DNA from: Lytechinus pictus
Taxonomy: Eukaryota
Direction of reading: 5' to 3'
NCBI RefSeq assembly: GCF_037042905.1
Contig: NC_087246.1
Location: 53,134,001-53,198,000, forward strand
DNA: 64,000 nucleotides
Part shown: positions 1 through 64,000 of the stretch, piece after piece
Layout: each line of letters begins with the position of its first letter
Numbering within the stretch: position 1 is the stretch's first letter
Translations under genes and position numbers: made by a program
The notes under the pieces: model-generated
Seen by the model: the letters and a program-made list of their open reading frames with translations, nothing else
What the model was told of the DNA's origin: nothing
Database searches by the model: none

Positions 1-626
1 GAGGGATTCCAAACAATTTGACAAAGCAACCAAAATGTATTGAATTATATGCATAGCTGTATTAATCAGACTGAGAGTTATGTCCTCTTTATATACACTC
101 CTTATATGGATACTATGTACAATCAATCTCTCTGCAGCTTCCATAACTTATTTCTGTAAGCTCTCATTGATAGCAACATTATCATCATTCTCATTAGCAG
201 TATGAAATGTGTTCACTCCGTGGGCATTAACTCTGAATATAAACATTACAGCGAGTGCTTCTATGCAAAATTAGTTTTATAAATATCTGTGAGTCGAGGA
301 CACCTCCTTGAACAATATTATCCGAAAAGATAATGGTGTGGTGTTTCACAAAACAAATAAATGACTTACACTACGACATAAATATGGCGAAACATTTATA
401 TGTATACAAGTCCAGTATAGATTGGGTTGTTTTCCACATTGGTTCAACAGTTCGTGTGGATTAGTGCTTCTATCTCATTATTTCATTCTTCAACCGTCAG
501 AATCCTTGCGTCTTCTTTTAGGCCACGCAGTAGATCCATAGAACGATACATATTAACAGTTTGTCAGTTTTAGAAACAGCTAGAATACAGTTCTACATCT
601 ATCTGCACATGGAAAGTTATGAGTGT

Positions 627-3600
627 TCAATAGAAATAGTCTGGAGGCCTTCTCCGCCTCCTAGGATAGCGTGAAGGGTTGACGTCTGAGTCACTAGAAT
701 CATCAGGTAATGGAATCCCTGGTTCTACTGTAGTCTCAGTAGAAGCCTGAGTAGGTTGTCCATCATTCACTACATCTGGTTCACGATCGGAAGTCCGATC
801 GCCTGTTCTGTCGGCTGGCTGAGTCCTCCAGGCCTCCGGTACATCAGATCCGTTGTAGAGCTTAAGGCGGTCGAAGTGGACCACTCTTAGTTTGCTCCTG
901 GGGGATCTCTGGATACGATAGGTCACGTCGGAAAGTCTGGACACCACTCGATAGGGGCCTTCCCATTTGGGTGCTAATTTGGGGCTGACTCCCTTCTTCC
1001 TGGCATTGTTGCGGAGCCATACGAACTGTCCAGCTTCATAGAGTTTCCCATCTGATTTCCGATCATAGTTCCTCTTCTGGCGTCGCAGTTCAACACCCTT
1101 ACGTTGCTGGGCCCTCTGGTACGTCTCTTCCATTCTTTCCCTCAGCTGCTGAGCATAGTCAGTCCACTCACTTCCATCCTGTTTGGAGAACTGCAAATCG
1201 ATAGGCAGTGAAACCTCTCGGCCAAACATCATCATGTTTGGAGTCTCCTTGATTGTGTCGTGCGTGGAGCTTCTGTATGCAGCTGTGTGTAGGGTATATA
1301 CCTGTCCCAGTCCCGCTGGTGCTTCTCTGGATCCAGTAGGGTAGCAAGAATATTGATCAGTGTCCGGTTGAACCTTTCATCACTCTTTGGGTTGTACGGT
1401 GTCGTCCTTGTCTTTCTGACACCCAGTAATTGACAAACTTCTTGGAAGATGTTGGACTCGAAGTTCCTGCCCTGGTCACTATGTATCTCATTAGGAACTC
1501 CATAGCGGCAGATGAATTCGTCCACTAGCTTCCGTGCCACCGTTTCAGCTCTTTCATCTGGTATTGCATATGCCTCGACATACTTGGTATAATAGTCAGC
1601 TACCACAAGAATGTACTTGTTCCCGTCATAAGTAACTGGCAATGGTCCCATAATGTCCAGGGCGATCCTCTCCATTGGATACCCACTCTGCCTCTGCTGT
1701 AGCGGAGCTCTTTTCCCTGGTCCTGCCTTCTGTCGGCGAGCGCAGTCTGGACATTGCCTAATGAAGGATCTGACATCTTTCTTCATTCCTACCCAGTAGA
1801 AGCGTTCCTGTACCTTGTGAAGAGTCTTTGTCATACCAAGATGTCCTGCCATGGGAGAGGAGTGAAGGTCCTGTAGCACCTCCGGTATCAGAGCTTTAGG
1901 AAGTACATAACGCCACCTGACATCTCGTCCATCTCCTGATTCCCACCTCCTGTAGAGAACACCATCTTTGACCTCTAGCTGGTCCCAGTGTTCCAGAAGA
2001 ACCTTGACCTTAAAAGGATATGCCGTCGCCTCTTCCCGGGATGGCTTCCTCTCTTCCACCAGTGCATTCCTGACTGGATTTATGTTAGGATCTTCCTGCT
2101 GGGCCTCTTGGATATCAGCTAGATTGTCATTCCTCAACGTGATGACATTGATATTCCCAGTGTCTCCTCCATAGATGCAGCCTCCTTCTCGCTTACACTG
2201 CCTGCATGGTCTTCGTGATAGAGCGTCAGTGTTGCTGTGAATCCTTCCAGCTCTGTGTATAATCTCAATGTCGTAGCTTGATATGACTTCCAGCCATCTT
2301 GCCAGCTGACCTTCAGGTTGCCGGAAATTCATCAGCCATCGCAGAGCTCCGTGATCAGTCCTCACCTGGACGTGGCGACCATACAAATACTGCTTGTAGT
2401 GTTTGAGGTACACTACTACAGCAAGTAGTTCCTTACGTGTTACACAGTAGTTCCTTTCTGGTTTGCTTAGGAGTCGGCTTCCATAGGCAATCACCCGTTC
2501 CTGGCCATTCTGTATCTGGGAGAGTACACCGCCGATACCATCATTGCTGATGTGTCCAGAATGAACCTTCCCTCCACAGTAGGGTACACCAGTATTGGAG
2601 CCGTGACTAGTCTGTGCTTCAGTTCCTCAAAAGCTTCTTGGCAGTCCTGGTTCCACTCAAACTTCCGTCCTTTCTCTGTCAGTTGGTGCAGAGGTCTAGC
2701 AATTCTAGCAAAGCCTTCAACGAAGCGACAGTAATAAGATGCAAGGCCTAAGAATCCACGGACCTCCCTCACTGACTCGGGTCTGGGCCATGTCCTGATT
2801 GTTTCTGTTTTGTCCTTTTCAGTCGATATGCCTTCTGCAGAGACGACGTGCCCAAGGTATGAAACAGAAGTCTTGAACAAGTTGCATTTCTTTGGCTTCT
2901 GCTTCAGCCCTGTCTGTCTTAGACGTTCAAACACCTGCTGCAGCCTCACCATCTCCTCATCAATGGATTTCCCGAACACGATCACGTCATCCAAGTAGAC
3001 CAATAATGTCTCCCAGTGCAGTCCTCTCAGTACCTGGTCCATGATTCTTTCAAACGTTGCTGGGGCGTTGCACATGCCAAAAGGCATAACCTTCCAGGCA
3101 TACAGTCCCCCATCTGCTAGGAAAGCTGACTTCCTCTTAGCATCCGAGTCAAGCTCTACCTGCCAGTACCCACTAGCAAGGTCCAACGTTGAAAACCATT
3201 TGCCTCCAGAGAGTGCATCAAGGGTCTCGTCGATACGAGGGAGAGGATATGCATCCTTAATGGTAACACTATTCAGTTGCCTGTAATCAACACAGAAGCG
3301 CTGGGAGCCGTCTTTCTTCCTGACTAAGACGATGTTGGCTGCCCATGGACTGTCTGAAGGCTCGATGAGTTCCCTGTCCAGGAATGCTTCCTGATTTCAT
3401 CTTGCTGTCCAAATGGATGTTTCCGTGGCCTCTGTTTGATTGGCCTGGTCTGTCCGGTGTCAACTGTATGCTTTACCAGGTTGGTTTTCCCCAGATCATA
3501 ATCTCCTTTGGAAAAGACATCCCGATATGTTGTCAGTAGCTTAGCAATAGGTGTATGGTACTGCTCTGGCACCTCTTGTATACTCCGCTCGTACAAATCA

Positions 3601-4505
3601 GTCAAGTACTCTGGTAGATCAATCTCCTCACTGGAAAGCTGAGATGCTTTGATATCTGGTTCTGATACTGCCGACAAATATCCTAGCTCTGTCCCCTTGT
3701 TTATCACACGTTGTGATTCTGTAGGGTTGTTTACTCTAACTGGGACTGCTCCATTACTAGTTCTGACGAGGGTCCTGGCCAAGATGATGCCTTTCTGTGT
3801 AAGTTGACGTCTATCATTTGATGCTTCAACAATGCCTGTAACGTCATCTGAAACCCCTTCCAGTACTTTTCGTGTAATGATGCCTTCTCGGCCTGCCGGT
3901 ATGGTGTACATCTCAGTAGCTATGATGCGGAAGCAAATTCTAGTGTTGTCTTCATGGCGATACTGAACCGAACCCCACTTAGTTTCCATTGTAGCAGTCT
4001 CCAAGTTAAGCCTTGCTCCTAACTGCAGAAGAGTATCCATGCCCAAGACTCCATCGCTACAGATATCAGCGACAATCAGGGTGATCCTTGCCTTCCCCTG
4101 GCCTATTATCACTTCTGTGTGGATCTTTCCGTCCACCTCTAGGTGTGAGCCATCTGCAAGCATAACCTTCTCTGTAGTTGCTTGAATCGCAGGTTTCTTT
4201 TGTAGTTTCGCATAACCTGACTTGGAGGTGTATGTATCCGTTGCTCCTGTGTCTACCAGAAAACTCAGCTGTGCCCCACTGATGGTGACTGGCACATACA
4301 TGCCCTTCAGAATTCCCTTGTTGATTTCTCCATTGTACCTGGTTGTAACTATTGGCGGTGTGGCATTTGGTATTGAGGGGCTGGTGCTTCCAGGTTCCAC
4401 GGCCGCGCCATGCCCCCCTGGGGCGACCTTACTTCGTTTGTTGAGCTCTGATATTGTTGCTCGGCTTGATGAATCTGAGCTTCGTCTCTCATCCTCTTTT
4501 TGCAC
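627..4505 (-). pseudogene. pol: Gypsy pol (protease, RT, RNase H, integrase with GPY/F), broken into 4 ORFs
   Basis: ORFs 3324-4505, 2491-3186 (frame extends upstream as ELIEPSDSPWAANIVLVRKKDGSQRFCVDYRQLN), 1232-2494 and 627-1235. Frameshifts near 3390, 2550 and 1290. NPKSD-ERFN lacks the usual three residues before the catalytic E. Confidence 0.93.
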
Positions 4506-6071
4506 TTCCTCTTCATGTGGCCTTTCTTTCCGCAGTAGTAGCAGCTACCATCAAATTTATTTGAATTACCCTGCTGCTGATGTTGCTGTTGCTTGTCAGT
4601 AGGTACCACAGTCTGAGGTTGTGGCTGTAGTGCGGTCCTGATGGCCTCTACCAATTCTTCCTTCAATGTGGTCATCTAAGCATTACGCTTGGAGAGTTCT
4701 TCCTTCAAGGTAGCTACCATAGCTTTCACTTCTGAAATTGGTTCGGAAGTTGATTTATCTTCCTCATTCTCCTTTGTCATTGCCCTGCTGTACTTAGGTT
4801 TCCTACTGCTCCGCTGGTCTTCAGAATGATGGAAGGCCTCAGCTACCACTGCAGCATGTACCATATCATCCAATGTCTTACATTGGTTGTTGAACACTGC
4901 CTCTCTGAGCTTGGGTTTCACAAGGGCATCCATGAAGTGTCCCTTCGCCAATCTGTCCCGAACATCAAAGTCCAGCTCTGGATAGGCCAATGCGGTGAGC
5001 TCTCTGATGCTTTGTGCAAGCTCCTTGAGTGTCTCGCCCTCCTGTCTCTGTCTTTGCTTCAGCTCTAGTAGATGATTCTCAGCCTGTTTATTGTCTGGAG
5101 AACCGGTTGGCAAGCATTCTCTTCAGGTCACTGGAGCCTACTATCTGCCTTTGTTCCCGTAGCAGCCTTAGTGCCTGACCTCTTAAGCATGATGCCAGGA
5201 TCCTCCCTGCTTCTTCATCATCCCAGCCATTCACTGCTCGGCATGAGTCGAAATGTTGGCTGTAATCAATCCATGATGAACATCCATCATATTTGTCTGG
5301 CTTGATAAAGTGGGTACATCTAGGCTTCTGTTGGGCGTCCGGTGATGACCTTGGTTTTGACGTCTGCCCGTGTTGGAGTGTATCTTCCAATGCTTGATGG
5401 ATTATGGCCTGGAGCCTACTGTCATCAATTGGAGGGTCTCGCACAGCAGTTGGTTGCACCGCTGGTGATGCCGTTTCCCTGGCAGCATTTTGTACTGGCG
5501 AATTAATAGGATTGCCTCTATTATTCCATCGCGTAGTATTGGATGGGACTTCCTCATCCTCAGTTGATGATGCTGTTTGTGTAGACCTATCTGTGCTTCC
5601 CCGAGTGCTCAGTTTTCTTCGTCTCCGTCTGGTAGGCTTACTCTGCTCATTAGAGAATGATAAAAGCAGCTTCTCCATCTGTGATTGCATAGCTTGTGCC
5701 TGTTGCATCATCGCGACCTGGGCATTGGCTTGCTGTTTCATCATCTCGTTTTGAACCTTGACTTGATGTTTCATCATCTCGTCCTGAGCTAGCTTGGCTT
5801 GATTTTTCATCATCTGTGCAATCTCCATCAGAGCCTTGGTCTTCTGCCTCCTCCTCCTCCTACTGGTAGATAACTTGATTCCAGAATGTGTAGAAACTGA
5901 TTCATCCCCTGAAGAATTGCTGCCATCTGTTCCAGATGTCCTCACATTCTCCATCCCACTTCTGACACCATTTGTGTGGCGGCCCTCCGTCTTTGAACGG
6001 GTCCTGGATGCTGGGGGGCCGGCCTGTCCCTTGCCTCTATCACCTTCATCCGTTGATGAATTACTAGCCAT
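4349..6071 (-). pseudogene. gag: Gypsy gag, broken by a frameshift (~5110) and a stop (4676-4678)
   Basis: ATG at 6071. Capsid-like IKPDKYDG..W.DY..HF..C...NGWD and RQRQEGETLKELAQSIRELTALAYP. CX2CX4HX4C knuckle in 4349-4675. Confidence 0.88.
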
Positions 6072-6512
6072 CTTTGATGCGAGCGGCTTCCTTATAATCT
6101 GTATAATATGGCTTTATGTAGAGACCTGGGCGTGTTCCGTTTTCCCAAAATATATGGGGGTGGAGTGTTGAGGAGTAGTCTGAACAGAGATTTCTATTGG
6201 GGCTGTATAATATCTATGGGTAGGCTTATACTGCAGTAGTCAATTGGATTCCATAGATCACACAGGTTGGAGACGATGATTACATTTGGTGTATGACAAC
6301 GGTCATATTTTAATTATACATCATTGTTCAGCAATTGTACAGGTTATCACCATTAACACCGTCACCAATTATCCAGAATTGTATTTGCAGTAGTAGAAAT
6401 TAAGCGAGCAATGTTCATTTCCAAACCTTTTCTTGATTCAGCCCAGTTTGAGAGGAGCGCAGGGAGTTCTTCGTCCGACTCCGACCTCCGCCAGCGTCGA
6501 AGTGACGAGATC

Positions 6513-6684
6513 GTGTGTGTGTATTTGAGTTTTGTCAGACGTGTATCAATCAGATATGATTATTTACGTCTGGGACCGACCTTTAACGTCACCATCCGAA
6601 AGACATGACCAGGGCTCGAACCTCTGCATCAATTTGTAACTTCCCCGCATAGCTTGGATTACAGGCGCACGCCACAATCACTGC
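6513..6684 (-). mobile_element. SINE-like element with a 7SL/Alu-domain-like head, B box, central core and (CA)n tail
   Basis: Minus strand: GTGGCGTGCGCCTGTAATCCAAGCTATGCGGG (6675-6644), B box GGTTCGAGCCC (6622-6612), core GTCTTTCGGATGGTGACGTTAAAGGTCGGTCCC (6604-6572), tail TACACACACAC. Confidence 0.7.
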
Positions 6685-6693
6685 GAAACTCCG

Positions 6694-6702
6694 CTATTTA
6701 TA
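6694..6702 (-). promoter_or_regulatory. TATA box of the LTR promoter
   Basis: TATAAATAG on the minus strand, ~135 nt inside the putative LTR start. Confidence 0.55.
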
Positions 6703-6836
6703 GTCTCCGAGAGCTGCCTTACGCAGTGCGTTGCGTAAGTCGATCATTGAGTTCTGGTTCTAACGCACCAAAAGCTATAGCGCCATCTACGTTTACTGCA
6801 TTATAACCAAAAACCGTAGCAAACGGGTTCGCTACA

Positions 6837-6911
6837 GTACCCTGATTATTAGTAGTTGTCATATTGGCAAAGTTACAACAGTATTGTACAACCGTTATGA
6901 ACGGGCCCCTG
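6837..6911 (-). mobile_element. MITE half interrupted by the Gypsy insertion
   Basis: Minus strand GGGGCCCGTTCATAA...GTAACTTTGCC resembles the MITE at ~24351-24503. Confidence 0.55.
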
Positions 6912-7187
6912 GTAAACTGTATTATCGTCATACCCTACATGTTCTACATTAAAGCAAAACCAGGCCGGCTGTGTTTTAAGATCTTGAACGTCGTTATATT
7001 CGTCGGTAGGGCATATGCGGTTTAACCATGACTATAATCGAATGATAATTGCTAATTTTCAGTAAAATAGGCTGTATCCAGGCCAATTATTGGCAAATAA
7101 GTCGTGAAAAATATTTTTTTTTTAAGGACTAGCATTATCCTACCGAATCGACATCCATGCATCGTTGACGAATGCATATAGTACACG

Positions 7188-7383
7188 ATGTCGAGTTTAA
7201 AAAACATCGTTTCCCGGATGAATGTATGGTGGATGGCGTGTTTGTTCCATCTATGTCTTGCTTTCCGTGCTATACCACTTTCCACACCGGTGATCATCGA
7301 CGATATCGCAAAGGATCTTCAAACGACCACGGCTGAGGTCGGGATGATGTTCGCAAGTTTCTCAATAACTTTTGGTATTTCAG
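7188..7383 (+). CDS. SLC16/MCT-like MFS transporter, alternative first coding exon 1a (TM1-TM2)
   Basis: ATG, 65 codons + 1 nt, ends ...FGIS G^GTAAGG (phase 1). Splices in frame to the exon at 27936; predicted protein 586 aa. Confidence 0.75.
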
Positions 7384-7557
7384 GTAAGGCTCGGATCGTT
7401 TGATAACAAAAAAATGTGATAATATATCTTTCTATATGAGTGGGAAAATTTTCAGCCATGATACAGCATTTCAGATATTTACCTAGGGATACCTAAAGAG
7501 GGAAGATCAGTCCGAGCATGCTTTGTAGGTTTTATGACATCTGGTGACGGTGACTAT

Positions 7558-7707
7558 CAGGGGCCGCGGAAGCGGGGGGGGGGGGGGGGGGCTTCAGCCC
7601 CCCCCCCCACTTTTTTCCAAAATCGTGTGTAAAATGACCATATGATTGTGATTTTTTGCATGATCAGCCCCCCCCCCCCCACTTTGAAAACCGTTCCGCG
7701 GCCCCTG
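7558..7707. mobile_element. MITE with CAGGGGCCGCGGAA TIRs
   Basis: TIRs and ACTAT target duplication. Relatives at ~39920-40057 and 63400-63470. Confidence 0.85.
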
Positions 7708-7724
7708 ACTATCATTGCATGTAA

Positions 7725-8551
7725 GGAAGTGTATAGTGACTTGACTATATCTTTTTATATATCTCCATCTATATATTCTTTCCTTGTATATATTTTCATT
7801 TATATTTCAACATACTGTACATGTATATAAATTCTTTTTTTTATTTCCAATGTCATGTCTATATTCTAACTTGTTTCTGCCATGTGCAATGTACTACTAT
7901 ACTGTACTTGCACAGAACAAGGTAACTCATTTCCTGCCCAAATCTACTTGGCAAACACATTCTTAAATTGAGAGACAACCTTTCTGTTGTTCCTAGACTT
8001 GGAGCAAACATCCTTTCATTGTCCCTTGTTTATTGCAATGATTTTGCAGGTATATCACTACAGAGATGCTTGCATGTTTGCCTTTTTAACAGTCTGCTTC
8101 TCTCTTTGGCGCTTATTTCTTTGTCTCACCTTTTCTGATGTTGGTAAAAACAACTTGTTTTCTCCACCACATGCATCACTCTACTCTCTGCCTTCGTCCT
8201 GACCACTCATGCTGACCATCTCATCCAGCTGCTAGTGAGGATCGACTCAAATCTTGTGGAGGATCAATTTATACGTATTTCTCTACATTTTCCATTCTTG
8301 CTTCTTACCGTCACTTCCACTCCTTCGAAGCCTATATTCTCTGCAGTATTTAGTGAGCTCATTACTTCGCGAGACATTTTGTGACATCTATCCCTTTTCT
8401 ACTCTATTTGAAATCGTCAAGTGTAAATATTTCTTATCACGGGATTTGTGCAATTAACCTGAGCGGCTGGATCCCATTCTACTCTGGCGAGCAAGAATTA
8501 AGGTAGGACACATCTTTTTCTATAAATATTAGGAGAGCTGTACTAATTTCC
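7725..8551. mobile_element. ~830-bp insertion with weak GGAA..TTCC termini and a TAA duplication
   Basis: Removing it restores the left arm of the fold-back element. Confidence 0.5.
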
Positions 8552-8635
8552 TAAAGAAGGATTGCGTTATTGTCCATGCATAAAGCTACCCTGTAAAGAT
8601 CTGGGTATCATTGTTATTTCAAGATGGTTTTGAGG

Positions 8636-8846
8636 TGACACGACACGACATATGCTCCTGCGACATTTGCTCCGGTCTTAATATATCAGTGTTTTCTTGG
8701 GTTCGAGTTAGGATTGTAAAATATTTGGGGGTTTAGATAAAATAATGCAAATAGATTAGGATTAAGGTTTTAGAGGTAAGGTTTTGTGTTCGGCTCAGCG
8801 TGTAGATTTGTCATCGGAGCATATAATTATGTCGTGTCGTGTCACC
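8636..8846. mobile_element. MITE with GTGACACGACA..GCTCC termini and a GGTTA-rich interior
   Basis: Terminal inverted repeats. Relatives at ~19560-19700 and ~30435-30582. Confidence 0.6.
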
Positions 8847-9443
8847 TCAACACCACCCTGAAAGAACAATATACCCATGCAGACCTTTACAGGGTAGCTT
8901 TATGGACCTATGATGAAGAGGTGTACAATAACGCGAAACTTTCTAAGGGCTGGTCACACCGCCAGAAGTTTGCTGGAGCGGTGAACATTTTTATCACCGC
9001 TCGTTACCGTTCACCACCGTTTAACAGAAGTTGGCCCCCGGTAAGGCAACGCCGTATACGCTGGGCCATTGCTGATGGTCCCTCCTACCGCTCTGAAAGT
9101 TTTGAGTTGCACAAAATATTGCGAGCGGTGAGGAGCGGGCAATTTTCCGCTCCGACAAAGTTCACCACCGCTCCAACAACGCCCAGTCACTGTTTGGCAC
9201 CGCCAGACGCAAGCTCGTGGCGGCTTGGGTCCGCTCGGCCAACGCAGAAATCTTTAACTCTGGACCATAGCTCTGGACCACCGCTGCTTTGCCAGCTTTG
9301 TTCGGGCGGTGATTAAACGTTGCACAAACTTTGGTGGAGCGGTTTTAAGCGCTTTACGAGCGGACACGGGATTGCTGAAACGGTGTCGGGCGTTGAATTA
9401 TAGCAGCGATCAATTGCGGTGATGAACTTTGGTTTGGCGTTCG

Positions 9444-10829
9444 CAGTGGCGTACCGTGGGTCACGGCATTGGGGGGGGGGGGGCACCAGTAAAAATTTCG
9501 AGTCACTTATGGAGCGCGCGAAGCGTGCTCAGTTGCTAGGTATACTGACCTAATAGACACATTTTAATGACATGCAGTGCCATTACACGGATGTGTATCT
9601 CACTGATTAAATAATGCGAGCGCGAAGCGCAGGCTGAAAATTGTTGATATTCAGACCTAAAAAGGGACATAATAAGCAATTTTTTGTAATCATGATACGT
9701 ACCTGTCTCGCTAAACAAACAATGCGAGCGCGAGCTGAAATTTTTGTATACATTGAACCCATGCAAACAGGCCATTTCAAGGACTATATTTTAGGAATCC
9801 ATTAAGAGTATAAATATCTCAGCATAGTCATCTAATGCTAGTCCCATCCTTTGCTGATTTCGTTAGAATTACATCTAAACACATGAAGCACTTTTTGTAG
9901 TCATTGTAATCATTATAGCTCAGTCGGTAGAGCGGGGGTTTCGGATTCCGGTGACCCGGGTTCGATTCCCAAGTGGTGCGCTAGTGCCCTTTGGTAAGGC
10001 ATTTATCCTCATTACCAGGTCCCTCGGAGAGGACCTTAAGCCGTTGGTCCCCTGGTTGCTTGCTCACAGGCATTCGTGCTTTCTTAGCAGTCAGGTAAAA
10101 CAACCTCGGTATATATCATATCATTATCATATATGCATCTCACTAATCAATAACTGCGAGCGCGAAGCGCGAGCTGAAAATTTAGGAAATTCAGACCTGA
10201 AGAGGGACATTCTAAGGCTTGTTCGTAGGAATTCACTAAGACTTTACGTATTTTACTAACCAAATGATGCGAGCGCGAAGCGCGAGCTGAAAATTTTTGA
10301 TATTCAGATTAAAAAAAATTGATATTTTAAGGACTGATTTTAGGAATTCATGAAGAGCAGACATCTCACCAATAAACTAATGCGAACGTTAGCACGGACA
10401 GGAAATGTTTTATATTAAGACCTTAAAATAGGGCAATCACTTTAAGTAGTAATGAAAAAGAAGCAAATGTCACTACATAAAACACTAATAACTCGAATGG
10501 CGAGGAAATATATTTGGTGTATATTGATTCGAAAACGGGAGGTTTTAGTACAACAGGATTATATATCTCGTTAAACAGTCTATGCGAGCACCAGGAACAA
10601 TGAAGACATATAGGACCTGAGCAAATAATGTTTCATATGAAAAAATGCTTCTTATGTAATATAACATAATACAACCGTATAATGAACAATAATTTCTTCT
10701 TTTCCCACTACGTTTCTCTTCCTTTCTCCCTCTTTTTCTCCTTTTCCCCGTTTTTTTTTTTTTTTTTTTTTTGGGGGGGGGGGCCAGCCGATGGGGGGGG
10801 GGCACATGCCCCACGTAGTTACGCCAATG
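9444..10829 (+). mobile_element. hAT-like non-autonomous element with internal GCGAGCGCGAAGCGCGAGC repeats
   Basis: TIRs CAGTGGCGTA / TACGCCAATG; perfect 8-bp TSD GGCGTTCG (9436-9443 and 10830-10837). Confidence 0.85.
9916..10119 (+). mobile_element. tRNA-derived SINE
   Basis: A box TAGCTCAGTCGG, B box GGTTCGATTCC, non-tRNA body. ATCATTA on both sides (9909-9915 and 10120-10126). Confidence 0.85.
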
Positions 10830-11280
10830 GGCGTTCGTATGGAGTTGTCGGAGCGGGACCAGACTTTGGCTATAAATATGGGAGAAATGGACCAGGAGCC
10901 CATTTGGAATCTATCAGAACTTCTATCAAAGAGATCTGTTCAGCTCCGTAGTCAAAAGCGGTATGTCGCTAAAGCAACTTTAAACCCCCGTCGAGCCAAC
11001 GCGCGCATGCGCAGAACGCCGCTCTATCAACGCTTGCGTCACCGCTAAATCAACGCTCGCTACCGCTCGATACCGTTAAACCAACGCTAAAGCAACGCCG
11101 GTTTTAGCGGTGCACCGCTAAGGCAACGCCCGTGTTTTCGATTCCACCCCCCCCCCCCCCCATTTTGTGCACGGTGACGAGCGTTGTCGAAATTCGGCCC
11201 CCTCTCCCTATCGTTCAAGGAACGCTCAAACAAAGTTCGGGCGGTGTGGGCCTTTACATGCAATGATAGTCACCGTCACC

Positions 11281-13410
11281 AGGGGCGTGTTTCATGACGA
11301 GATGAGTGATACGTAGGAACGTCCTAGGACCATTCTTCCGAGATAGGGAGATTGGCGACAAATCAGCGCTTTCCGTTACGTTTCACAAAGGCAATTTCGT
11401 CTTCCAAGTCCGCGACATCGTTTGATATCGATAGTATCGGAAAAAATATTTAGTCTTCATCGTCACCTGAACCTTTTATTTCGGAATGACGACTCTTCAT
11501 GAAATCATATATTTCAATAAATGGAGATCAAATAATTTTTTTTTTTAATATTACTGATTGTAGAATTGATGTACGGAGCTTACTTCATGAGGTAAAAAGA
11601 GAAGAAAAAAAACTTTAAAGATTCACAAACATAACTTGATAAAATCGAAATTTTCATTATTCCCCTTATTTAGAACAAGGTGTCCTTTTAGAGATCCCTT
11701 TCATTGATATTTCGACGAAAGAGACCCTTGTCCGACATGAACATTTAATTAACCAAGTAATTTCGACATTGTATTAGCTCAATATTAGGAATTTTATAGA
11801 ATACTTAGTGATAATTTTGCAAATTATGCGTTAAATGTTTTTTGTTGAGGTGAAAATAGGGTTTGAATGGAGTAAACAAAATCAATGTGTCTGATTGTAT
11901 GAGACTAAAAAGGAAAATATGAGAGGCTGCGTGTGAAAAATCAAATTTATTTATTTTATTTGTCAGATATAACGCAAGAAATACAAATGTGAGTGTTTAT
12001 AGTATAAACATACCTTTGCATGATGAATAACCGAAGACAAGCAAAATATTAAAATTGCTGCAAACATATCCAAGTGGATAAAGTAGTGCTTCGCAATAAT
12101 AATTAAAACATAGAAAAAAGGTGTGAAATCAATCCGCAATGGAAAAAATTATATTTACAGAAACAATGCTTAAAATGACAACGCCATAAACGTTGGTCAT
12201 ATTTAAAGTTGATAAATTTATGGAAGTTTATATAAGAATATAAGCTTTAAGAATATAAAAAATATATATATTATGTTCAACATTTCAAATGTAAGGAGTC
12301 GAGACTATACATTATTGCTTTTATAGGGCCTATTATCCTACGATTTAAAATGCGCCTCTTCGTATGGATTTTCCTGAATCTTTTCAAAATGAACTTATCT
12401 TCATTTGTAATGATTGTGATGGATTCGTAATATGTAGGCCTAATCTATACTTAAATTCAATTAGCTACTTTGTTACTGCAGATATGTTTTTTTTTCATTC
12501 ATCATCTCAAGTTAGCACAAATCCAACAATCAATTATCATTGATTAAAATTAATCTCAGCTAAAAAAAAATGCAATGAAAATGAAATAAGAATAAATAAA
12601 TGATTTAGCATGTTTAGTAACATCTTAATTTTGTATCGTGTTTTTTTTTCTTGCTGAACGTTATAAACACGTTTTTCACCATACATAATTTCTTTTTTTT
12701 ACATTGTTTTCAGTCATGTTGATTATCGAATGACAAAGCATGAGGGGTCAGAGAGATTGCCGCCCATTTCGATATTACAAGTTTAATTGAAAAAAATGGA
12801 AAAGGGGTGGGAAAAAAGACGGAGGGAGAATAAAAGAAAGCATATTGAAAAAATTGTTTGGGTCTATTACCCCGGAGAAGTTAAAATGACATCCATTTTT
12901 GGCCGTCTTGCCGTGCAAAACGACCTGAAATTTATGACAACTAGCCCCCATATAAAAAAATAAATTGGCGCCATCCCAGATAAAATGCATCAGAGTGCAA
13001 ACGAATGACCCCCCAAAATGTTTAAAGGTGATATGTCAGTGTGGCTTGCCGTAAATGCATTTTCTCTTAATGCCTACGGTGGCGGGCGGTGTGCAAAGAA
13101 GGGGGCCCCACAAAGAAGATCATGCCTACGTAGGATAATTATTCCAAGGACCAGTCTTCGTATTGACCAAATCGGCTTTGTGAAACAGTTGAGCGATATC
13201 TCGTTATTACGTAGAGCGGTTCTACCAAAGACCATTTCATGAAACAGGCCCCATATCGGCTTTGTGAAACAGTTGAACGATATCTCGTTCTTCCGAAGAG
13301 CGGTTCTACAAAAGACCATTTCATGAAACAGGCCCCATATCGGCTTTGTGAAACAGTTGAACGATATCTCGTTCTTCCGAAGAGCGGTTCTACAAAAGAC
13401 CATTTCATGA
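11281..13410. mobile_element. 2.1-kb non-autonomous DNA element with a triplicated right end
   Basis: TIRs GGGGCGTGTTTCATGA / TCATGAAACAGGCCCC; AT-rich interior. Confidence 0.7.
13171..13410 (+). repeat. 84-bp tandem repeat, ~2.9 copies
   Basis: ATCGGCTTTGTGAAACAG starts at 13171, 13255 and 13339. Confidence 0.95.
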
Positions 13411-13886
13411 AAACCTAAAGAGGCGTAACATGCTCGGATCCCTGATTGTTTACTTCAAAACCGGTTCGATGACATTTGCTCGATCCGGCGACAATTGCTC
13501 CCATGAAAAATCTGCGCGTTAAGCCAAATTAGGCCCTCTTCCAGTGAAGTTCCCATTCAATAGATATCCTGAAAAATGCGGGGGTTTTCGTTCAAAATCA
13601 TTATTGTCAAACGCTCTGGCTGATGTTGGTAGGGGTTTGGCTCATGAAAGAACAACCTTTAAAAAAAAAGTCGGCATGTCTAATAAGCTAAAGCGCAACA
13701 CTGTTCTGAAGCTCACGCTTCAAGTTGTGTTGTATTTCTATCCCTTGAAAGGCTCCCGTCTGTAATATTCAGTGTCATTTTGTTGTCAATCTCTCCTCGA
13801 CCTGTTAAGTTGTCAAGGAAGCAGTAGGGCCTAGCACATTTGAGCTAGCCGACGGCATTCAACGATCTGATCTCGATCGAACGACG

Positions 13887-14097
13887 ATGTCGAAATTAAA
13901 AGGTTGTGCTTCACTCGGGGCTTCACTGCTGCACATATGGTGGATGGCATTCTTGTTCCATATATGTCTTGGCATCGGTCGTGGCGTACCGAATTCAGCA
14001 CCCGTGATCATCGACGATATCGCCAAGGACCTTCAAACAACCACATCTGTTGTTGGGATGTCGCTCGCGTCGTACACAGTTCCATTTGGTATTTCAG
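13887..14097 (+). CDS. SLC16/MCT-like transporter, alternative first coding exon 1b
   Basis: ATG, 70 codons + 1 nt, ends ...PFGIS G^GTATAA (phase 1). Paralogous to 1a (PVIIDDIAKDLQTTT identical); predicted protein 591 aa. Confidence 0.75.
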
Positions 14098-16194
14098 GTA
14101 TAATCCTCCTTTTGATGATGCATCGATTCAGGGGCTCCGCCTCAAAGGGTGTGGGGTAAGGGGGCGACCATGCACCCCGGCCAATCAAGTTATGATTTTC
14201 AAAGGGGTCAGAAAAGAAGGGGGAGAAAAAAATGAGAAAGGTATTCAATAAGGTCTGATGTGTAACACATTAATACCCCTATTAAATGTGACCTCACCGT
14301 ATAGTCGTCATGCTCCACCCCCTCTTTTTGCCCCTGGCTGCATCTTCCCTGTATGTTATGTTCTCCTAAATGTGCCCGTTAATGTGTGTGTGAAATAAAA
14401 TATTATAACTTGATGATCAGGGGCCCTCATTACGCCGTAGTATAATTCTATTCGACTTTAAATGGAGAGGGATGTCATTTTTTTAATTCATAGTGCAGCG
14501 CTAACTAAAAATTGAATAGATTTGACATGCAAAAGATCCACTTTTTATTATTTTTATTTTTTGTAATCCAAACGGCAACGTACTGATATCATTACCCACG
14601 GTACAGGGAATAAATATTCAAATTTATACCTTTTGACAAACAAATTGGAAATGCATGCCTCCATCGGGGCCTCGATCTGCCTTTGATTGATGATAATAGC
14701 AGAGAATATAATGGGGAGTGAGATATTTTAATTAAAAAAATGAATTGTATTAGCCATTATTATGTTATCACTTATTATGAAGTTATGCCAAAAAAGTTCG
14801 CTACCAGGTTCTCCCCTTGGCCTCCGGAACTGCCCCTTTCAGTTTGAAATTTAATTCGATGTTGTAGGTCCTATACTGGCTATATGTTCGGTATGTTTAA
14901 TCGGTACAGTTGTTCCCTGGGGTGTATTAATTGCATATCAATTTAGGACTTTAATTCGATGCTGTATTATGACCAAGTATACTGGGGGTGTCACATAAAG
15001 CTGCTCCCATGCAGGGACGGGTCCAGAATATACCCAAGATGGTGAGCACTTTGCTGGATAAAAAACATGACAAGAAGTAAATTACTGGAGAATCTGTAGA
15101 AGGTGATTACCACTTAACGTGTTTTTTTTTTTTTTTTTTTTTTTTTTTTTGGGGGGGGGGGGCGGGGGTTAATTTGCTTTTGTGCTTTTGACAATCATAA
15201 CAAGGGATCCTAAACTGCCAAATGGGGGCATTTCCTGTAGCCCCCTAGTCCGCTGTGCAAACCCTTCACTCGAGTAAACGGTCTGAATTACAGCCTACTC
15301 ATGCCATGTGTACTGAATTGAAACAGCAAGTTTTGTATGTGCTAGTCTTTGCGTGGAGACACACTTGTTGATAAAAGTTTCAATCAGGGTCTGTGCCTGC
15401 AGACTAGTAGCCCCCATGCATGGCTGTTTCTACAATTGCTTATAATATATTTCTGTGTAATAACATTATCTCACTGTAAGTCTATGCATTTGAGGGGATT
15501 GTAAAATGTATGAGAAGATTGTTATTCTCAATATATTCAAATTTATGGTAAAGTCGTTGAATATCTCAAAAACAAAACTAGATGTTTTGAGTTCTAAGTC
15601 GTATGGATATCATAATTTGAAAAACGGAGTTTTTAAAGAAAATAGTATTAAAAAAAAGGATTTTACAGAGAAAAAACAACAGAAATATTCTTTAAATTGT
15701 CATGAAAGGACATTTTCTGCAATTTAACAGAACAGGTCTGCTTTGAAAAAAAAAGTGTTTTATACAGGTAGTTTGTAAGGTTCCATACACCAAATACATA
15801 TTATTTTGTAATTTCACACAATGCAGGTAAGATTACAGGTCTTCTCGAGACTCTGCGACAGGAACTTCTGTTGAAATTTTCTAACAGTGTGCAAATATAA
15901 ATTGATTTGCTTTTGTTAAAGTTGATCTATCTCGGATCTGTCTGTCGTAAATCTGCATCAAAATTTGCAATAGATTGCAAATATTTTCTTGCAACATCCA
16001 TGGCACTGTGAACCATTTTTTAATAGGGGTTTTGTAAAGAATGATAAAAAAAGTATGTTTGGAGCAATAACCCTTTTTTGTCAGCCTGATTTTCTCGGGG
16101 ATGCTTCAGCATCTCCAGCACTCCCGCTTCCCAGGGCCATGCACAACACCTTATAACTCTAGTACACCCCCTTCAATGATTTCTTCATTCATAC

Positions 16195-16463
16195 CTGGGC
16201 CCCGTCTTTTAAAGACTTACGATTGATCCGATCAATCCCAATTCTATGGAAATCCAGTATTGTCATAATATTTTCTTCAAGAAATTTTTAAAATGTCCTT
16301 TGGAAACAAAAAGAAGCACACTGAATTTTCAAGAAACCATGGATGTATGAATACATCCTAGAAAATATTTTGAACAAACATGCATTTCAGATGTTGAAAT
16401 TCCTGGCTTTCCATAGTTGTGATTGATTGGATCAATTGCAACTCTTTATAAGACGGAGCCCTG
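16195..16463. mobile_element. MITE
   Basis: Imperfect ~60-bp TIRs CTGGGCCCCGTCTT...AAGACGGAGCCCTG. Confidence 0.8.
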
Positions 16464-17304
16464 ATCTTTTATATTAGTTTGCGTTTGCGGGGGGGGGGGG
16501 GGGGTAAAAACGGTATTGAAGAGTTACTCTGCCATAAGCTAGACCTACTAACCAGAATGTACTGGTTTCATGTTACCAGATGTTATTGTCCCTGAGTGAT
16601 GACAAAAAATATTATCTTAGGAAGAATGATAACGAAAATGTCATGTCGTTAATACGATTAAACCCTTTTATTACACAATGGTTTTTATGATCAGTTTCCT
16701 TCAAAATAGACGATGAATAAGGCTTTCAATGGCCCATAATGAAATGTGCCAACTTCCTTTAATTGTTTGTGTGTATGCTCAAAGGAGGAAGAAATCTTTG
16801 AGAAAGGAAAAGTTGAGATAGAGAGATACGCAATGATAATAATAAAAAAAATCTATTTACTTTCTTTAGCGATCCTCAAATTGGCAGTGTTGCTTCAAAG
16901 TGACATGCACAACTTTCTTTATATTTTGTGCACAAAACATTCGCAACTATCTCGAGGTGCAGATTGTCTTCTTAGATCATGATATTTCTTAGGAAAATGT
17001 ATTCCGACACAACATGTTGAGTTCCCGGATTGAGTTAGATAATAATAACATGAATAGGAGAAAATAAGAAAATCTTTTTCGTGTTCTTTTCATCTTCCAA
17101 TATACATGTACATACCAACGAATTGCTTATCTGTTCTCTTCCAACCACAATTCCTCCGAAAATGGTCTCAGAAAATGAGTGATATGGACGCATCCATATC
17201 AATTTTCACTCGCTTTTCCGTCACTGGTAACGTAAATTCATTTTTCTATTCCGATTTTTAATCTCACTTTCAATCTGAAAGTTCTCGTATCGTAAGATAA
17301 AACC

Positions 17305-18809
17305 TAAAGGTCAAGTCCACCCCCAATTTTTTTTGTATTAAGTAGTTTTTATTGACAACTTCAATTCATATACAAAATAAATATATATAACAAATAGAAG
17401 TTTGATGTCTTTACAAATTGATAAATACCTTGACAACTCATAAATTAAACATAATTTTTTTCTTGAATGTTACAATAAAACACAATGTCAGACATCTTTC
17501 AATACATAATTATAAATAACATTGATGATAATAATATGCATTAAGAATAAACTTCTACAATAAATTCAACATATTGAATTTTTTTCAGTGTCAAATAAAA
17601 ACATAAAAAAGAGATTTTCCAAATACACAAAAATAAATCATTAATAAAACCTAAACGAATTGAAGCCATCAGCATATATTTTTTAAACCCATCGCCTCGG
17701 CCTCTTCACTCAAATAAATTCAATCTCAACAACAAACTCAGCCCTGGACCCTACCCCCCCCCCCCCGACCCTCCCTAAAACACCCCCACCCCCTATCCGG
17801 TGGAGAACTGGCTCTGGGCTCCAATAAATGGTCTAATATTTAAGTTTTCCCATTTAGAGAAATAGAGTCCCCCTCTTTGTTGATAATTTCTTTTCTTCTC
17901 TTTGATCCCCCCTAATACTATTTTTTTTCATTCAATGAAGGAGGTTTTTTTAATTCTCGGTTTTTGTAAATATGATATTTAACTAAAATCAAGACATGAT
18001 TCATTAATTGATATTTACCCTTACTTTTCTCCTGCTTCCCGAAAAGAATTTCCTGCCAACTAAATTTATTTATTTCAAAATTTAAACTTCTTGCACACAG
18101 ATCCCAAAGTGATTTTGAAAATTCACAAGTATAAAATAGATGTTCATACGTTTCTTCTTCCTTTTCACAAAATGAGCATAAATTGGTCGAAACAAGACCG
18201 AAACGGGAAAAAAACGGGGAAAAAATTGTAGATATGAATCGATAGAGAAAAATCAAACAAGCTTAACTCTGAAAATTTCATCAAAATCCAATAAGAAAGT
18301 TATGAAATTATATAAAGTTTTGCTTATTTTTCACAAAATAACACATGCACAATAATATTTAGTCAAATGAGAGAATGGATGATGTCCCTCACTCACTATT
18401 TCTTTTGTTTTTTATTGTTTGAATAATACAATATTTCAATTTTTACAGATTTCACAATAATGACCAACTTGATTTGACCATAAAAATAATGTTAAACAAT
18501 GGTAATTCCACATGTTCAGGGAGGAATAAACTTTGTTTCACATGCAGAACAATGAGGAGAAAATTAGAATATTTCATGTAATAAAATGCAAAAGAAATAG
18601 GATAGTGAGTGATGTCATGCAGTTCCCTCATTTGCATACCGAACGGGACGTGCATAAAACTCCGTTTGTGAAATCAAGTGAAACACAAAATTGTCATAAC
18701 TTTCTTATTTTACATCCGATTTTAATGAAATTTTCAGTGTAATGCCTTTGTTGGATTTTCTCTTTTTTATTAAAATCAACGTTTTATTGGGGGTAGACTT
18801 GTCCTTTTA
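17305..18809. mobile_element. TTAA-type (Kolobok-like) MITE interrupted by a LINE fragment
   Basis: TIRs TAAAGGTCAAGTCCACCCC / GGGGTAGACTTGTCCTTTTA with long internal inverted arms. A second, truncated copy lies at 18874-19340. Confidence 0.8.
17326..18213 (-). mobile_element. 5'-truncated L1/Tx1-clade LINE (ORF2 C-terminus, 3' UTR, poly(A))
   Basis: CSFCEKEEETYEHLFYTC is a C-terminal CCHC zinc knuckle, followed by W-rich L1-type helices. T-run at 17326-17335. Confidence 0.8.
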
Positions 18810-18873
18810 GAAAAAAAAACTTCATACGTCCGGTCCCTAGATTGAGGGATTTTCTGATTGGTTTGACGATTGA

Positions 18874-19340
18874 TTAAAGGTCAAGTCCACCCGAGAAAAT
18901 GTTTGATGTGAATAAATAAAGAAAAATCAAACTAGCACAATGTTAAAATTTCATCAAAATCGGATGTAAAATGAGAAAGTTATGACATTTTAAAGTTTTG
19001 CTTATTTTTCACAAAACAGTTATATGCACGACTCAGTGACTTGCAAAATGAGACAGTCGATGATGTCCCTCACTCACTATTTATTTTGTTATTTATTGTT
19101 TGAATTATACAATATTTCATTTTTTTATTTACATATTTGATAAGGGCCAACTTGACTGAACCATTATATGGTACTTAAATAAAGCTGATTCCACATGTTA
19201 AGGGAGGAGAAAATCAGAATATTTCATGTAATAAAATACAAAAGAAATAGTGGATGACGCCATCGGTCTCATCATTTGCATACTGACCAGGATGTGCATT
19301 TAACTGTTTTGTGAAATAAAGCGAAACTTTAAAATGTAAT
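18874..19340 (+). mobile_element. Truncated second copy of the 17305 MITE family
   Basis: TTAAAGGTCAAGTCCACC start; colinear with 18220-18700. Confidence 0.8.
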
Positions 19341-20899
19341 TTATTGTACTTTGTATGGAAGTTTTTTTCCCCCAGTCCTTTTTAAATTAAATTTATTATG
19401 TCTTTATTGTGTTTACTAGTATGTCACAGTGCACTCGTTACAAGCTTTCCTCCATTGTAATACAAATTTTAGAGAATGTATTAATGCTTATGCCTTTGGA
19501 AATAAAATAATGTTGAATTGAATTATCGTTCCGAAGTTTCGGACGTATACATTATGAACGGTGACACGACATTCGGTCCGGCTCCGGACTTTATATTGCT
19601 GCGTCTATAGTCTAAATCTAGTGTTGAAGTTGGCCATTCCAATACTAATGCGTGGAATTTGCAGCGGAGCAATTGTCGCCGGAGCAAATGATACGGAACC
19701 ATTATGAGCTGGTCCAGGAAAAAATCTGCAATTGAGTCAACTCGGCTCCACCGAAAAGCCTAATTTTCTACAAGCTATGCTTTTTATTTAGGCTCCTCCC
19801 TTTTTTTACATTTTGTAGTGTACCTAATTGTGTTAAATACTTATGTTAGATAGCCATGATAGTTAATTTGATCATTGATACACTGTTTATGAATACATTT
19901 GTTATGTATATTATGTTATTTGTTTTTAAAGTGGAATAAATAAATAAAAATAATAATCATAAAGTTAGGTCCCGAGTTGTCCACTGCAAAACATAATCCC
20001 AACCATAAACTAGGTAAGATTGTTACCAATATACACAAATCAATTGAATAGTAGAAAACAAACATTTGTCAACAAAATAATAGCTATCAGAGATTGAAGA
20101 ACACGGCACCCAATTTTTCGGCGGGGCCGAGTTGTGCAGAATTAGCTGGCATGCACCCGTATGAAAGGGGCGTCCCCCGTTGTTTTTCAAGTAGGACCTG
20201 AGTAGTGTTGAATATACACCTGAATTCAATTTGGTATACCCCCCCCCCCCCCCCCTCTATCAATATACCCTGGCACTGCTATTGCGTATATGGATTGATT
20301 GGTAATCAAAAACTTTTTGTGTGTGAATTATGACGGTCGGTTGCGTTTGATTCCAGATTTGTACGTCATGATGGTAGGTCTTGGTAAGTCTGAAAGCGGG
20401 ATAAGTTATGGTTGACTATCATTAGAGCAGGAAGTCGATGGTATTATGAGAGAACTAATCAGTGTAGCAAAATCACGCGAAATAAATCGTCATTACGCAA
20501 ACATGTAATAAAATGAGGTCACCACAGTGCAGAGTGAATCGATAACAGCGAGAGCGCTGCACATTGCCAACGGTTCACAGAGATTTTGCACGCAAACCTA
20601 TGAGAAACAAGCGAGAGCGAACGATTCCACGAGCTTTTCCCCCTTCTTTCCCTTCCCGGCGATTTGTCCCAAAACAAAAGGATTTCCGCAAACTACGATA
20701 CTTTGTCTTTCAACTTTATTAGCATCCGATCTATCCATGCCGATTAGATTATTACCGTGCCATTTTGTTATAAATTAGCAAAAGAACATGTACATCAGTT
20801 TTGCCAAGCTGAATAAAACGACTGGTAGGCGTTTAATTATGACAGCCGTCATTCACGTAAACTTTTGAATCCGATATGTGAACTTTCATTCTACACTTA

Positions 20900-21456
20900 T
20901 ACGCTTTTTACACACGCTAAAATTTCCTTAACCCCGTACTATAGGTGGGGCTAAATTGCTATTTAGCCCCACCTATAGTACGGGGTTAAGCTTAGCCCAC
21001 TTTCTTTTTACACAGCATTTTTGCAAAGTGGGCTAACCCCACCTTTAGTACGGGATTATTTGGCCCTGCAAAAAAGCAGGGTTATCCCAGCAATTGCGGT
21101 GCTAAGAGCGATATAGTACGGGGTTAAGATCGCTAGTGTAAAACGAAAGTGGGCTAAGCTTAACCCCGTACTATAGGTGGGGCTAAATGGCAATTTGGCC
21201 CCACCTATAGTACGGGGTTAAGGAAATTTTAGCGTGTGTAAAAAAGGTACGAGTGAAGTACTTGTACTATACGAATGATCGACAAAAACCACTAGTCCGG
21301 GGTTAGCGAGTTTCGTGTCTGAAAAGCAAGCATTCCTTATCCGGGGTTAGAAATAACAATTTGGCATGTGTGAAAAGGAAAAAAATAGTACGGGGTTAAG
21401 GATAGTACGGGGTTAGCGATAGTCCGGGGCTAAGAAAATCCTGTGTAAAAAGGGTA
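20900..21456. mobile_element. Highly palindromic MITE built from a TAGTACGGGGTTAAG motif
   Basis: 20900-21249 is largely self-complementary with two internal ~63-nt hairpins. Termini TTTTTACAC / GTGTAAAAA. Confidence 0.8.
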
Positions 21457-22035
21457 GTAGTGTACTGGTATGCACACAGTGATATATTGAAGATTATTTG
21501 CGTACATTCAGAGGTAAAAGCAACGGGAGCATAAGATTGAAATGTACAATAAAAATCAGTAAAAACTATATAAAAATGATGAGTACGTCCTTGATGCAGT
21601 TCACTGACACAGTGAAGGAATTATCAGGATCATCAATTACAAGACAGATGAACATTATGAAATTATAAAACTTACATGACTTGTCCAATACCACATGAAT
21701 CATAATATCCCTTAGGGGAAAACGGTGACTATTTTAACTGGTACTGGCTGGCATGTCCCGTAGTCAGTTAGCATGCATGTTTTGTAGGCCTACATTTTGT
21801 AGGCCTACACAATGATCACGATGGTCAGAGAACAATTTCCCTCTTATCATGCTTATATCATTACATGTATCATGTGTATACCAGGGAGATGGGGTTTGGT
21901 GTGTGCATGGAGCTACTAACTGGTGTGTGCATGCAAGGAAAGATACCTGAGGCATAGAGCTATATGCCTGAGGTATAGGCCTTAGTTTGTGTGTAAATGT
22001 TGGGTCGGCTCTTCGGTCAAGAGCGCGGGTGCTGT

Positions 22036-22363
22036 TAGTCCAAGGAGAGTGATATCTCCTTGGTTAGTCTAGTTCTAGACGATTTTAAACGAATCTATTT
22101 GCACCGATATACGTTCTATTCCGTGCGTACGCCCAACCGAGTGTGCGCGCAAAACCGAGAACCTGTACTCCGAGAAAATCGGAGTACAGGTTCTCGGTTT
22201 TGCGCGCACACTCGGTTGGGCGTACGCACGGAATAGAACGTATATCGGTGCAAATCGGAGTACAGGTTCTCGGTTTTGCGCGCACACTCGGTTGGGCGTA
22301 CGCACGGAATAGAACGTATATCGGTGCAAATAGATTCGTTTAAAATCGTCTAGAACTAGACTA
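22036..22363. mobile_element. Palindromic element with TAGTC...GACTA termini and a 9-bp TSD
   Basis: GGGTGCTGT at 22027-22035 and 22364-22372. Perfect inverted arms around a GAAAA loop (22174-22178). 76-bp duplication in the right arm. Confidence 0.85.
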
Positions 22364-22709
22364 GGGTGCTGTGTGCATCGTTGCACGGTGCAAGCATCTG
22401 TGTCAAATACGCGCGAAACGACTAATTACAGGCTACAAAAATCACTCGACCATGCTGCCGCTCTGCGAATTCGGTGCGCGAAGATTACGTAACTTTCATC
22501 GAAATTAATACACCGTAATGATGATTTCGTGTTATTTTACTACACTGCTAATAGAAGAGCTATACCGTCGAGACCATGTAAGACTTGGGACCTGCATATA
22601 TTGTTTACGTCCAATCAGTGATCAACGATACTATAACGGTTAAGGGGCGTCAAAGAAACGTGAATTCAACGTCGATTTCGATAACGAAAATTGTCGCCTT
22701 CATCGAGGA

Positions 22710-22896
22710 ATGATGTGTTTAAAACATTTCTTTTCGCTCTGGAGGGTGGCGACGGCGTTTTTCATCTGCACGTTGTTTTCAGGTGTTCATACTTGCCTGC
22801 AGGTGTTCATAGATGATGTTGCGGTACACCTTCGTACGACCACTGCTGTGATCGGAATGACATTGGCGATGTTTGTAGTTCCTTTTGGCATCTCAG
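22710..22896 (+). CDS. SLC16/MCT-like transporter, alternative first coding exon 1c
   Basis: ATG, 62 codons + 1 nt, ends ...VPFGIS G^GTGAGA (phase 1). CpG-rich upstream region with CCAAT at ~22611; predicted protein 583 aa. Confidence 0.82.
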
Positions 22897-24013
22897 GTGA
22901 GACTCAAATAGACTCCACCCCCCCCCCCCCCGAAAAAAGGGGGAACTGAATAATATGAGCACTATCGGACTAATTATACGGATCCTAATTCTATTTCAGT
23001 TGGAGCATCCAACTATACGAAGCGAGGGTCTTTTAATATAGAAAAGCCTAGACTTGAGTTTTGATAATAAACATTCCATTCAAAATTACTTGTATTGAAT
23101 TATATGTTATACCCTGTTTTACCTTGTGTTATCAAACTGTAAATATCTTGTAAAGGATCTTGTATATTTTTTTGTTCTACTTTGTATTTTTGTTTTGAAC
23201 AGAATAGTGGCAGATGCCAATGATCGATGTTCCAATCAATTTACTACCAGTTACAATTCTTTTACTCACTACTACACTATAAAAGCAGAGATCGACAATA
23301 AAAATCAAACTTTGTGTTTAAGATTTTAAACCCTTGTTAAAACTTATTAAACAACCACTGTAATGTTCATAATAAGCAGCGTTGAATAGGGCTCTCTCGA
23401 AAACCAGTTTTCATCTACTGGAGAGACCACCCTGTCTAAAGAAAACAGAATTAAATGAATAAATAAATATTTTTTAAACAGCGTGTTTGCTGTACGTGTA
23501 GCAGACATCCATTGTCCAGAAGAAACAAAACAAAATGATAAGATAAATTCGATGGAAGACAATGAAAATTAAAATTATAAAACATTAGGAATTATAGGCC
23601 TGTATACCTAATATTTTTGCGAGGCCGAGTTGTCTTATGTACTCAGTTGAGCTGGACCCGTCTGCACTTGATCTATCAAGCGCAGCAGTATAAGTTAACC
23701 ACCCCTTTGATGGCCATGCATGCAGATCCATCTTCTAGCAGAATCCTCATTGATTTATCGATTAAATCTCATCCAATAAAATCGTATAGCTGTTCGTAGT
23801 TTGAGAGAGCCCCTTATCACAGAACATATAGAGCCTCCTACCCCTTCCTAATAATCAAACCCCTTTTGTCCTATAACCCAACACCATTAGATTATAATTT
23901 GCATTGAGGAAATTAATGTGAAACAAGGTTGGGAGTGCACGCAAAAGCTCACCATACATCGAGCCTGCTATTGCTGAATATTTTCCAACTCAAGTTGTTA
24001 GAATGCGGTTATA

Positions 24014-24232
24014 CACTCTAAAAACAGAAATGTTAACGAAACATTTTATTTTGAAAGGTTGGAGGAGTGACAACATTTTCTAAATGTTGCATTTACCACT
24101 TTAAATGGTTCTACCCAACACTTAAAATGTTGGATTCAGTTTTATACAAGGTTGGATGTAACATTTGGAAAAGGTTGTCACTCCTCCAACCTTTCAAAAT
24201 AATGTTGATTTAACATTCGATTTTTTAGAGTG
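24014..24232. mobile_element. MITE with CACTCTAAAAA termini, flanked by TA
   Basis: ~70-bp TIRs; related element at ~37830-38069. Confidence 0.85.
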
Positions 24233-25609
24233 TACTGCTGAATATTGACATATAATAGTTTCCTGATGTGTTTATGGATTTTTCTTATTGATGCTCCCTA
24301 ATATCTAGATAAGAGATCCCATAACACATGCACCGATTGTCTGTACATATCGGGGGCCTGTTTCATAAAGTCTAACAATTAATTGTCATGGCTGTGGTAA
24401 CTTTGTCATTATTGTAACCACGTTAAAACTTGATTGTGAGTGGCTGCTGAGCCATGTTCTTTATGGTAGTTTCCATAGATGTAACTCGTTATGAAACAGG
24501 ACACTATGTCCTGTACACAATTATGCTTTTATTATAATAAACAAATACCTTATTTCAGTAAACTTAAACGCATTCCGATGATTTGAAGAGTTATCCATTT
24601 ATTTTGCTGCTATTGACAGTTTTGCACATGCTGTTAACACATTCATGAATTATTGTCAGATGTAAATATCGAGGATAAGTGAATATAATATTTCTAAAGA
24701 TCAGAATCATGACAGACAAACAAGCGACCCATACAAGACAACTCACCTGAGGCCAAAACCAAGCCATATTTCTTTTCATGCTAGGAATGCAAATATTACT
24801 TTCAAGGCCATGTTTTCGTTTTGAGAGAGTTAGATTTGGTGTTGAAGGAGGTGAGGTCGATCCCTCCACCCCCGGTATGTAAAAACATTTACAGCTATAT
24901 TCTTTTGTTGTCGGCGGTTTGATAACAAAGGGCGCTTTTACTGAACCCCCACAACAAACATAATCTGATCTTTAATTCAAATTCACATTTTCATTATTCT
25001 ATAAATCAACAAATGTAAATCATTCAAATGTAAACACAGGGACGCGGCGCTGAAGGTTTTCGAATGGATATATTGTCCTTATGCAGAACCATGCAGAAAT
25101 TAATGGTGATGGAAAAATTGCCTGCGACTGTGGGGATCGGATGATCAGACGATCACCCCATTTTGTCCGAGTCATGCACTGCCAAAGCCCGGGGGAGGGG
25201 GACACTATGAAACGTATGTGCCGCGGTCTATGGAAGGAGATCAAGTGTCCAAAATATTTTGGAACACTTCGCCTTTCGAGACCCCATTATCAGCCCAAAT
25301 TTCCGTTCCATGCAGAGCATCACCAATTTAGAAAGCCATTGAAATTCTTATTTTTTTTTCTTCCGTTGCGGAGACCCTCAAATTTGTGGTTCCCCGTTCC
25401 AGTGCGCGTCCATCGTGAACTGCTCAGCTGGACGGCGCCGGTCAGTCGGGTATGGAGACCCCCATATTAATTCTGATATAGTCAGTTTCAGAACATTGCA
25501 TTTCTAGCAATCGTTGTTCCTAGAGCCGTTCCGGAGACAAGTTTAATTCCAGAGCCCCCTATTTTGGACTTATAATTCAAGTAGCCCTCCCACCCCCGGT
25601 GCCAAAGAT

Positions 25610-26030
25610 CTGAGGAGCGTTTCGTCTTTTCATGACAGAACTTGACGGACGTTAAATCCGAGAAGTTTGTGTTATCCGTTACCGTACATTAACCAGTGGC
25701 GCATCTACAGGGGTGGGGGTGTTAGGTGGTTTAACCCCCCCCCCTCGGTCTGCAAATTTAAAATTTTAAAAGTCATGACCTTATTTTAGAGCAAACATCT
25801 TTTTTGTGCTTTTCACTTTTTTTTCATTCGGTACCAAATGGCCTTCCTAGTAGAGAACCCCCCCTTTTTTTTTTGGCTTTTTTTTGCTTGTCAAATTTTT
25901 CGGTCAAACCCCTCCTCCTTAGAAATAGCCAGATCCGCCCCTAGTAACAATGCCTCTTAGCCAATCAGAATCAAGGAAAGTTGTCAGATTTGACAACTAG
26001 TCTGACAAAAAGTTGATGAAACGTTTCCCT
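25610..26030. mobile_element. MITE (family of 48650-48822) interrupted by a CAGTGGCG..GATCCGCCCCT element at ~25695-25943
   Basis: Flanking halves align to 48650-48822 (AGCCAATCAGAATCAAGGAAAG). Confidence 0.7.
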
Positions 26031-26375
26031 AGAGTCTTTCAACATCAAAGGCTTCAATTAAGCTTTCATCTGACTTTGTTTTATGATCCGAGAAGAAGGG
26101 TTTGGAGACCGAAGTTTGGCGTCATTGTTTCTCTCTTTGGGTCCTTTGTCTTCTTTCTATTTCTCCCTGCTTTCTTCTGTCATTTATTTTTTTTCACTAC
26201 AGTCTTGGAAAAAAAAAACAGAAGGATTTCATCACCGCCTACCCTTTAACGTCACCCCTGTATAAATCATTTCATTATAACAATAAAAATCCACCCAGGT
26301 GTAGTAAATGGGTACCTGGTAGGAAAGATCCTTGAATGCTCGAGTGTCCGATCAGGGTAGCCTGGCTGAGCGCTT

Positions 26376-26550
26376 ATGGTGCAGTCACATTTCTCCTACG
26401 GCGGCCGTACAGTAAATCTAAAACAGCCGTTTTAACATTTTTGTATATACCAGCTACATATAGAGTCTATAGACGGATTGAATTAAAATGAACAAAACGG
26501 CTGTTTTCGACTCGCTGAACGGCCGCCGTAGGGGAAATGCGACTGCAGCA
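26376..26550. mobile_element. Harbinger-like MITE next to a SINE remnant (~26289-26375)
   Basis: TIRs TGCAGTCACATTT..CCTACGGCGGCCGT / ACGGCCGCCGTAGGGGAAATGCGACTGCA. Confidence 0.75.
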
Positions 26551-27935
26551 CAGAAAATAATTAAGCCCGAGTCACATATAGACCCCGGATCCTATCCGGG
26601 ATAAATTTTTCCATGTATAGTGATAGTCAGGCGCCTGAGACCACTCGGCCACTGCACCTCCACTAACTTTAAAGAACTTTATAGGCTGACAACGATATAG
26701 CTTGTATAATATGTAGGGCCTAGCAAGTAAAGTAAATGAATGTTGTTGTTTATAGGTTGATAATTTTCTACATTATGAAATTCCGCTACACACCCTTCGG
26801 TTTTGATTTTTTTTTTATTATGCTTCCGCCCACCATAGGTATTGGGGGTTGTCCGTCTGTTTATCCCGATTTTGTTCTCACGATCCTGATGATTACAAAA
26901 TAATCATTTGAACTCGACTTTGAGCTCTTGATCACTGTCGTGCTCTTTTAGTCATCTGGTCACTTTCTTTCTTTCTTTCTTAGGATTTGAATACCACATA
27001 ATATGTCGGGGTATCTTCCATGGTGTACATCTTCATTTAAAAAGTGTTTAATGCACTATCCTAACAAAAATGGGAAATGTAGTTTGAGAAAAGTTGCTCA
27101 TATGCTTAATACTAACGGGTTTACACGTGTCTGTGTGATTTATTTTATAAATCTAAAATGTCTTTTCCTGCGATAACTGAAGAATCCTTATATTGATCTA
27201 ACTTTTTGAACACTGAGTAACGGTGATTTGATCTGATTATGGAGTCACCATACAGGTTATTATGTCATAGACGCCATGGCTCATTGTCACAACAGATCAA
27301 ATGCATAAATTATAAATTAGTCAGTGACTAACTGACAGTGAGTGCATAAGAAAGAGACTAATGATTTGATTAGATTATGAAAGCTTTGAAGTTATTGATA
27401 CGGGGGGGGGGGGGCAAGAATTTCTACTACACCTAGTTATCTTTCAATCGTTTTCTTTCACACACCATATTCCATACTTATGTATCTTTGACGTATCTTT
27501 TTTTCCAAAAAGGTTGCGTGACATCGCCCGATTATAAACAAACCTTGTCTGCAGAATATTAGCGTAGTTTTGCAATGCTACGCAGACGCTCTCTACAACG
27601 CACCAGTTCCTTTGAAAATGCTACTCAAATCACAAAGGACAGCTGCAATGAGATCGAGGTTTTTGTCGAAAGCCCTCAGTTGGTAGACCAATTGCAGATC
27701 GTCCGAAAATTAGGACCGGACGAAAAATTGCAAATATCTGATTTGTCCAGAGATCCAGGATGACCCTGCTGTTATGATTCACCGATTTTCGACAAAGACC
27801 GTTTTGTCAATGAAAGGCTTTTTACTAAGATTTCTCTGCGCAGTGATCGATTGGGAAAATGCCCAAATATCGGAATGATGAACGTTACTGTACTTTAATG
27901 TTTTTCTTTAACTTTTATTCTATTCTCGATTTCAG

Positions 27936-28079
27936 GACCAATAATGTCTTACGCCCTCAACGTTGTAGGATGTCGACCGGTAATAATGATAGGTGGTGTT
28001 CTGCTGTCTGCAGGGATATTCACCATGGCATTCGCAAGGCACATTGCGTTCATTGGGATTGGATATAGTCTGCTTGGAG
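27936..28079 (+). CDS. SLC16-like transporter exon 2 (constant)
   Basis: Polypyrimidine tract and TTCAG acceptor. 144 nt encoding (G)PIMSYALNVVGCRPVIMIGGVLLSAG...YSLLG, the typical SLC16 TM2-TM4 motif. Donor GTAAAG at 28080. Confidence 0.92.
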
Positions 28080-28398
28080 GTAAAGTAAAAAAAAAAACAT
28101 GTACCTGTATATGATATGGAGTACTGTACGAAACATTTTAAATTGCACCAAGTGGATGAGATCGAGAGAAGGGGAGGAGAGAGAAATGAAGAATGTAAGA
28201 AGATACTTTGTACTTCGGGATCCATCGAAAACCATTATAAAAGGAGGGGTAGAAAGAAGAAGAACAGACGAAGCTGGGAAAATATTGTAATTTTTATTTT
28301 CTGTCAGTATCAAGAGGTATCTGTAATTAGCTTTCTTCATCAAGCACATTAATCATTATTTGTTCCTCAATTTGTTATCGTTTCATTCTTGTCCTTAG

Positions 28399-29661
28399 GG
28401 ATTGGAGGAAGTGCCATCTACACTGCATCTACAGCTACCATTCGACAGTACTACTCTGACCGTCACTATGCTCTAGCTAATGGTGCGGCAATTACAGGCG
28501 TCTCCGTGTCGGTTTTTGTCTTTTCACCAGTTCTCAGGGTCCTTGCTTCCTTCTACGGATGGAGGGGGGCTTTAGTGATCGCTTCGGCCATATCGCTTAA
28601 CACTGTTGTCATTGGTGCACTCATTAAACCTGAGGTCATCAGGAAACGAAGACCGGTGGTCAGTGATGACTGCAAAGTATCCGACCTTAATCATGTTAAT
28701 CATGACAATGATGAAGATGATGTGAAAAACGGCACACATGAACTCCTGCTTCGACAACCTTTCTCTGACCAACAACCTACTTCCTGTCTGGAGTCTTCAA
28801 AAACAAAAGACCATAGAGGCTCTTCTGTGGGAGCTGCCGAAAACCGTAGTGAATCGTCTGACAACGAAGAACGTTATCCATCATCAACGGGTAATCCAGC
28901 CCATGGTGATGACTGTCGCTGTGACTCAGATGAAGATATCGACGAAAATAAAGAATTGGTAGAAGGTCTAGTAGTTTTGGATAATCACGTTGATGTCAAG
29001 TCTGGCGTCTCCATGACAAAGGACAATAGATGCTCTCGATCCAATGTCTCTGGAGAAGACAATCTTTCGAGTTGTCAAGATTGCACCGGTAGTCAAACTG
29101 GAGTGAATGATATCCCAAATGAATATCATAACCTTGAGAATGCAAAGGTCGTTCGATCTACTTTTAGAATATCCAATCTTTGCAAGTTCAGTGCCAAACC
29201 CATCAGTCGGACAACCTCAATTTGCCACGCTGCACTTCTCGTCGCCATATTTTTCTCGTCAGGTACCTACATGACCTGTAGCATCTTCCTTGCCACTGCT
29301 GGAACGCATGGAGGACTCTCTCCCATGCAGGCAGCTACACTCCTCTCTGCCTTCGGGATTTCCCAAGCCGTTGGCCGTTTTTCCAATGGCATCATAGTGA
29401 TGAAAGGGTATGTGAAAACCACGCATCTGTACATAGGAGCACAGATACTAGTGGCATCGTCCTCACTAGTCCTAGGGCTCCTGATAAGGGTTTATGCGGT
29501 TGCTGTCTTGGCATCTTTGACCCTCGGAGTGTCTGCAGGGACTGTTGTCTCACTCAACATCGTCATGCAGAGGGTGATCGATGACTGTGCCAATTCAATC
29601 TCGTTAGGATGGCTTCTCCTTGTTGAAGGTTTTGGTGGTCTCTTCGGCAGTTTGGCATTGG
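28399..29661 (+). CDS. SLC16-like transporter exon 3 (constant; TM4-TM11 and the large central loop)
   Basis: TAG acceptor at 28396-28398. 1263 nt with QYYSDRHYALANG, YGWRGA, QAATLLSAFGISQAVGR. Donor GTAAAT at 29662. Confidence 0.95.
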
Positions 29662-29786
29662 GTAAATGATTTGTTCTTTTTTCTTGTTTTTTTGTATTGG
29701 TACTATAGTCCTGCTAAATGTTGTCACATATTTGTAATTTTTAACCTGTGTTAAGCAAAGTGTGATTATTATCGGTTCGTTTGACT

Positions 29787-29976
29787 CAGGCGCGGATCCA
29801 GAGGGGGCACACGCCCCCCCCCCCTTTGAGAAGAGAAATTAAAATTTGTAATGTAAAAATATAATTGAAACCGAGATGTGCCCCCCTTTTGAAATTGAAG
29901 ACCTTTTTTTTTGCTTGTCAAAATTTTCCTCCGAAAAATTCCCCCCCCCCTTTGGAAAATCCTGGATCCACCCCTG
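29787..29976. mobile_element. MITE in the last SLC16 intron
   Basis: CAGGCGCGGATCCAG / CTGGATCCACCCCTG; 8-bp TSD GTTTGACT. Confidence 0.85.
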
Positions 29977-30246
29977 GTTTGACTTGACTGACTTACGTAG
30001 CCCTGGTCTTGTAATCATTAGTTTCTGCTAATTCATCTTGCAGATGACAATGCAGTTCATGATGTGTATAAGGAAAATTCAACTAACATAGGATGGCTCA
30101 GGCCGATATTATTTGAAATGATCGAACATAAATTATGAATAACAAACAAAGTTCCTTCCACTCGACCAAACAAACGGGATATATGATTTTATCTTAGTCC
30201 ATAATTCTTGCAATATATTTACATCGTCCTGTTTGTATCTCTGTAG

Positions 30247-30404
30247 GTTATCTGAAGGATGTGAGTGGTAGCTTTCTGCTCACTTTCGTTCTGGCTGCAG
30301 TCTTCTCGTCACTGTCTGCTGCCCTCAGTGTTCTCATCCTCATTCTCAAAAGACGGGAAGCAATGACCTTGAAAAAGGGCAAACCCAGAACCAAAGCAAT
30401 CTAA
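30247..30404 (+). CDS. SLC16-like transporter terminal coding exon (TM12)
   Basis: CTGTAG acceptor. Encodes (G)YLKDVSGSFLLTFVLAAVFSSLSAALSVLILILKRREAMTLKKGKPRTKAI-TAA, matching the SLC16 G-x-L-x-D-x-x-G-x-Y/F motif. Confidence 0.9.
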
Positions 30405-31163
30405 TTTTCCAAAAACTGTTTCTCCCTTTTTTTTGGCACGACATTGGCTCCTGGCTTTATTCCGTCTAAGATGTATATAGGGTTAGGGCTTGGGTTGCAA
30501 TAGGGTTTATGTTAGATTTAGGGTAGGATATAGTAAATCCAGGGTTGGGTGGAATTTATAGTGGAGCAATTGTCGCCGGAGCTGGCGGAAGATCGTGATT
30601 CGGCAAGTCGCCATGCTCCACGTACCAAAGTGCCATCAGAGACCGTGTTGGGTCTGTAACGTTTGCAGATGCTGCGACTTGCTATGGACTCTGAGAAAAG
30701 ATGTTAACAGCCACAATTATAAGAAATAATTAAAGACGTTAATTTCAATTTGTCACTCTCCACCCAGGAGTTAAAAGAGTTTTGTAAATTTATCTATAGC
30801 ATCTCCACTTCACTTTGCTTTATTGTGTGCGAGCAATTTGAAATATTATTTTACTATCAGTATCGTCATCATAATTGTTTTATGATCTTGATACATGTAT
30901 TGCTATTATAATGATTCTTATCTTATTATTTGGCATGCACGACCTTTAAAGAGATATATACGTAGATTCGAACAATTTTATATCATGTTTTTTAAATTAC
31001 GAATTTTTAATGCTTAATTTCTTTTATTATTTCATCACAATTGTCATATTAAATGAGATTGGTTGTATTGTAAATATAGGATATAATGTACATTATGAAA
31101 CAAGTAATTTGAAGAATGAATCGGTCTTTGATGTGAAAAGAGAATCACAGATACTCATCGTAT

Positions 31164-31169
31164 AATAAA
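31164..31169 (+). promoter_or_regulatory. Candidate polyadenylation signal of the SLC16-like gene
   Basis: AATAAA ~760 nt after the stop codon, following an AT-rich UTR-like stretch. Confidence 0.3.
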
Positions 31170-32542
31170 GTAAAACTGTCCACTGCAATGAAGCAGTGAG
31201 GGAAGGGAATAGAATGTGTAGACAAGCAGTTGAAACCTGAAAACTGTTACCTGGAAAACTACGTCAAGAGGGGCAAATAATTTCTGAAGAATACAAGAAA
31301 AAGTCCTCTAGCGTGTAGAGGAGAATATGGACAAATAAAGAAATTGACATGATTGAAGAATGAATTGAGGGCGCTCGAGAACGACAATGGATAAGAGTGA
31401 AATAGAGAGGGACAGTAGACTAGAGAGAGGAAGAGACACAAAGAGGGTAGAAGGCGGGAGAGGTAGAGGGGAAGAAGGGGGAGCTAAAAGCTTGGGATAC
31501 ATTAAATGGGAATTCGAACTATGTTTAACTCTTGAGTTAGTACAGTATAATTATGATTATGAATGGTGCCATATCTGTTTAAAAAAAACACTCAAACGTT
31601 ACGAAACGCTCAGATCAGGGACAAGTTCGGAGAGCGTAATAACTCCACCTCGACGCCTACTGGCGTAAAGATGGGGGGGGGGCTTGGGGCGATTGCGCCC
31701 CCCTCAAAATTAATGTTCATGACCAAGAAGAAAAATGAGAATAGGAAAGAGAGAAGGTGAAATGTGATATTTCCTGAATATTATGTCAAAATATATAACA
31801 AAATTTGATTTTTGTAATAAAAATGTCAAAATTTTTGCTCGCTTGCAACTTTTTATTATTTTTTCCCGATCATATCTGACCCCCTCAAAGTTTTTGGCTC
31901 ATTACGCCGCCATATGGAATGCCAAGCTGAACAATATTGACATTGAATAAAATGCAGACGCATGGGATATGGATCTGATACAGACCAGCACTGCATGTTC
32001 ACTGATCTTGTGTTGAGCTATAGTTGACGCATTTATGAAACGGGCCCCAGATTCCAAAAAAAAAACCTGTTAGATTTTCGAATGTGGGACAAAGTAATAT
32101 TATATGTCTCTAGCAATCTCATGTATGCGTAATTGCCTATTCAAGATTCCAATATTATGAAGAGATGATGGAAAGGATTTCCTTTAGTATTGTAGCATTT
32201 TGCTCATGATGATCTGTAAACATACAGCTGAAAGGGAAGAAGAAGTTACATAGACGAAAATCATTATAATTATACATGTATATGAGTATAATTTTAAATG
32301 TAGATTCTTATAGAGAAATTTGATAATAGAGAATGTCTTTCAAAGTATACTGATTTTGATAGTATCATATTCAATCCATATTACGTGAATAATTACTCTT
32401 CCTTTTTCTTTATGGATGTGCATTTTTTCTAGAATCTCTAGCAGTATTAAAATTTGTTTCTAATGAAATACAAATGAAAAGAATCTATTATTTTGTGTTA
32501 TTTCGACCAAGTTCTCTCTGATAAAAATAAAGAGGATGTTGA

Positions 32543-32795
32543 CAGTGGCAGATCCAAGGCGGGCGGCATTTCCGGCCCGTGCCCCCTTTTGAGAGACATT
32601 GTCAATATTTTTTATGTAAAAATGTTGTTTATACACAGGTGTGCCCCCCCCCCCTTGTGAGCCACAAAAAATTGTAATGGGAATATCTGACGTCCAAACA
32701 CAATTAAGGACCTTTTTTGTGCTTGTCAAATTTTCCTTGGGAAAATGTGCCTCCCCTTCGGAAAATCCTGGATCCGCCCCGGGGATCCGCCACTG
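32543..32795. mobile_element. MITE with CAGTGGC..GATCC termini
   Basis: TIRs; near-perfect 8-bp TSD GATGTTGA/GATATTGA. Confidence 0.8.
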
Positions 32796-32837
32796 GATAT
32801 TGAATTGACATACGATAATTCTGAGAATAAGTGCAAT

Positions 32838-33060
32838 GAGGGCCGTCTGCACCAGCCCGAGTTTTCAAATTAGCGCGCTATTTCTGATCCGGCAAATTAT
32901 CCCGATCTGAACAATCTCGAGATTATATGTAATGGAGACGCAATTATCGCGCTATAGTTCGTAGGATTAATCTCGAGATTACAATCCCAAGTCAACTTGG
33001 GATTATTATTGCGCGCTATTTTACGAATTATCCCGCTAATTCGCAGGTGCAGACGCACTC
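32838..33060. mobile_element. Harbinger-like MITE with AATCTCGAGATT palindromes
   Basis: GAGGGCCGTCTGCACC / GGTGCAGACGCACTC termini. Confidence 0.6.
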
Positions 33061-33450
33061 GGGATTACAATCGCGAAGAGGGCCGATCGGGTTAAAATCT
33101 CGAGATTGAGCAAACTGTGACGCATCACCGCCTAACCGGTCGCGCCGAAGAAGGATTTTGTTTAGGTCGAGATTGTAAAATGAAATACTGGAACATTTTT
33201 GTAATCCCACATCACCCATCCACCCTCAACCGCAGCACACGATTTTACCAACCCTTTAATTTCTTTAAAGTTTCAAAGTGTCATAAAAAATTGAAAAGAA
33301 TTATGAATCGTGTCTACAATCTTTAATTAAGTGGGATTTTTAGTCCCCAACATGACATAAAAATACCAGATTTTGTTTACACATTTTATTTTCCGAATTT
33401 CCTGTCTTCTTTTAGGCTTAGATTTCAATAGGTTCAGAGGAAGTTCGTGT

Positions 33451-35612
33451 CATAGGCGGATCCAGGGGGGGGGGGCGAGGGGCCCGGCTCCCCCCCCCCC
33501 CCCCTATTGGCGGAGCAAAAAAAAAAGGAAAAAGGGGGAAAGAAAGAAAAAAAAAAGAAGGGAAGAGAGAGGAGAAAAAAATAAGGGAAGCATAAGAGGA
33601 AGAAATCGAGTGAATAAAATAAGATGAGGGGAAGATTTGGAAAATGATTAAGTAAATCTTTCATGTCACTATATAAAATTTTCGCTCGCGCTTTGCGCTC
33701 GCATTGCCTTTTAGGTGATTTACATATCTTGTTCAATATGGGGTTTAAATATCAAGTTTGGAAGTCAATATACAAACAAAAAATATTTCATCTCGGAAAT
33801 TGAACTTTCATTAGTTTGTGTGATTTAAAAATTGATTTTGAGAAAGTGCTCTGTAAAAATGTCAGTTTTATGGTCTGAATATTAACATTTTCTGCTCGCG
33901 CTGCGCGCTCGCAAATTTTGATTTATCAGGTACCTTATTTTCGTGTATTCCATAAAGTTTTCAAAATATCCCTTTTCAGGTCTGATTGTCAAAACTTATC
34001 AGCTAGCGCTGCACGCTTGCATTTTGATTGGCGAGTTATGTATGTCTCAATATTAATTATACAACAAACTACTTAAAATCCCCTTTTCATGACAGTGTAT
34101 AAAAAAATTAGGCTCGCAATTTGCGCTCGCATTAATGGTTTATAATATATTAACTGATGCATTCTAGTTATAATTACAAAAATGCTTGAAATGTCAAGTT
34201 TTCAGGCCATCATATCATCAGATTTCGCGCTCTCATTAGGCATTAATGAATAAGATATTAATTCAATAATTGAATTGTCCCTTTTGTTTCATCTCGCACT
34301 TAGCAAGAGGAATAGGAAGACAGTCTTCATTTCCATATGACATGTCCTAAGGATGCGCCGGTCCTATATATGTCAAAACTCAAAGTAGTAATAATGAAAA
34401 ATATCAGCTCTTTATTAAGTGCAATCCATATCCACCTTACAATTTTCCTACAAAGTGCTTAAAATATAGAGCTGAAATTGACACTTTTTTCAGATCGCGC
34501 TCGCTTTGATTTTCACGACAAAAGATGTATTTAGAACGCCTATTCTAGGTCTAAATATGAAACAGGTGCGCGCATGTTTATTCGATACTCAACTTGTTCT
34601 CTATTCAAATCATTATCTAGTTTCAGATCATAATATCAAAAATTTTCTGCTCGCGCTTTGTGCTGGCATCATAAATGTTGAAAGATCCCCCATTACTCAT
34701 TCTTTTTCTTATTTACATAACATGAATAGAGTGTCCCGTGTTTAGGTCTTAATCTCGATATTTTCCGCTCGCGCTTCGCGCTCGCATCAATTGTTTAGTT
34801 ATATATATTTTCCATTCTTTATGTAGATATGTCAATTTTTTTTCAGCTCGCGTTTCGCGATCGCATTATTTGATTGTTGAAATGTGTAACGTATTCATAG
34901 TGGCAGTCCTTAAAAAGTACCTTTTCGATCAGTTGAAAACGCATATAAAAATTTTCTGCTCGCGCTTTGCGCTCACATTATTAATGTAAGGAAGATCCCC
35001 AATTACTCATCCTTTTCACGATTTACAAAACATGAATAGTGTCTCGTTCAGTATTTCTAAATCTCGAAATTTTCCGCTCGCGCTTCGCGCTCGCATCAAT
35101 TGTTTAGTTATATACCTATTCTGTTTAAGTTACAATCTTTTCTTAGAATTTTCATTCTTTGAGTAAAAATGTCAAAAAATTTCAGCTCGCGCTTCGCGCT
35201 CGCATTATTTGATTTTAAAAATATGAAACGTCTTCATGGCTAACTGCATGCAGTCTTTAACAGGTACCTTTTCAATCAGTTCATTTCTGCTCGCGCTTCG
35301 CGTTCGTAGTAATTATTTAGTTGCATACACATATTTTTCAGGATAAGAAACATTGCCCAGAATATTCAAATTTTAGGAAAAAATACATAAGATTTCAAAA
35401 AAATTAGCTCGCGCTTCGCACTCGCACTATATGAATAAGGATTATGATATTATATATTTTATGTTGCTTAATGAGAATAAAGCTAAAAAGTGACTATTAG
35501 GACTACCCCTTCAAAGAAACAAAAAAAATCATCTTCGAGCGGCCGATCGGGGAAAATATGGCTGAAAAAAATTTCCGGGCCCCCCTATTGGCGAAGGCTG
35601 GATCCGCCCCTG
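33451..35612 (-). mobile_element. 2.2-kb non-autonomous DNA element carrying an interspersed GCTCGCGCTTCGCGCTCGC array
   Basis: TIRs CATAGGCGGATCCAG / CTGGATCCGCCCCTG; CGTGT duplication. Same internal motif as 9444-10829, in the opposite orientation. Confidence 0.85.
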
Positions 35613-36275
35613 CGTGTGAATACATTTCTATAATGATTGATAATATCACACAACGTTTCTCATCCCCTCCCTTTTACCCCATTTCCCCAAATTATCCTTT
35701 TTATTTTTTATTCTTCATTTAGATTACCATTATCACTTGAATGATCTAAGTTCTTTGCCTCGTCAAAGTCATAATAAGGTCACAATATTACGCTTTCCGT
35801 TATACAAAGGTGCGGCCTTAGGTGAGTGGGACGTGACAACAGTTCGTCACAAAAAATATTATTGAAATTGTTTTAAGAGTTTTACCAGTGAACCTCCATC
35901 GCCCCTAAAATTCAAACAAATGAACAATTGGTTGAAAGAAAAAAGTAGACAAAGAGAAATATTCAACATTGTTGACCCGGGAGCAAGGTTTTGGTGGACA
36001 AAAGACGCAACCGTCCTACTTCCTTTCATGTCGTTTTTCATTCTTTTTTTTTTTTTTTCTACTTCCAACAATAATGTTTGTCGTTTTGTGAGGTACACTG
36101 TAAGGGAAGGAATCAGTAAAATTAATAACAGCAAACAACATAGACCAAAATCATGGAGGAGGCTGATAAAAAGCTGAACCAATCACACACCAGTCCTACT
36201 TTCTTTTGTGTAATTTTTTTCTTAATTACGTTTTATTCACGTTTTGCATTTTTAATTAGGCCTATAATAATCATA

Positions 36276-36506
36276 CACAGTAAAAACGCTGTTTAAGATT
36301 TTATACAACGCTGTTTACTATATGAACCTTACAGTAGTTGTTTAACAGTTTAAACAATCATGTTTAATTTATTGAAGATTAGATATTGAAAATTAAACTT
36401 TGTTGTTTAATATTTTAAACACTTGTTTAAACTGTTTAAACAATTACTGTAAGGTTCATATAGTAAACATCGTTGTATAAAATTTCGAAACAGCGTTTTT
36501 ACTGTG
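36276..36506. mobile_element. Palindromic MITE with CACAGTAAAAACGCTG termini
   Basis: ~80-bp TIRs; TAATCATA on both sides. Confidence 0.88.
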
Positions 36507-36840
36507 TAATCATAAAGCACTTTTTCGAAACGTCGTAATGAGGGCACTGTGTGCTCTCCGTTATACAAGAAAAAATGTGCAGTCATCTAAATAATATAGA
36601 TTTGTAGATGAGTGGTACGTGACAACGGTTCAAAAGTTTGTCACGAAGTGTTTCGTCAGTAAAGGCACGTCATTCATTATAAGTGAACACTAGATTACCA
36701 AAAACAATAGAGAACATTTCCCAAGGTCAATTTTTTGGTGGACAAAACACGCACCCACATCTTATTTCATTTTTGCTTCTATAGATGTATATCGTTTATT
36801 TCTATTTCCACACATTTGTATGTCGGCTTGTGTTGTTCAT

Positions 36841-37265
36841 CCCGCGGTGGGGGGGGGGGGGCACTTCCATTGACGAGTGGATATCATGCGCATGCATGTG
36901 GTTTCGAAAAGCACCCTAAACAACTATTTTCCATGTTCTGAAAATGAGCAAGTATTGGCGTGTGAAACCCTGCCCTTAACAAGACTATTGGAAACACAAC
37001 GGTATCCTTGCAATGACTATATAAAGAAGTACAGCGATAGTTTATCATTTTTAGTCTTTTTTATACCCTTGTAAATTGGACCGTAATCATGTAGATTTCC
37101 TTGTGAAATATGTACTTTTTTCAGTATTTTTGACACCCGTATTACGTTACGTACGTAACATGCCCGATCTTTAAAAAGAGACCCTTTTTACGTGTTTTTT
37201 TTTGGGGGGGTAGGCATGATATCCTCTCGTGAATGGGAGTGTGCCCCCCCCCCCCCTCCCCCGGG
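36841..37265. mobile_element. MITE with CCCG-G(n)-CAC termini
   Basis: GCACTTCCATTGACGAGTGGATATCATG vs CATGATATCCTCTCGTGAATGGGAGTGTGC. Confidence 0.75.
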
Positions 37266-38391
37266 GGCGTTCATCGTCAGAGAAGTAGGCCTATATAAGC
37301 AGTAAAATATTGTAGGCTTAAATGTAGACATATAGATGTCGATTTCCTGTGATGATTTGGGGAGATGATTGGTGTCCGAGTCCCGACGAGGGAGCGAAGC
37401 GACCGAGTTGGGGAGGGACTTTTTAAGAAATTGACATGCGAAAATCGAATTTAAGAGCATACTGAAATCACTTTCTAGGCCATAATATTGTAGTCCACTT
37501 TCACTATTAAATTACCAAACATTACAACACACAATAGGCCTCATAATCAATATCAGCATTCTCTTTGTAGAAAAAATACAGCGAGATCTATAGTGGTGAT
37601 TGACGGAAAGTAGTTTTCTGTTTAACGTTTGCTCATTTTCCCTCTCCTTTCATTCGTTTTTTTTTAGTTTGGTATACACAGTATAATATTTCATTTTCTC
37701 ATCACCTCTCTCTTCTCTCGCACTTTCACAAGTTCTTATATACATCACATTTTCTTTAAACTCTGCTACGTACTATCTTGTGCATCCTTTCATCCACATC
37801 CATTAATATCTCCTTACTTTTGGATAGTATACTCTAAAATGACAATGATTAAAAATAAACCCATTACGGTTGTCAATAGTGACCAGTCGATATCATAATT
37901 TGAAATTAATCCTTAAGATTTTAATTCAAATCTTAAAGGTTGATTTTTTTAAATCAAAATTGATTAACATTTAAATCTTTAAGGATTAATTTTAAATCCT
38001 AACATCGACTGGTCACTCTTCATCCCCGTAATGAATTTATTTTTACAATTCCTTGTAATTTAGAGTGTATAATTTTTTAGTTGAAAAGTGATATAAATTG
38101 CATCGGCCATTATTGTCATCGCAAACTCTGCCATACTAGTACTTGATCTTGATCTCACTTCTAGTGAGCCAAGGGAAAAAATATGTTATCAAAAAATTAT
38201 GACGCTATAATATTCCCATCCTGTGTAACTTATGCTCAATTATTAAGAACATATAAAATGCATTTGTTGTTAAAACTATTTATCTTTTATGCAACATCGA
38301 AGTGAGAGAGGGCCTAAACATTTATGGCTCATGAAAATTCCCTATATCGGCAAGCTCACTTATCACATACAGATGAGTGCGTTAACTGTTT

Positions 38392-39196
38392 GGGGAAGGC
38401 GGGGTAAGTTGTGACACTTTGCTTTTTGCATGTTAGAATTGATATGATTAATAATCTTGTAGAAATAAGTACATTGCCTTAAAATTTAATACTTCTGAAA
38501 TATTTTTCACCTGTATATATAACTTTCTACCCCCACACTGAAAGTCATTGTCACCTTTGAAAAAACGATGTCAAATGGCTCAACTTGCCCCATCTGTGGG
38601 TTAAGTTGAGCCCCTTCTAGGGTAAGTTGAGTCACAAAAACTATTTACAGAATGTATGGGGAAGGACCAGCATGTCAATTTTTTTATTTAAAGTCTAATT
38701 CTCTATAAATACTTACATCTTCTAAAAGGAAAAAAAACAGTCACGTAAATTTGCTCCTTTCTGCCTGCATATCGATGGCTTTTTAAGTTTTTTTTTTAAT
38801 TTTTTATATGCATTACCATAAGAATTACCATGGCTCAACTTGCCCCAGTCCGAACTCAATGCGACAATTTTGCATCCACATTTTTTATGCATCCATCATG
38901 TAAAAGACTATGACATTTAGAATGAAGATCCATACCTGGACTAACAATGTTGTTCTTATGTCTTTATTATATCTAAAGACGTGTGTGTGTAGAAAGCACT
39001 TTTCTATTTCATACCTTTTTTTTATACTTTTTTGCCTGAAATTGGTTTTTTCCCTCTAAAAAGTACTTTTTGTTTCAAAGTTGAAAACAATGTGGTGGGG
39101 TTATGGGGTTATGCAATGGGTCATCAATACATGACATCAGCACAATTCATTCATTATCGGCCTGGGGCTGGTGGCTCAACTTGTCCTGCCTTCCCC
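38392..39196. mobile_element. Non-autonomous DNA transposon with subterminal GGCTCAACTTGCCCC repeats
   Basis: TIRs GGGGAAGGCGGGGTAAGTTG / CAACTTGTCCTGCCTTCCCC. Confidence 0.8.
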
Positions 39197-40071
39197 TATT
39201 CAAAACAGACTTGTCCACTTCAGAAAAAAAATACGATCAACTGATTTGGGGAACGAATATTGTTTTTCTTTCTTTTTTTCTTTTATTTCTGTGTTGTCAA
39301 TTTTTATTGATTTTATGTATTTCAATAAGTTTATCGATTTTTCTGAAGATATATACTGTTTTTTTTTCATGCTCTCGAAATAATGGGGGATGATACAGGC
39401 CATTCCCCACCTGAAATTTTGGGGGACATATCCCCCCCCCCCCGGGATCGACACACATGAGACGACATAGACAAAATAATTATGTAACAGATTGGCGATT
39501 GAGAGAAGAAAGTTATGGCTGATATAGATGATTTTGACTGTAAACTTCCCCAAATTCCCAATTTCTCGTGAAAGGCGATTTCCTTTTACCTTACTACATA
39601 GAAACATTCATCTTGAGAAGAGAAAATGTATAACTCGTTGTAAAACTTTTGAGAAATAACTTTTCAGTCATTTTGTGTATTGGTGCAAACGGACAAGTTA
39701 TCCTGACTACTGAATTTACATCACTTGGCCTATAATGCGGCCAATTTGATATTTTGTGTCACAATAAGAAATCCTGACTTTTGTTCTTGTTTTTTGATTT
39801 GGTTCAAACTTTCACATATTTGTTTGATTTGTCTCTTTCCATAAAAAATAATAATAGTTTTGGTTTTAATCCCCTTTTGAAAAAAATAGAACTCCGAAAT
39901 AATAGCCTACTATTTGACATGTACCGCGGAACTGTTTTGAAAGGGGGGCAGCTAGGCTGACCATGCCAAATATCACAATCTTTATGGTCATTTTTACGTC
40001 TTTGTACACGATTTTGTGGGGTTGAAAGCCAGCCCCCACCCCGGTTCCGTGGCCCCTGTATGTATTATAAA

Positions 40072-40398
40072 CGGGGGCGGATCCAGGATTTTCCGAAAGG
40101 GGGGGGGCACATTTTCCCGAGGAAATAAAAATTCGACGAGCAAAAAAAAAAACTTTTACAACATAAAATAAGGACATTTCGTCCACGAAAAAATTTGACA
40201 AGCAAAAAAAAAGGGTCTTCACTTCACTGCCAAAGGGGGATGGCACTTTTCAGTTTTAACGGCATTTTTATATTACAAGTTTTGATTTTGCCTCTCCTAT
40301 GGGGGGGGGGCACAGGCCGGCTTTGCCCCCCCCACTCACTAGCGTACCTACGGGGGGGGCAGGGGGGCACTGTGCCCCCCCTGACGAGATTTTGAAGA

Positions 40399-40434
<36 letters not shown>

Positions 40435-40583
40435 TGTCAAATTTTTTCTGGTACGAAAATCTTTATTTTGTATTTTGTATTGATGACCCCTTTTTTATTT
40501 TTTTTTATTTTTTTATTTTTTATTTTTTTTTTTTGCTTGTCAAATTTTTTCTGGTACGAAAATCTTTATTTTGTATTGATGAC

Positions 40584-40628
<45 letters not shown>

Positions 40629-40681
40629 TGTCAAATTTTTTCTGGTACGAAAATCTTTATTTTGTATTTTGTATTGATGAC

Positions 40682-40718
<37 letters not shown>

Positions 40719-40803
40719 TGTAAAATTTTTGGGCGGCCAATTTTGCCCCCCCTGTGAAAAATCCTAGGTACGCCACTGCCCCCCCCCCCCGGATCCGCCA
40801 GTG
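40072..40803. mobile_element. Nested GGCGGATCC-type and GCGTACCTA-type MITEs; the inner one (~40337-40778) has three poly-T-separated repeats
   Basis: Paired termini; TGCTTGTCAAATTTTTTCTGGTACGAAAATCTTTATTTTGTA three times. Confidence 0.75.
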
Positions 40804-41619
40804 AAGACGAATGACTGAGAAAAATAAAAGAGAAAGAGAGCTATATTGCGCGGATCAACAGGACAACAGATGGCAGTATGTAGGGGAAAAGGGGGAAACA
40901 TTGAGAGTTGAAGCATCGTGAGAATCACTACAATGTCTAAAGATTTTGTTTTTCCATAAACATTTACATCATTATAAAAAAACATAAAATCTTATAAAAA
41001 CAAGGAGCCTCAGACCTTTGAAATTGGAGTTATATAGACAGGAGAAGGACTCGAACATCGGGACAATGCTGTGAGGGGGGGTATACACCATTGCTAATTA
41101 TTGTTGGAATAATATTGTTATTGTTTCATGAACTGACCTATTGTAGAGTGATCTCCTGCCAATAAATGGTCTGCAAGCACAGACTAATATTTGACACTTT
41201 GACCAATAACAGGTCTATAGAGTGAAGACTAGACATAGAGATATATACTAATAACGCTTACATCTCTATGAGACTAGACTCCAAAGTACATAGTACATAT
41301 CTAGTCTCACCACTTCAGACTCTGCATTATGCACCTTGCGTATTGCGAAAGCCAAGGGTCTGTGCCTGAAGACTAGCCAATAAGTTTCTTCATTGTAGTC
41401 ATATGTTTTGGTGCGTGTGTGTGTGGGGGGGGGGGGGGGGTGAAAATTAACTGACAAAGATGTACTGGTTTCTAATCAGTTTTCAGTTTGTTCTCATTAA
41501 TCAGATTATCGGTATTATATAGGATCTGAATACACACTTCATTCGACTTATCTAATATATATATATACTGTATATATAAAAGTAAGTAAGTAAAGAAATT
41601 ATACATATATATATATAAT

Positions 41620-41894
41620 CAGAAGCGGATCTAGAGGGGGGGTTGGGGGGTTGCAACCCCCCCCCCCCAAAAAAAAAAAAAATCCGGGGACCATTTTTTT
41701 AAATCTTATCTTTTTTTTAAAACTTGTAATTTTATTTCACACAGATTTTCAAAAATTTTCCCTACTGTGGGAGGGGGGACACCCCCCTCCCACACCCTCC
41801 CCCCTCGCTCGCTCCGCTCGCTTGGACTCGGTCGCTACGCTCCCTTGCATACCACCCCAACCCCCCCCTTTATAAAAAGCTGGATCCGCCCCTG
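41620..41894. mobile_element. MITE with CAG..GCGGATC termini
   Basis: TIRs; ATAAT duplication. Confidence 0.8.
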
Positions 41895-42229
41895 ATAATA
41901 TCAAAAGAGTTCCGATTTGTTTGGTTAACCAAACCGTTCAAAGAATTCCATCATTCTTGTATAAATTCCATAGTAAACCCCCCCCCAAAAAAAAAAAATA
42001 ATAATAATAAAAAAAATCAAGAAACAAAAACTGAAACTAAAAAAAAAAAAACCGAGTGAATAATTCGTTAAATACTTTGACCTGCTGGGTTAATTTCATT
42101 CTTATAGATAAACACTCTTGATCAATTATATTATATATCTTTTGTATATTTTTTGATAAAAATGAGAGAATTGTATTTTTCGCAATGATATGACTTTTTT
42201 TTTACTAAATAAAGAAACAGTCATATACG

Positions 42230-42835
42230 TATACGTGCGCTCCGGTGTCGATTTTCAGATTTTCAGTAGTCTTTCGTGACTAGTTAGTCAAACGCTATTC
42301 AAAGTTCAAACGTAAAGAGCGACATCTTGCGGTTTCATCGGGTGAGTTTTCAAGCTCTCGGTACGTCTAGTCTTGGTATCATCTTGCATGCATGATTAAC
42401 AAGCTTGCACGGAATACTCTATACCGGTACTCCATCCGCTTGCTTGCTGTTTCTAGCGAGACCGATACAACACTTTCGTCCGAGTGCAGCCGCCTGTAGT
42501 AGATCTACGTACCGGTGTTATGTAGGCCTAGGCGAAATCAGCTCAATTAGCTTGTACATGTAGTTGTATTTGTAGCAGTACACAGTGTAAGTGTCACGTC
42601 AGTGGGTCGTTGATTGAGACAGACTTCTACTGAAGCTTGGAACTGTTTCCTCCTAAGAAACACAGGTCAGATGACAGAACGAGACTCGGCTCATTCCACA
42701 CAACATGTCAACATCACAAAAGACGGCATTTTATTTGTTAAACTTCAGCCTGCCGTCTTCTCACGACTGTGTTGCCAGAACAGAAGAACTTCATTCAACT
42801 TCAATCAAGTTCCAATTATTTGCCATTTGGTAAGT
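42230..42835 (+). promoter_or_regulatory. Probable CpG-rich promoter/first exon of a second, unidentified gene
   Basis: Unique CpG-rich sequence; consensus donor TG^GTAAGT at 42830 and another GTGAGT at ~42342. Downstream unique DNA looks CpG-poor. No recognisable protein. Confidence 0.4.
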
Positions 42836-43295
42836 TTACATGTAGGCCTACCGGTATTGTATCAATATCCATGATGATATCAGAATTTCTAATATCGATT
42901 CTTGTCTTTATTTCATAAAAATATATAAAAAGAACTAGATTTTGGCCTGAAACCAAAACAGGGAAAAACTAAAAGTAAAGTTAAGCAGTGATAAGAGGAA
43001 AAAAAACAGTGACTTACAATTTTACATGACTTAATTCAGCTGTCACGCAACTCCCACTTCCCTGGTTTATCCAAACTTAATAGGATGGGGGGTCGGGTGT
43101 CCGGACACTTTATATTTTTGAAGCCTTCTTTTTTGTCTTTGGATTACACTAAAAATATGAATAATCATCTTATTTTTTGTTCTCTATAATATTTCCTAAC
43201 CCTTTGTACTAAAAATTGATAAAACTTTGCTTGTAAATTTTTCCAAATGACTTTCTAAAATTGATCGTCCGGACACACAACAACTGGGTATACAT

Positions 43296-43798
43296 TAACC
43301 CAGGGAACTCCCGCCCGCGCAGCCCAGGAGCTTACCGTGTATTTGACCATACTCACGGGACTAGCGTGATTTATGGTCTAAATATTTCTCCTAATGAATT
43401 GTGAAAACAGAAATTATGCACTTACCACGATTATATGGATGAAAATTGAAGGTCTAATGAGTGGCAGTTTCCTGACAACGAAGCACAGACTGGAACTTCA
43501 AAAAAACGAAAAGTTCTCTCCTTCTACCCCAGTCTCGATCGGCCATTTTGTTACGATTCATAACAAAAATGGCCGATCAAGACCGTTTTTTGAAGTTCCA
43601 GTCTGTGCCTCGATGTCAGGAAACTGCCACTCGTTAGACCTTCATCCATATAATCGTGGTGAGTGCATAATTTCTGTTTTCACAATTCATTTGGAGAAAT
43701 ATTTAGACCATAAATCACGCTAGTCCCGTGAGTATGGTCAAATACACGGTAAGCCCCTGGGCTCCGGCCCGCTGCGCGGGCCGGAGCTCCCTGGGTTA
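43296..43798. mobile_element. ~500-bp near-perfect palindromic MITE
   Basis: TAACCCAGGGA...TCCCTGGGTTA; arms pair over ~230 bp. Confidence 0.88.
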
Positions 43799-43964
43799 CG
43801 TATACATAAACATAGATACATGGCGATTGAGTCCATGTAGTACTGTACAGATCAAGTTAGAACTTCGGTCTCTAATTGGTGAGTAGAGCCAAGGGAGTTC
43901 AGCGGAACAACCAATATTACTAATAGTCCTCATACACCGATTCGCGTTTGGCCCAGGGCCGGTC

Positions 43965-44128
43965 AGGGGGCCGATTCATAAAGCTGTTTGTAAGTGAAGA
44001 ACGACTGGTGATCCTTTCTTACGCGCTGAACCATCTCCAATGAATATACCATTTACCACAAGAAAGGATCACCGGTCCTTCTTAAACTCACTCTTAACTT
44101 ACGAACAGCTTTATGAAACACCCACCTG
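43965..44128. mobile_element. MITE
   Basis: TTCATAAAGCTGTT.GTAAGT / ACTTACGAACAGCTTTATGAA inverted ends. Confidence 0.75.
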
Positions 44129-44238
44129 GATTTCTATTCTAGTCGGCAAACATCGCTTCATTACTCTTACAGAAGTAATATTTGCCGAAACTCCTCGCTA
44201 CTCACCGGGGCTCTTTCCGTTGAGTAGCCATACAACCA

Positions 44239-45183
44239 TTTTTGTCTCACCTGCATAGCAGAGTGAGACTATAGGCGCCGCTTTTCCGACGGCGGCGGCG
44301 GCGGCGGCGTCAACACCAAATCTTAACCTGAGGTTAAGTTTTTGAAATGACAGCATAACTTAGAAAGTATATGGAACTTGGCCATAAGGTTAATCAAGTA
44401 TTACTGAACATCCTGCCTGAGTTTCATGTCACATGACCAAGGTCAAAGGTCATTTAGGGTCAATGAACTTAGACCATGTTGGGGGAATCAACATCAAAAT
44501 CTTAACCTAAGGTTAAGTTTTTGAAATGTCATCATAACTTAGAAAATATATGGACCTAGTTCATGAAACTTATACATAAGGTTAATCAAGTATCACTGAA
44601 CATCCTGCATGAGTTTCACGTCACATGACCAAGGTCAAAGGTCATTTAGGGTCAATGAACTTTGGCCGAATTGGGGGTATCTGTTGAATTACCATCATAA
44701 CTTTGAAAATTTATGGATCTGATTCATGAAACTTGGACATAATAGTAATCAAGTATTACTGAACATCCTGTGCAAGTTTCAGGTCACATGATCAAGGTCA
44801 AAGGTCATTTAGGGTCAATGAACTTTGGCCAAATTGGGGTATTTGTTGAATTACAGCCATAAATTTGAAAGTGTGTTGGTCTAGTTCATAAAACTTGGAC
44901 ATAATAGTAATCAAGTATCACTGAACATCCTGTGCGAGTTTCAGGTCACATGATCAAGGTCAAAGGTCATGTAAGGTCAAAGAACTTTGGCCACGTTGGG
45001 GGTATTTGTTGAATTGCCATCATATCTCTATAAGTGTATTGGTCTAGTTCATAAAACGTGGAAATAAGAGTAACCAAGTATCACTGAACATCTTGTGCGA
45101 GTTATAGTAGTTTTCAAAATCAGCACTGCTGCTATATTGAATCGCGTGATGCAGGTGAGACGGCCAGAGGCATTCCACTTGTT
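44239..45183 (+). mobile_element. Helentron/DINE-1-like non-autonomous rolling-circle element with an internal minisatellite
   Basis: T-run insertion site, subTIR GTCTCACCTGCA ... TGCAGGTGAGAC, 5' short inverted repeat GTCTCAC/GTGAGAC, (GGC)n microsatellite, ~160-190-bp tandem units containing AAGGTCAAAGGTCA. Confidence 0.75.
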
Positions 45184-47125
45184 TAAAAAATACATTACAT
45201 AAAAGAGAAAATTTGCTTTCCTCGGCCTTGTCTTGTCTTTCTGTCAATGCCCACAATCATTATATTGATTATTATGGCATATGAACTTCAAGATTGACTT
45301 GACCTGAATTTTGCCAGGACCAGCAGGTGCAATACACCGGGTGAACACCCTACTCTTTGACGAATAGTGTATTGGTTTTAAACATGCATAGGTTGTGACT
45401 CTCCTATACATGGGACCAACATTTGCGTCCTTTCATATGGACAGAGTGTTTTCAAACTGCATTCACACCTGCACTGACTGGTGAAGCACGCTAACACACA
45501 ATGCTATAGGCATAGCATCAGATTTTTGTTAGACGTTTTGTTAGGCCTGGAAAGTGACTTTGCATGTCTGTTCTACGGAAATAAAAGGAAGCCCGATGGT
45601 GGCGCTAATAAAATTCACAGCCTTGATTCAGCTCCTCGGTAATTTTACCTGTTTCTAAATTCTTTGAATGTGCAATTATTATTACTTGATTAAATATGGG
45701 CACCAATAAATGAAATACCTTCAAAACATTATTGACGATGATTACACTTTTCTGCAAATAATTTAAAACAATTACTAATTTAAAAGTAAATAGAAAAAAT
45801 ATATGTACCTTGAACGAAACCAGCAGTATAATCATTGTCTATAATTTAATAACAATTTGGTTTTATGATCATTCTTCATGATCATTATTGTGAAATTGGG
45901 AGCCAGCTCCCACTTTCCACCGGACACTTCTCCATGTCTATCAATCATGACAAGTCAACCAAATTTGTTCAGCCACCATTAAAATACCAGATGAGACTAT
46001 TAAGTAAATATTCTTCTTCTTCTTCTTCTGGAAACGATACAGACCACTGTCTAATGAATTGTCATACTGGTGAAGTGCAGTGTGCAAGGATTGCTTTAAT
46101 AGGCCTACAGATTGCAAGTAGAGTCTTAAAATAAACACCATTCTTGTTTTTATTGTCAATTTCAAAATAAACAATTTAAATGGAAGAAATGCTAAAATTA
46201 TTGATTTTACAACTGAAATACTTATCATTGATACTAGGTCTGCTACATGTTATCTATCTTTAGCAATGAAAGGCGGGATTCAAACTACATTATGTCAGGT
46301 GATGGTTTGTGTACACACTTCACTACCGCTACACTAGGGCCCTCTACACTACATAAACCATCAAGGCTTATCCATAGAAATGGCCACTTTGATTCACAAA
46401 GGTGATTGGGGGGGGGGCTAGAACTATAACTGATTAAAAAACATGACCTTACCAAGAATCTGTAACATGTAATATAGCCTTAGCCCTTAGGACACTGTTC
46501 ACTCCTTTTCCTTGCTTCCATCAGTCTCAAAATCAGTAATTTAAAGCCCACACCTAATATCTTCGGACATTTTAAATTCACTGAGATCATTTAGAGTGTT
46601 TGGGCGATTTATTCACCTTGATAAATGCGCATGTTGGTAATGCCCAAGTTTGACATTGTAATGTCAATAAAAAGAACAGCATGCTAATTTTGGTGATAAG
46701 TATCAGTGAATGTCGGGATATTTTGCTCTTTAAAAAAAAATCTCTGAAAATATTCAATCACTTTCAAGATAAGTGCCTAAATTGCCATTTTCAAAGAAAA
46801 TTTAAAACATCTTGGAGTTGGAGAAAACGCACAGGATGTAAAATATCATATTCATATTTTCACCAAGAATCAACAGTTAAACAGATTAAATGGCCACTAT
46901 ATGCAACTACACTTAAAAAAGGTCTAGACAGAAATTTGATAATTTCTGATATTAATGTCAAGCGAAGTCCAAACAGACTATTAGATCTTTAGTTTACTCT
47001 TTACCATGGATTTCAACAGAATTTGAACAGGATAATGAATTCTAACAAATCTGAGTGGGTTGGGTGTACATATTTTTTTGCTATTGTTCCTTTGTATGTA
47101 AGTGTCCTGTTTGAATGTTTTCTAT

Positions 47126-47528
47126 TTAAAGCTAAATTACAGTAGTTGCAGTAAAACACTAATTTCGTGAGAAAGTCTGTAAAACCAAGGTTAAGTATGA
47201 CTATATCATCGTGGATCTAGATCTGGTACAGTTACATAAACTGAACTTTGTGAAATCTTAAAATCTAAGCTGAAATACGATCACACTGAAGATCGCCAAC
47301 ACAGATAGGCACACGTGGGACAGTGTATTATTATTGCTGGAATAAAGACCCGACGGAAGTGACCGAATCCGCGCTTATTTTGCTTATTTCTCAGCAATTA
47401 CACAATTTCTTCCAGAATCCTTTGGCACATATTTTTTATTCATACAAACAGACACTTGGGTGGTCATTATATTAGATTCTGTAAAAAGTCATTTTGAGAT
47501 CGTTACCAGAACTGGAATTTACCTTTAA
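47126..47528. mobile_element. TTAA-flanked (Kolobok-like) MITE
   Basis: TTAAAGCTAAATTACAGT / ACTGGAATTTACCTTTAA. Confidence 0.65.
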
Positions 47529-48649
47529 AGCAAATGAAACTCTGCATTGTACATCAACATTTGTTTAATTTACCAAATTTCAATATTCTAAAAATCTGTT
47601 TTAATTCAATAAATAAATGTTTGTGAGCAGGTTTTATGGTGTTGATTATTACATACATGTACTTTTTACTTTGTTTCAATCTGAAGTTTTCCTTATAGCG
47701 ATAATTCACTGAAAGTAAGACTGGTGCAAGAAAATCCTCTCAATCCATCAAATCAGAAGGTGACTCTTTCAGATCAATATATTGTCCTCGCTCTGTTTAT
47801 TTTCGTGTGAAGTGAAATCCATATGATGTCAGAGATGACATCATCCTTCATACTCTCTCTCTCAAAGTTGGATTGACGAGCACCAATCAAATGCCCTTGA
47901 AAATGGGTCTTCGCTCTGTATTTGGCAATGCAACAAGATTTCACATAATTTCTAGTTAGTATTTTGGTATTCTACCATGTTTGAGCATGCTTTATTGTAT
48001 GAGGGAACTCTGTTTTTTTTTACTTGCATTAGTGTCATACTTGATGTCATGTGATACATTATTATATTTTTTGCTCTGTTTCCTCGGGGTGTTTCAGAAA
48101 ATGTTGATAATAAAGTTTTGAAGGATTTTACTTTACAAGTGGCTGGACTATGTACTGCCAAAGTATGAACCCAATAATATTCTCCCCCCTTTTTGTCAAA
48201 TTGTAGCAATAGCATTGAACTTTAATACAAAACATGGGCCAGTAAATGCTAGTCAGCATCCAGTGTAAGTAACATACAGGTTAGTAACATGTTGGCCGAT
48301 TTAGAACTGCAGTTGGCTTACGATATTCTGGGGACCAGTAAGGTCATTCATAACTTCATACTGTCAATTCCTCTTGATGATCAAAATTACCTTGATGTAG
48401 TAGGAATCTTACAGGGTTACTGTACCTACCCCCCCCCACCCAAAAAAGATTAATTGAAAAAAATCAGTAAGAAAATATCAAACTAAATACAGTAAGCAAG
48501 TAAACTGTAAAAATGAACTAATAAATGAATTTCTTGAATAGATAAGTTAGTAAGTAAGTAAATAAATATAAATGAATTTGTAAATAAATTATCCTGTCAT
48601 AAAATATACATGAAAAAAATATTTTGCACTTCTTCGTTATCAGAGATAC

Positions 48650-48822
48650 TGGGGAGCATTTCATGAAAGGACTTGTCGGACGTTTTATCCGACAAGTCCC
48701 ACTTTATCCGACAGTTACCAAAGTAACAGTGCTTCTTAGCCAATCAGAATCAAGGAAAGATGTCCGATCTGGCAACTTGTCGGATGAAAATGTTGATGAA
48801 AGTCATGAAACCTCTCCCCAGA
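48650..48822. mobile_element. MITE
   Basis: GGGGAGCATTTCATGAAA / TCATGAAACCTCTCCCC; same family as 25610-26030. Confidence 0.75.
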
Positions 48823-49756
48823 ATAGAGATTGAAATGAACAGTTTTCATGTTCATTTCTACTCCATTGAAATAATCAAGATGGGCATTTATCATAGATGA
48901 ATTTCACGAGCATGTGGGTGAAGTTAATTACTCCATGAGTCACGGTCATGAAGTCGATGATAGAGCACCTACCGTAAGCTAACAAGTGTGTAGATGAAGA
49001 TGCATGCTACTGAGTGGCAATAATCAGAATGTAGGAGATCTACATGTACGGTAGATTAGCGCAAGCATTTGGAGCTGGGCTCTCTGAATTTTGAAAATTA
49101 CCAGTGGCGATAAACAAATTACGAATAGTGCACTGCTGAAAAATTGATAATTTCTCATTTTAGTAATTAAACTGTATTATTGTATGGAAGCCTTTATAGG
49201 TAAGCTTAGATATGGTGATATCTCTCCATATTTTGTCTATTTCTTACCCAGTTTTCATTAAACTTCTATTTTCGTGGTAATTCTGATTCCAGAGAATTTT
49301 TTGCCATTGGTGCATGTTTCATGAACTCCAATTACGGCTGGTGCTTTATCTGCCAAAACTCATAACGGATGGTGTTAGCATCAACCGTGTTCCACAGTGA
49401 AGAGGGCCCTGCTTTGAGCACGTTTATTTTCAGTGCATGCCGAAGGTAAAGCGTGTCTTTTTTTCCCGATTGTTACAGAGGGGTGTCAAGACCTTATAAT
49501 AATTTATATTTAGGTTTTGTAGAATGTGTACACTACAATTGTAGAGCTCTATAGATGTTATGCTACACTACAGTCACAAATACCTTTACGAACACCATAC
49601 CAACGATTTCCAATTATTGCTATGTATAAAAATTGTTCATACAGCATTCGTAGAGGTACTTATGACTGTAGCAAATACCAGGCAATGTTTTACCCCAGTC
49701 CTAATTCTCTTTTCGTCCAAAAAATAACAAAGCCACAATGCTACACCAAATGGTAT

Positions 49757-50271
49757 ACAAATAGCGAATAGGCATGAGTGCGATGGTGCAAGATTTCGCA
49801 TGAGGTGAAAGAAAGATGCTCTATTCAACGAGGCGTTAGCCGAGTTGAATAGAGTGTTTCTTTCTTTCACCGAATGCGAAATCTCGCACCATTGCACGAA
49901 TAAGAATATTCGCTATTTGTGTTGTACAACGCCTCAGAGTTTAGCGAATTTATGAAAAAAACAAAGAGTTTTTCCTGCAGTAATCTATGAAAAGGGAGCA
50001 AAAATATGGAAAGCGAAAAGCAAAATCCCACAAGCGAACACCTCGGGCAGCATTGCGCATTTAGCCAGCAGGCTATACGCGTATTGCACCTGCATTTTTA
50101 CTGATCAGCGCAATGAATTGGATCGTATTGTGACGTCACCTCCTAAAGCCGTGCAACGGTACATTTTGGACGGTACATTTTGGATGGTACGTCTTTTGTG
50201 CAACGGTAAGAATGTTTGACATTCAGCCTCCCATTTGCTCGCGTACAACAAGCTAAGTAGGCGTTGTACAA
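49757..50271. mobile_element. Non-autonomous element with a 160-nt hairpin and a second inverted pair
   Basis: 49757-49920 hairpin with loop CGAGGCGTTAGCCGAG; TTGTACAACGCCT (49922) / AGGCGTTGTACAA (50259). Confidence 0.55.
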
Positions 50272-53200
50272 TATACAATTTCATAGGATAAATAACAGAT
50301 CAATGATTTATGACAGTCACCCGGGAGCAATGTGTGCTTTCGATGATACCCTGCACTCACTCATTAATTGTAAAACTTACAGACTTATAATCTAATGATG
50401 ATTTGCTATGTTTGTTTCGTTTATAGCAAATTTATGTATTTCAAACCCATTTCTTTTCTAAATATTTGGGGGAAATAACAGGATCTTTATTCACATTGAC
50501 AATTACCAAGAATTTTGTGATTTATGTAATGGTGAGAAAATAAGATACATGTATGAGACTTTAATACACAATGGATAATAAAGATTTTTTGTATTATCGC
50601 TCTTTCGCTCTTCCCTTTTATCACTATGTCAAAAGCCCGCATTTAATTTGATATTTCTTAGCGTATGCAGTGAACAAAAATCTGCACTGTCCGTGGTTTT
50701 GTACGATGGTACAGTTGAAAATTCTTGAGAATATGGGCATCTTTGTCTATTTTTTTGTTTAGAAATTTAAAGAAATATATTAAAGTAGTTCTTGTTGATA
50801 TTTTAGTTGAAAGAAATGCAGGATATTTCTTCTACATGTATGTCTGCATGTGGTTTTTGTGTTCATTGTCTTGTTTATCTCTAGGATGAGTCAAGGATTA
50901 ATACTGATATAGCTGGAGTGTGTGCTTCGGACTGAGTTGATGTAAATTGATATAGATAGGATTACCCTCTAATATACAGAGAGCTTTATGCTTTACTTTT
51001 CACTATCATGTACATGTACGTGTGATAAACACCCCTTTCTGCTGTGATGAAGTTAAATGAGGGCTTCCAGTCCGAAAAAGGCGGCTCTCTACAGACAATG
51101 TTTATTAACCCGCAATTCGCTACGGTAAATCAAGCCCAAGTGATTGTCACGTTTACGGTCGGCTGGTCGAGGTCCAGCAACGGTCTTCGCCTAGGCGGCT
51201 CACTTTATCCCATTAATGATTTGGAGGCTTTCCCCCGACTTGGCAGCTTATATAAAGCTGACTCATCCCATGGCTATTGGTGGGAAAAAAAAGAGGGAGG
51301 AAGGCATCACTTCCAATAATTTACCAGTTGACTGATTATTTCATTAGCTAGAATCCTGTCTTTCTGATACCAATGGGTGTTGGATGTTATGAGGGTCATT
51401 CAGACTAGAATCATGAAATCTGGCTTTTTTTTTAATTCAAAGTCTATTGAATGTTGCCAGTCAGGTGCATTTACAGATGATTCTTAAAAAAATCAACCAG
51501 TTGAAAAAAATCATAATTTTTTGTGTATTAATGCTGACTCAAATTTCAGCATTGGGGCACTTTAATGTTTTCATGAAAAGTTGTGATTAAAAAAAAATGA
51601 AGAGTTTATATTCTGTTTATTCATTATTTTTGGCCCTAATTAGTATCTGCACTTCACAATTTCCAACAATTACCAACAAATATTATACCCGTTGCTTTTC
51701 CTAGATGCCAGAATTGCGAATGTGAAAGGGTAATTCCTATTTGGCAATCCCTTTTAACGAAAATTTCCCAAAATAATGTTCAAATAAATGGTTCTAATTT
51801 TGAAAAAATGTTCGGACTCTCAACTGATAAGTTCATTTCATACCTTTTTTTACTTTTGAAGTATTATATTCATACATGTAAATTTAAGAATAATCCTCCA
51901 AGTTTTGCTCTTTTTAAAACATTTGTTAAAAAACAACAAGACTTGGAATATTTGATAGCTAAGAAAAAAAATAAGTTGCCCGCTCACTTTAAGAAGTGGC
52001 GATTCACCTTATAATTTGGTTGTCAAAAATGTCAGCAGGTTACACGATAACTAACACTGTATATTTTGTATAACAGGTTTAGTGTCCCATTTTTTAATAA
52101 TACTGCACTGTATTGGTTATATGGTTGTAGACATCAGATCCCATTTTTTCATGCAACTTGTATCTCAGTCACCTTGATATACTTACTAGTATTCGTTTAA
52201 AAACCTCTATAATTATGTCGTCTTGGATAACCAGTTGTGCTTTTTGATCCTATGAATAGTTGTTTGGAAACCACTTCATATAATCATAGCTTGTATATTT
52301 TGCTTTGTCTACTTTATTTACCAAACACATTGCCACATTCCTTTTTTTTTTTTTGGGGGGGGGGTGGGGGAGGATAAGTGGGTAGGTTTTTTTTTAAATT
52401 ATTATTATGGTTGTTATTTTTTTGTGTAACTAAATTGTGTTTATGTGATTTGCAATCACCTATTAATCATTTGTAAATTTTGTGATTTATTTCAATTTGA
52501 ATAATAAAAACAGAATTATAAAAAAAAAATAGATGCCAGAATTGTTTAAACAAAAATATTTTTATTTTGATGGTGTCAATGAACCTTTGAATCCCATCCA
52601 TCTGAAATCATGGGACTGGGATGATCGGAGGAAGAAATGGGAAGAGTAAACAGTGAAACTGATTGAATAGAAACGGTTCTGCAGGAGCAATAGAGTTCAC
52701 AGTTCTGAGGATGCTGTGTGTCAGGTTCTGTACTAGTGTACTTTATTGTGGTCGTCATGAGTGTGTGAGAGTGACATGGGTACTGCAGCAGTATACATGT
52801 GATTGTCTGTCTGGATCAAGTCCAAGGTATTTGCTGGAGTGATAGCATGTGAGTTTTATGGGTTAGTCTTGATTTTGCTCTATGCAGATGTACATGTACA
52901 GCACATATGTAGCTACCAGTAGTTATACAATTGGCAATTTTAAAGGAAAAAAGATACGGTTCAACGCCAGCTGCAAATTTGTAATTTCTATCTGAATGTC
53001 CTACTACCTATACTAGTTACACATCCTCTGCCACCTTGGCCACCACTACATCAAAACCAGTCATTTTGAGGACATGGATGGGACAGGCATTGTGAATGTA
53101 CCAAGAATCATTGAAGCTTCCTCACTCTTCGGACCATGCGTCAACTCCAATTATTGATCGATCGATGCTAAAAATAAGTGGAAAAGCTAAAGCTGTTTAG

Positions 53201-54003
53201 GCTGTGTGTTCAGCTTGGGACAGCTGCCTGTGTGCACTTCTCATCAGGTGTGGGGTGAAAATTAATTTGAGCTCCTGTAGTAAGGCTAGTACTTGGCAAG
53301 TGCTAAGAAAGGTTGATTTTCCCATTTTCCAACGATTCTTCCATCCTGTTCATATCTTTATTATGGCTGTTCACTTCAAAATTGTTTGCTGGACGATGGC
53401 TATATTGAGAGAGGGGAACTGCAAACTGGGAGAGGTGCAAGTGGCAAGGGGGGGGGGTGGAATGAAGAGAGACAAGGGTGCAAAAGGAGGAGAGTGGATG
53501 GAGATGGAGAGGGGGAAAGGGAGGAAAAGGAGAGAGGACAATGATAAAAAAGAGGGAGGGGAGCTTAAAGGGAGTTGAGAATCATGAGAATGGGAGAGAG
53601 AAGCCTGGAGAGATGATGTAGGGATTGGAAATGAGGAAGGAAGCTACATGATGGATGCCTTTACCACTTTGGCTTGGGTGATGTTTTATGGTAATTTTAT
53701 AATAACTGGTGGTTTCAAAACAAATTATTGTGCACTGACATACCTGGCTCATTTTATAACATATTGAAAGTGCTTTTCTTTTTTGTTGGAACTTGGAAGC
53801 CCCTAGTTTTGCTGCCATAAGTTGCAGTGATCTGAAATTGGATTCCTCGAAGACACTTCAAGACAGTCTGTGATGGGAGGAGGGGAAGAGCCAGCATAGG
53901 AAGTGGAGAGGCGAGAAACCATAGTGAAAGCAAGAAAGCTATAAAGGAAGTAGAATGAGAAAGCCAAGTTGAACAAAATTATACTGTCTTATAACAGTAC
54001 ATG

Positions 54004-54415
54004 ACACCGTTCCCACTACGTTCCTAAAACTAGTTTAACGCGTAGTGAGAACGGTCGAAGCGGTCTTGGAAGCGATCTTCCAAACCAGTACGGAAAACCA
54101 GCTCGCGATGTAATTTTCAAGATCGCTTTGTCTCGTTTAATTGGTCTTAGCATAAGTGAGGACACAACCGTTACATTTTGAGTGCGCTACTCCACACGAC
54201 AGAAGTAGAATGTCTACGCTGCAGTTTCGAATTTCGCACGAAAGGTGTCACCCCACTGAGAGCATTTCCATAGCAACAAGATCGCTGTACATGAAGTGAT
54301 TTTGAAAACCACTTTCATGTGATCAAGAGGGAACGCTAGCAAAGCGATCTTCCAAACTGGTTTCCTGGATCGGTTCCCAGTAAACTAGTATTAGAAAGCA
54401 TAATGAGAACGGCCT
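54004..54415. mobile_element. Harbinger-like MITE
   Basis: CCGTTCCCACTA..CTAAAACTAGTTTA / TAAACTAGTATTAG..TAATGAGAACGG. Confidence 0.7.
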
Positions 54416-55615
54416 CCATGAAAGAATGAAAGCTGCAGCCAGGTCACAATGGAGGAAATAGAGAAATATTCTAGTCCTGTTCATCATGTTGTTTATTGAA
54501 ATTGGTTTACTTCATGCGTCACCTCCATGACCTGACCATGGTTTGATCAGGGAACTGTGGTTGGATGTTATGATTGACGCTTGGTTTCCTTGATGGATCA
54601 TCTGGGATCTGGGGAACCAAGGGTTGAATGGAAAGGCGTTAACCATATCATAGGATTGCAAGGACCTGTTCAGGGCCGTAATCAATTGATCGGGTGAATA
54701 TACCTTTTGTTCCAGTTAGATAAATGTTTTGATGGATCCTTTTTATAGTGGGGTATTATTGATTTTTGTGAATCAAAGGTATCACTGTCTAGGAAAGCCT
54801 TTTCTTATCTGAGGTAAAGATGAATGGGGGGGATTTCTTACAGCAATTACTTGCCATCAGTGATTTTCACAGACAACTACTATATATGTAACTGAAATCT
54901 TTGAATCATGGTCAGATGTAGACAATAACTAATTAAAGCAATTTCATAGAAGAATCATTTTTCAAGAAAGCAAGGGAATGGAGAGACAATATCCAAGTGT
55001 TTGATTGAATTTTTAGTGTACTCATTTATCTTGCCCCTTGACAAGATTATACAAACGATGTGATGACTCATTATTTACTACATGGTTCAGATATACTCTA
55101 TATTACGTTAAAAAAGAATAAAATATACTTTCAAAAGTTTAATAACTAGCAGTGGTTAGTGCTGGCAAGATGATGTGAATGCATTCACATCTAATTCATT
55201 CATTCATTTATTGGTTTTTGCAACATTTTTCATAACAAAAATCTTGACAAGAAAATACATATCTAGAATTTGACATACAGATAATGAACAAATATTTTTG
55301 TATATTAATCATCAAATGTATACAATGAATATTAAAGTTGGTTGCCAAATTCTGTAAATCTCCTACCATTGTCCCTACCTTCTTTTGTGTAATGTAAATA
55401 ATATTCTTGTGAATACTGCTGTTAGTCACTTGCTTGTACTTGCACACATCGTAATACACAATAATGGTATTGTCTGCAAGGTTATTAACTAAAAAAAAAG
55501 GTGGTTGATATATAGTGGACCTACTATATCTAGGAAGAAGTTTTTTAGCTTGCCATAGACAAGACTGTATCTGCACTTGGTGAGGTTACTGCAGTGAATG
55601 CAAAAAGTGAAATAT

Positions 55616-56068
55616 TAGGTGGTTTCAAACCGCCTTGATCATAAGAATCCCTGTTAAATTACGAGAACTTTTTTAGGCAATGAAAATACCCATTAATTAT
55701 TCCTGCATTCACCCGAAACTACCCTTTGGGATAAGTTCCTGAAGTTACGAGCATGCGCATTATGGTTTGATAAGCAGGCAAGGCCCGAGATTCAAAATCA
55801 CTAGCTCAGCAGCCACCCACGGCGCCCGCGCCCAACTACACGCTTGGCTAAAAGTTCCTGTAAATTGCTTTCACATTGCCAAAATACCTGCGACCTTGGA
55901 AAAATCCCTGCGAAAGTTCTCGTAATTTTGACAAGTACCTACTATTTAGTGGGTATTTTCTTTCGGGGAGATTACGCGTAATTTGCTTGGTATTTTCTGA
56001 TCGAGGTAAATTTCCCGATCAGAAAATACCTGGAACTGACAAACTTCGAGGCGGTCTGAAACCACCTA
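55616..56068 (+). mobile_element. MITE copy A (TAGGTGGTTTCA.ACCGCC TIRs)
   Basis: TIRs; near-identical inverted copy at 58362-58840. Confidence 0.9.
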
Positions 56069-56099
56069 TTGAGCCAATTATTAGTAATGCTCCCCATCT

Positions 56100-57500
56100 G
56101 ACATTTATCTCTCCCATATGCTGCTCGGAGGAAAAATATTGAAGTTCATTTTCTCGGTGCCCAGAAACCAAGAAATGCATGAGAGAAAGGAACAGGTTAG
56201 AGGACCGTAAATCTTGAGGAGGGATGACTCAAAGGCAATTGAGGGGGCTCTGTGGGGATTTATGGGATTATCACTTAGATTAGCTTCTTTCTTTGCAAGA
56301 ATGGTCTTGATGGGGACATGGTTTTACCGAAGAGGATGGACTAATAGGATAGAATGGGGCTTCTTTATTATCATGAGGAAGAGCTTCCATATGTTTATGG
56401 TTATGGGAACATGTTTCAGGTTGTACTGTACAGAAGAGGAGAGATGGGTAGTGGGGGTGGACAATATAAAGATGAGTGCCTTGTAAATCTTTTGATGGGG
56501 TAGCCCTACAATGGTTTGTTGTTCTGAATAAGATTAGGATAGAATCATAGGATGCAATGAGCTTTTACTCTTTTTAAATGTTTTTTATACTTGGTATACA
56601 GTCTAATTTCCCTTGAGAGTTTACTATATTGTAGCTGTTAGGACTTGCGATGAGTTTCTGTTGAGAAATAGGTTTGCTGGAGGTGGTTGTACAGATTATT
56701 GGACGATAATGCTGTCTTACAGTTACAGATATCTCAAGATGAAGTCTTGATTAAAAAAAAGGAAACTGGGACAGTTCTACAGGGACATCTTGTAGACCAT
56801 ACATTACCTGTGCTAGCTTGACAAGGAAATGGGTATTACATGTAGGGGACACGTTTTTACTCCAGAATCCAGATGGTTGAAAACATTAATGTAACGATAA
56901 GGCCTTCTTCCCACAGAATGGCCTTCTTGAAGTTGGTTTTACTACATGTGGATAGAAAGATGGGGGGGGGGGGGACACTAATCTTTATCCTTCCTACATG
57001 TGTATTATAGATGGCAAGTACAGAGAATATTGAGGGGTGGGGTTGCCTCTTCATTAATACAGAGCTCCAAGGGTAAAAGGTTGTCTAGGCGACACCAATG
57101 TAATGGGATTTGAGATTGCTATGAAGAAGCGAAGCTGAATTGACTTTTTCCATAAGGCATCTTTACTGAAATGAGGCTATTCCCAAAGAGAAAATAATAA
57201 GCATTTGTGATGATGTAAATGGGGCCATTACAGTTGCATCACTAAGGACCCCTTTGTCAGAAAGGACATGGTCCATGAGATGAGTTTTAAGAAAATTAAG
57301 TCTATATATGACATTAGGATGAGAACAAGGTTATAAGGATTAGTATCATTGAATCCATTTTCTGTTTATTACTAAATTTATCCCCTTGCTCGAAATAGCA
57401 TGATATGATGTGAACAAGGTTGGTAGGATGAGTGTGCACTATTATGGGATTATACATGTAGGTCATGGACAGTAGGATATACAATACAACATTTGTGAAT
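56100..57500 (-). mobile_element. Highly decayed Penelope-like retroelement RT fragment
   Basis: Manual minus-strand reading gives ordered remnants NCNGP (~57225), NIP-like (~57100), YRYIN..IW (~56890), GYP (~56500) and PSIAF (~56240), with many disruptions. Confidence 0.4.
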
Positions 57501-58361
57501 TCTGTACCATTCTTTGTTTTTCTCTTTGATATGATATTGCTTGAATATATATATGAATATATATACCTTGATTTGAAGTATTTCCACTCATTCATGCATC
57601 AGTAATGTTTTTTTTTATTTTATAGGAAATACGCATTTGAATAGTAACCATGCCTTTATATTGAAAACTTCATTGAAAACAACTCAACAATAATGGGAGG
57701 TGGATAAGAAAATAGTGCATGCAATGATTTCATGTATGGTACATGAATGAGAATTAGTTGTCGGTAGAACTTGTACAGCCTTTAGAAGTGCTGAATGTAA
57801 TACTGAATCTCGTGTTACAGATATTAATCCATTTCAGTCTGAATTGACATGAAAACAAGTTCAATTACAATCTTAAGTTTCAGGACTTCCAGGATTATTT
57901 TATTTGAAGGCAGATTTAAATTGATTGTTTTTTGTATTTTCTTGTCTGACAGTGCTTTGATAGTTTAATGACTACAATCCCATGAACTTTCTTTTATGTG
58001 TGTGTGTGCATTATTTCCATTTGGATGTGTGTGTTGCTTTTTCATTTTTGCGTTCACATTCATTTTTTCCTCCGAGGACGCAGACCTACATGTATATAGT
58101 GCATTAAAACATTGACCAATTTCTATAGAAAAATGGTAAAGGTAAACAAAAATATATATACACCAAAGAATAAACTTCAAGCAAACAAATTCATTGGGTT
58201 TTTTTGTTGTTTTTTTCACTCAATCCTGCAGGTTCTTCATGTAGGCAGACAACAAGCATCAGTCTCAGACAAGTCTAAAACATTTTGTTTCAAAGCCTAG
58301 ACTGGAGAAACTTCTCTGGAGCCATAAGTGTAAGTAGTAAACCTCCAGTGATGGAATACAG

Positions 58362-58840
58362 TAGGTGGTTTCAGACCGCCTCGAAGTTAGTCGGTTCCAG
58401 GTATTTTCTGATCGGGAAATTTACCCTGATCAGAAAATACCAGGTTATATTGGCAATGTGAAAGCAAATTACGCGTAATCTCCCCGAAAGAAAATACCCA
58501 CTAAATAGTAGGTACTTGTCAAAATTACGAGAACTTTCGCGGGGATTTTTCCAAGGTCGCAGGTATTTTGGCAATGTGAAAGTAATTTACGGGAACTTTT
58601 AGCCCAGCGTGTAGTTGGGCGCGGGCGCCGTGGGTGGCTGCTGAACTAGTGATTTTGAATCTCGCACCTTGCCTGCTTATCAGACCATACTGCGCATGCT
58701 CGTGACTTCAGGAACTTATCCCGAAGGGTATGATTCGGGACGGTGTGAATGCAGGAATAATTAATGGGTATTTTTTAGCCTAAAAAAGTTCTCATAATTT
58801 AACAGGGATTCTTATGATCGAGGCGGTTTGAAACCACCTA
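58362..58840 (-). mobile_element. MITE copy B, inverted relative to copy A
   Basis: The ORF track shows the same spurious peptide on opposite strands (55876+ and 58574-). Confidence 0.9.
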
Positions 58841-58935
58841 GTGATAAATTTAATGCAAGTTTTGCATAGTTGGATGTGATTTGAATGCAGATACAGTTAT
58901 ATGGACATGATCCTCATGAAATTTAGTTCATATGC

Positions 58936-59527
58936 TTAAAGGGGAATGAAATCCTTGAAACCAGCTGAATCCATATCAAAGAGAAAAATCAAAGAAACAT
59001 ATTGTTGAAAGTTTTAGGAAGATTGAATGAATAATAAGAAAGTTATGAGCATTTGAATGTTGAGATCACTAATGCCATGTAGATCCTCCCATTGGCAATG
59101 CGACCAAGATCTGTGATGTCACACACGTACAACTCCCTTATTACTTTAGTACTTATTTCACTTATATTCTCACTTTTATAGAGTCTATCACAAGGTCAGG
59201 TGTTCTCTTTATGAGAGGACAAGTACAGAGGTTTCACAACATTATATCATTGATGAAACGTTTGTCATATGATTAGAATGAGCAAAAAGAGATGTTTTGG
59301 GTTATATTTTCAGTGTCCAAAAGGGGAGAGTTGTTCATCTGTGACATCATAGATCTTGGTCGCATTGCCAATGGGAGGATCTCCATAGCATTAGTGATCT
59401 CGACATTCAAATGCTCATAACTCTTCTATTGCTAGTCCTATTTTACTCAAAGTTTTGTTGATCTTATTCTTTGATTTTTCTGCTTTCACAAAAGCTAACT
59501 TGCTCCAAGAGTTTCATTCTCCTTTAA
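58936..59527. mobile_element. TTAA-flanked (Kolobok-like) MITE with ~170-bp TIRs
   Basis: TTAAAGGGGAATGAAA...TTTCATTCTCCTTTAA. Confidence 0.88.
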
Positions 59528-61512
59528 GATTGAATATCGTTCAAGTTCACATTACGGCAAAGTCAGAGCTCAGTTTGGACCGAAACTGCCAGCAGGTATC
59601 CTTCCAAGTTTGTTTGCCGGGTTTCAATCTCAAAAGATTCCATTGATAATATACCCTTCCTTATAGACCTGAAGCAAACTCAAGAGATTATCATCTAACA
59701 AACTCCTTTGGCTTTCCCATTCCCCCTTCAAATAATCTCTTTTTCCCAGTCTACACCAATCGAAGGATAATACACTCTATCACCTTTCTAGCCAGCAGTC
59801 ATGAATGAATAAGTTGGGAGTTTTTCCTGTAGATTTTTTGTTTGAGTTTGGGATCTAAAATCTTCATAGTACCCTACCTAATTCAAAAAGCTTATTATTT
59901 GTGCATAAAAGGCCTCCGCTGGTGGCTATTTTCTTGTCGAGAAGTATTAAAAGTATACAATCCCCAACCATGCAGCACAAGAAATTTTCACAGTATTGAT
60001 GGGAACTTGTGCAAAGTTTTCAGCTGAAGAATATTGAAAACTAACACAAAGTATTATTGTATGTACATCATTTTGGTTTTATTCTTGTTGTGATCACATA
60101 TTTTTATTTTTTCTTGAAAACCTGGGAAGATATACAACGGTACCTCATAAATTTTCACTTTGTCCATAAAAAAATGTATCAAAATATGAAGCTGACTGAT
60201 CAAGAACTATCACCATTGAGCTAAAAAGGATGCTCTTTGAATAAGGGATGGATGTGACAATTGAGTGTTGTATTTTCTTTTGAATACCTCTTGAATACCT
60301 AGTATTACATAAGAATTTGCAGCTGACAAATCACCAAATTAAAAAAAAAATACATGTATATAAGTCCATAAAAGTTAGGATTACATAACAAATTGTTGCA
60401 GAGAAATTATTAGAATCTGAACATAGAGCTATAAAGGGGTTGCCTTTTGATCAAGAGATGCTATGGCCATTGTAGGATCGTGTAGGATTGTATCCAGAGA
60501 TCCAGGATATTTCTATTGATTGTATGTCATTGAAGATGGCTCAGATTTGGTCATGGGTTTGAGGCACCTTGTTATATTGAAATGAAGAAAGGAATTTATG
60601 TGGTTAATTTAGCAGAACCTGGGAGAAATGTATTGCCATTGAAAAGGAATTGTAGGTTGCCACGGAACAGGACTAGATAGGAGAGGAGTTTTTCCTAAGA
60701 AAATTGTCATTTACATCAATAGGACAGGCACTGTATGTCCAGTTCTGAGGATATTATATTTGATGTTTATGCTTCGAAAACATGATCTTCAAATCAATTC
60801 ATTTGGCATTTGTCAATTAAGGTCAACAAGGTATCTATATCAACAAACCTATTTTTAGTTTTCTAACTTTTTAGATTTCCAGAAGCAATTTCAGGAATCT
60901 GTCAATGATCCATGAAGTATACTTAGTCCCTGAAAATTAGATTACAGATTCCAGAATCGATTCCAATGTAACATGACCCCATCAGTCCTGCATATGTATG
61001 GGAAACATTTCAGTAAGCATCTTGTGAAGCATTTGCTCTTAGCCTATCAAAATAAAGATTTTCAAAAATTATATCTGAATATCATTGACAAATCACTTTG
61101 CGAAACCCCTTCCATGTATGGCTTCTTTTGCTTAGTGTTTCAGTTGAATCATAAGAATCAAATTGAACAAGATCCTTTATTTTTTAGCAACAGCATATTT
61201 GTACTCATCACAAGATTTGAGCACAATTATTGGACCTCCAAATTAATAGTGAATCACATCTCATTTGCAACCACACTATATGTAGGTTTAAAGCTTTCCA
61301 TCACAACTGATGCAATCATCCGTTTCCTAATCAAGCTAGCTGAGATTGAACCCTTCGTAATAAGCTGCTGCTATTCAGGCAAATGCCACATTCCATCAAG
61401 CTTTAATATTTGTGTCTCGAAGTAAGGAATATTATTTCGGACCTACTTCAGCTTGAGCGCGTTTCCCCTCCAGCCCCTTCCAGCTATATTTGCATTAAGT
61501 ACCAATCAATTT

Positions 61513-61556
61513 TCTCTGTCTCTGTCTCTCTCTGTCTCTCTCTCTCTCTCTCTCTG
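61513..61556 (+). repeat. (TC)n/(TCTG) microsatellite
   Basis: Direct reading. Confidence 0.9.
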
Positions 61557-61998
61557 TTATACAATTGTATTTCTCTATTTGACAAATGATAAATGGTAGT
61601 AATAACTAATATAGGTATTAATTAAATAAAGTCGTGCATGAAATTTAGTTATTAATAAATGTTTGAGGGACTTTGGAGTGTATGGTGAGTTGACAGTGTG
61701 CGGGCATGCAAACGTGGGTCTTACATCTGTGGTCATGAGGAGGATGATAGTCCTAATGATAGTGATGGTGCTCTTAATGATGATATCATTGTTCATTATT
61801 GTTCTTAGTGGTAAAGGTGGATGAGAAGTTGCAAAATTTACGCCAGTAAATGTCAGGAGAGGTGAGAGTATAATGTTGTTCCCCGAATCAGTTATCTTTA
61901 GATTTGAATCTTGGGTGTGGCAGTAATCTTGGCAAAAATTATTATTAGCTTTGTCAGAATAGCTAATCTATGTCTTGTGCATTACAGTAGGCCCTATT

Positions 61999-62297
61999 GG
62001 AGCGTTGTGGTCCAGTGGATTAGTCTCCAGACTTTGAAACAGAGGGTCGTGGGTTCAAATCCCAGCCATGGCGTAGTTTCCTTCAGCAAGAAATTTATCC
62101 ACGGTCATTGTGCTGCACTCAACCCAGATGAGGTGAATGGGTACCTGGCAGGAATTTATTCCTTGAAATGCCGAGTGCTGAATAGGATGCTTGAGCTACA
62201 GCCGGGGTAATAATATCCAAGTACTTTGGAAGCGCATAGAGACGTTATTCATAATGTGTTATGCGCTTTACAAGAACTGACTATTTTTATTATTATT
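61999..62297 (+). mobile_element. tRNA-derived SINE, apparently full length
   Basis: A box TGGTCCAGTGG, B box GGTTCAAATCC, tRNA-Gln(TTG)-like head, ACCCAG..AATGGGTACC core, (TTA)n tail. Confidence 0.88.
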
Positions 62298-63147
62298 GTC
62301 TACTGATTAAGATGTCACAGAAGTTGGTCACAAATATAAAGCTGTCTTTATAGTGATCATTTACTTTTACACTGTTTTCATTTTGTGTGTCGGGGCAAGG
62401 GCAAGTTGTGTATGTGGTTGGGGGAGGGAGGGGTAATCGTGTGAACCCTTGGGATAGAGGGCGACTATTTCGAATGCAGCAAATCATTTCCTGACACTCG
62501 TTAACTGTTCTTTGGCATAGCCACTGCCAAGGGTGATCGCAATCTTTGTTTAAATTCATTAAAACCACTTGCCCCACCCCTGAGGGGACGACTCTAACCC
62601 TCCCTATCCCTAGACCTTTCATTGTTTGGTTGATATGATGAGGGTTTGTCATCTCTCATGAGACTGGCAGGGTGAACGTGACAGAATCAGATTTAATTTG
62701 AAGGAGATGAGCGGGATTAATATCGCTGTGGTAGAACCAGGTTTGGGAAATGATTTTGTAGTCAAGATGAGAGGCACATAGCATGCGAGGTATATAGGAG
62801 AACGTGATTTATTTTTATACTACAGTACATGTACATCTCATCATTGTTATTGAAATATGGTTTGCCTGCACAGAAGCCTCTGATCTTGATAGGAAAATAC
62901 ATACCATGCATGCGTACATGTATTGTCAATGTCATATCAATCAACCCATTATGATGCATTAAGATTGAATTATTAATTAATTTGGTTGGATTGTTGTTTA
63001 AAAAAAAGCACCGAGAACTTTCATAAAGTACATTGTGTGTATTAGTTCTCAAAGAAAAAATTATTTCCTATTAACAAATTTTGTAGAGGAAGGAAGAGGG
63101 GGGGGGGGGCAAATAAGAGGAGAACGGTATGTTTCTTTAGTATATTC

Positions 63148-63288
63148 TTAATAATAATAATAATAATATAGGGTATTTATATTGCGCACATATCCACCTT
63201 GTTAGGTGCTCAAGGCGCTCCTATATTACCCGGCTAAGCTAGGCGTTCATAGCGCACACAGCTTTTTAAGGAATTACTTCCTACCGGT
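63148..63288 (-). mobile_element. SINE/LINE 3' end fragment
   Basis: (TAA)n run followed by the reverse complement of a GCGCCTTGAGCACC..GCGC.ATATAAAT tail. Confidence 0.65.
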
Positions 63289-63470
63289 TTCTTATTCACT
63301 CATGTTTTATTAAACAGTTGTCGCTACATTTGTACTATAAAATAGTTCACAGAATTAACTACTTGTTTTATGATGAACTTGCAAAATTACAGTCAGAATC
63401 AGGGGCTGCGGAACAGTTTTCAAAGTGGGGGGGGGGGGCTGACCATGCAAAAATCACAATTATATGGTCA

Positions 63471-64000
63471 TTTTTGTCTCACCTGCATAGCAGAGTGAGA
63501 CTATAGGCGCCGCTTTTTCGACGGCGACGGCGACGGCGGCGGCGGCGTCAACACCAAATCTTAACCTGAGGTTAAGTTTTTGAAATGACAGCATAACTTA
63601 GAAAGTATATGGACCTAGTTCATGAAACTTGGCCATAAGGTTAATCAAGTATTACTGAACATCCTGCCTGAGTTTCATGTCACATGACCAAGGTCAAAGG
63701 TCATTTAGGGTCAATGAACTTAGACCATGTTGGGGGAATCAACATCAAAATCTTAACCTAAGGTTAAGTTTTTGAAATGTCATCATAACTTAGAAAATAT
63801 ATGGACCTAGTTCATGAAACTTATACATAAGGTTAATCAAGTATCACTGAACATCCTGCATGAGTTTCACATCACATGACCAAGGTCAAAGGTCATTTAG
63901 GGTCAATGAACTTTGGCCGAATTGGGGGTATCTGTTGAATTACCATCATAACTTTGAAAGTTTATGGATCTGATTCATGAAACGTGGACATAATAGTAAT
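63471..64000 (+). mobile_element. Second Helentron-like copy (runs off the window), inserted in a MITE
   Basis: Near-identical to 44239 onward. Sits in the T-run of a CAGGGGCTGCGGAA MITE starting at ~63400. Confidence 0.85.

Follow-up and report, generated by a model that had tools for sequence, protein, structure and literature searches.

In the UGT1 gene each variable exon has its own promoter, GCNT2 carries three variable first exons, and in the clustered protocadherins the exon is chosen by promoter, in a stochastic manner that depends on CTCF and cohesin. Many genes have multiple variable first exons, and GCNT2 and UGT1 are among the clusters of this kind (PMC1885805). Each Ugt1 cluster consists of multiple variable first exons in tandem followed by four constant exons, and the protocadherin alpha and gamma clusters place a row of variable first exons before constant exons; the organisations of Ugt1, Gcnt2 and Ugt2a have been given as vertebrate-specific (PMC1885805).

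Here we describe a locus of this design in a 64,000-nucleotide stretch of DNA from the sea urchin Lytechinus pictus, called the window below. Tandem paralogous first exons (at least two, here three), each with its own ATG and 5' splice site, precede a single set of constant exons. As in GCNT2 (IGNT) and UGT1A, these are first coding exons that would be joined singly to the common exons; in those genes the variable part is the portion that determines specificity and the constant part is the remainder, a division to which that of the urchin locus may be likened. However, the urchin locus encodes a polytopic MFS carrier, and its variable exon is short, at 62-70 codons, and reaches from TM1 to mid-TM2 without spanning a whole domain. 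It also has only three such exons and belongs to an echinoderm, not a vertebrate. The protocadherin alpha and gamma clusters share the row of variable first exons and the constant exons, but they have a dozen or more large exons, each encoding a whole ectodomain and a TM segment, and the urchin locus gives no sign of stochastic choice.

The locus is a small new example of the known UGT1A, GCNT2 and clustered protocadherin design, and it is already partly present in the public annotation. An earlier note on this DNA, made from the letters alone, knew of no such layout among SLC16 MFS carriers. The novelty is smaller than was assumed there, because many such genes are known (PMC1885805) and a pair of the three forms is already annotated in the sister species Lytechinus variegatus. 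The layout itself is genuine, it is conserved, and at least part of it is expressed. We put at about 75% the probability that this is one gene in which three paralogous coding first exons are alternatives to one another and share a single set of exons 2-4.

Anatomy of the locus and its predicted product

The features of the locus, in positions of the window, are the following.

6896..7187, + strand: 5' untranslated part of exon 1a, at least this long; transcription may begin farther upstream (contig of run X1, 6896-7384; contig of run X3, 7097-7384)
7188..7383, + strand: variable first exon 1a, coding part; 65 codons and 1 base, A class, donor CAG/GTAAGG
13887..14097, + strand: variable first exon 1b, coding part; 70 codons and 1 base, A class, donor CAG/GTATAA
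22710..22896, + strand: variable first exon 1c, coding part; 62 codons and 1 base, C class, donor CAG/GTGAGA
27936..28079, + strand: constant exon 2 (rest of TM2, TM3); long pyrimidine tract before the acceptor, phase 1 in and out, single copy in the window
28399..29661, + strand: constant exon 3 (TM4-TM6, long acidic loop, TM7-TM11); by itself matches Pfam MFS_1 (E 1.1e-13), sole copy of its type in the genome
30247..30404, + strand: constant exon 4 (TM12, C-terminus); stop TAA at 30402-30404

On recheck, the three paralogous ATG-led exons reported earlier proved correct in their coordinates and in their phase-1 ends, each of which reads ...FGIS followed by G/GT. Splicing in silico to exons 2-4 reproduced the in-frame products of 586 (1a), 591 (1b) and 583 (1c) amino acids, with all frames open. 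Protein identity between the first exons in a MAFFT alignment is 63% for 1a/1b, 52% for 1b/1c and 44% for 1a/1c, close to the earlier hand counts of 36/53 for 1a/1b and 23/53 for 1b/1c. When the three products were searched against the window with tblastn, 1a and 1b matched one another with E 2e-19, and either of them matched 1c with about 1e-8 to 4e-10. The likeness of 1a and 1b at the DNA level stops at the exon limits.

The same tblastn searches found one copy only of exons 2-4, as the earlier note had it, and no remnants of them between the first exons; the best match (E=1.6, 27548-27682) lies in the intron between 1c and exon 2. Throughout the 812-Mb genome, a six-frame search recovered the same three first exons and one copy of exon 3 of this gene, the remaining exon 3 matches being distant paralogs. 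It had been suggested that more variable exons might lie to the left of a Gypsy element. This was not borne out, as the genome holds none beyond the three and none was found within 7.9 kb 5' of 1a in L. variegatus. The one remaining first-exon match in L. pictus (E=0.36) is 190 kb away on the opposite strand and was rejected.

The closest solved relatives of the protein are human MCT1 and MCT2 (E 1e-19), and the top solved matches are MCT1, MCT2, a bacterial L-lactate transporter, MCT10 and MCT8. Each of the two halves can be aligned to MCT1, in keeping with an MFS fold of two six-helix halves. Residues of about 236-403, between the aligned halves, are hydrophilic, acidic and unaligned, and correspond to a long TM6-TM7 loop. 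Human MCT1 and MCT2 (SLC16A1/A7; 6LYY, 7BP3) are thus alike in the N-terminal six helices and in the long loop between the halves, although sequence similarity is low and the alignment of the C-terminal half is weak (8 bits). With an MFS fold, nearest characterised relatives in SLC16 and a long cytoplasmic TM6-TM7 loop, the predicted product is an SLC16-type MFS carrier, and its database name is monocarboxylate transporter 13-like.

In MCT1, K38 in TM1 and D309 and R313 in TM8 have a role in proton coupling. Lys, Asp and Arg are absent at these positions in the 1c form (phmmer against 6LYY), with the TM8 part of the comparison weak at 8 bits and therefore tentative, and the TM1 position matching K38 is not K in 1a and 1b either. 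On this tentative reading the protein does not carry the residues of the class I proton-coupled lactate/pyruvate carriers (MCT1-4).

Exon 1 aligns to MCT1 residues 20 to about 71, which is TM1 to mid-TM2. Variation among the three products is limited to the N-terminal tail, TM1, the TM1-2 loop and the first half of TM2, and it is densest in the tail, in TM1 and where TM2 begins. The other ten and a half helices are common to all.

Conservation and selection in Lytechinus

In L. variegatus the same three exons stand in the same order before one constant region, each with its ATG, frame and donor intact; the exon-1 search of the genome and of related species that the earlier note had proposed returned no first exons beyond these three in L. 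pictus and the same layout in L. variegatus. L. variegatus has two such loci, about 98% identical and therefore counted as one witness. We found no relics of exons 2-4 among its first exons. The L. pictus and L. variegatus copies are 92% identical in protein for 1a, 96% for 1b (compared with the first exon of isoform X1) and 79% for 1c. Blocks conserved between the species are present upstream of each first exon, and the one around exon 1a starts at 6849.

RefSeq gives only the 1c form in the L. pictus window, as a protein of 583 amino acids (P0001) that corresponds exactly to 1c plus exons 2-4. For L. variegatus it gives a 1b-type isoform X1 of 587 amino acids (P0003/P0016), in which 1b is spliced straight to exon 2, and a 1c-type isoform X2 of 579 amino acids. 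Among RefSeq products there is no 1a or 1b form in L. pictus and no 1a form in L. variegatus. The L. pictus annotation therefore has a gap, with one of three forms given.

Mismatches between L. pictus and L. variegatus amount to 6.1% in exon 1a versus 15.0% in its flanks (p=7e-4), with 0 versus 8 indels, and to 2.8% in exon 1b versus 12.2% in its flanks (p=6.5e-6), with 0 versus 20 indels. With dS at about 0.1 between the species and 6-12 substitutions per exon behind the tests, dN/dS is 0.27 for 1a, 0.32 for 1b and 0.30-0.35 for exon 3. For 1c it is 0.92, and conservation of this exon does not exceed that of its flanks. The paralogs 1a and 1b differ by a dS of 0.67 and a dN of 0.25, and both frames are still open. 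These comparisons support the view that purifying selection acts on 1a and 1b. The earlier argument for selection on the first exons is upheld for these two, and values of about 0.3 are not the dN/dS of about 1 for 1a/1b that it had named as a refutation.

Transcription of exon 1a and competing explanations

Exon 1a is transcribed, and its donor is used at 7383/7384, in two L. pictus runs, X1 and X3, that are RNA-like in the sense that their RNA nature is predicted and that unique sequence is covered solely over exon 1a. The X1 contig (depth 7) matches 6896-7384 and continues for 25 letters off the genome, and the X3 contig (depth 2.9) matches 7097-7384 and continues for 16. The X1 contig is on the minus strand, and its 25 loose letters are assumed to extend past 7384. 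Depth in the intron is zero at 7416-7517, and transcription begins no farther downstream than 6896. Every sampled word of exon 1a and of exon 3 is present in runs X1 and X3-X5, which come from two studies. Exon 3 is also present in X6, which has next to no 1a words, and in X10, X11 and X22, which are absent from the listed holders of 1a words. Raw RNA runs X7 and X8 gave zero reads on 1a with 6% of each sampled, and a collection of 5.8 billion proteins contains no short proteins with 1a words, fragments of 1a plus exon 2 included.

The lengths of the overhangs suggest where the donor leads. In Logan contigs (k=31) each 31-mer occurs once. The 3' end letters in common with 1a number 4 nt for 1c and 13 nt for 1b, and a contig from 1a would be expected to run 26 letters past 7383 if it merges into the 1c-exon 2 join and 17 if it merges into the 1b-exon 2 join. 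The observed overhangs past 7383 are 1+25=26 (X1) and 1+16=17 (X3). As these are the values predicted for k=31, we infer that 1a is spliced to the exon that also receives 1c and 1b. RefSeq joins 1c to exon 2 in L. pictus and 1b to exon 2 in L. variegatus, and for 1a the join is deduced from overhang lengths only; in L. pictus the 17-letter overhang of X3 is also indirect evidence for the 1b join. The proposal that one locus makes three transporters is partly supported, with unequal strength among the exons: for 1c by the L. pictus protein, for 1b by the L. variegatus model and for 1a by use of its donor, with its join to exon 2 as the part that is deduced.

In the mechanism that we propose, each first exon brings its own start codon and 5' splice site, and transcription from any of them should therefore join its donor to the acceptor of exon 2. 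First exons farther downstream would be removed as intron if a weak acceptor-like site upstream of 1c, the only place where such sites were inspected, stays unused. Each first exon may have a separate promoter, and the isoforms may differ in substrate handling, targeting or expression domain.

Exons 1a and 1b might instead be leftovers of two dead tandem gene copies that lost exons 2-4 by deletion, with some low-level transcription and splicing and with the 1c protein alone of consequence. Whole-gene tandem copies do occur in the family, as A-class and C-class first exons belong to separate complete genes in Strongylocentrotus purpuratus; the restriction of L. pictus RefSeq to the 1c form, the lack of 1a reads in X7 and X8 and the shallow X1 and X3 contigs all agree with such an origin. 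Dead exons, however, would hardly be 2.5- to 4-fold better conserved than their flanks, with 0 indels and a dN/dS of about 0.3 where that of 1c is 0.92. Nor would they be expected to supply a 1b-type isoform to L. variegatus RefSeq or contigs whose genomic match ends precisely at the 1a donor and whose overhangs agree with the exon 2 join, and the intervals between the first exons contain no relic of exons 2-4. We regard this explanation as unlikely.

It is far less probable that the donors of 1a and 1b splice to the weak site just 5' of the 1c start, which would make 1a and 1b an added leader (a protein with tandem TM1-2) or part of a non-productive transcript. A pyrimidine-poor tract that ends in the AG at 22706-22707 lies 2 bases before the 1c ATG, and a join there would be in frame. 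However, 1a would have only 2 end letters in common with the 1c leader, which predicts 28 letters past 7383 against the 26 and 17 observed, and in the X1 model of L. variegatus exon 2 follows 1b with nothing in between. Least credible of all is a collapse in assembly of three near-identical tandem genes, each first exon having in reality its own downstream exons. This possibility, named earlier as a refutation, draws on the general risk of repeat-rich sea urchin assemblies and found no support: the window contains no N, first exons 44-63% identical imply genes that would not collapse, the genome has one exon 3 of this type, and the independent L. variegatus assembly shows a single constant region at both loci.

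Relatives in Strongylocentrotus and significance

The MCT13-like tandem paralogs of S. purpuratus (LOC752956, LOC583189, LOC762827 and others) are of the same subfamily, with 64-66% identity in the constant part. They likewise have four coding exons and the same first-exon classes A and C (99/98 support). However, unlike the Lytechinus locus, each of these genes combines a single first exon with exons 2-4 of its own, and we found no second first exon in their first introns or within 10 kb upstream. A candidate C-class exon-1 relic in the 12-kb first intron of an A-class gene (E 0.003, L017:18901-19020) was taken as a chance match because its translation runs on as a long open frame unlike exon 1, retrotransposon-like by eye.

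The exon-1 tree separates the A and C classes (99/98 support), and a tree that groups all Lytechinus exons together is rejected (p-AU 0.0099); the two classes are therefore older than the genus split. The constant-region tree, rooted on distant paralogs, is compatible with a clade of S. purpuratus copies and with the grouping of Lytechinus with either the C-class or the A-class genes, all of which are tenable (support 48/63; p-AU 0.17, 0.34). The S. purpuratus constant regions are 79-90% alike among themselves and 64-66% like those of Lytechinus. This pattern would fit either late duplication of a locus with multiple first exons or gene conversion limited to exons 2-4. As the ancestral state, the trees favour neither a variable/constant locus nor separate genes, either of which may have come first.

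It is possible, though we consider it doubtful, that promoter choice gives one MFS carrier three cavity-lining TM1/TM2 modules with different substrate or regulatory properties, the A and C modules being separate whole genes in Strongylocentrotus. If true, the locus would offer a natural and datable example of how alternative first exons and gene duplicates of a membrane transporter convert into one another. The locus opens no new category of biology. It shows the variable-first-exon design also in an invertebrate solute carrier, where only the first pair of the 12 helices of an MFS protein is exchanged. L. pictus is genetically tractable, so the three isoforms could be knocked out singly, and because S. 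purpuratus holds the same exon classes as separate genes, the two genera offer a clean comparison between one gene with many first exons and many genes.

Three first exons and a single constant region

The SLC16-type gene comprises three variable first coding exons (1a, 1b and 1c) and a constant region formed by exons 2 to 4, with a retrotransposon remnant to their left. The window corresponds to positions 53,134,001-53,198,000 on contig 2 of the L. pictus assembly (G000).

627-6071, minus strand: Ty3/Gypsy-type LTR retrotransposon remnant, ORFs over several frames
7188-7383, plus strand: exon 1a, 196 nt; ATG start, ends F-G-I-S plus one G, then GT
13887-14097, plus strand: exon 1b, 211 nt; same start, end and GT
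22710-22896, plus strand: exon 1c, 187 nt; same start, end and GT
27936 (start), plus strand: exon 2, preceded by a long pyrimidine tract
28399-29661, plus strand: exon 3, coding, constant
30247-30404, plus strand: exon 4, coding, constant

The coordinates, start codons and GT donors claimed for the first exons in the earlier note were borne out from the window sequence, and joining 1a, 1b and 1c to exons 2-4 reproduced its open frames of 586, 591 and 583 aa. In tblastn with these products, the window contains the three first exons and, as had been proposed, a single copy of exons 2-4. When the entire 812-Mb L. pictus assembly was searched in six frames, exon 3 of this type had distant paralogs but no further copy, and a fourth first exon did not emerge; the suggestion of further variable exons is therefore rejected. 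The observed layout is confirmed, and its interpretation as one locus making three transporters is largely supported. The DNA likeness between 1a and 1b is confined to the exon, which indicates that the duplications are old.

In L. variegatus (CM031016.1), the order 1a, 1b, 1c, followed by a single exon 2, 3 and 4, is present at two places, and ATG, frame and donor hexamers are retained in all three first exons. The whole locus occurs at 20.9 Mb (L015) and 28.1 Mb (L016), approximately 7.2 Mb apart, with about 98% nucleotide identity including introns and flanks. Either segmental duplication at a very recent date or misplacement of a haplotype accounts for the pair, which we counted as one witness. 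Because L. variegatus has the same layout, it is very unlikely that a collapsed L. pictus assembly accounts for the single constant region. Each L. variegatus locus is annotated as a separate gene with RefSeq isoforms X1 (587 aa, N-terminus 96% identical to 1b) and X2 (579 aa, N-terminus of 1c type), so the sister species already has gene models that use 1b and 1c as alternatives. L. pictus RefSeq holds the 1c product only (583 aa; two accessions of identical sequence and near-identical older versions), and the 1a product is annotated nowhere in RefSeq for either species.

The Ty3/Gypsy remnant lies closely upstream of exon 1a and encodes, in order, aspartyl protease, RVT_1, RNase H and integrase domains (zinc-binding, core and C-terminal SH3), and the L. 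variegatus sequence there is different. Short high-copy repeats at 6600-6700, overlapping a SINE candidate (6513-6684), and at 7560-7720 are very deep in all four runs examined (contig word depth in the thousands, raw RNA read depth from tens to about 200), with numerous loose ends at 6615, 6677, 7557 and 7707. Between 1a and 1b, about 5.8 kb (7520-13339) lack a counterpart in L. variegatus, where the interval is 1.2 kb. A lineage-specific insertion probably explains this stretch, in which an 84-bp tandem repeat (13167-13412) and further internal repeats occur. The nearest L. pictus paralog, with 41-49% identity in its counterpart of exon 3, lies about 155 kb right of the window start on contig 2 of this assembly (G000:C2:53289301-53290284, minus strand), and a weak exon-1-like match (E=0.36) is found on the same strand at C2:53327782-53327925.

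Selection on the first exons and evidence of transcripts

L. pictus and L. variegatus form a close pair, with synonymous divergence of about 0.06-0.15 and 7-15% of aligned sites differing in noncoding flanks.

Exons of L. pictus compared with L. variegatus
1a: mismatches 6.1% exon, 15.0% flanks (Fisher p = 7e-4); gap events 0 exon, 8 flanks; dN/dS 0.27
1b: mismatches 2.8% exon, 12.2% flanks (Fisher p = 6.5e-6); gap events 0 exon, 20 flanks; dN/dS 0.32
1c: mismatches 10.2% exon, 7.0% flanks (Fisher not significant, 0.9); gap events 0 exon, 5 flanks; dN/dS 0.92
Exon 3: dN/dS 0.30-0.35

Selection, for which the earlier note had argued in all three first exons, is supported for 1a and 1b, whose dN/dS is well away from 1. 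With 1a and 1b pooled, synonymous changes are in excess at p=0.013. Exon 1c, the sole first exon annotated in L. pictus, is the least constrained and fastest evolving of the three, with 14.5 nonsynonymous against 4.5 synonymous changes and a divergence exceeding that of its flanks, a pattern that points to relaxed or diversifying selection. Between the paralogs 1a and 1b, dS is 0.67 and dN 0.25 with both frames intact, and prolonged neutral decay of either exon is therefore hard to reconcile with these values.

Exon 1a words are present in five L. pictus sequencing runs from two studies and complete in X1 and X3-X5, which also hold exon 3 in full. Exon 3 is likewise held by X6, which is nearly without 1a words, and by X10, X11 and X22, which are not among the listed 1a holders. 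The 1a-bearing runs, for which the tool's label is a guess, behave as RNA, since their contig totals are about 90-190 Mb against an 812-Mb genome and, high-copy repeats aside, only 6896-7384 is covered within 6600-8100. The intron at 7416-7517 has zero depth.

Two contigs end beyond exon 1a. That of X1 (514 nt, depth 7) spans 6896-7384 and carries 25 letters off the genome, their side assumed because the record is on the minus strand; that of X3 (304 nt, a shallow depth of 2.9) spans 7097-7384 and carries 16. Base 7384 is an intronic G, and exon 2 also begins with G, so the overhangs past exon 1a are 26 (X1) and 17 (X3) letters. Logan contigs are built with k=31, each 31-mer occurring once per accession (PMC12424806). 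The end of 1a is shared with 1c over 4 letters and with 1b over 13; a 1a branch entering a 1c-exon 2 path is predicted to end 31-5=26 letters into exon 2, and one entering a 1b-exon 2 path 31-14=17 letters into it. The observed overhangs equal both predictions exactly. These lengths provide indirect evidence that 1a is joined to exon 2, and that it is accompanied by 1c transcripts in X1 and by 1b transcripts in X3. No reads on 1a were found in two raw RNA runs (6% of each sampled), which says little, as these runs may not express the gene. We put the probability that all three first exons yield mRNAs joined to exon 2 at about three in four.

Relatives in S. purpuratus and the history of the locus

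At least six related genes occur in S. purpuratus, five clustered on one scaffold and one elsewhere. Every one of them combines a single first exon with exons 2-4 of its own. By exon 1 they fall into class A (P0022, P0024 and a third gene at L017:30536, on an S. purpuratus stretch) and class C (P0004, P0020 and P0007). In the exon-1 tree the split between classes has support of 99/98, with 1a and 1b in class A and 1c in class C, and a forced all-Lytechinus clade is rejected (p-AU 0.0099). Exons 1a and 1b are sisters (90/94), which places their duplication on the Lytechinus side. In the constant parts, A and C genes of S. purpuratus share 79-83% identity with one another, and every gene shares 64-66% with Lytechinus; set against the exon-1 tree, these identities indicate that exon 1 and the constant region have different histories. 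Three S. purpuratus paralogs have annotated X2 isoforms (P0005, P0006 and P0009) that start at a Met inside exon 2, which suggests that this species also has transcripts bearing other, non-coding or unrecognised 5' exons.

Two histories fit these data. The ancestral locus may have combined A and C first exons with one constant region and been duplicated as a whole in Strongylocentrotus at a later time, each copy retaining one first exon. Alternatively, the ancestral genes may have been separate; conversion would then have homogenised exons 2-4 in Strongylocentrotus, and in Lytechinus deletion would have removed them from the upstream copies. Both remain compatible with the constant region rooted with distant paralogs, and no relics supporting either were found in the L. 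pictus window, the L. variegatus locus or the S. purpuratus genes.

The carrier and other genes with variable first exons

Exon 3 alone matches Pfam MFS_1. The product, named monocarboxylate transporter 13-like in the database, has human MCT1 and MCT2 as its best solved relatives (E 1e-19). Exon 1 corresponds to MCT1 residues 20 to about 71, comprising TM1, the TM1-2 loop and the first half of TM2, and ends at a conserved G-G-P, in agreement with the earlier assignment of the N-terminus through the TM2 region. The loop, (V/F)IDD(I/V)...L.TTT...G(M/I), is nearly invariant across all first exons, which differ in the N-terminal tail, TM1 and the start of TM2. Residues K38, D309 and R313 of MCT1 act in proton coupling. 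In a weak alignment the equivalent positions of the L. pictus product are not Lys, Asp and Arg, so a classical proton/lactate carrier is improbable here.

Numerous vertebrate genes, among them UGT1, GCNT2, the protocadherin clusters, plectin, NOS1 and the glucocorticoid receptor, have multiple variable first exons (PMC1885805). The L. pictus locus thus joins a known type and adds another case to it. The closest counterpart in scale is GCNT2, likewise with three variable first exons. Our literature search turned up no publication that describes an arrangement of this kind in SLC16 carriers or deals with this sea urchin gene, and the arrangement is not known for these carriers. The locus is of some interest in that an MFS carrier here exchanges its first helix pair as a unit, and in that a related genus has the same modules in separate genes.
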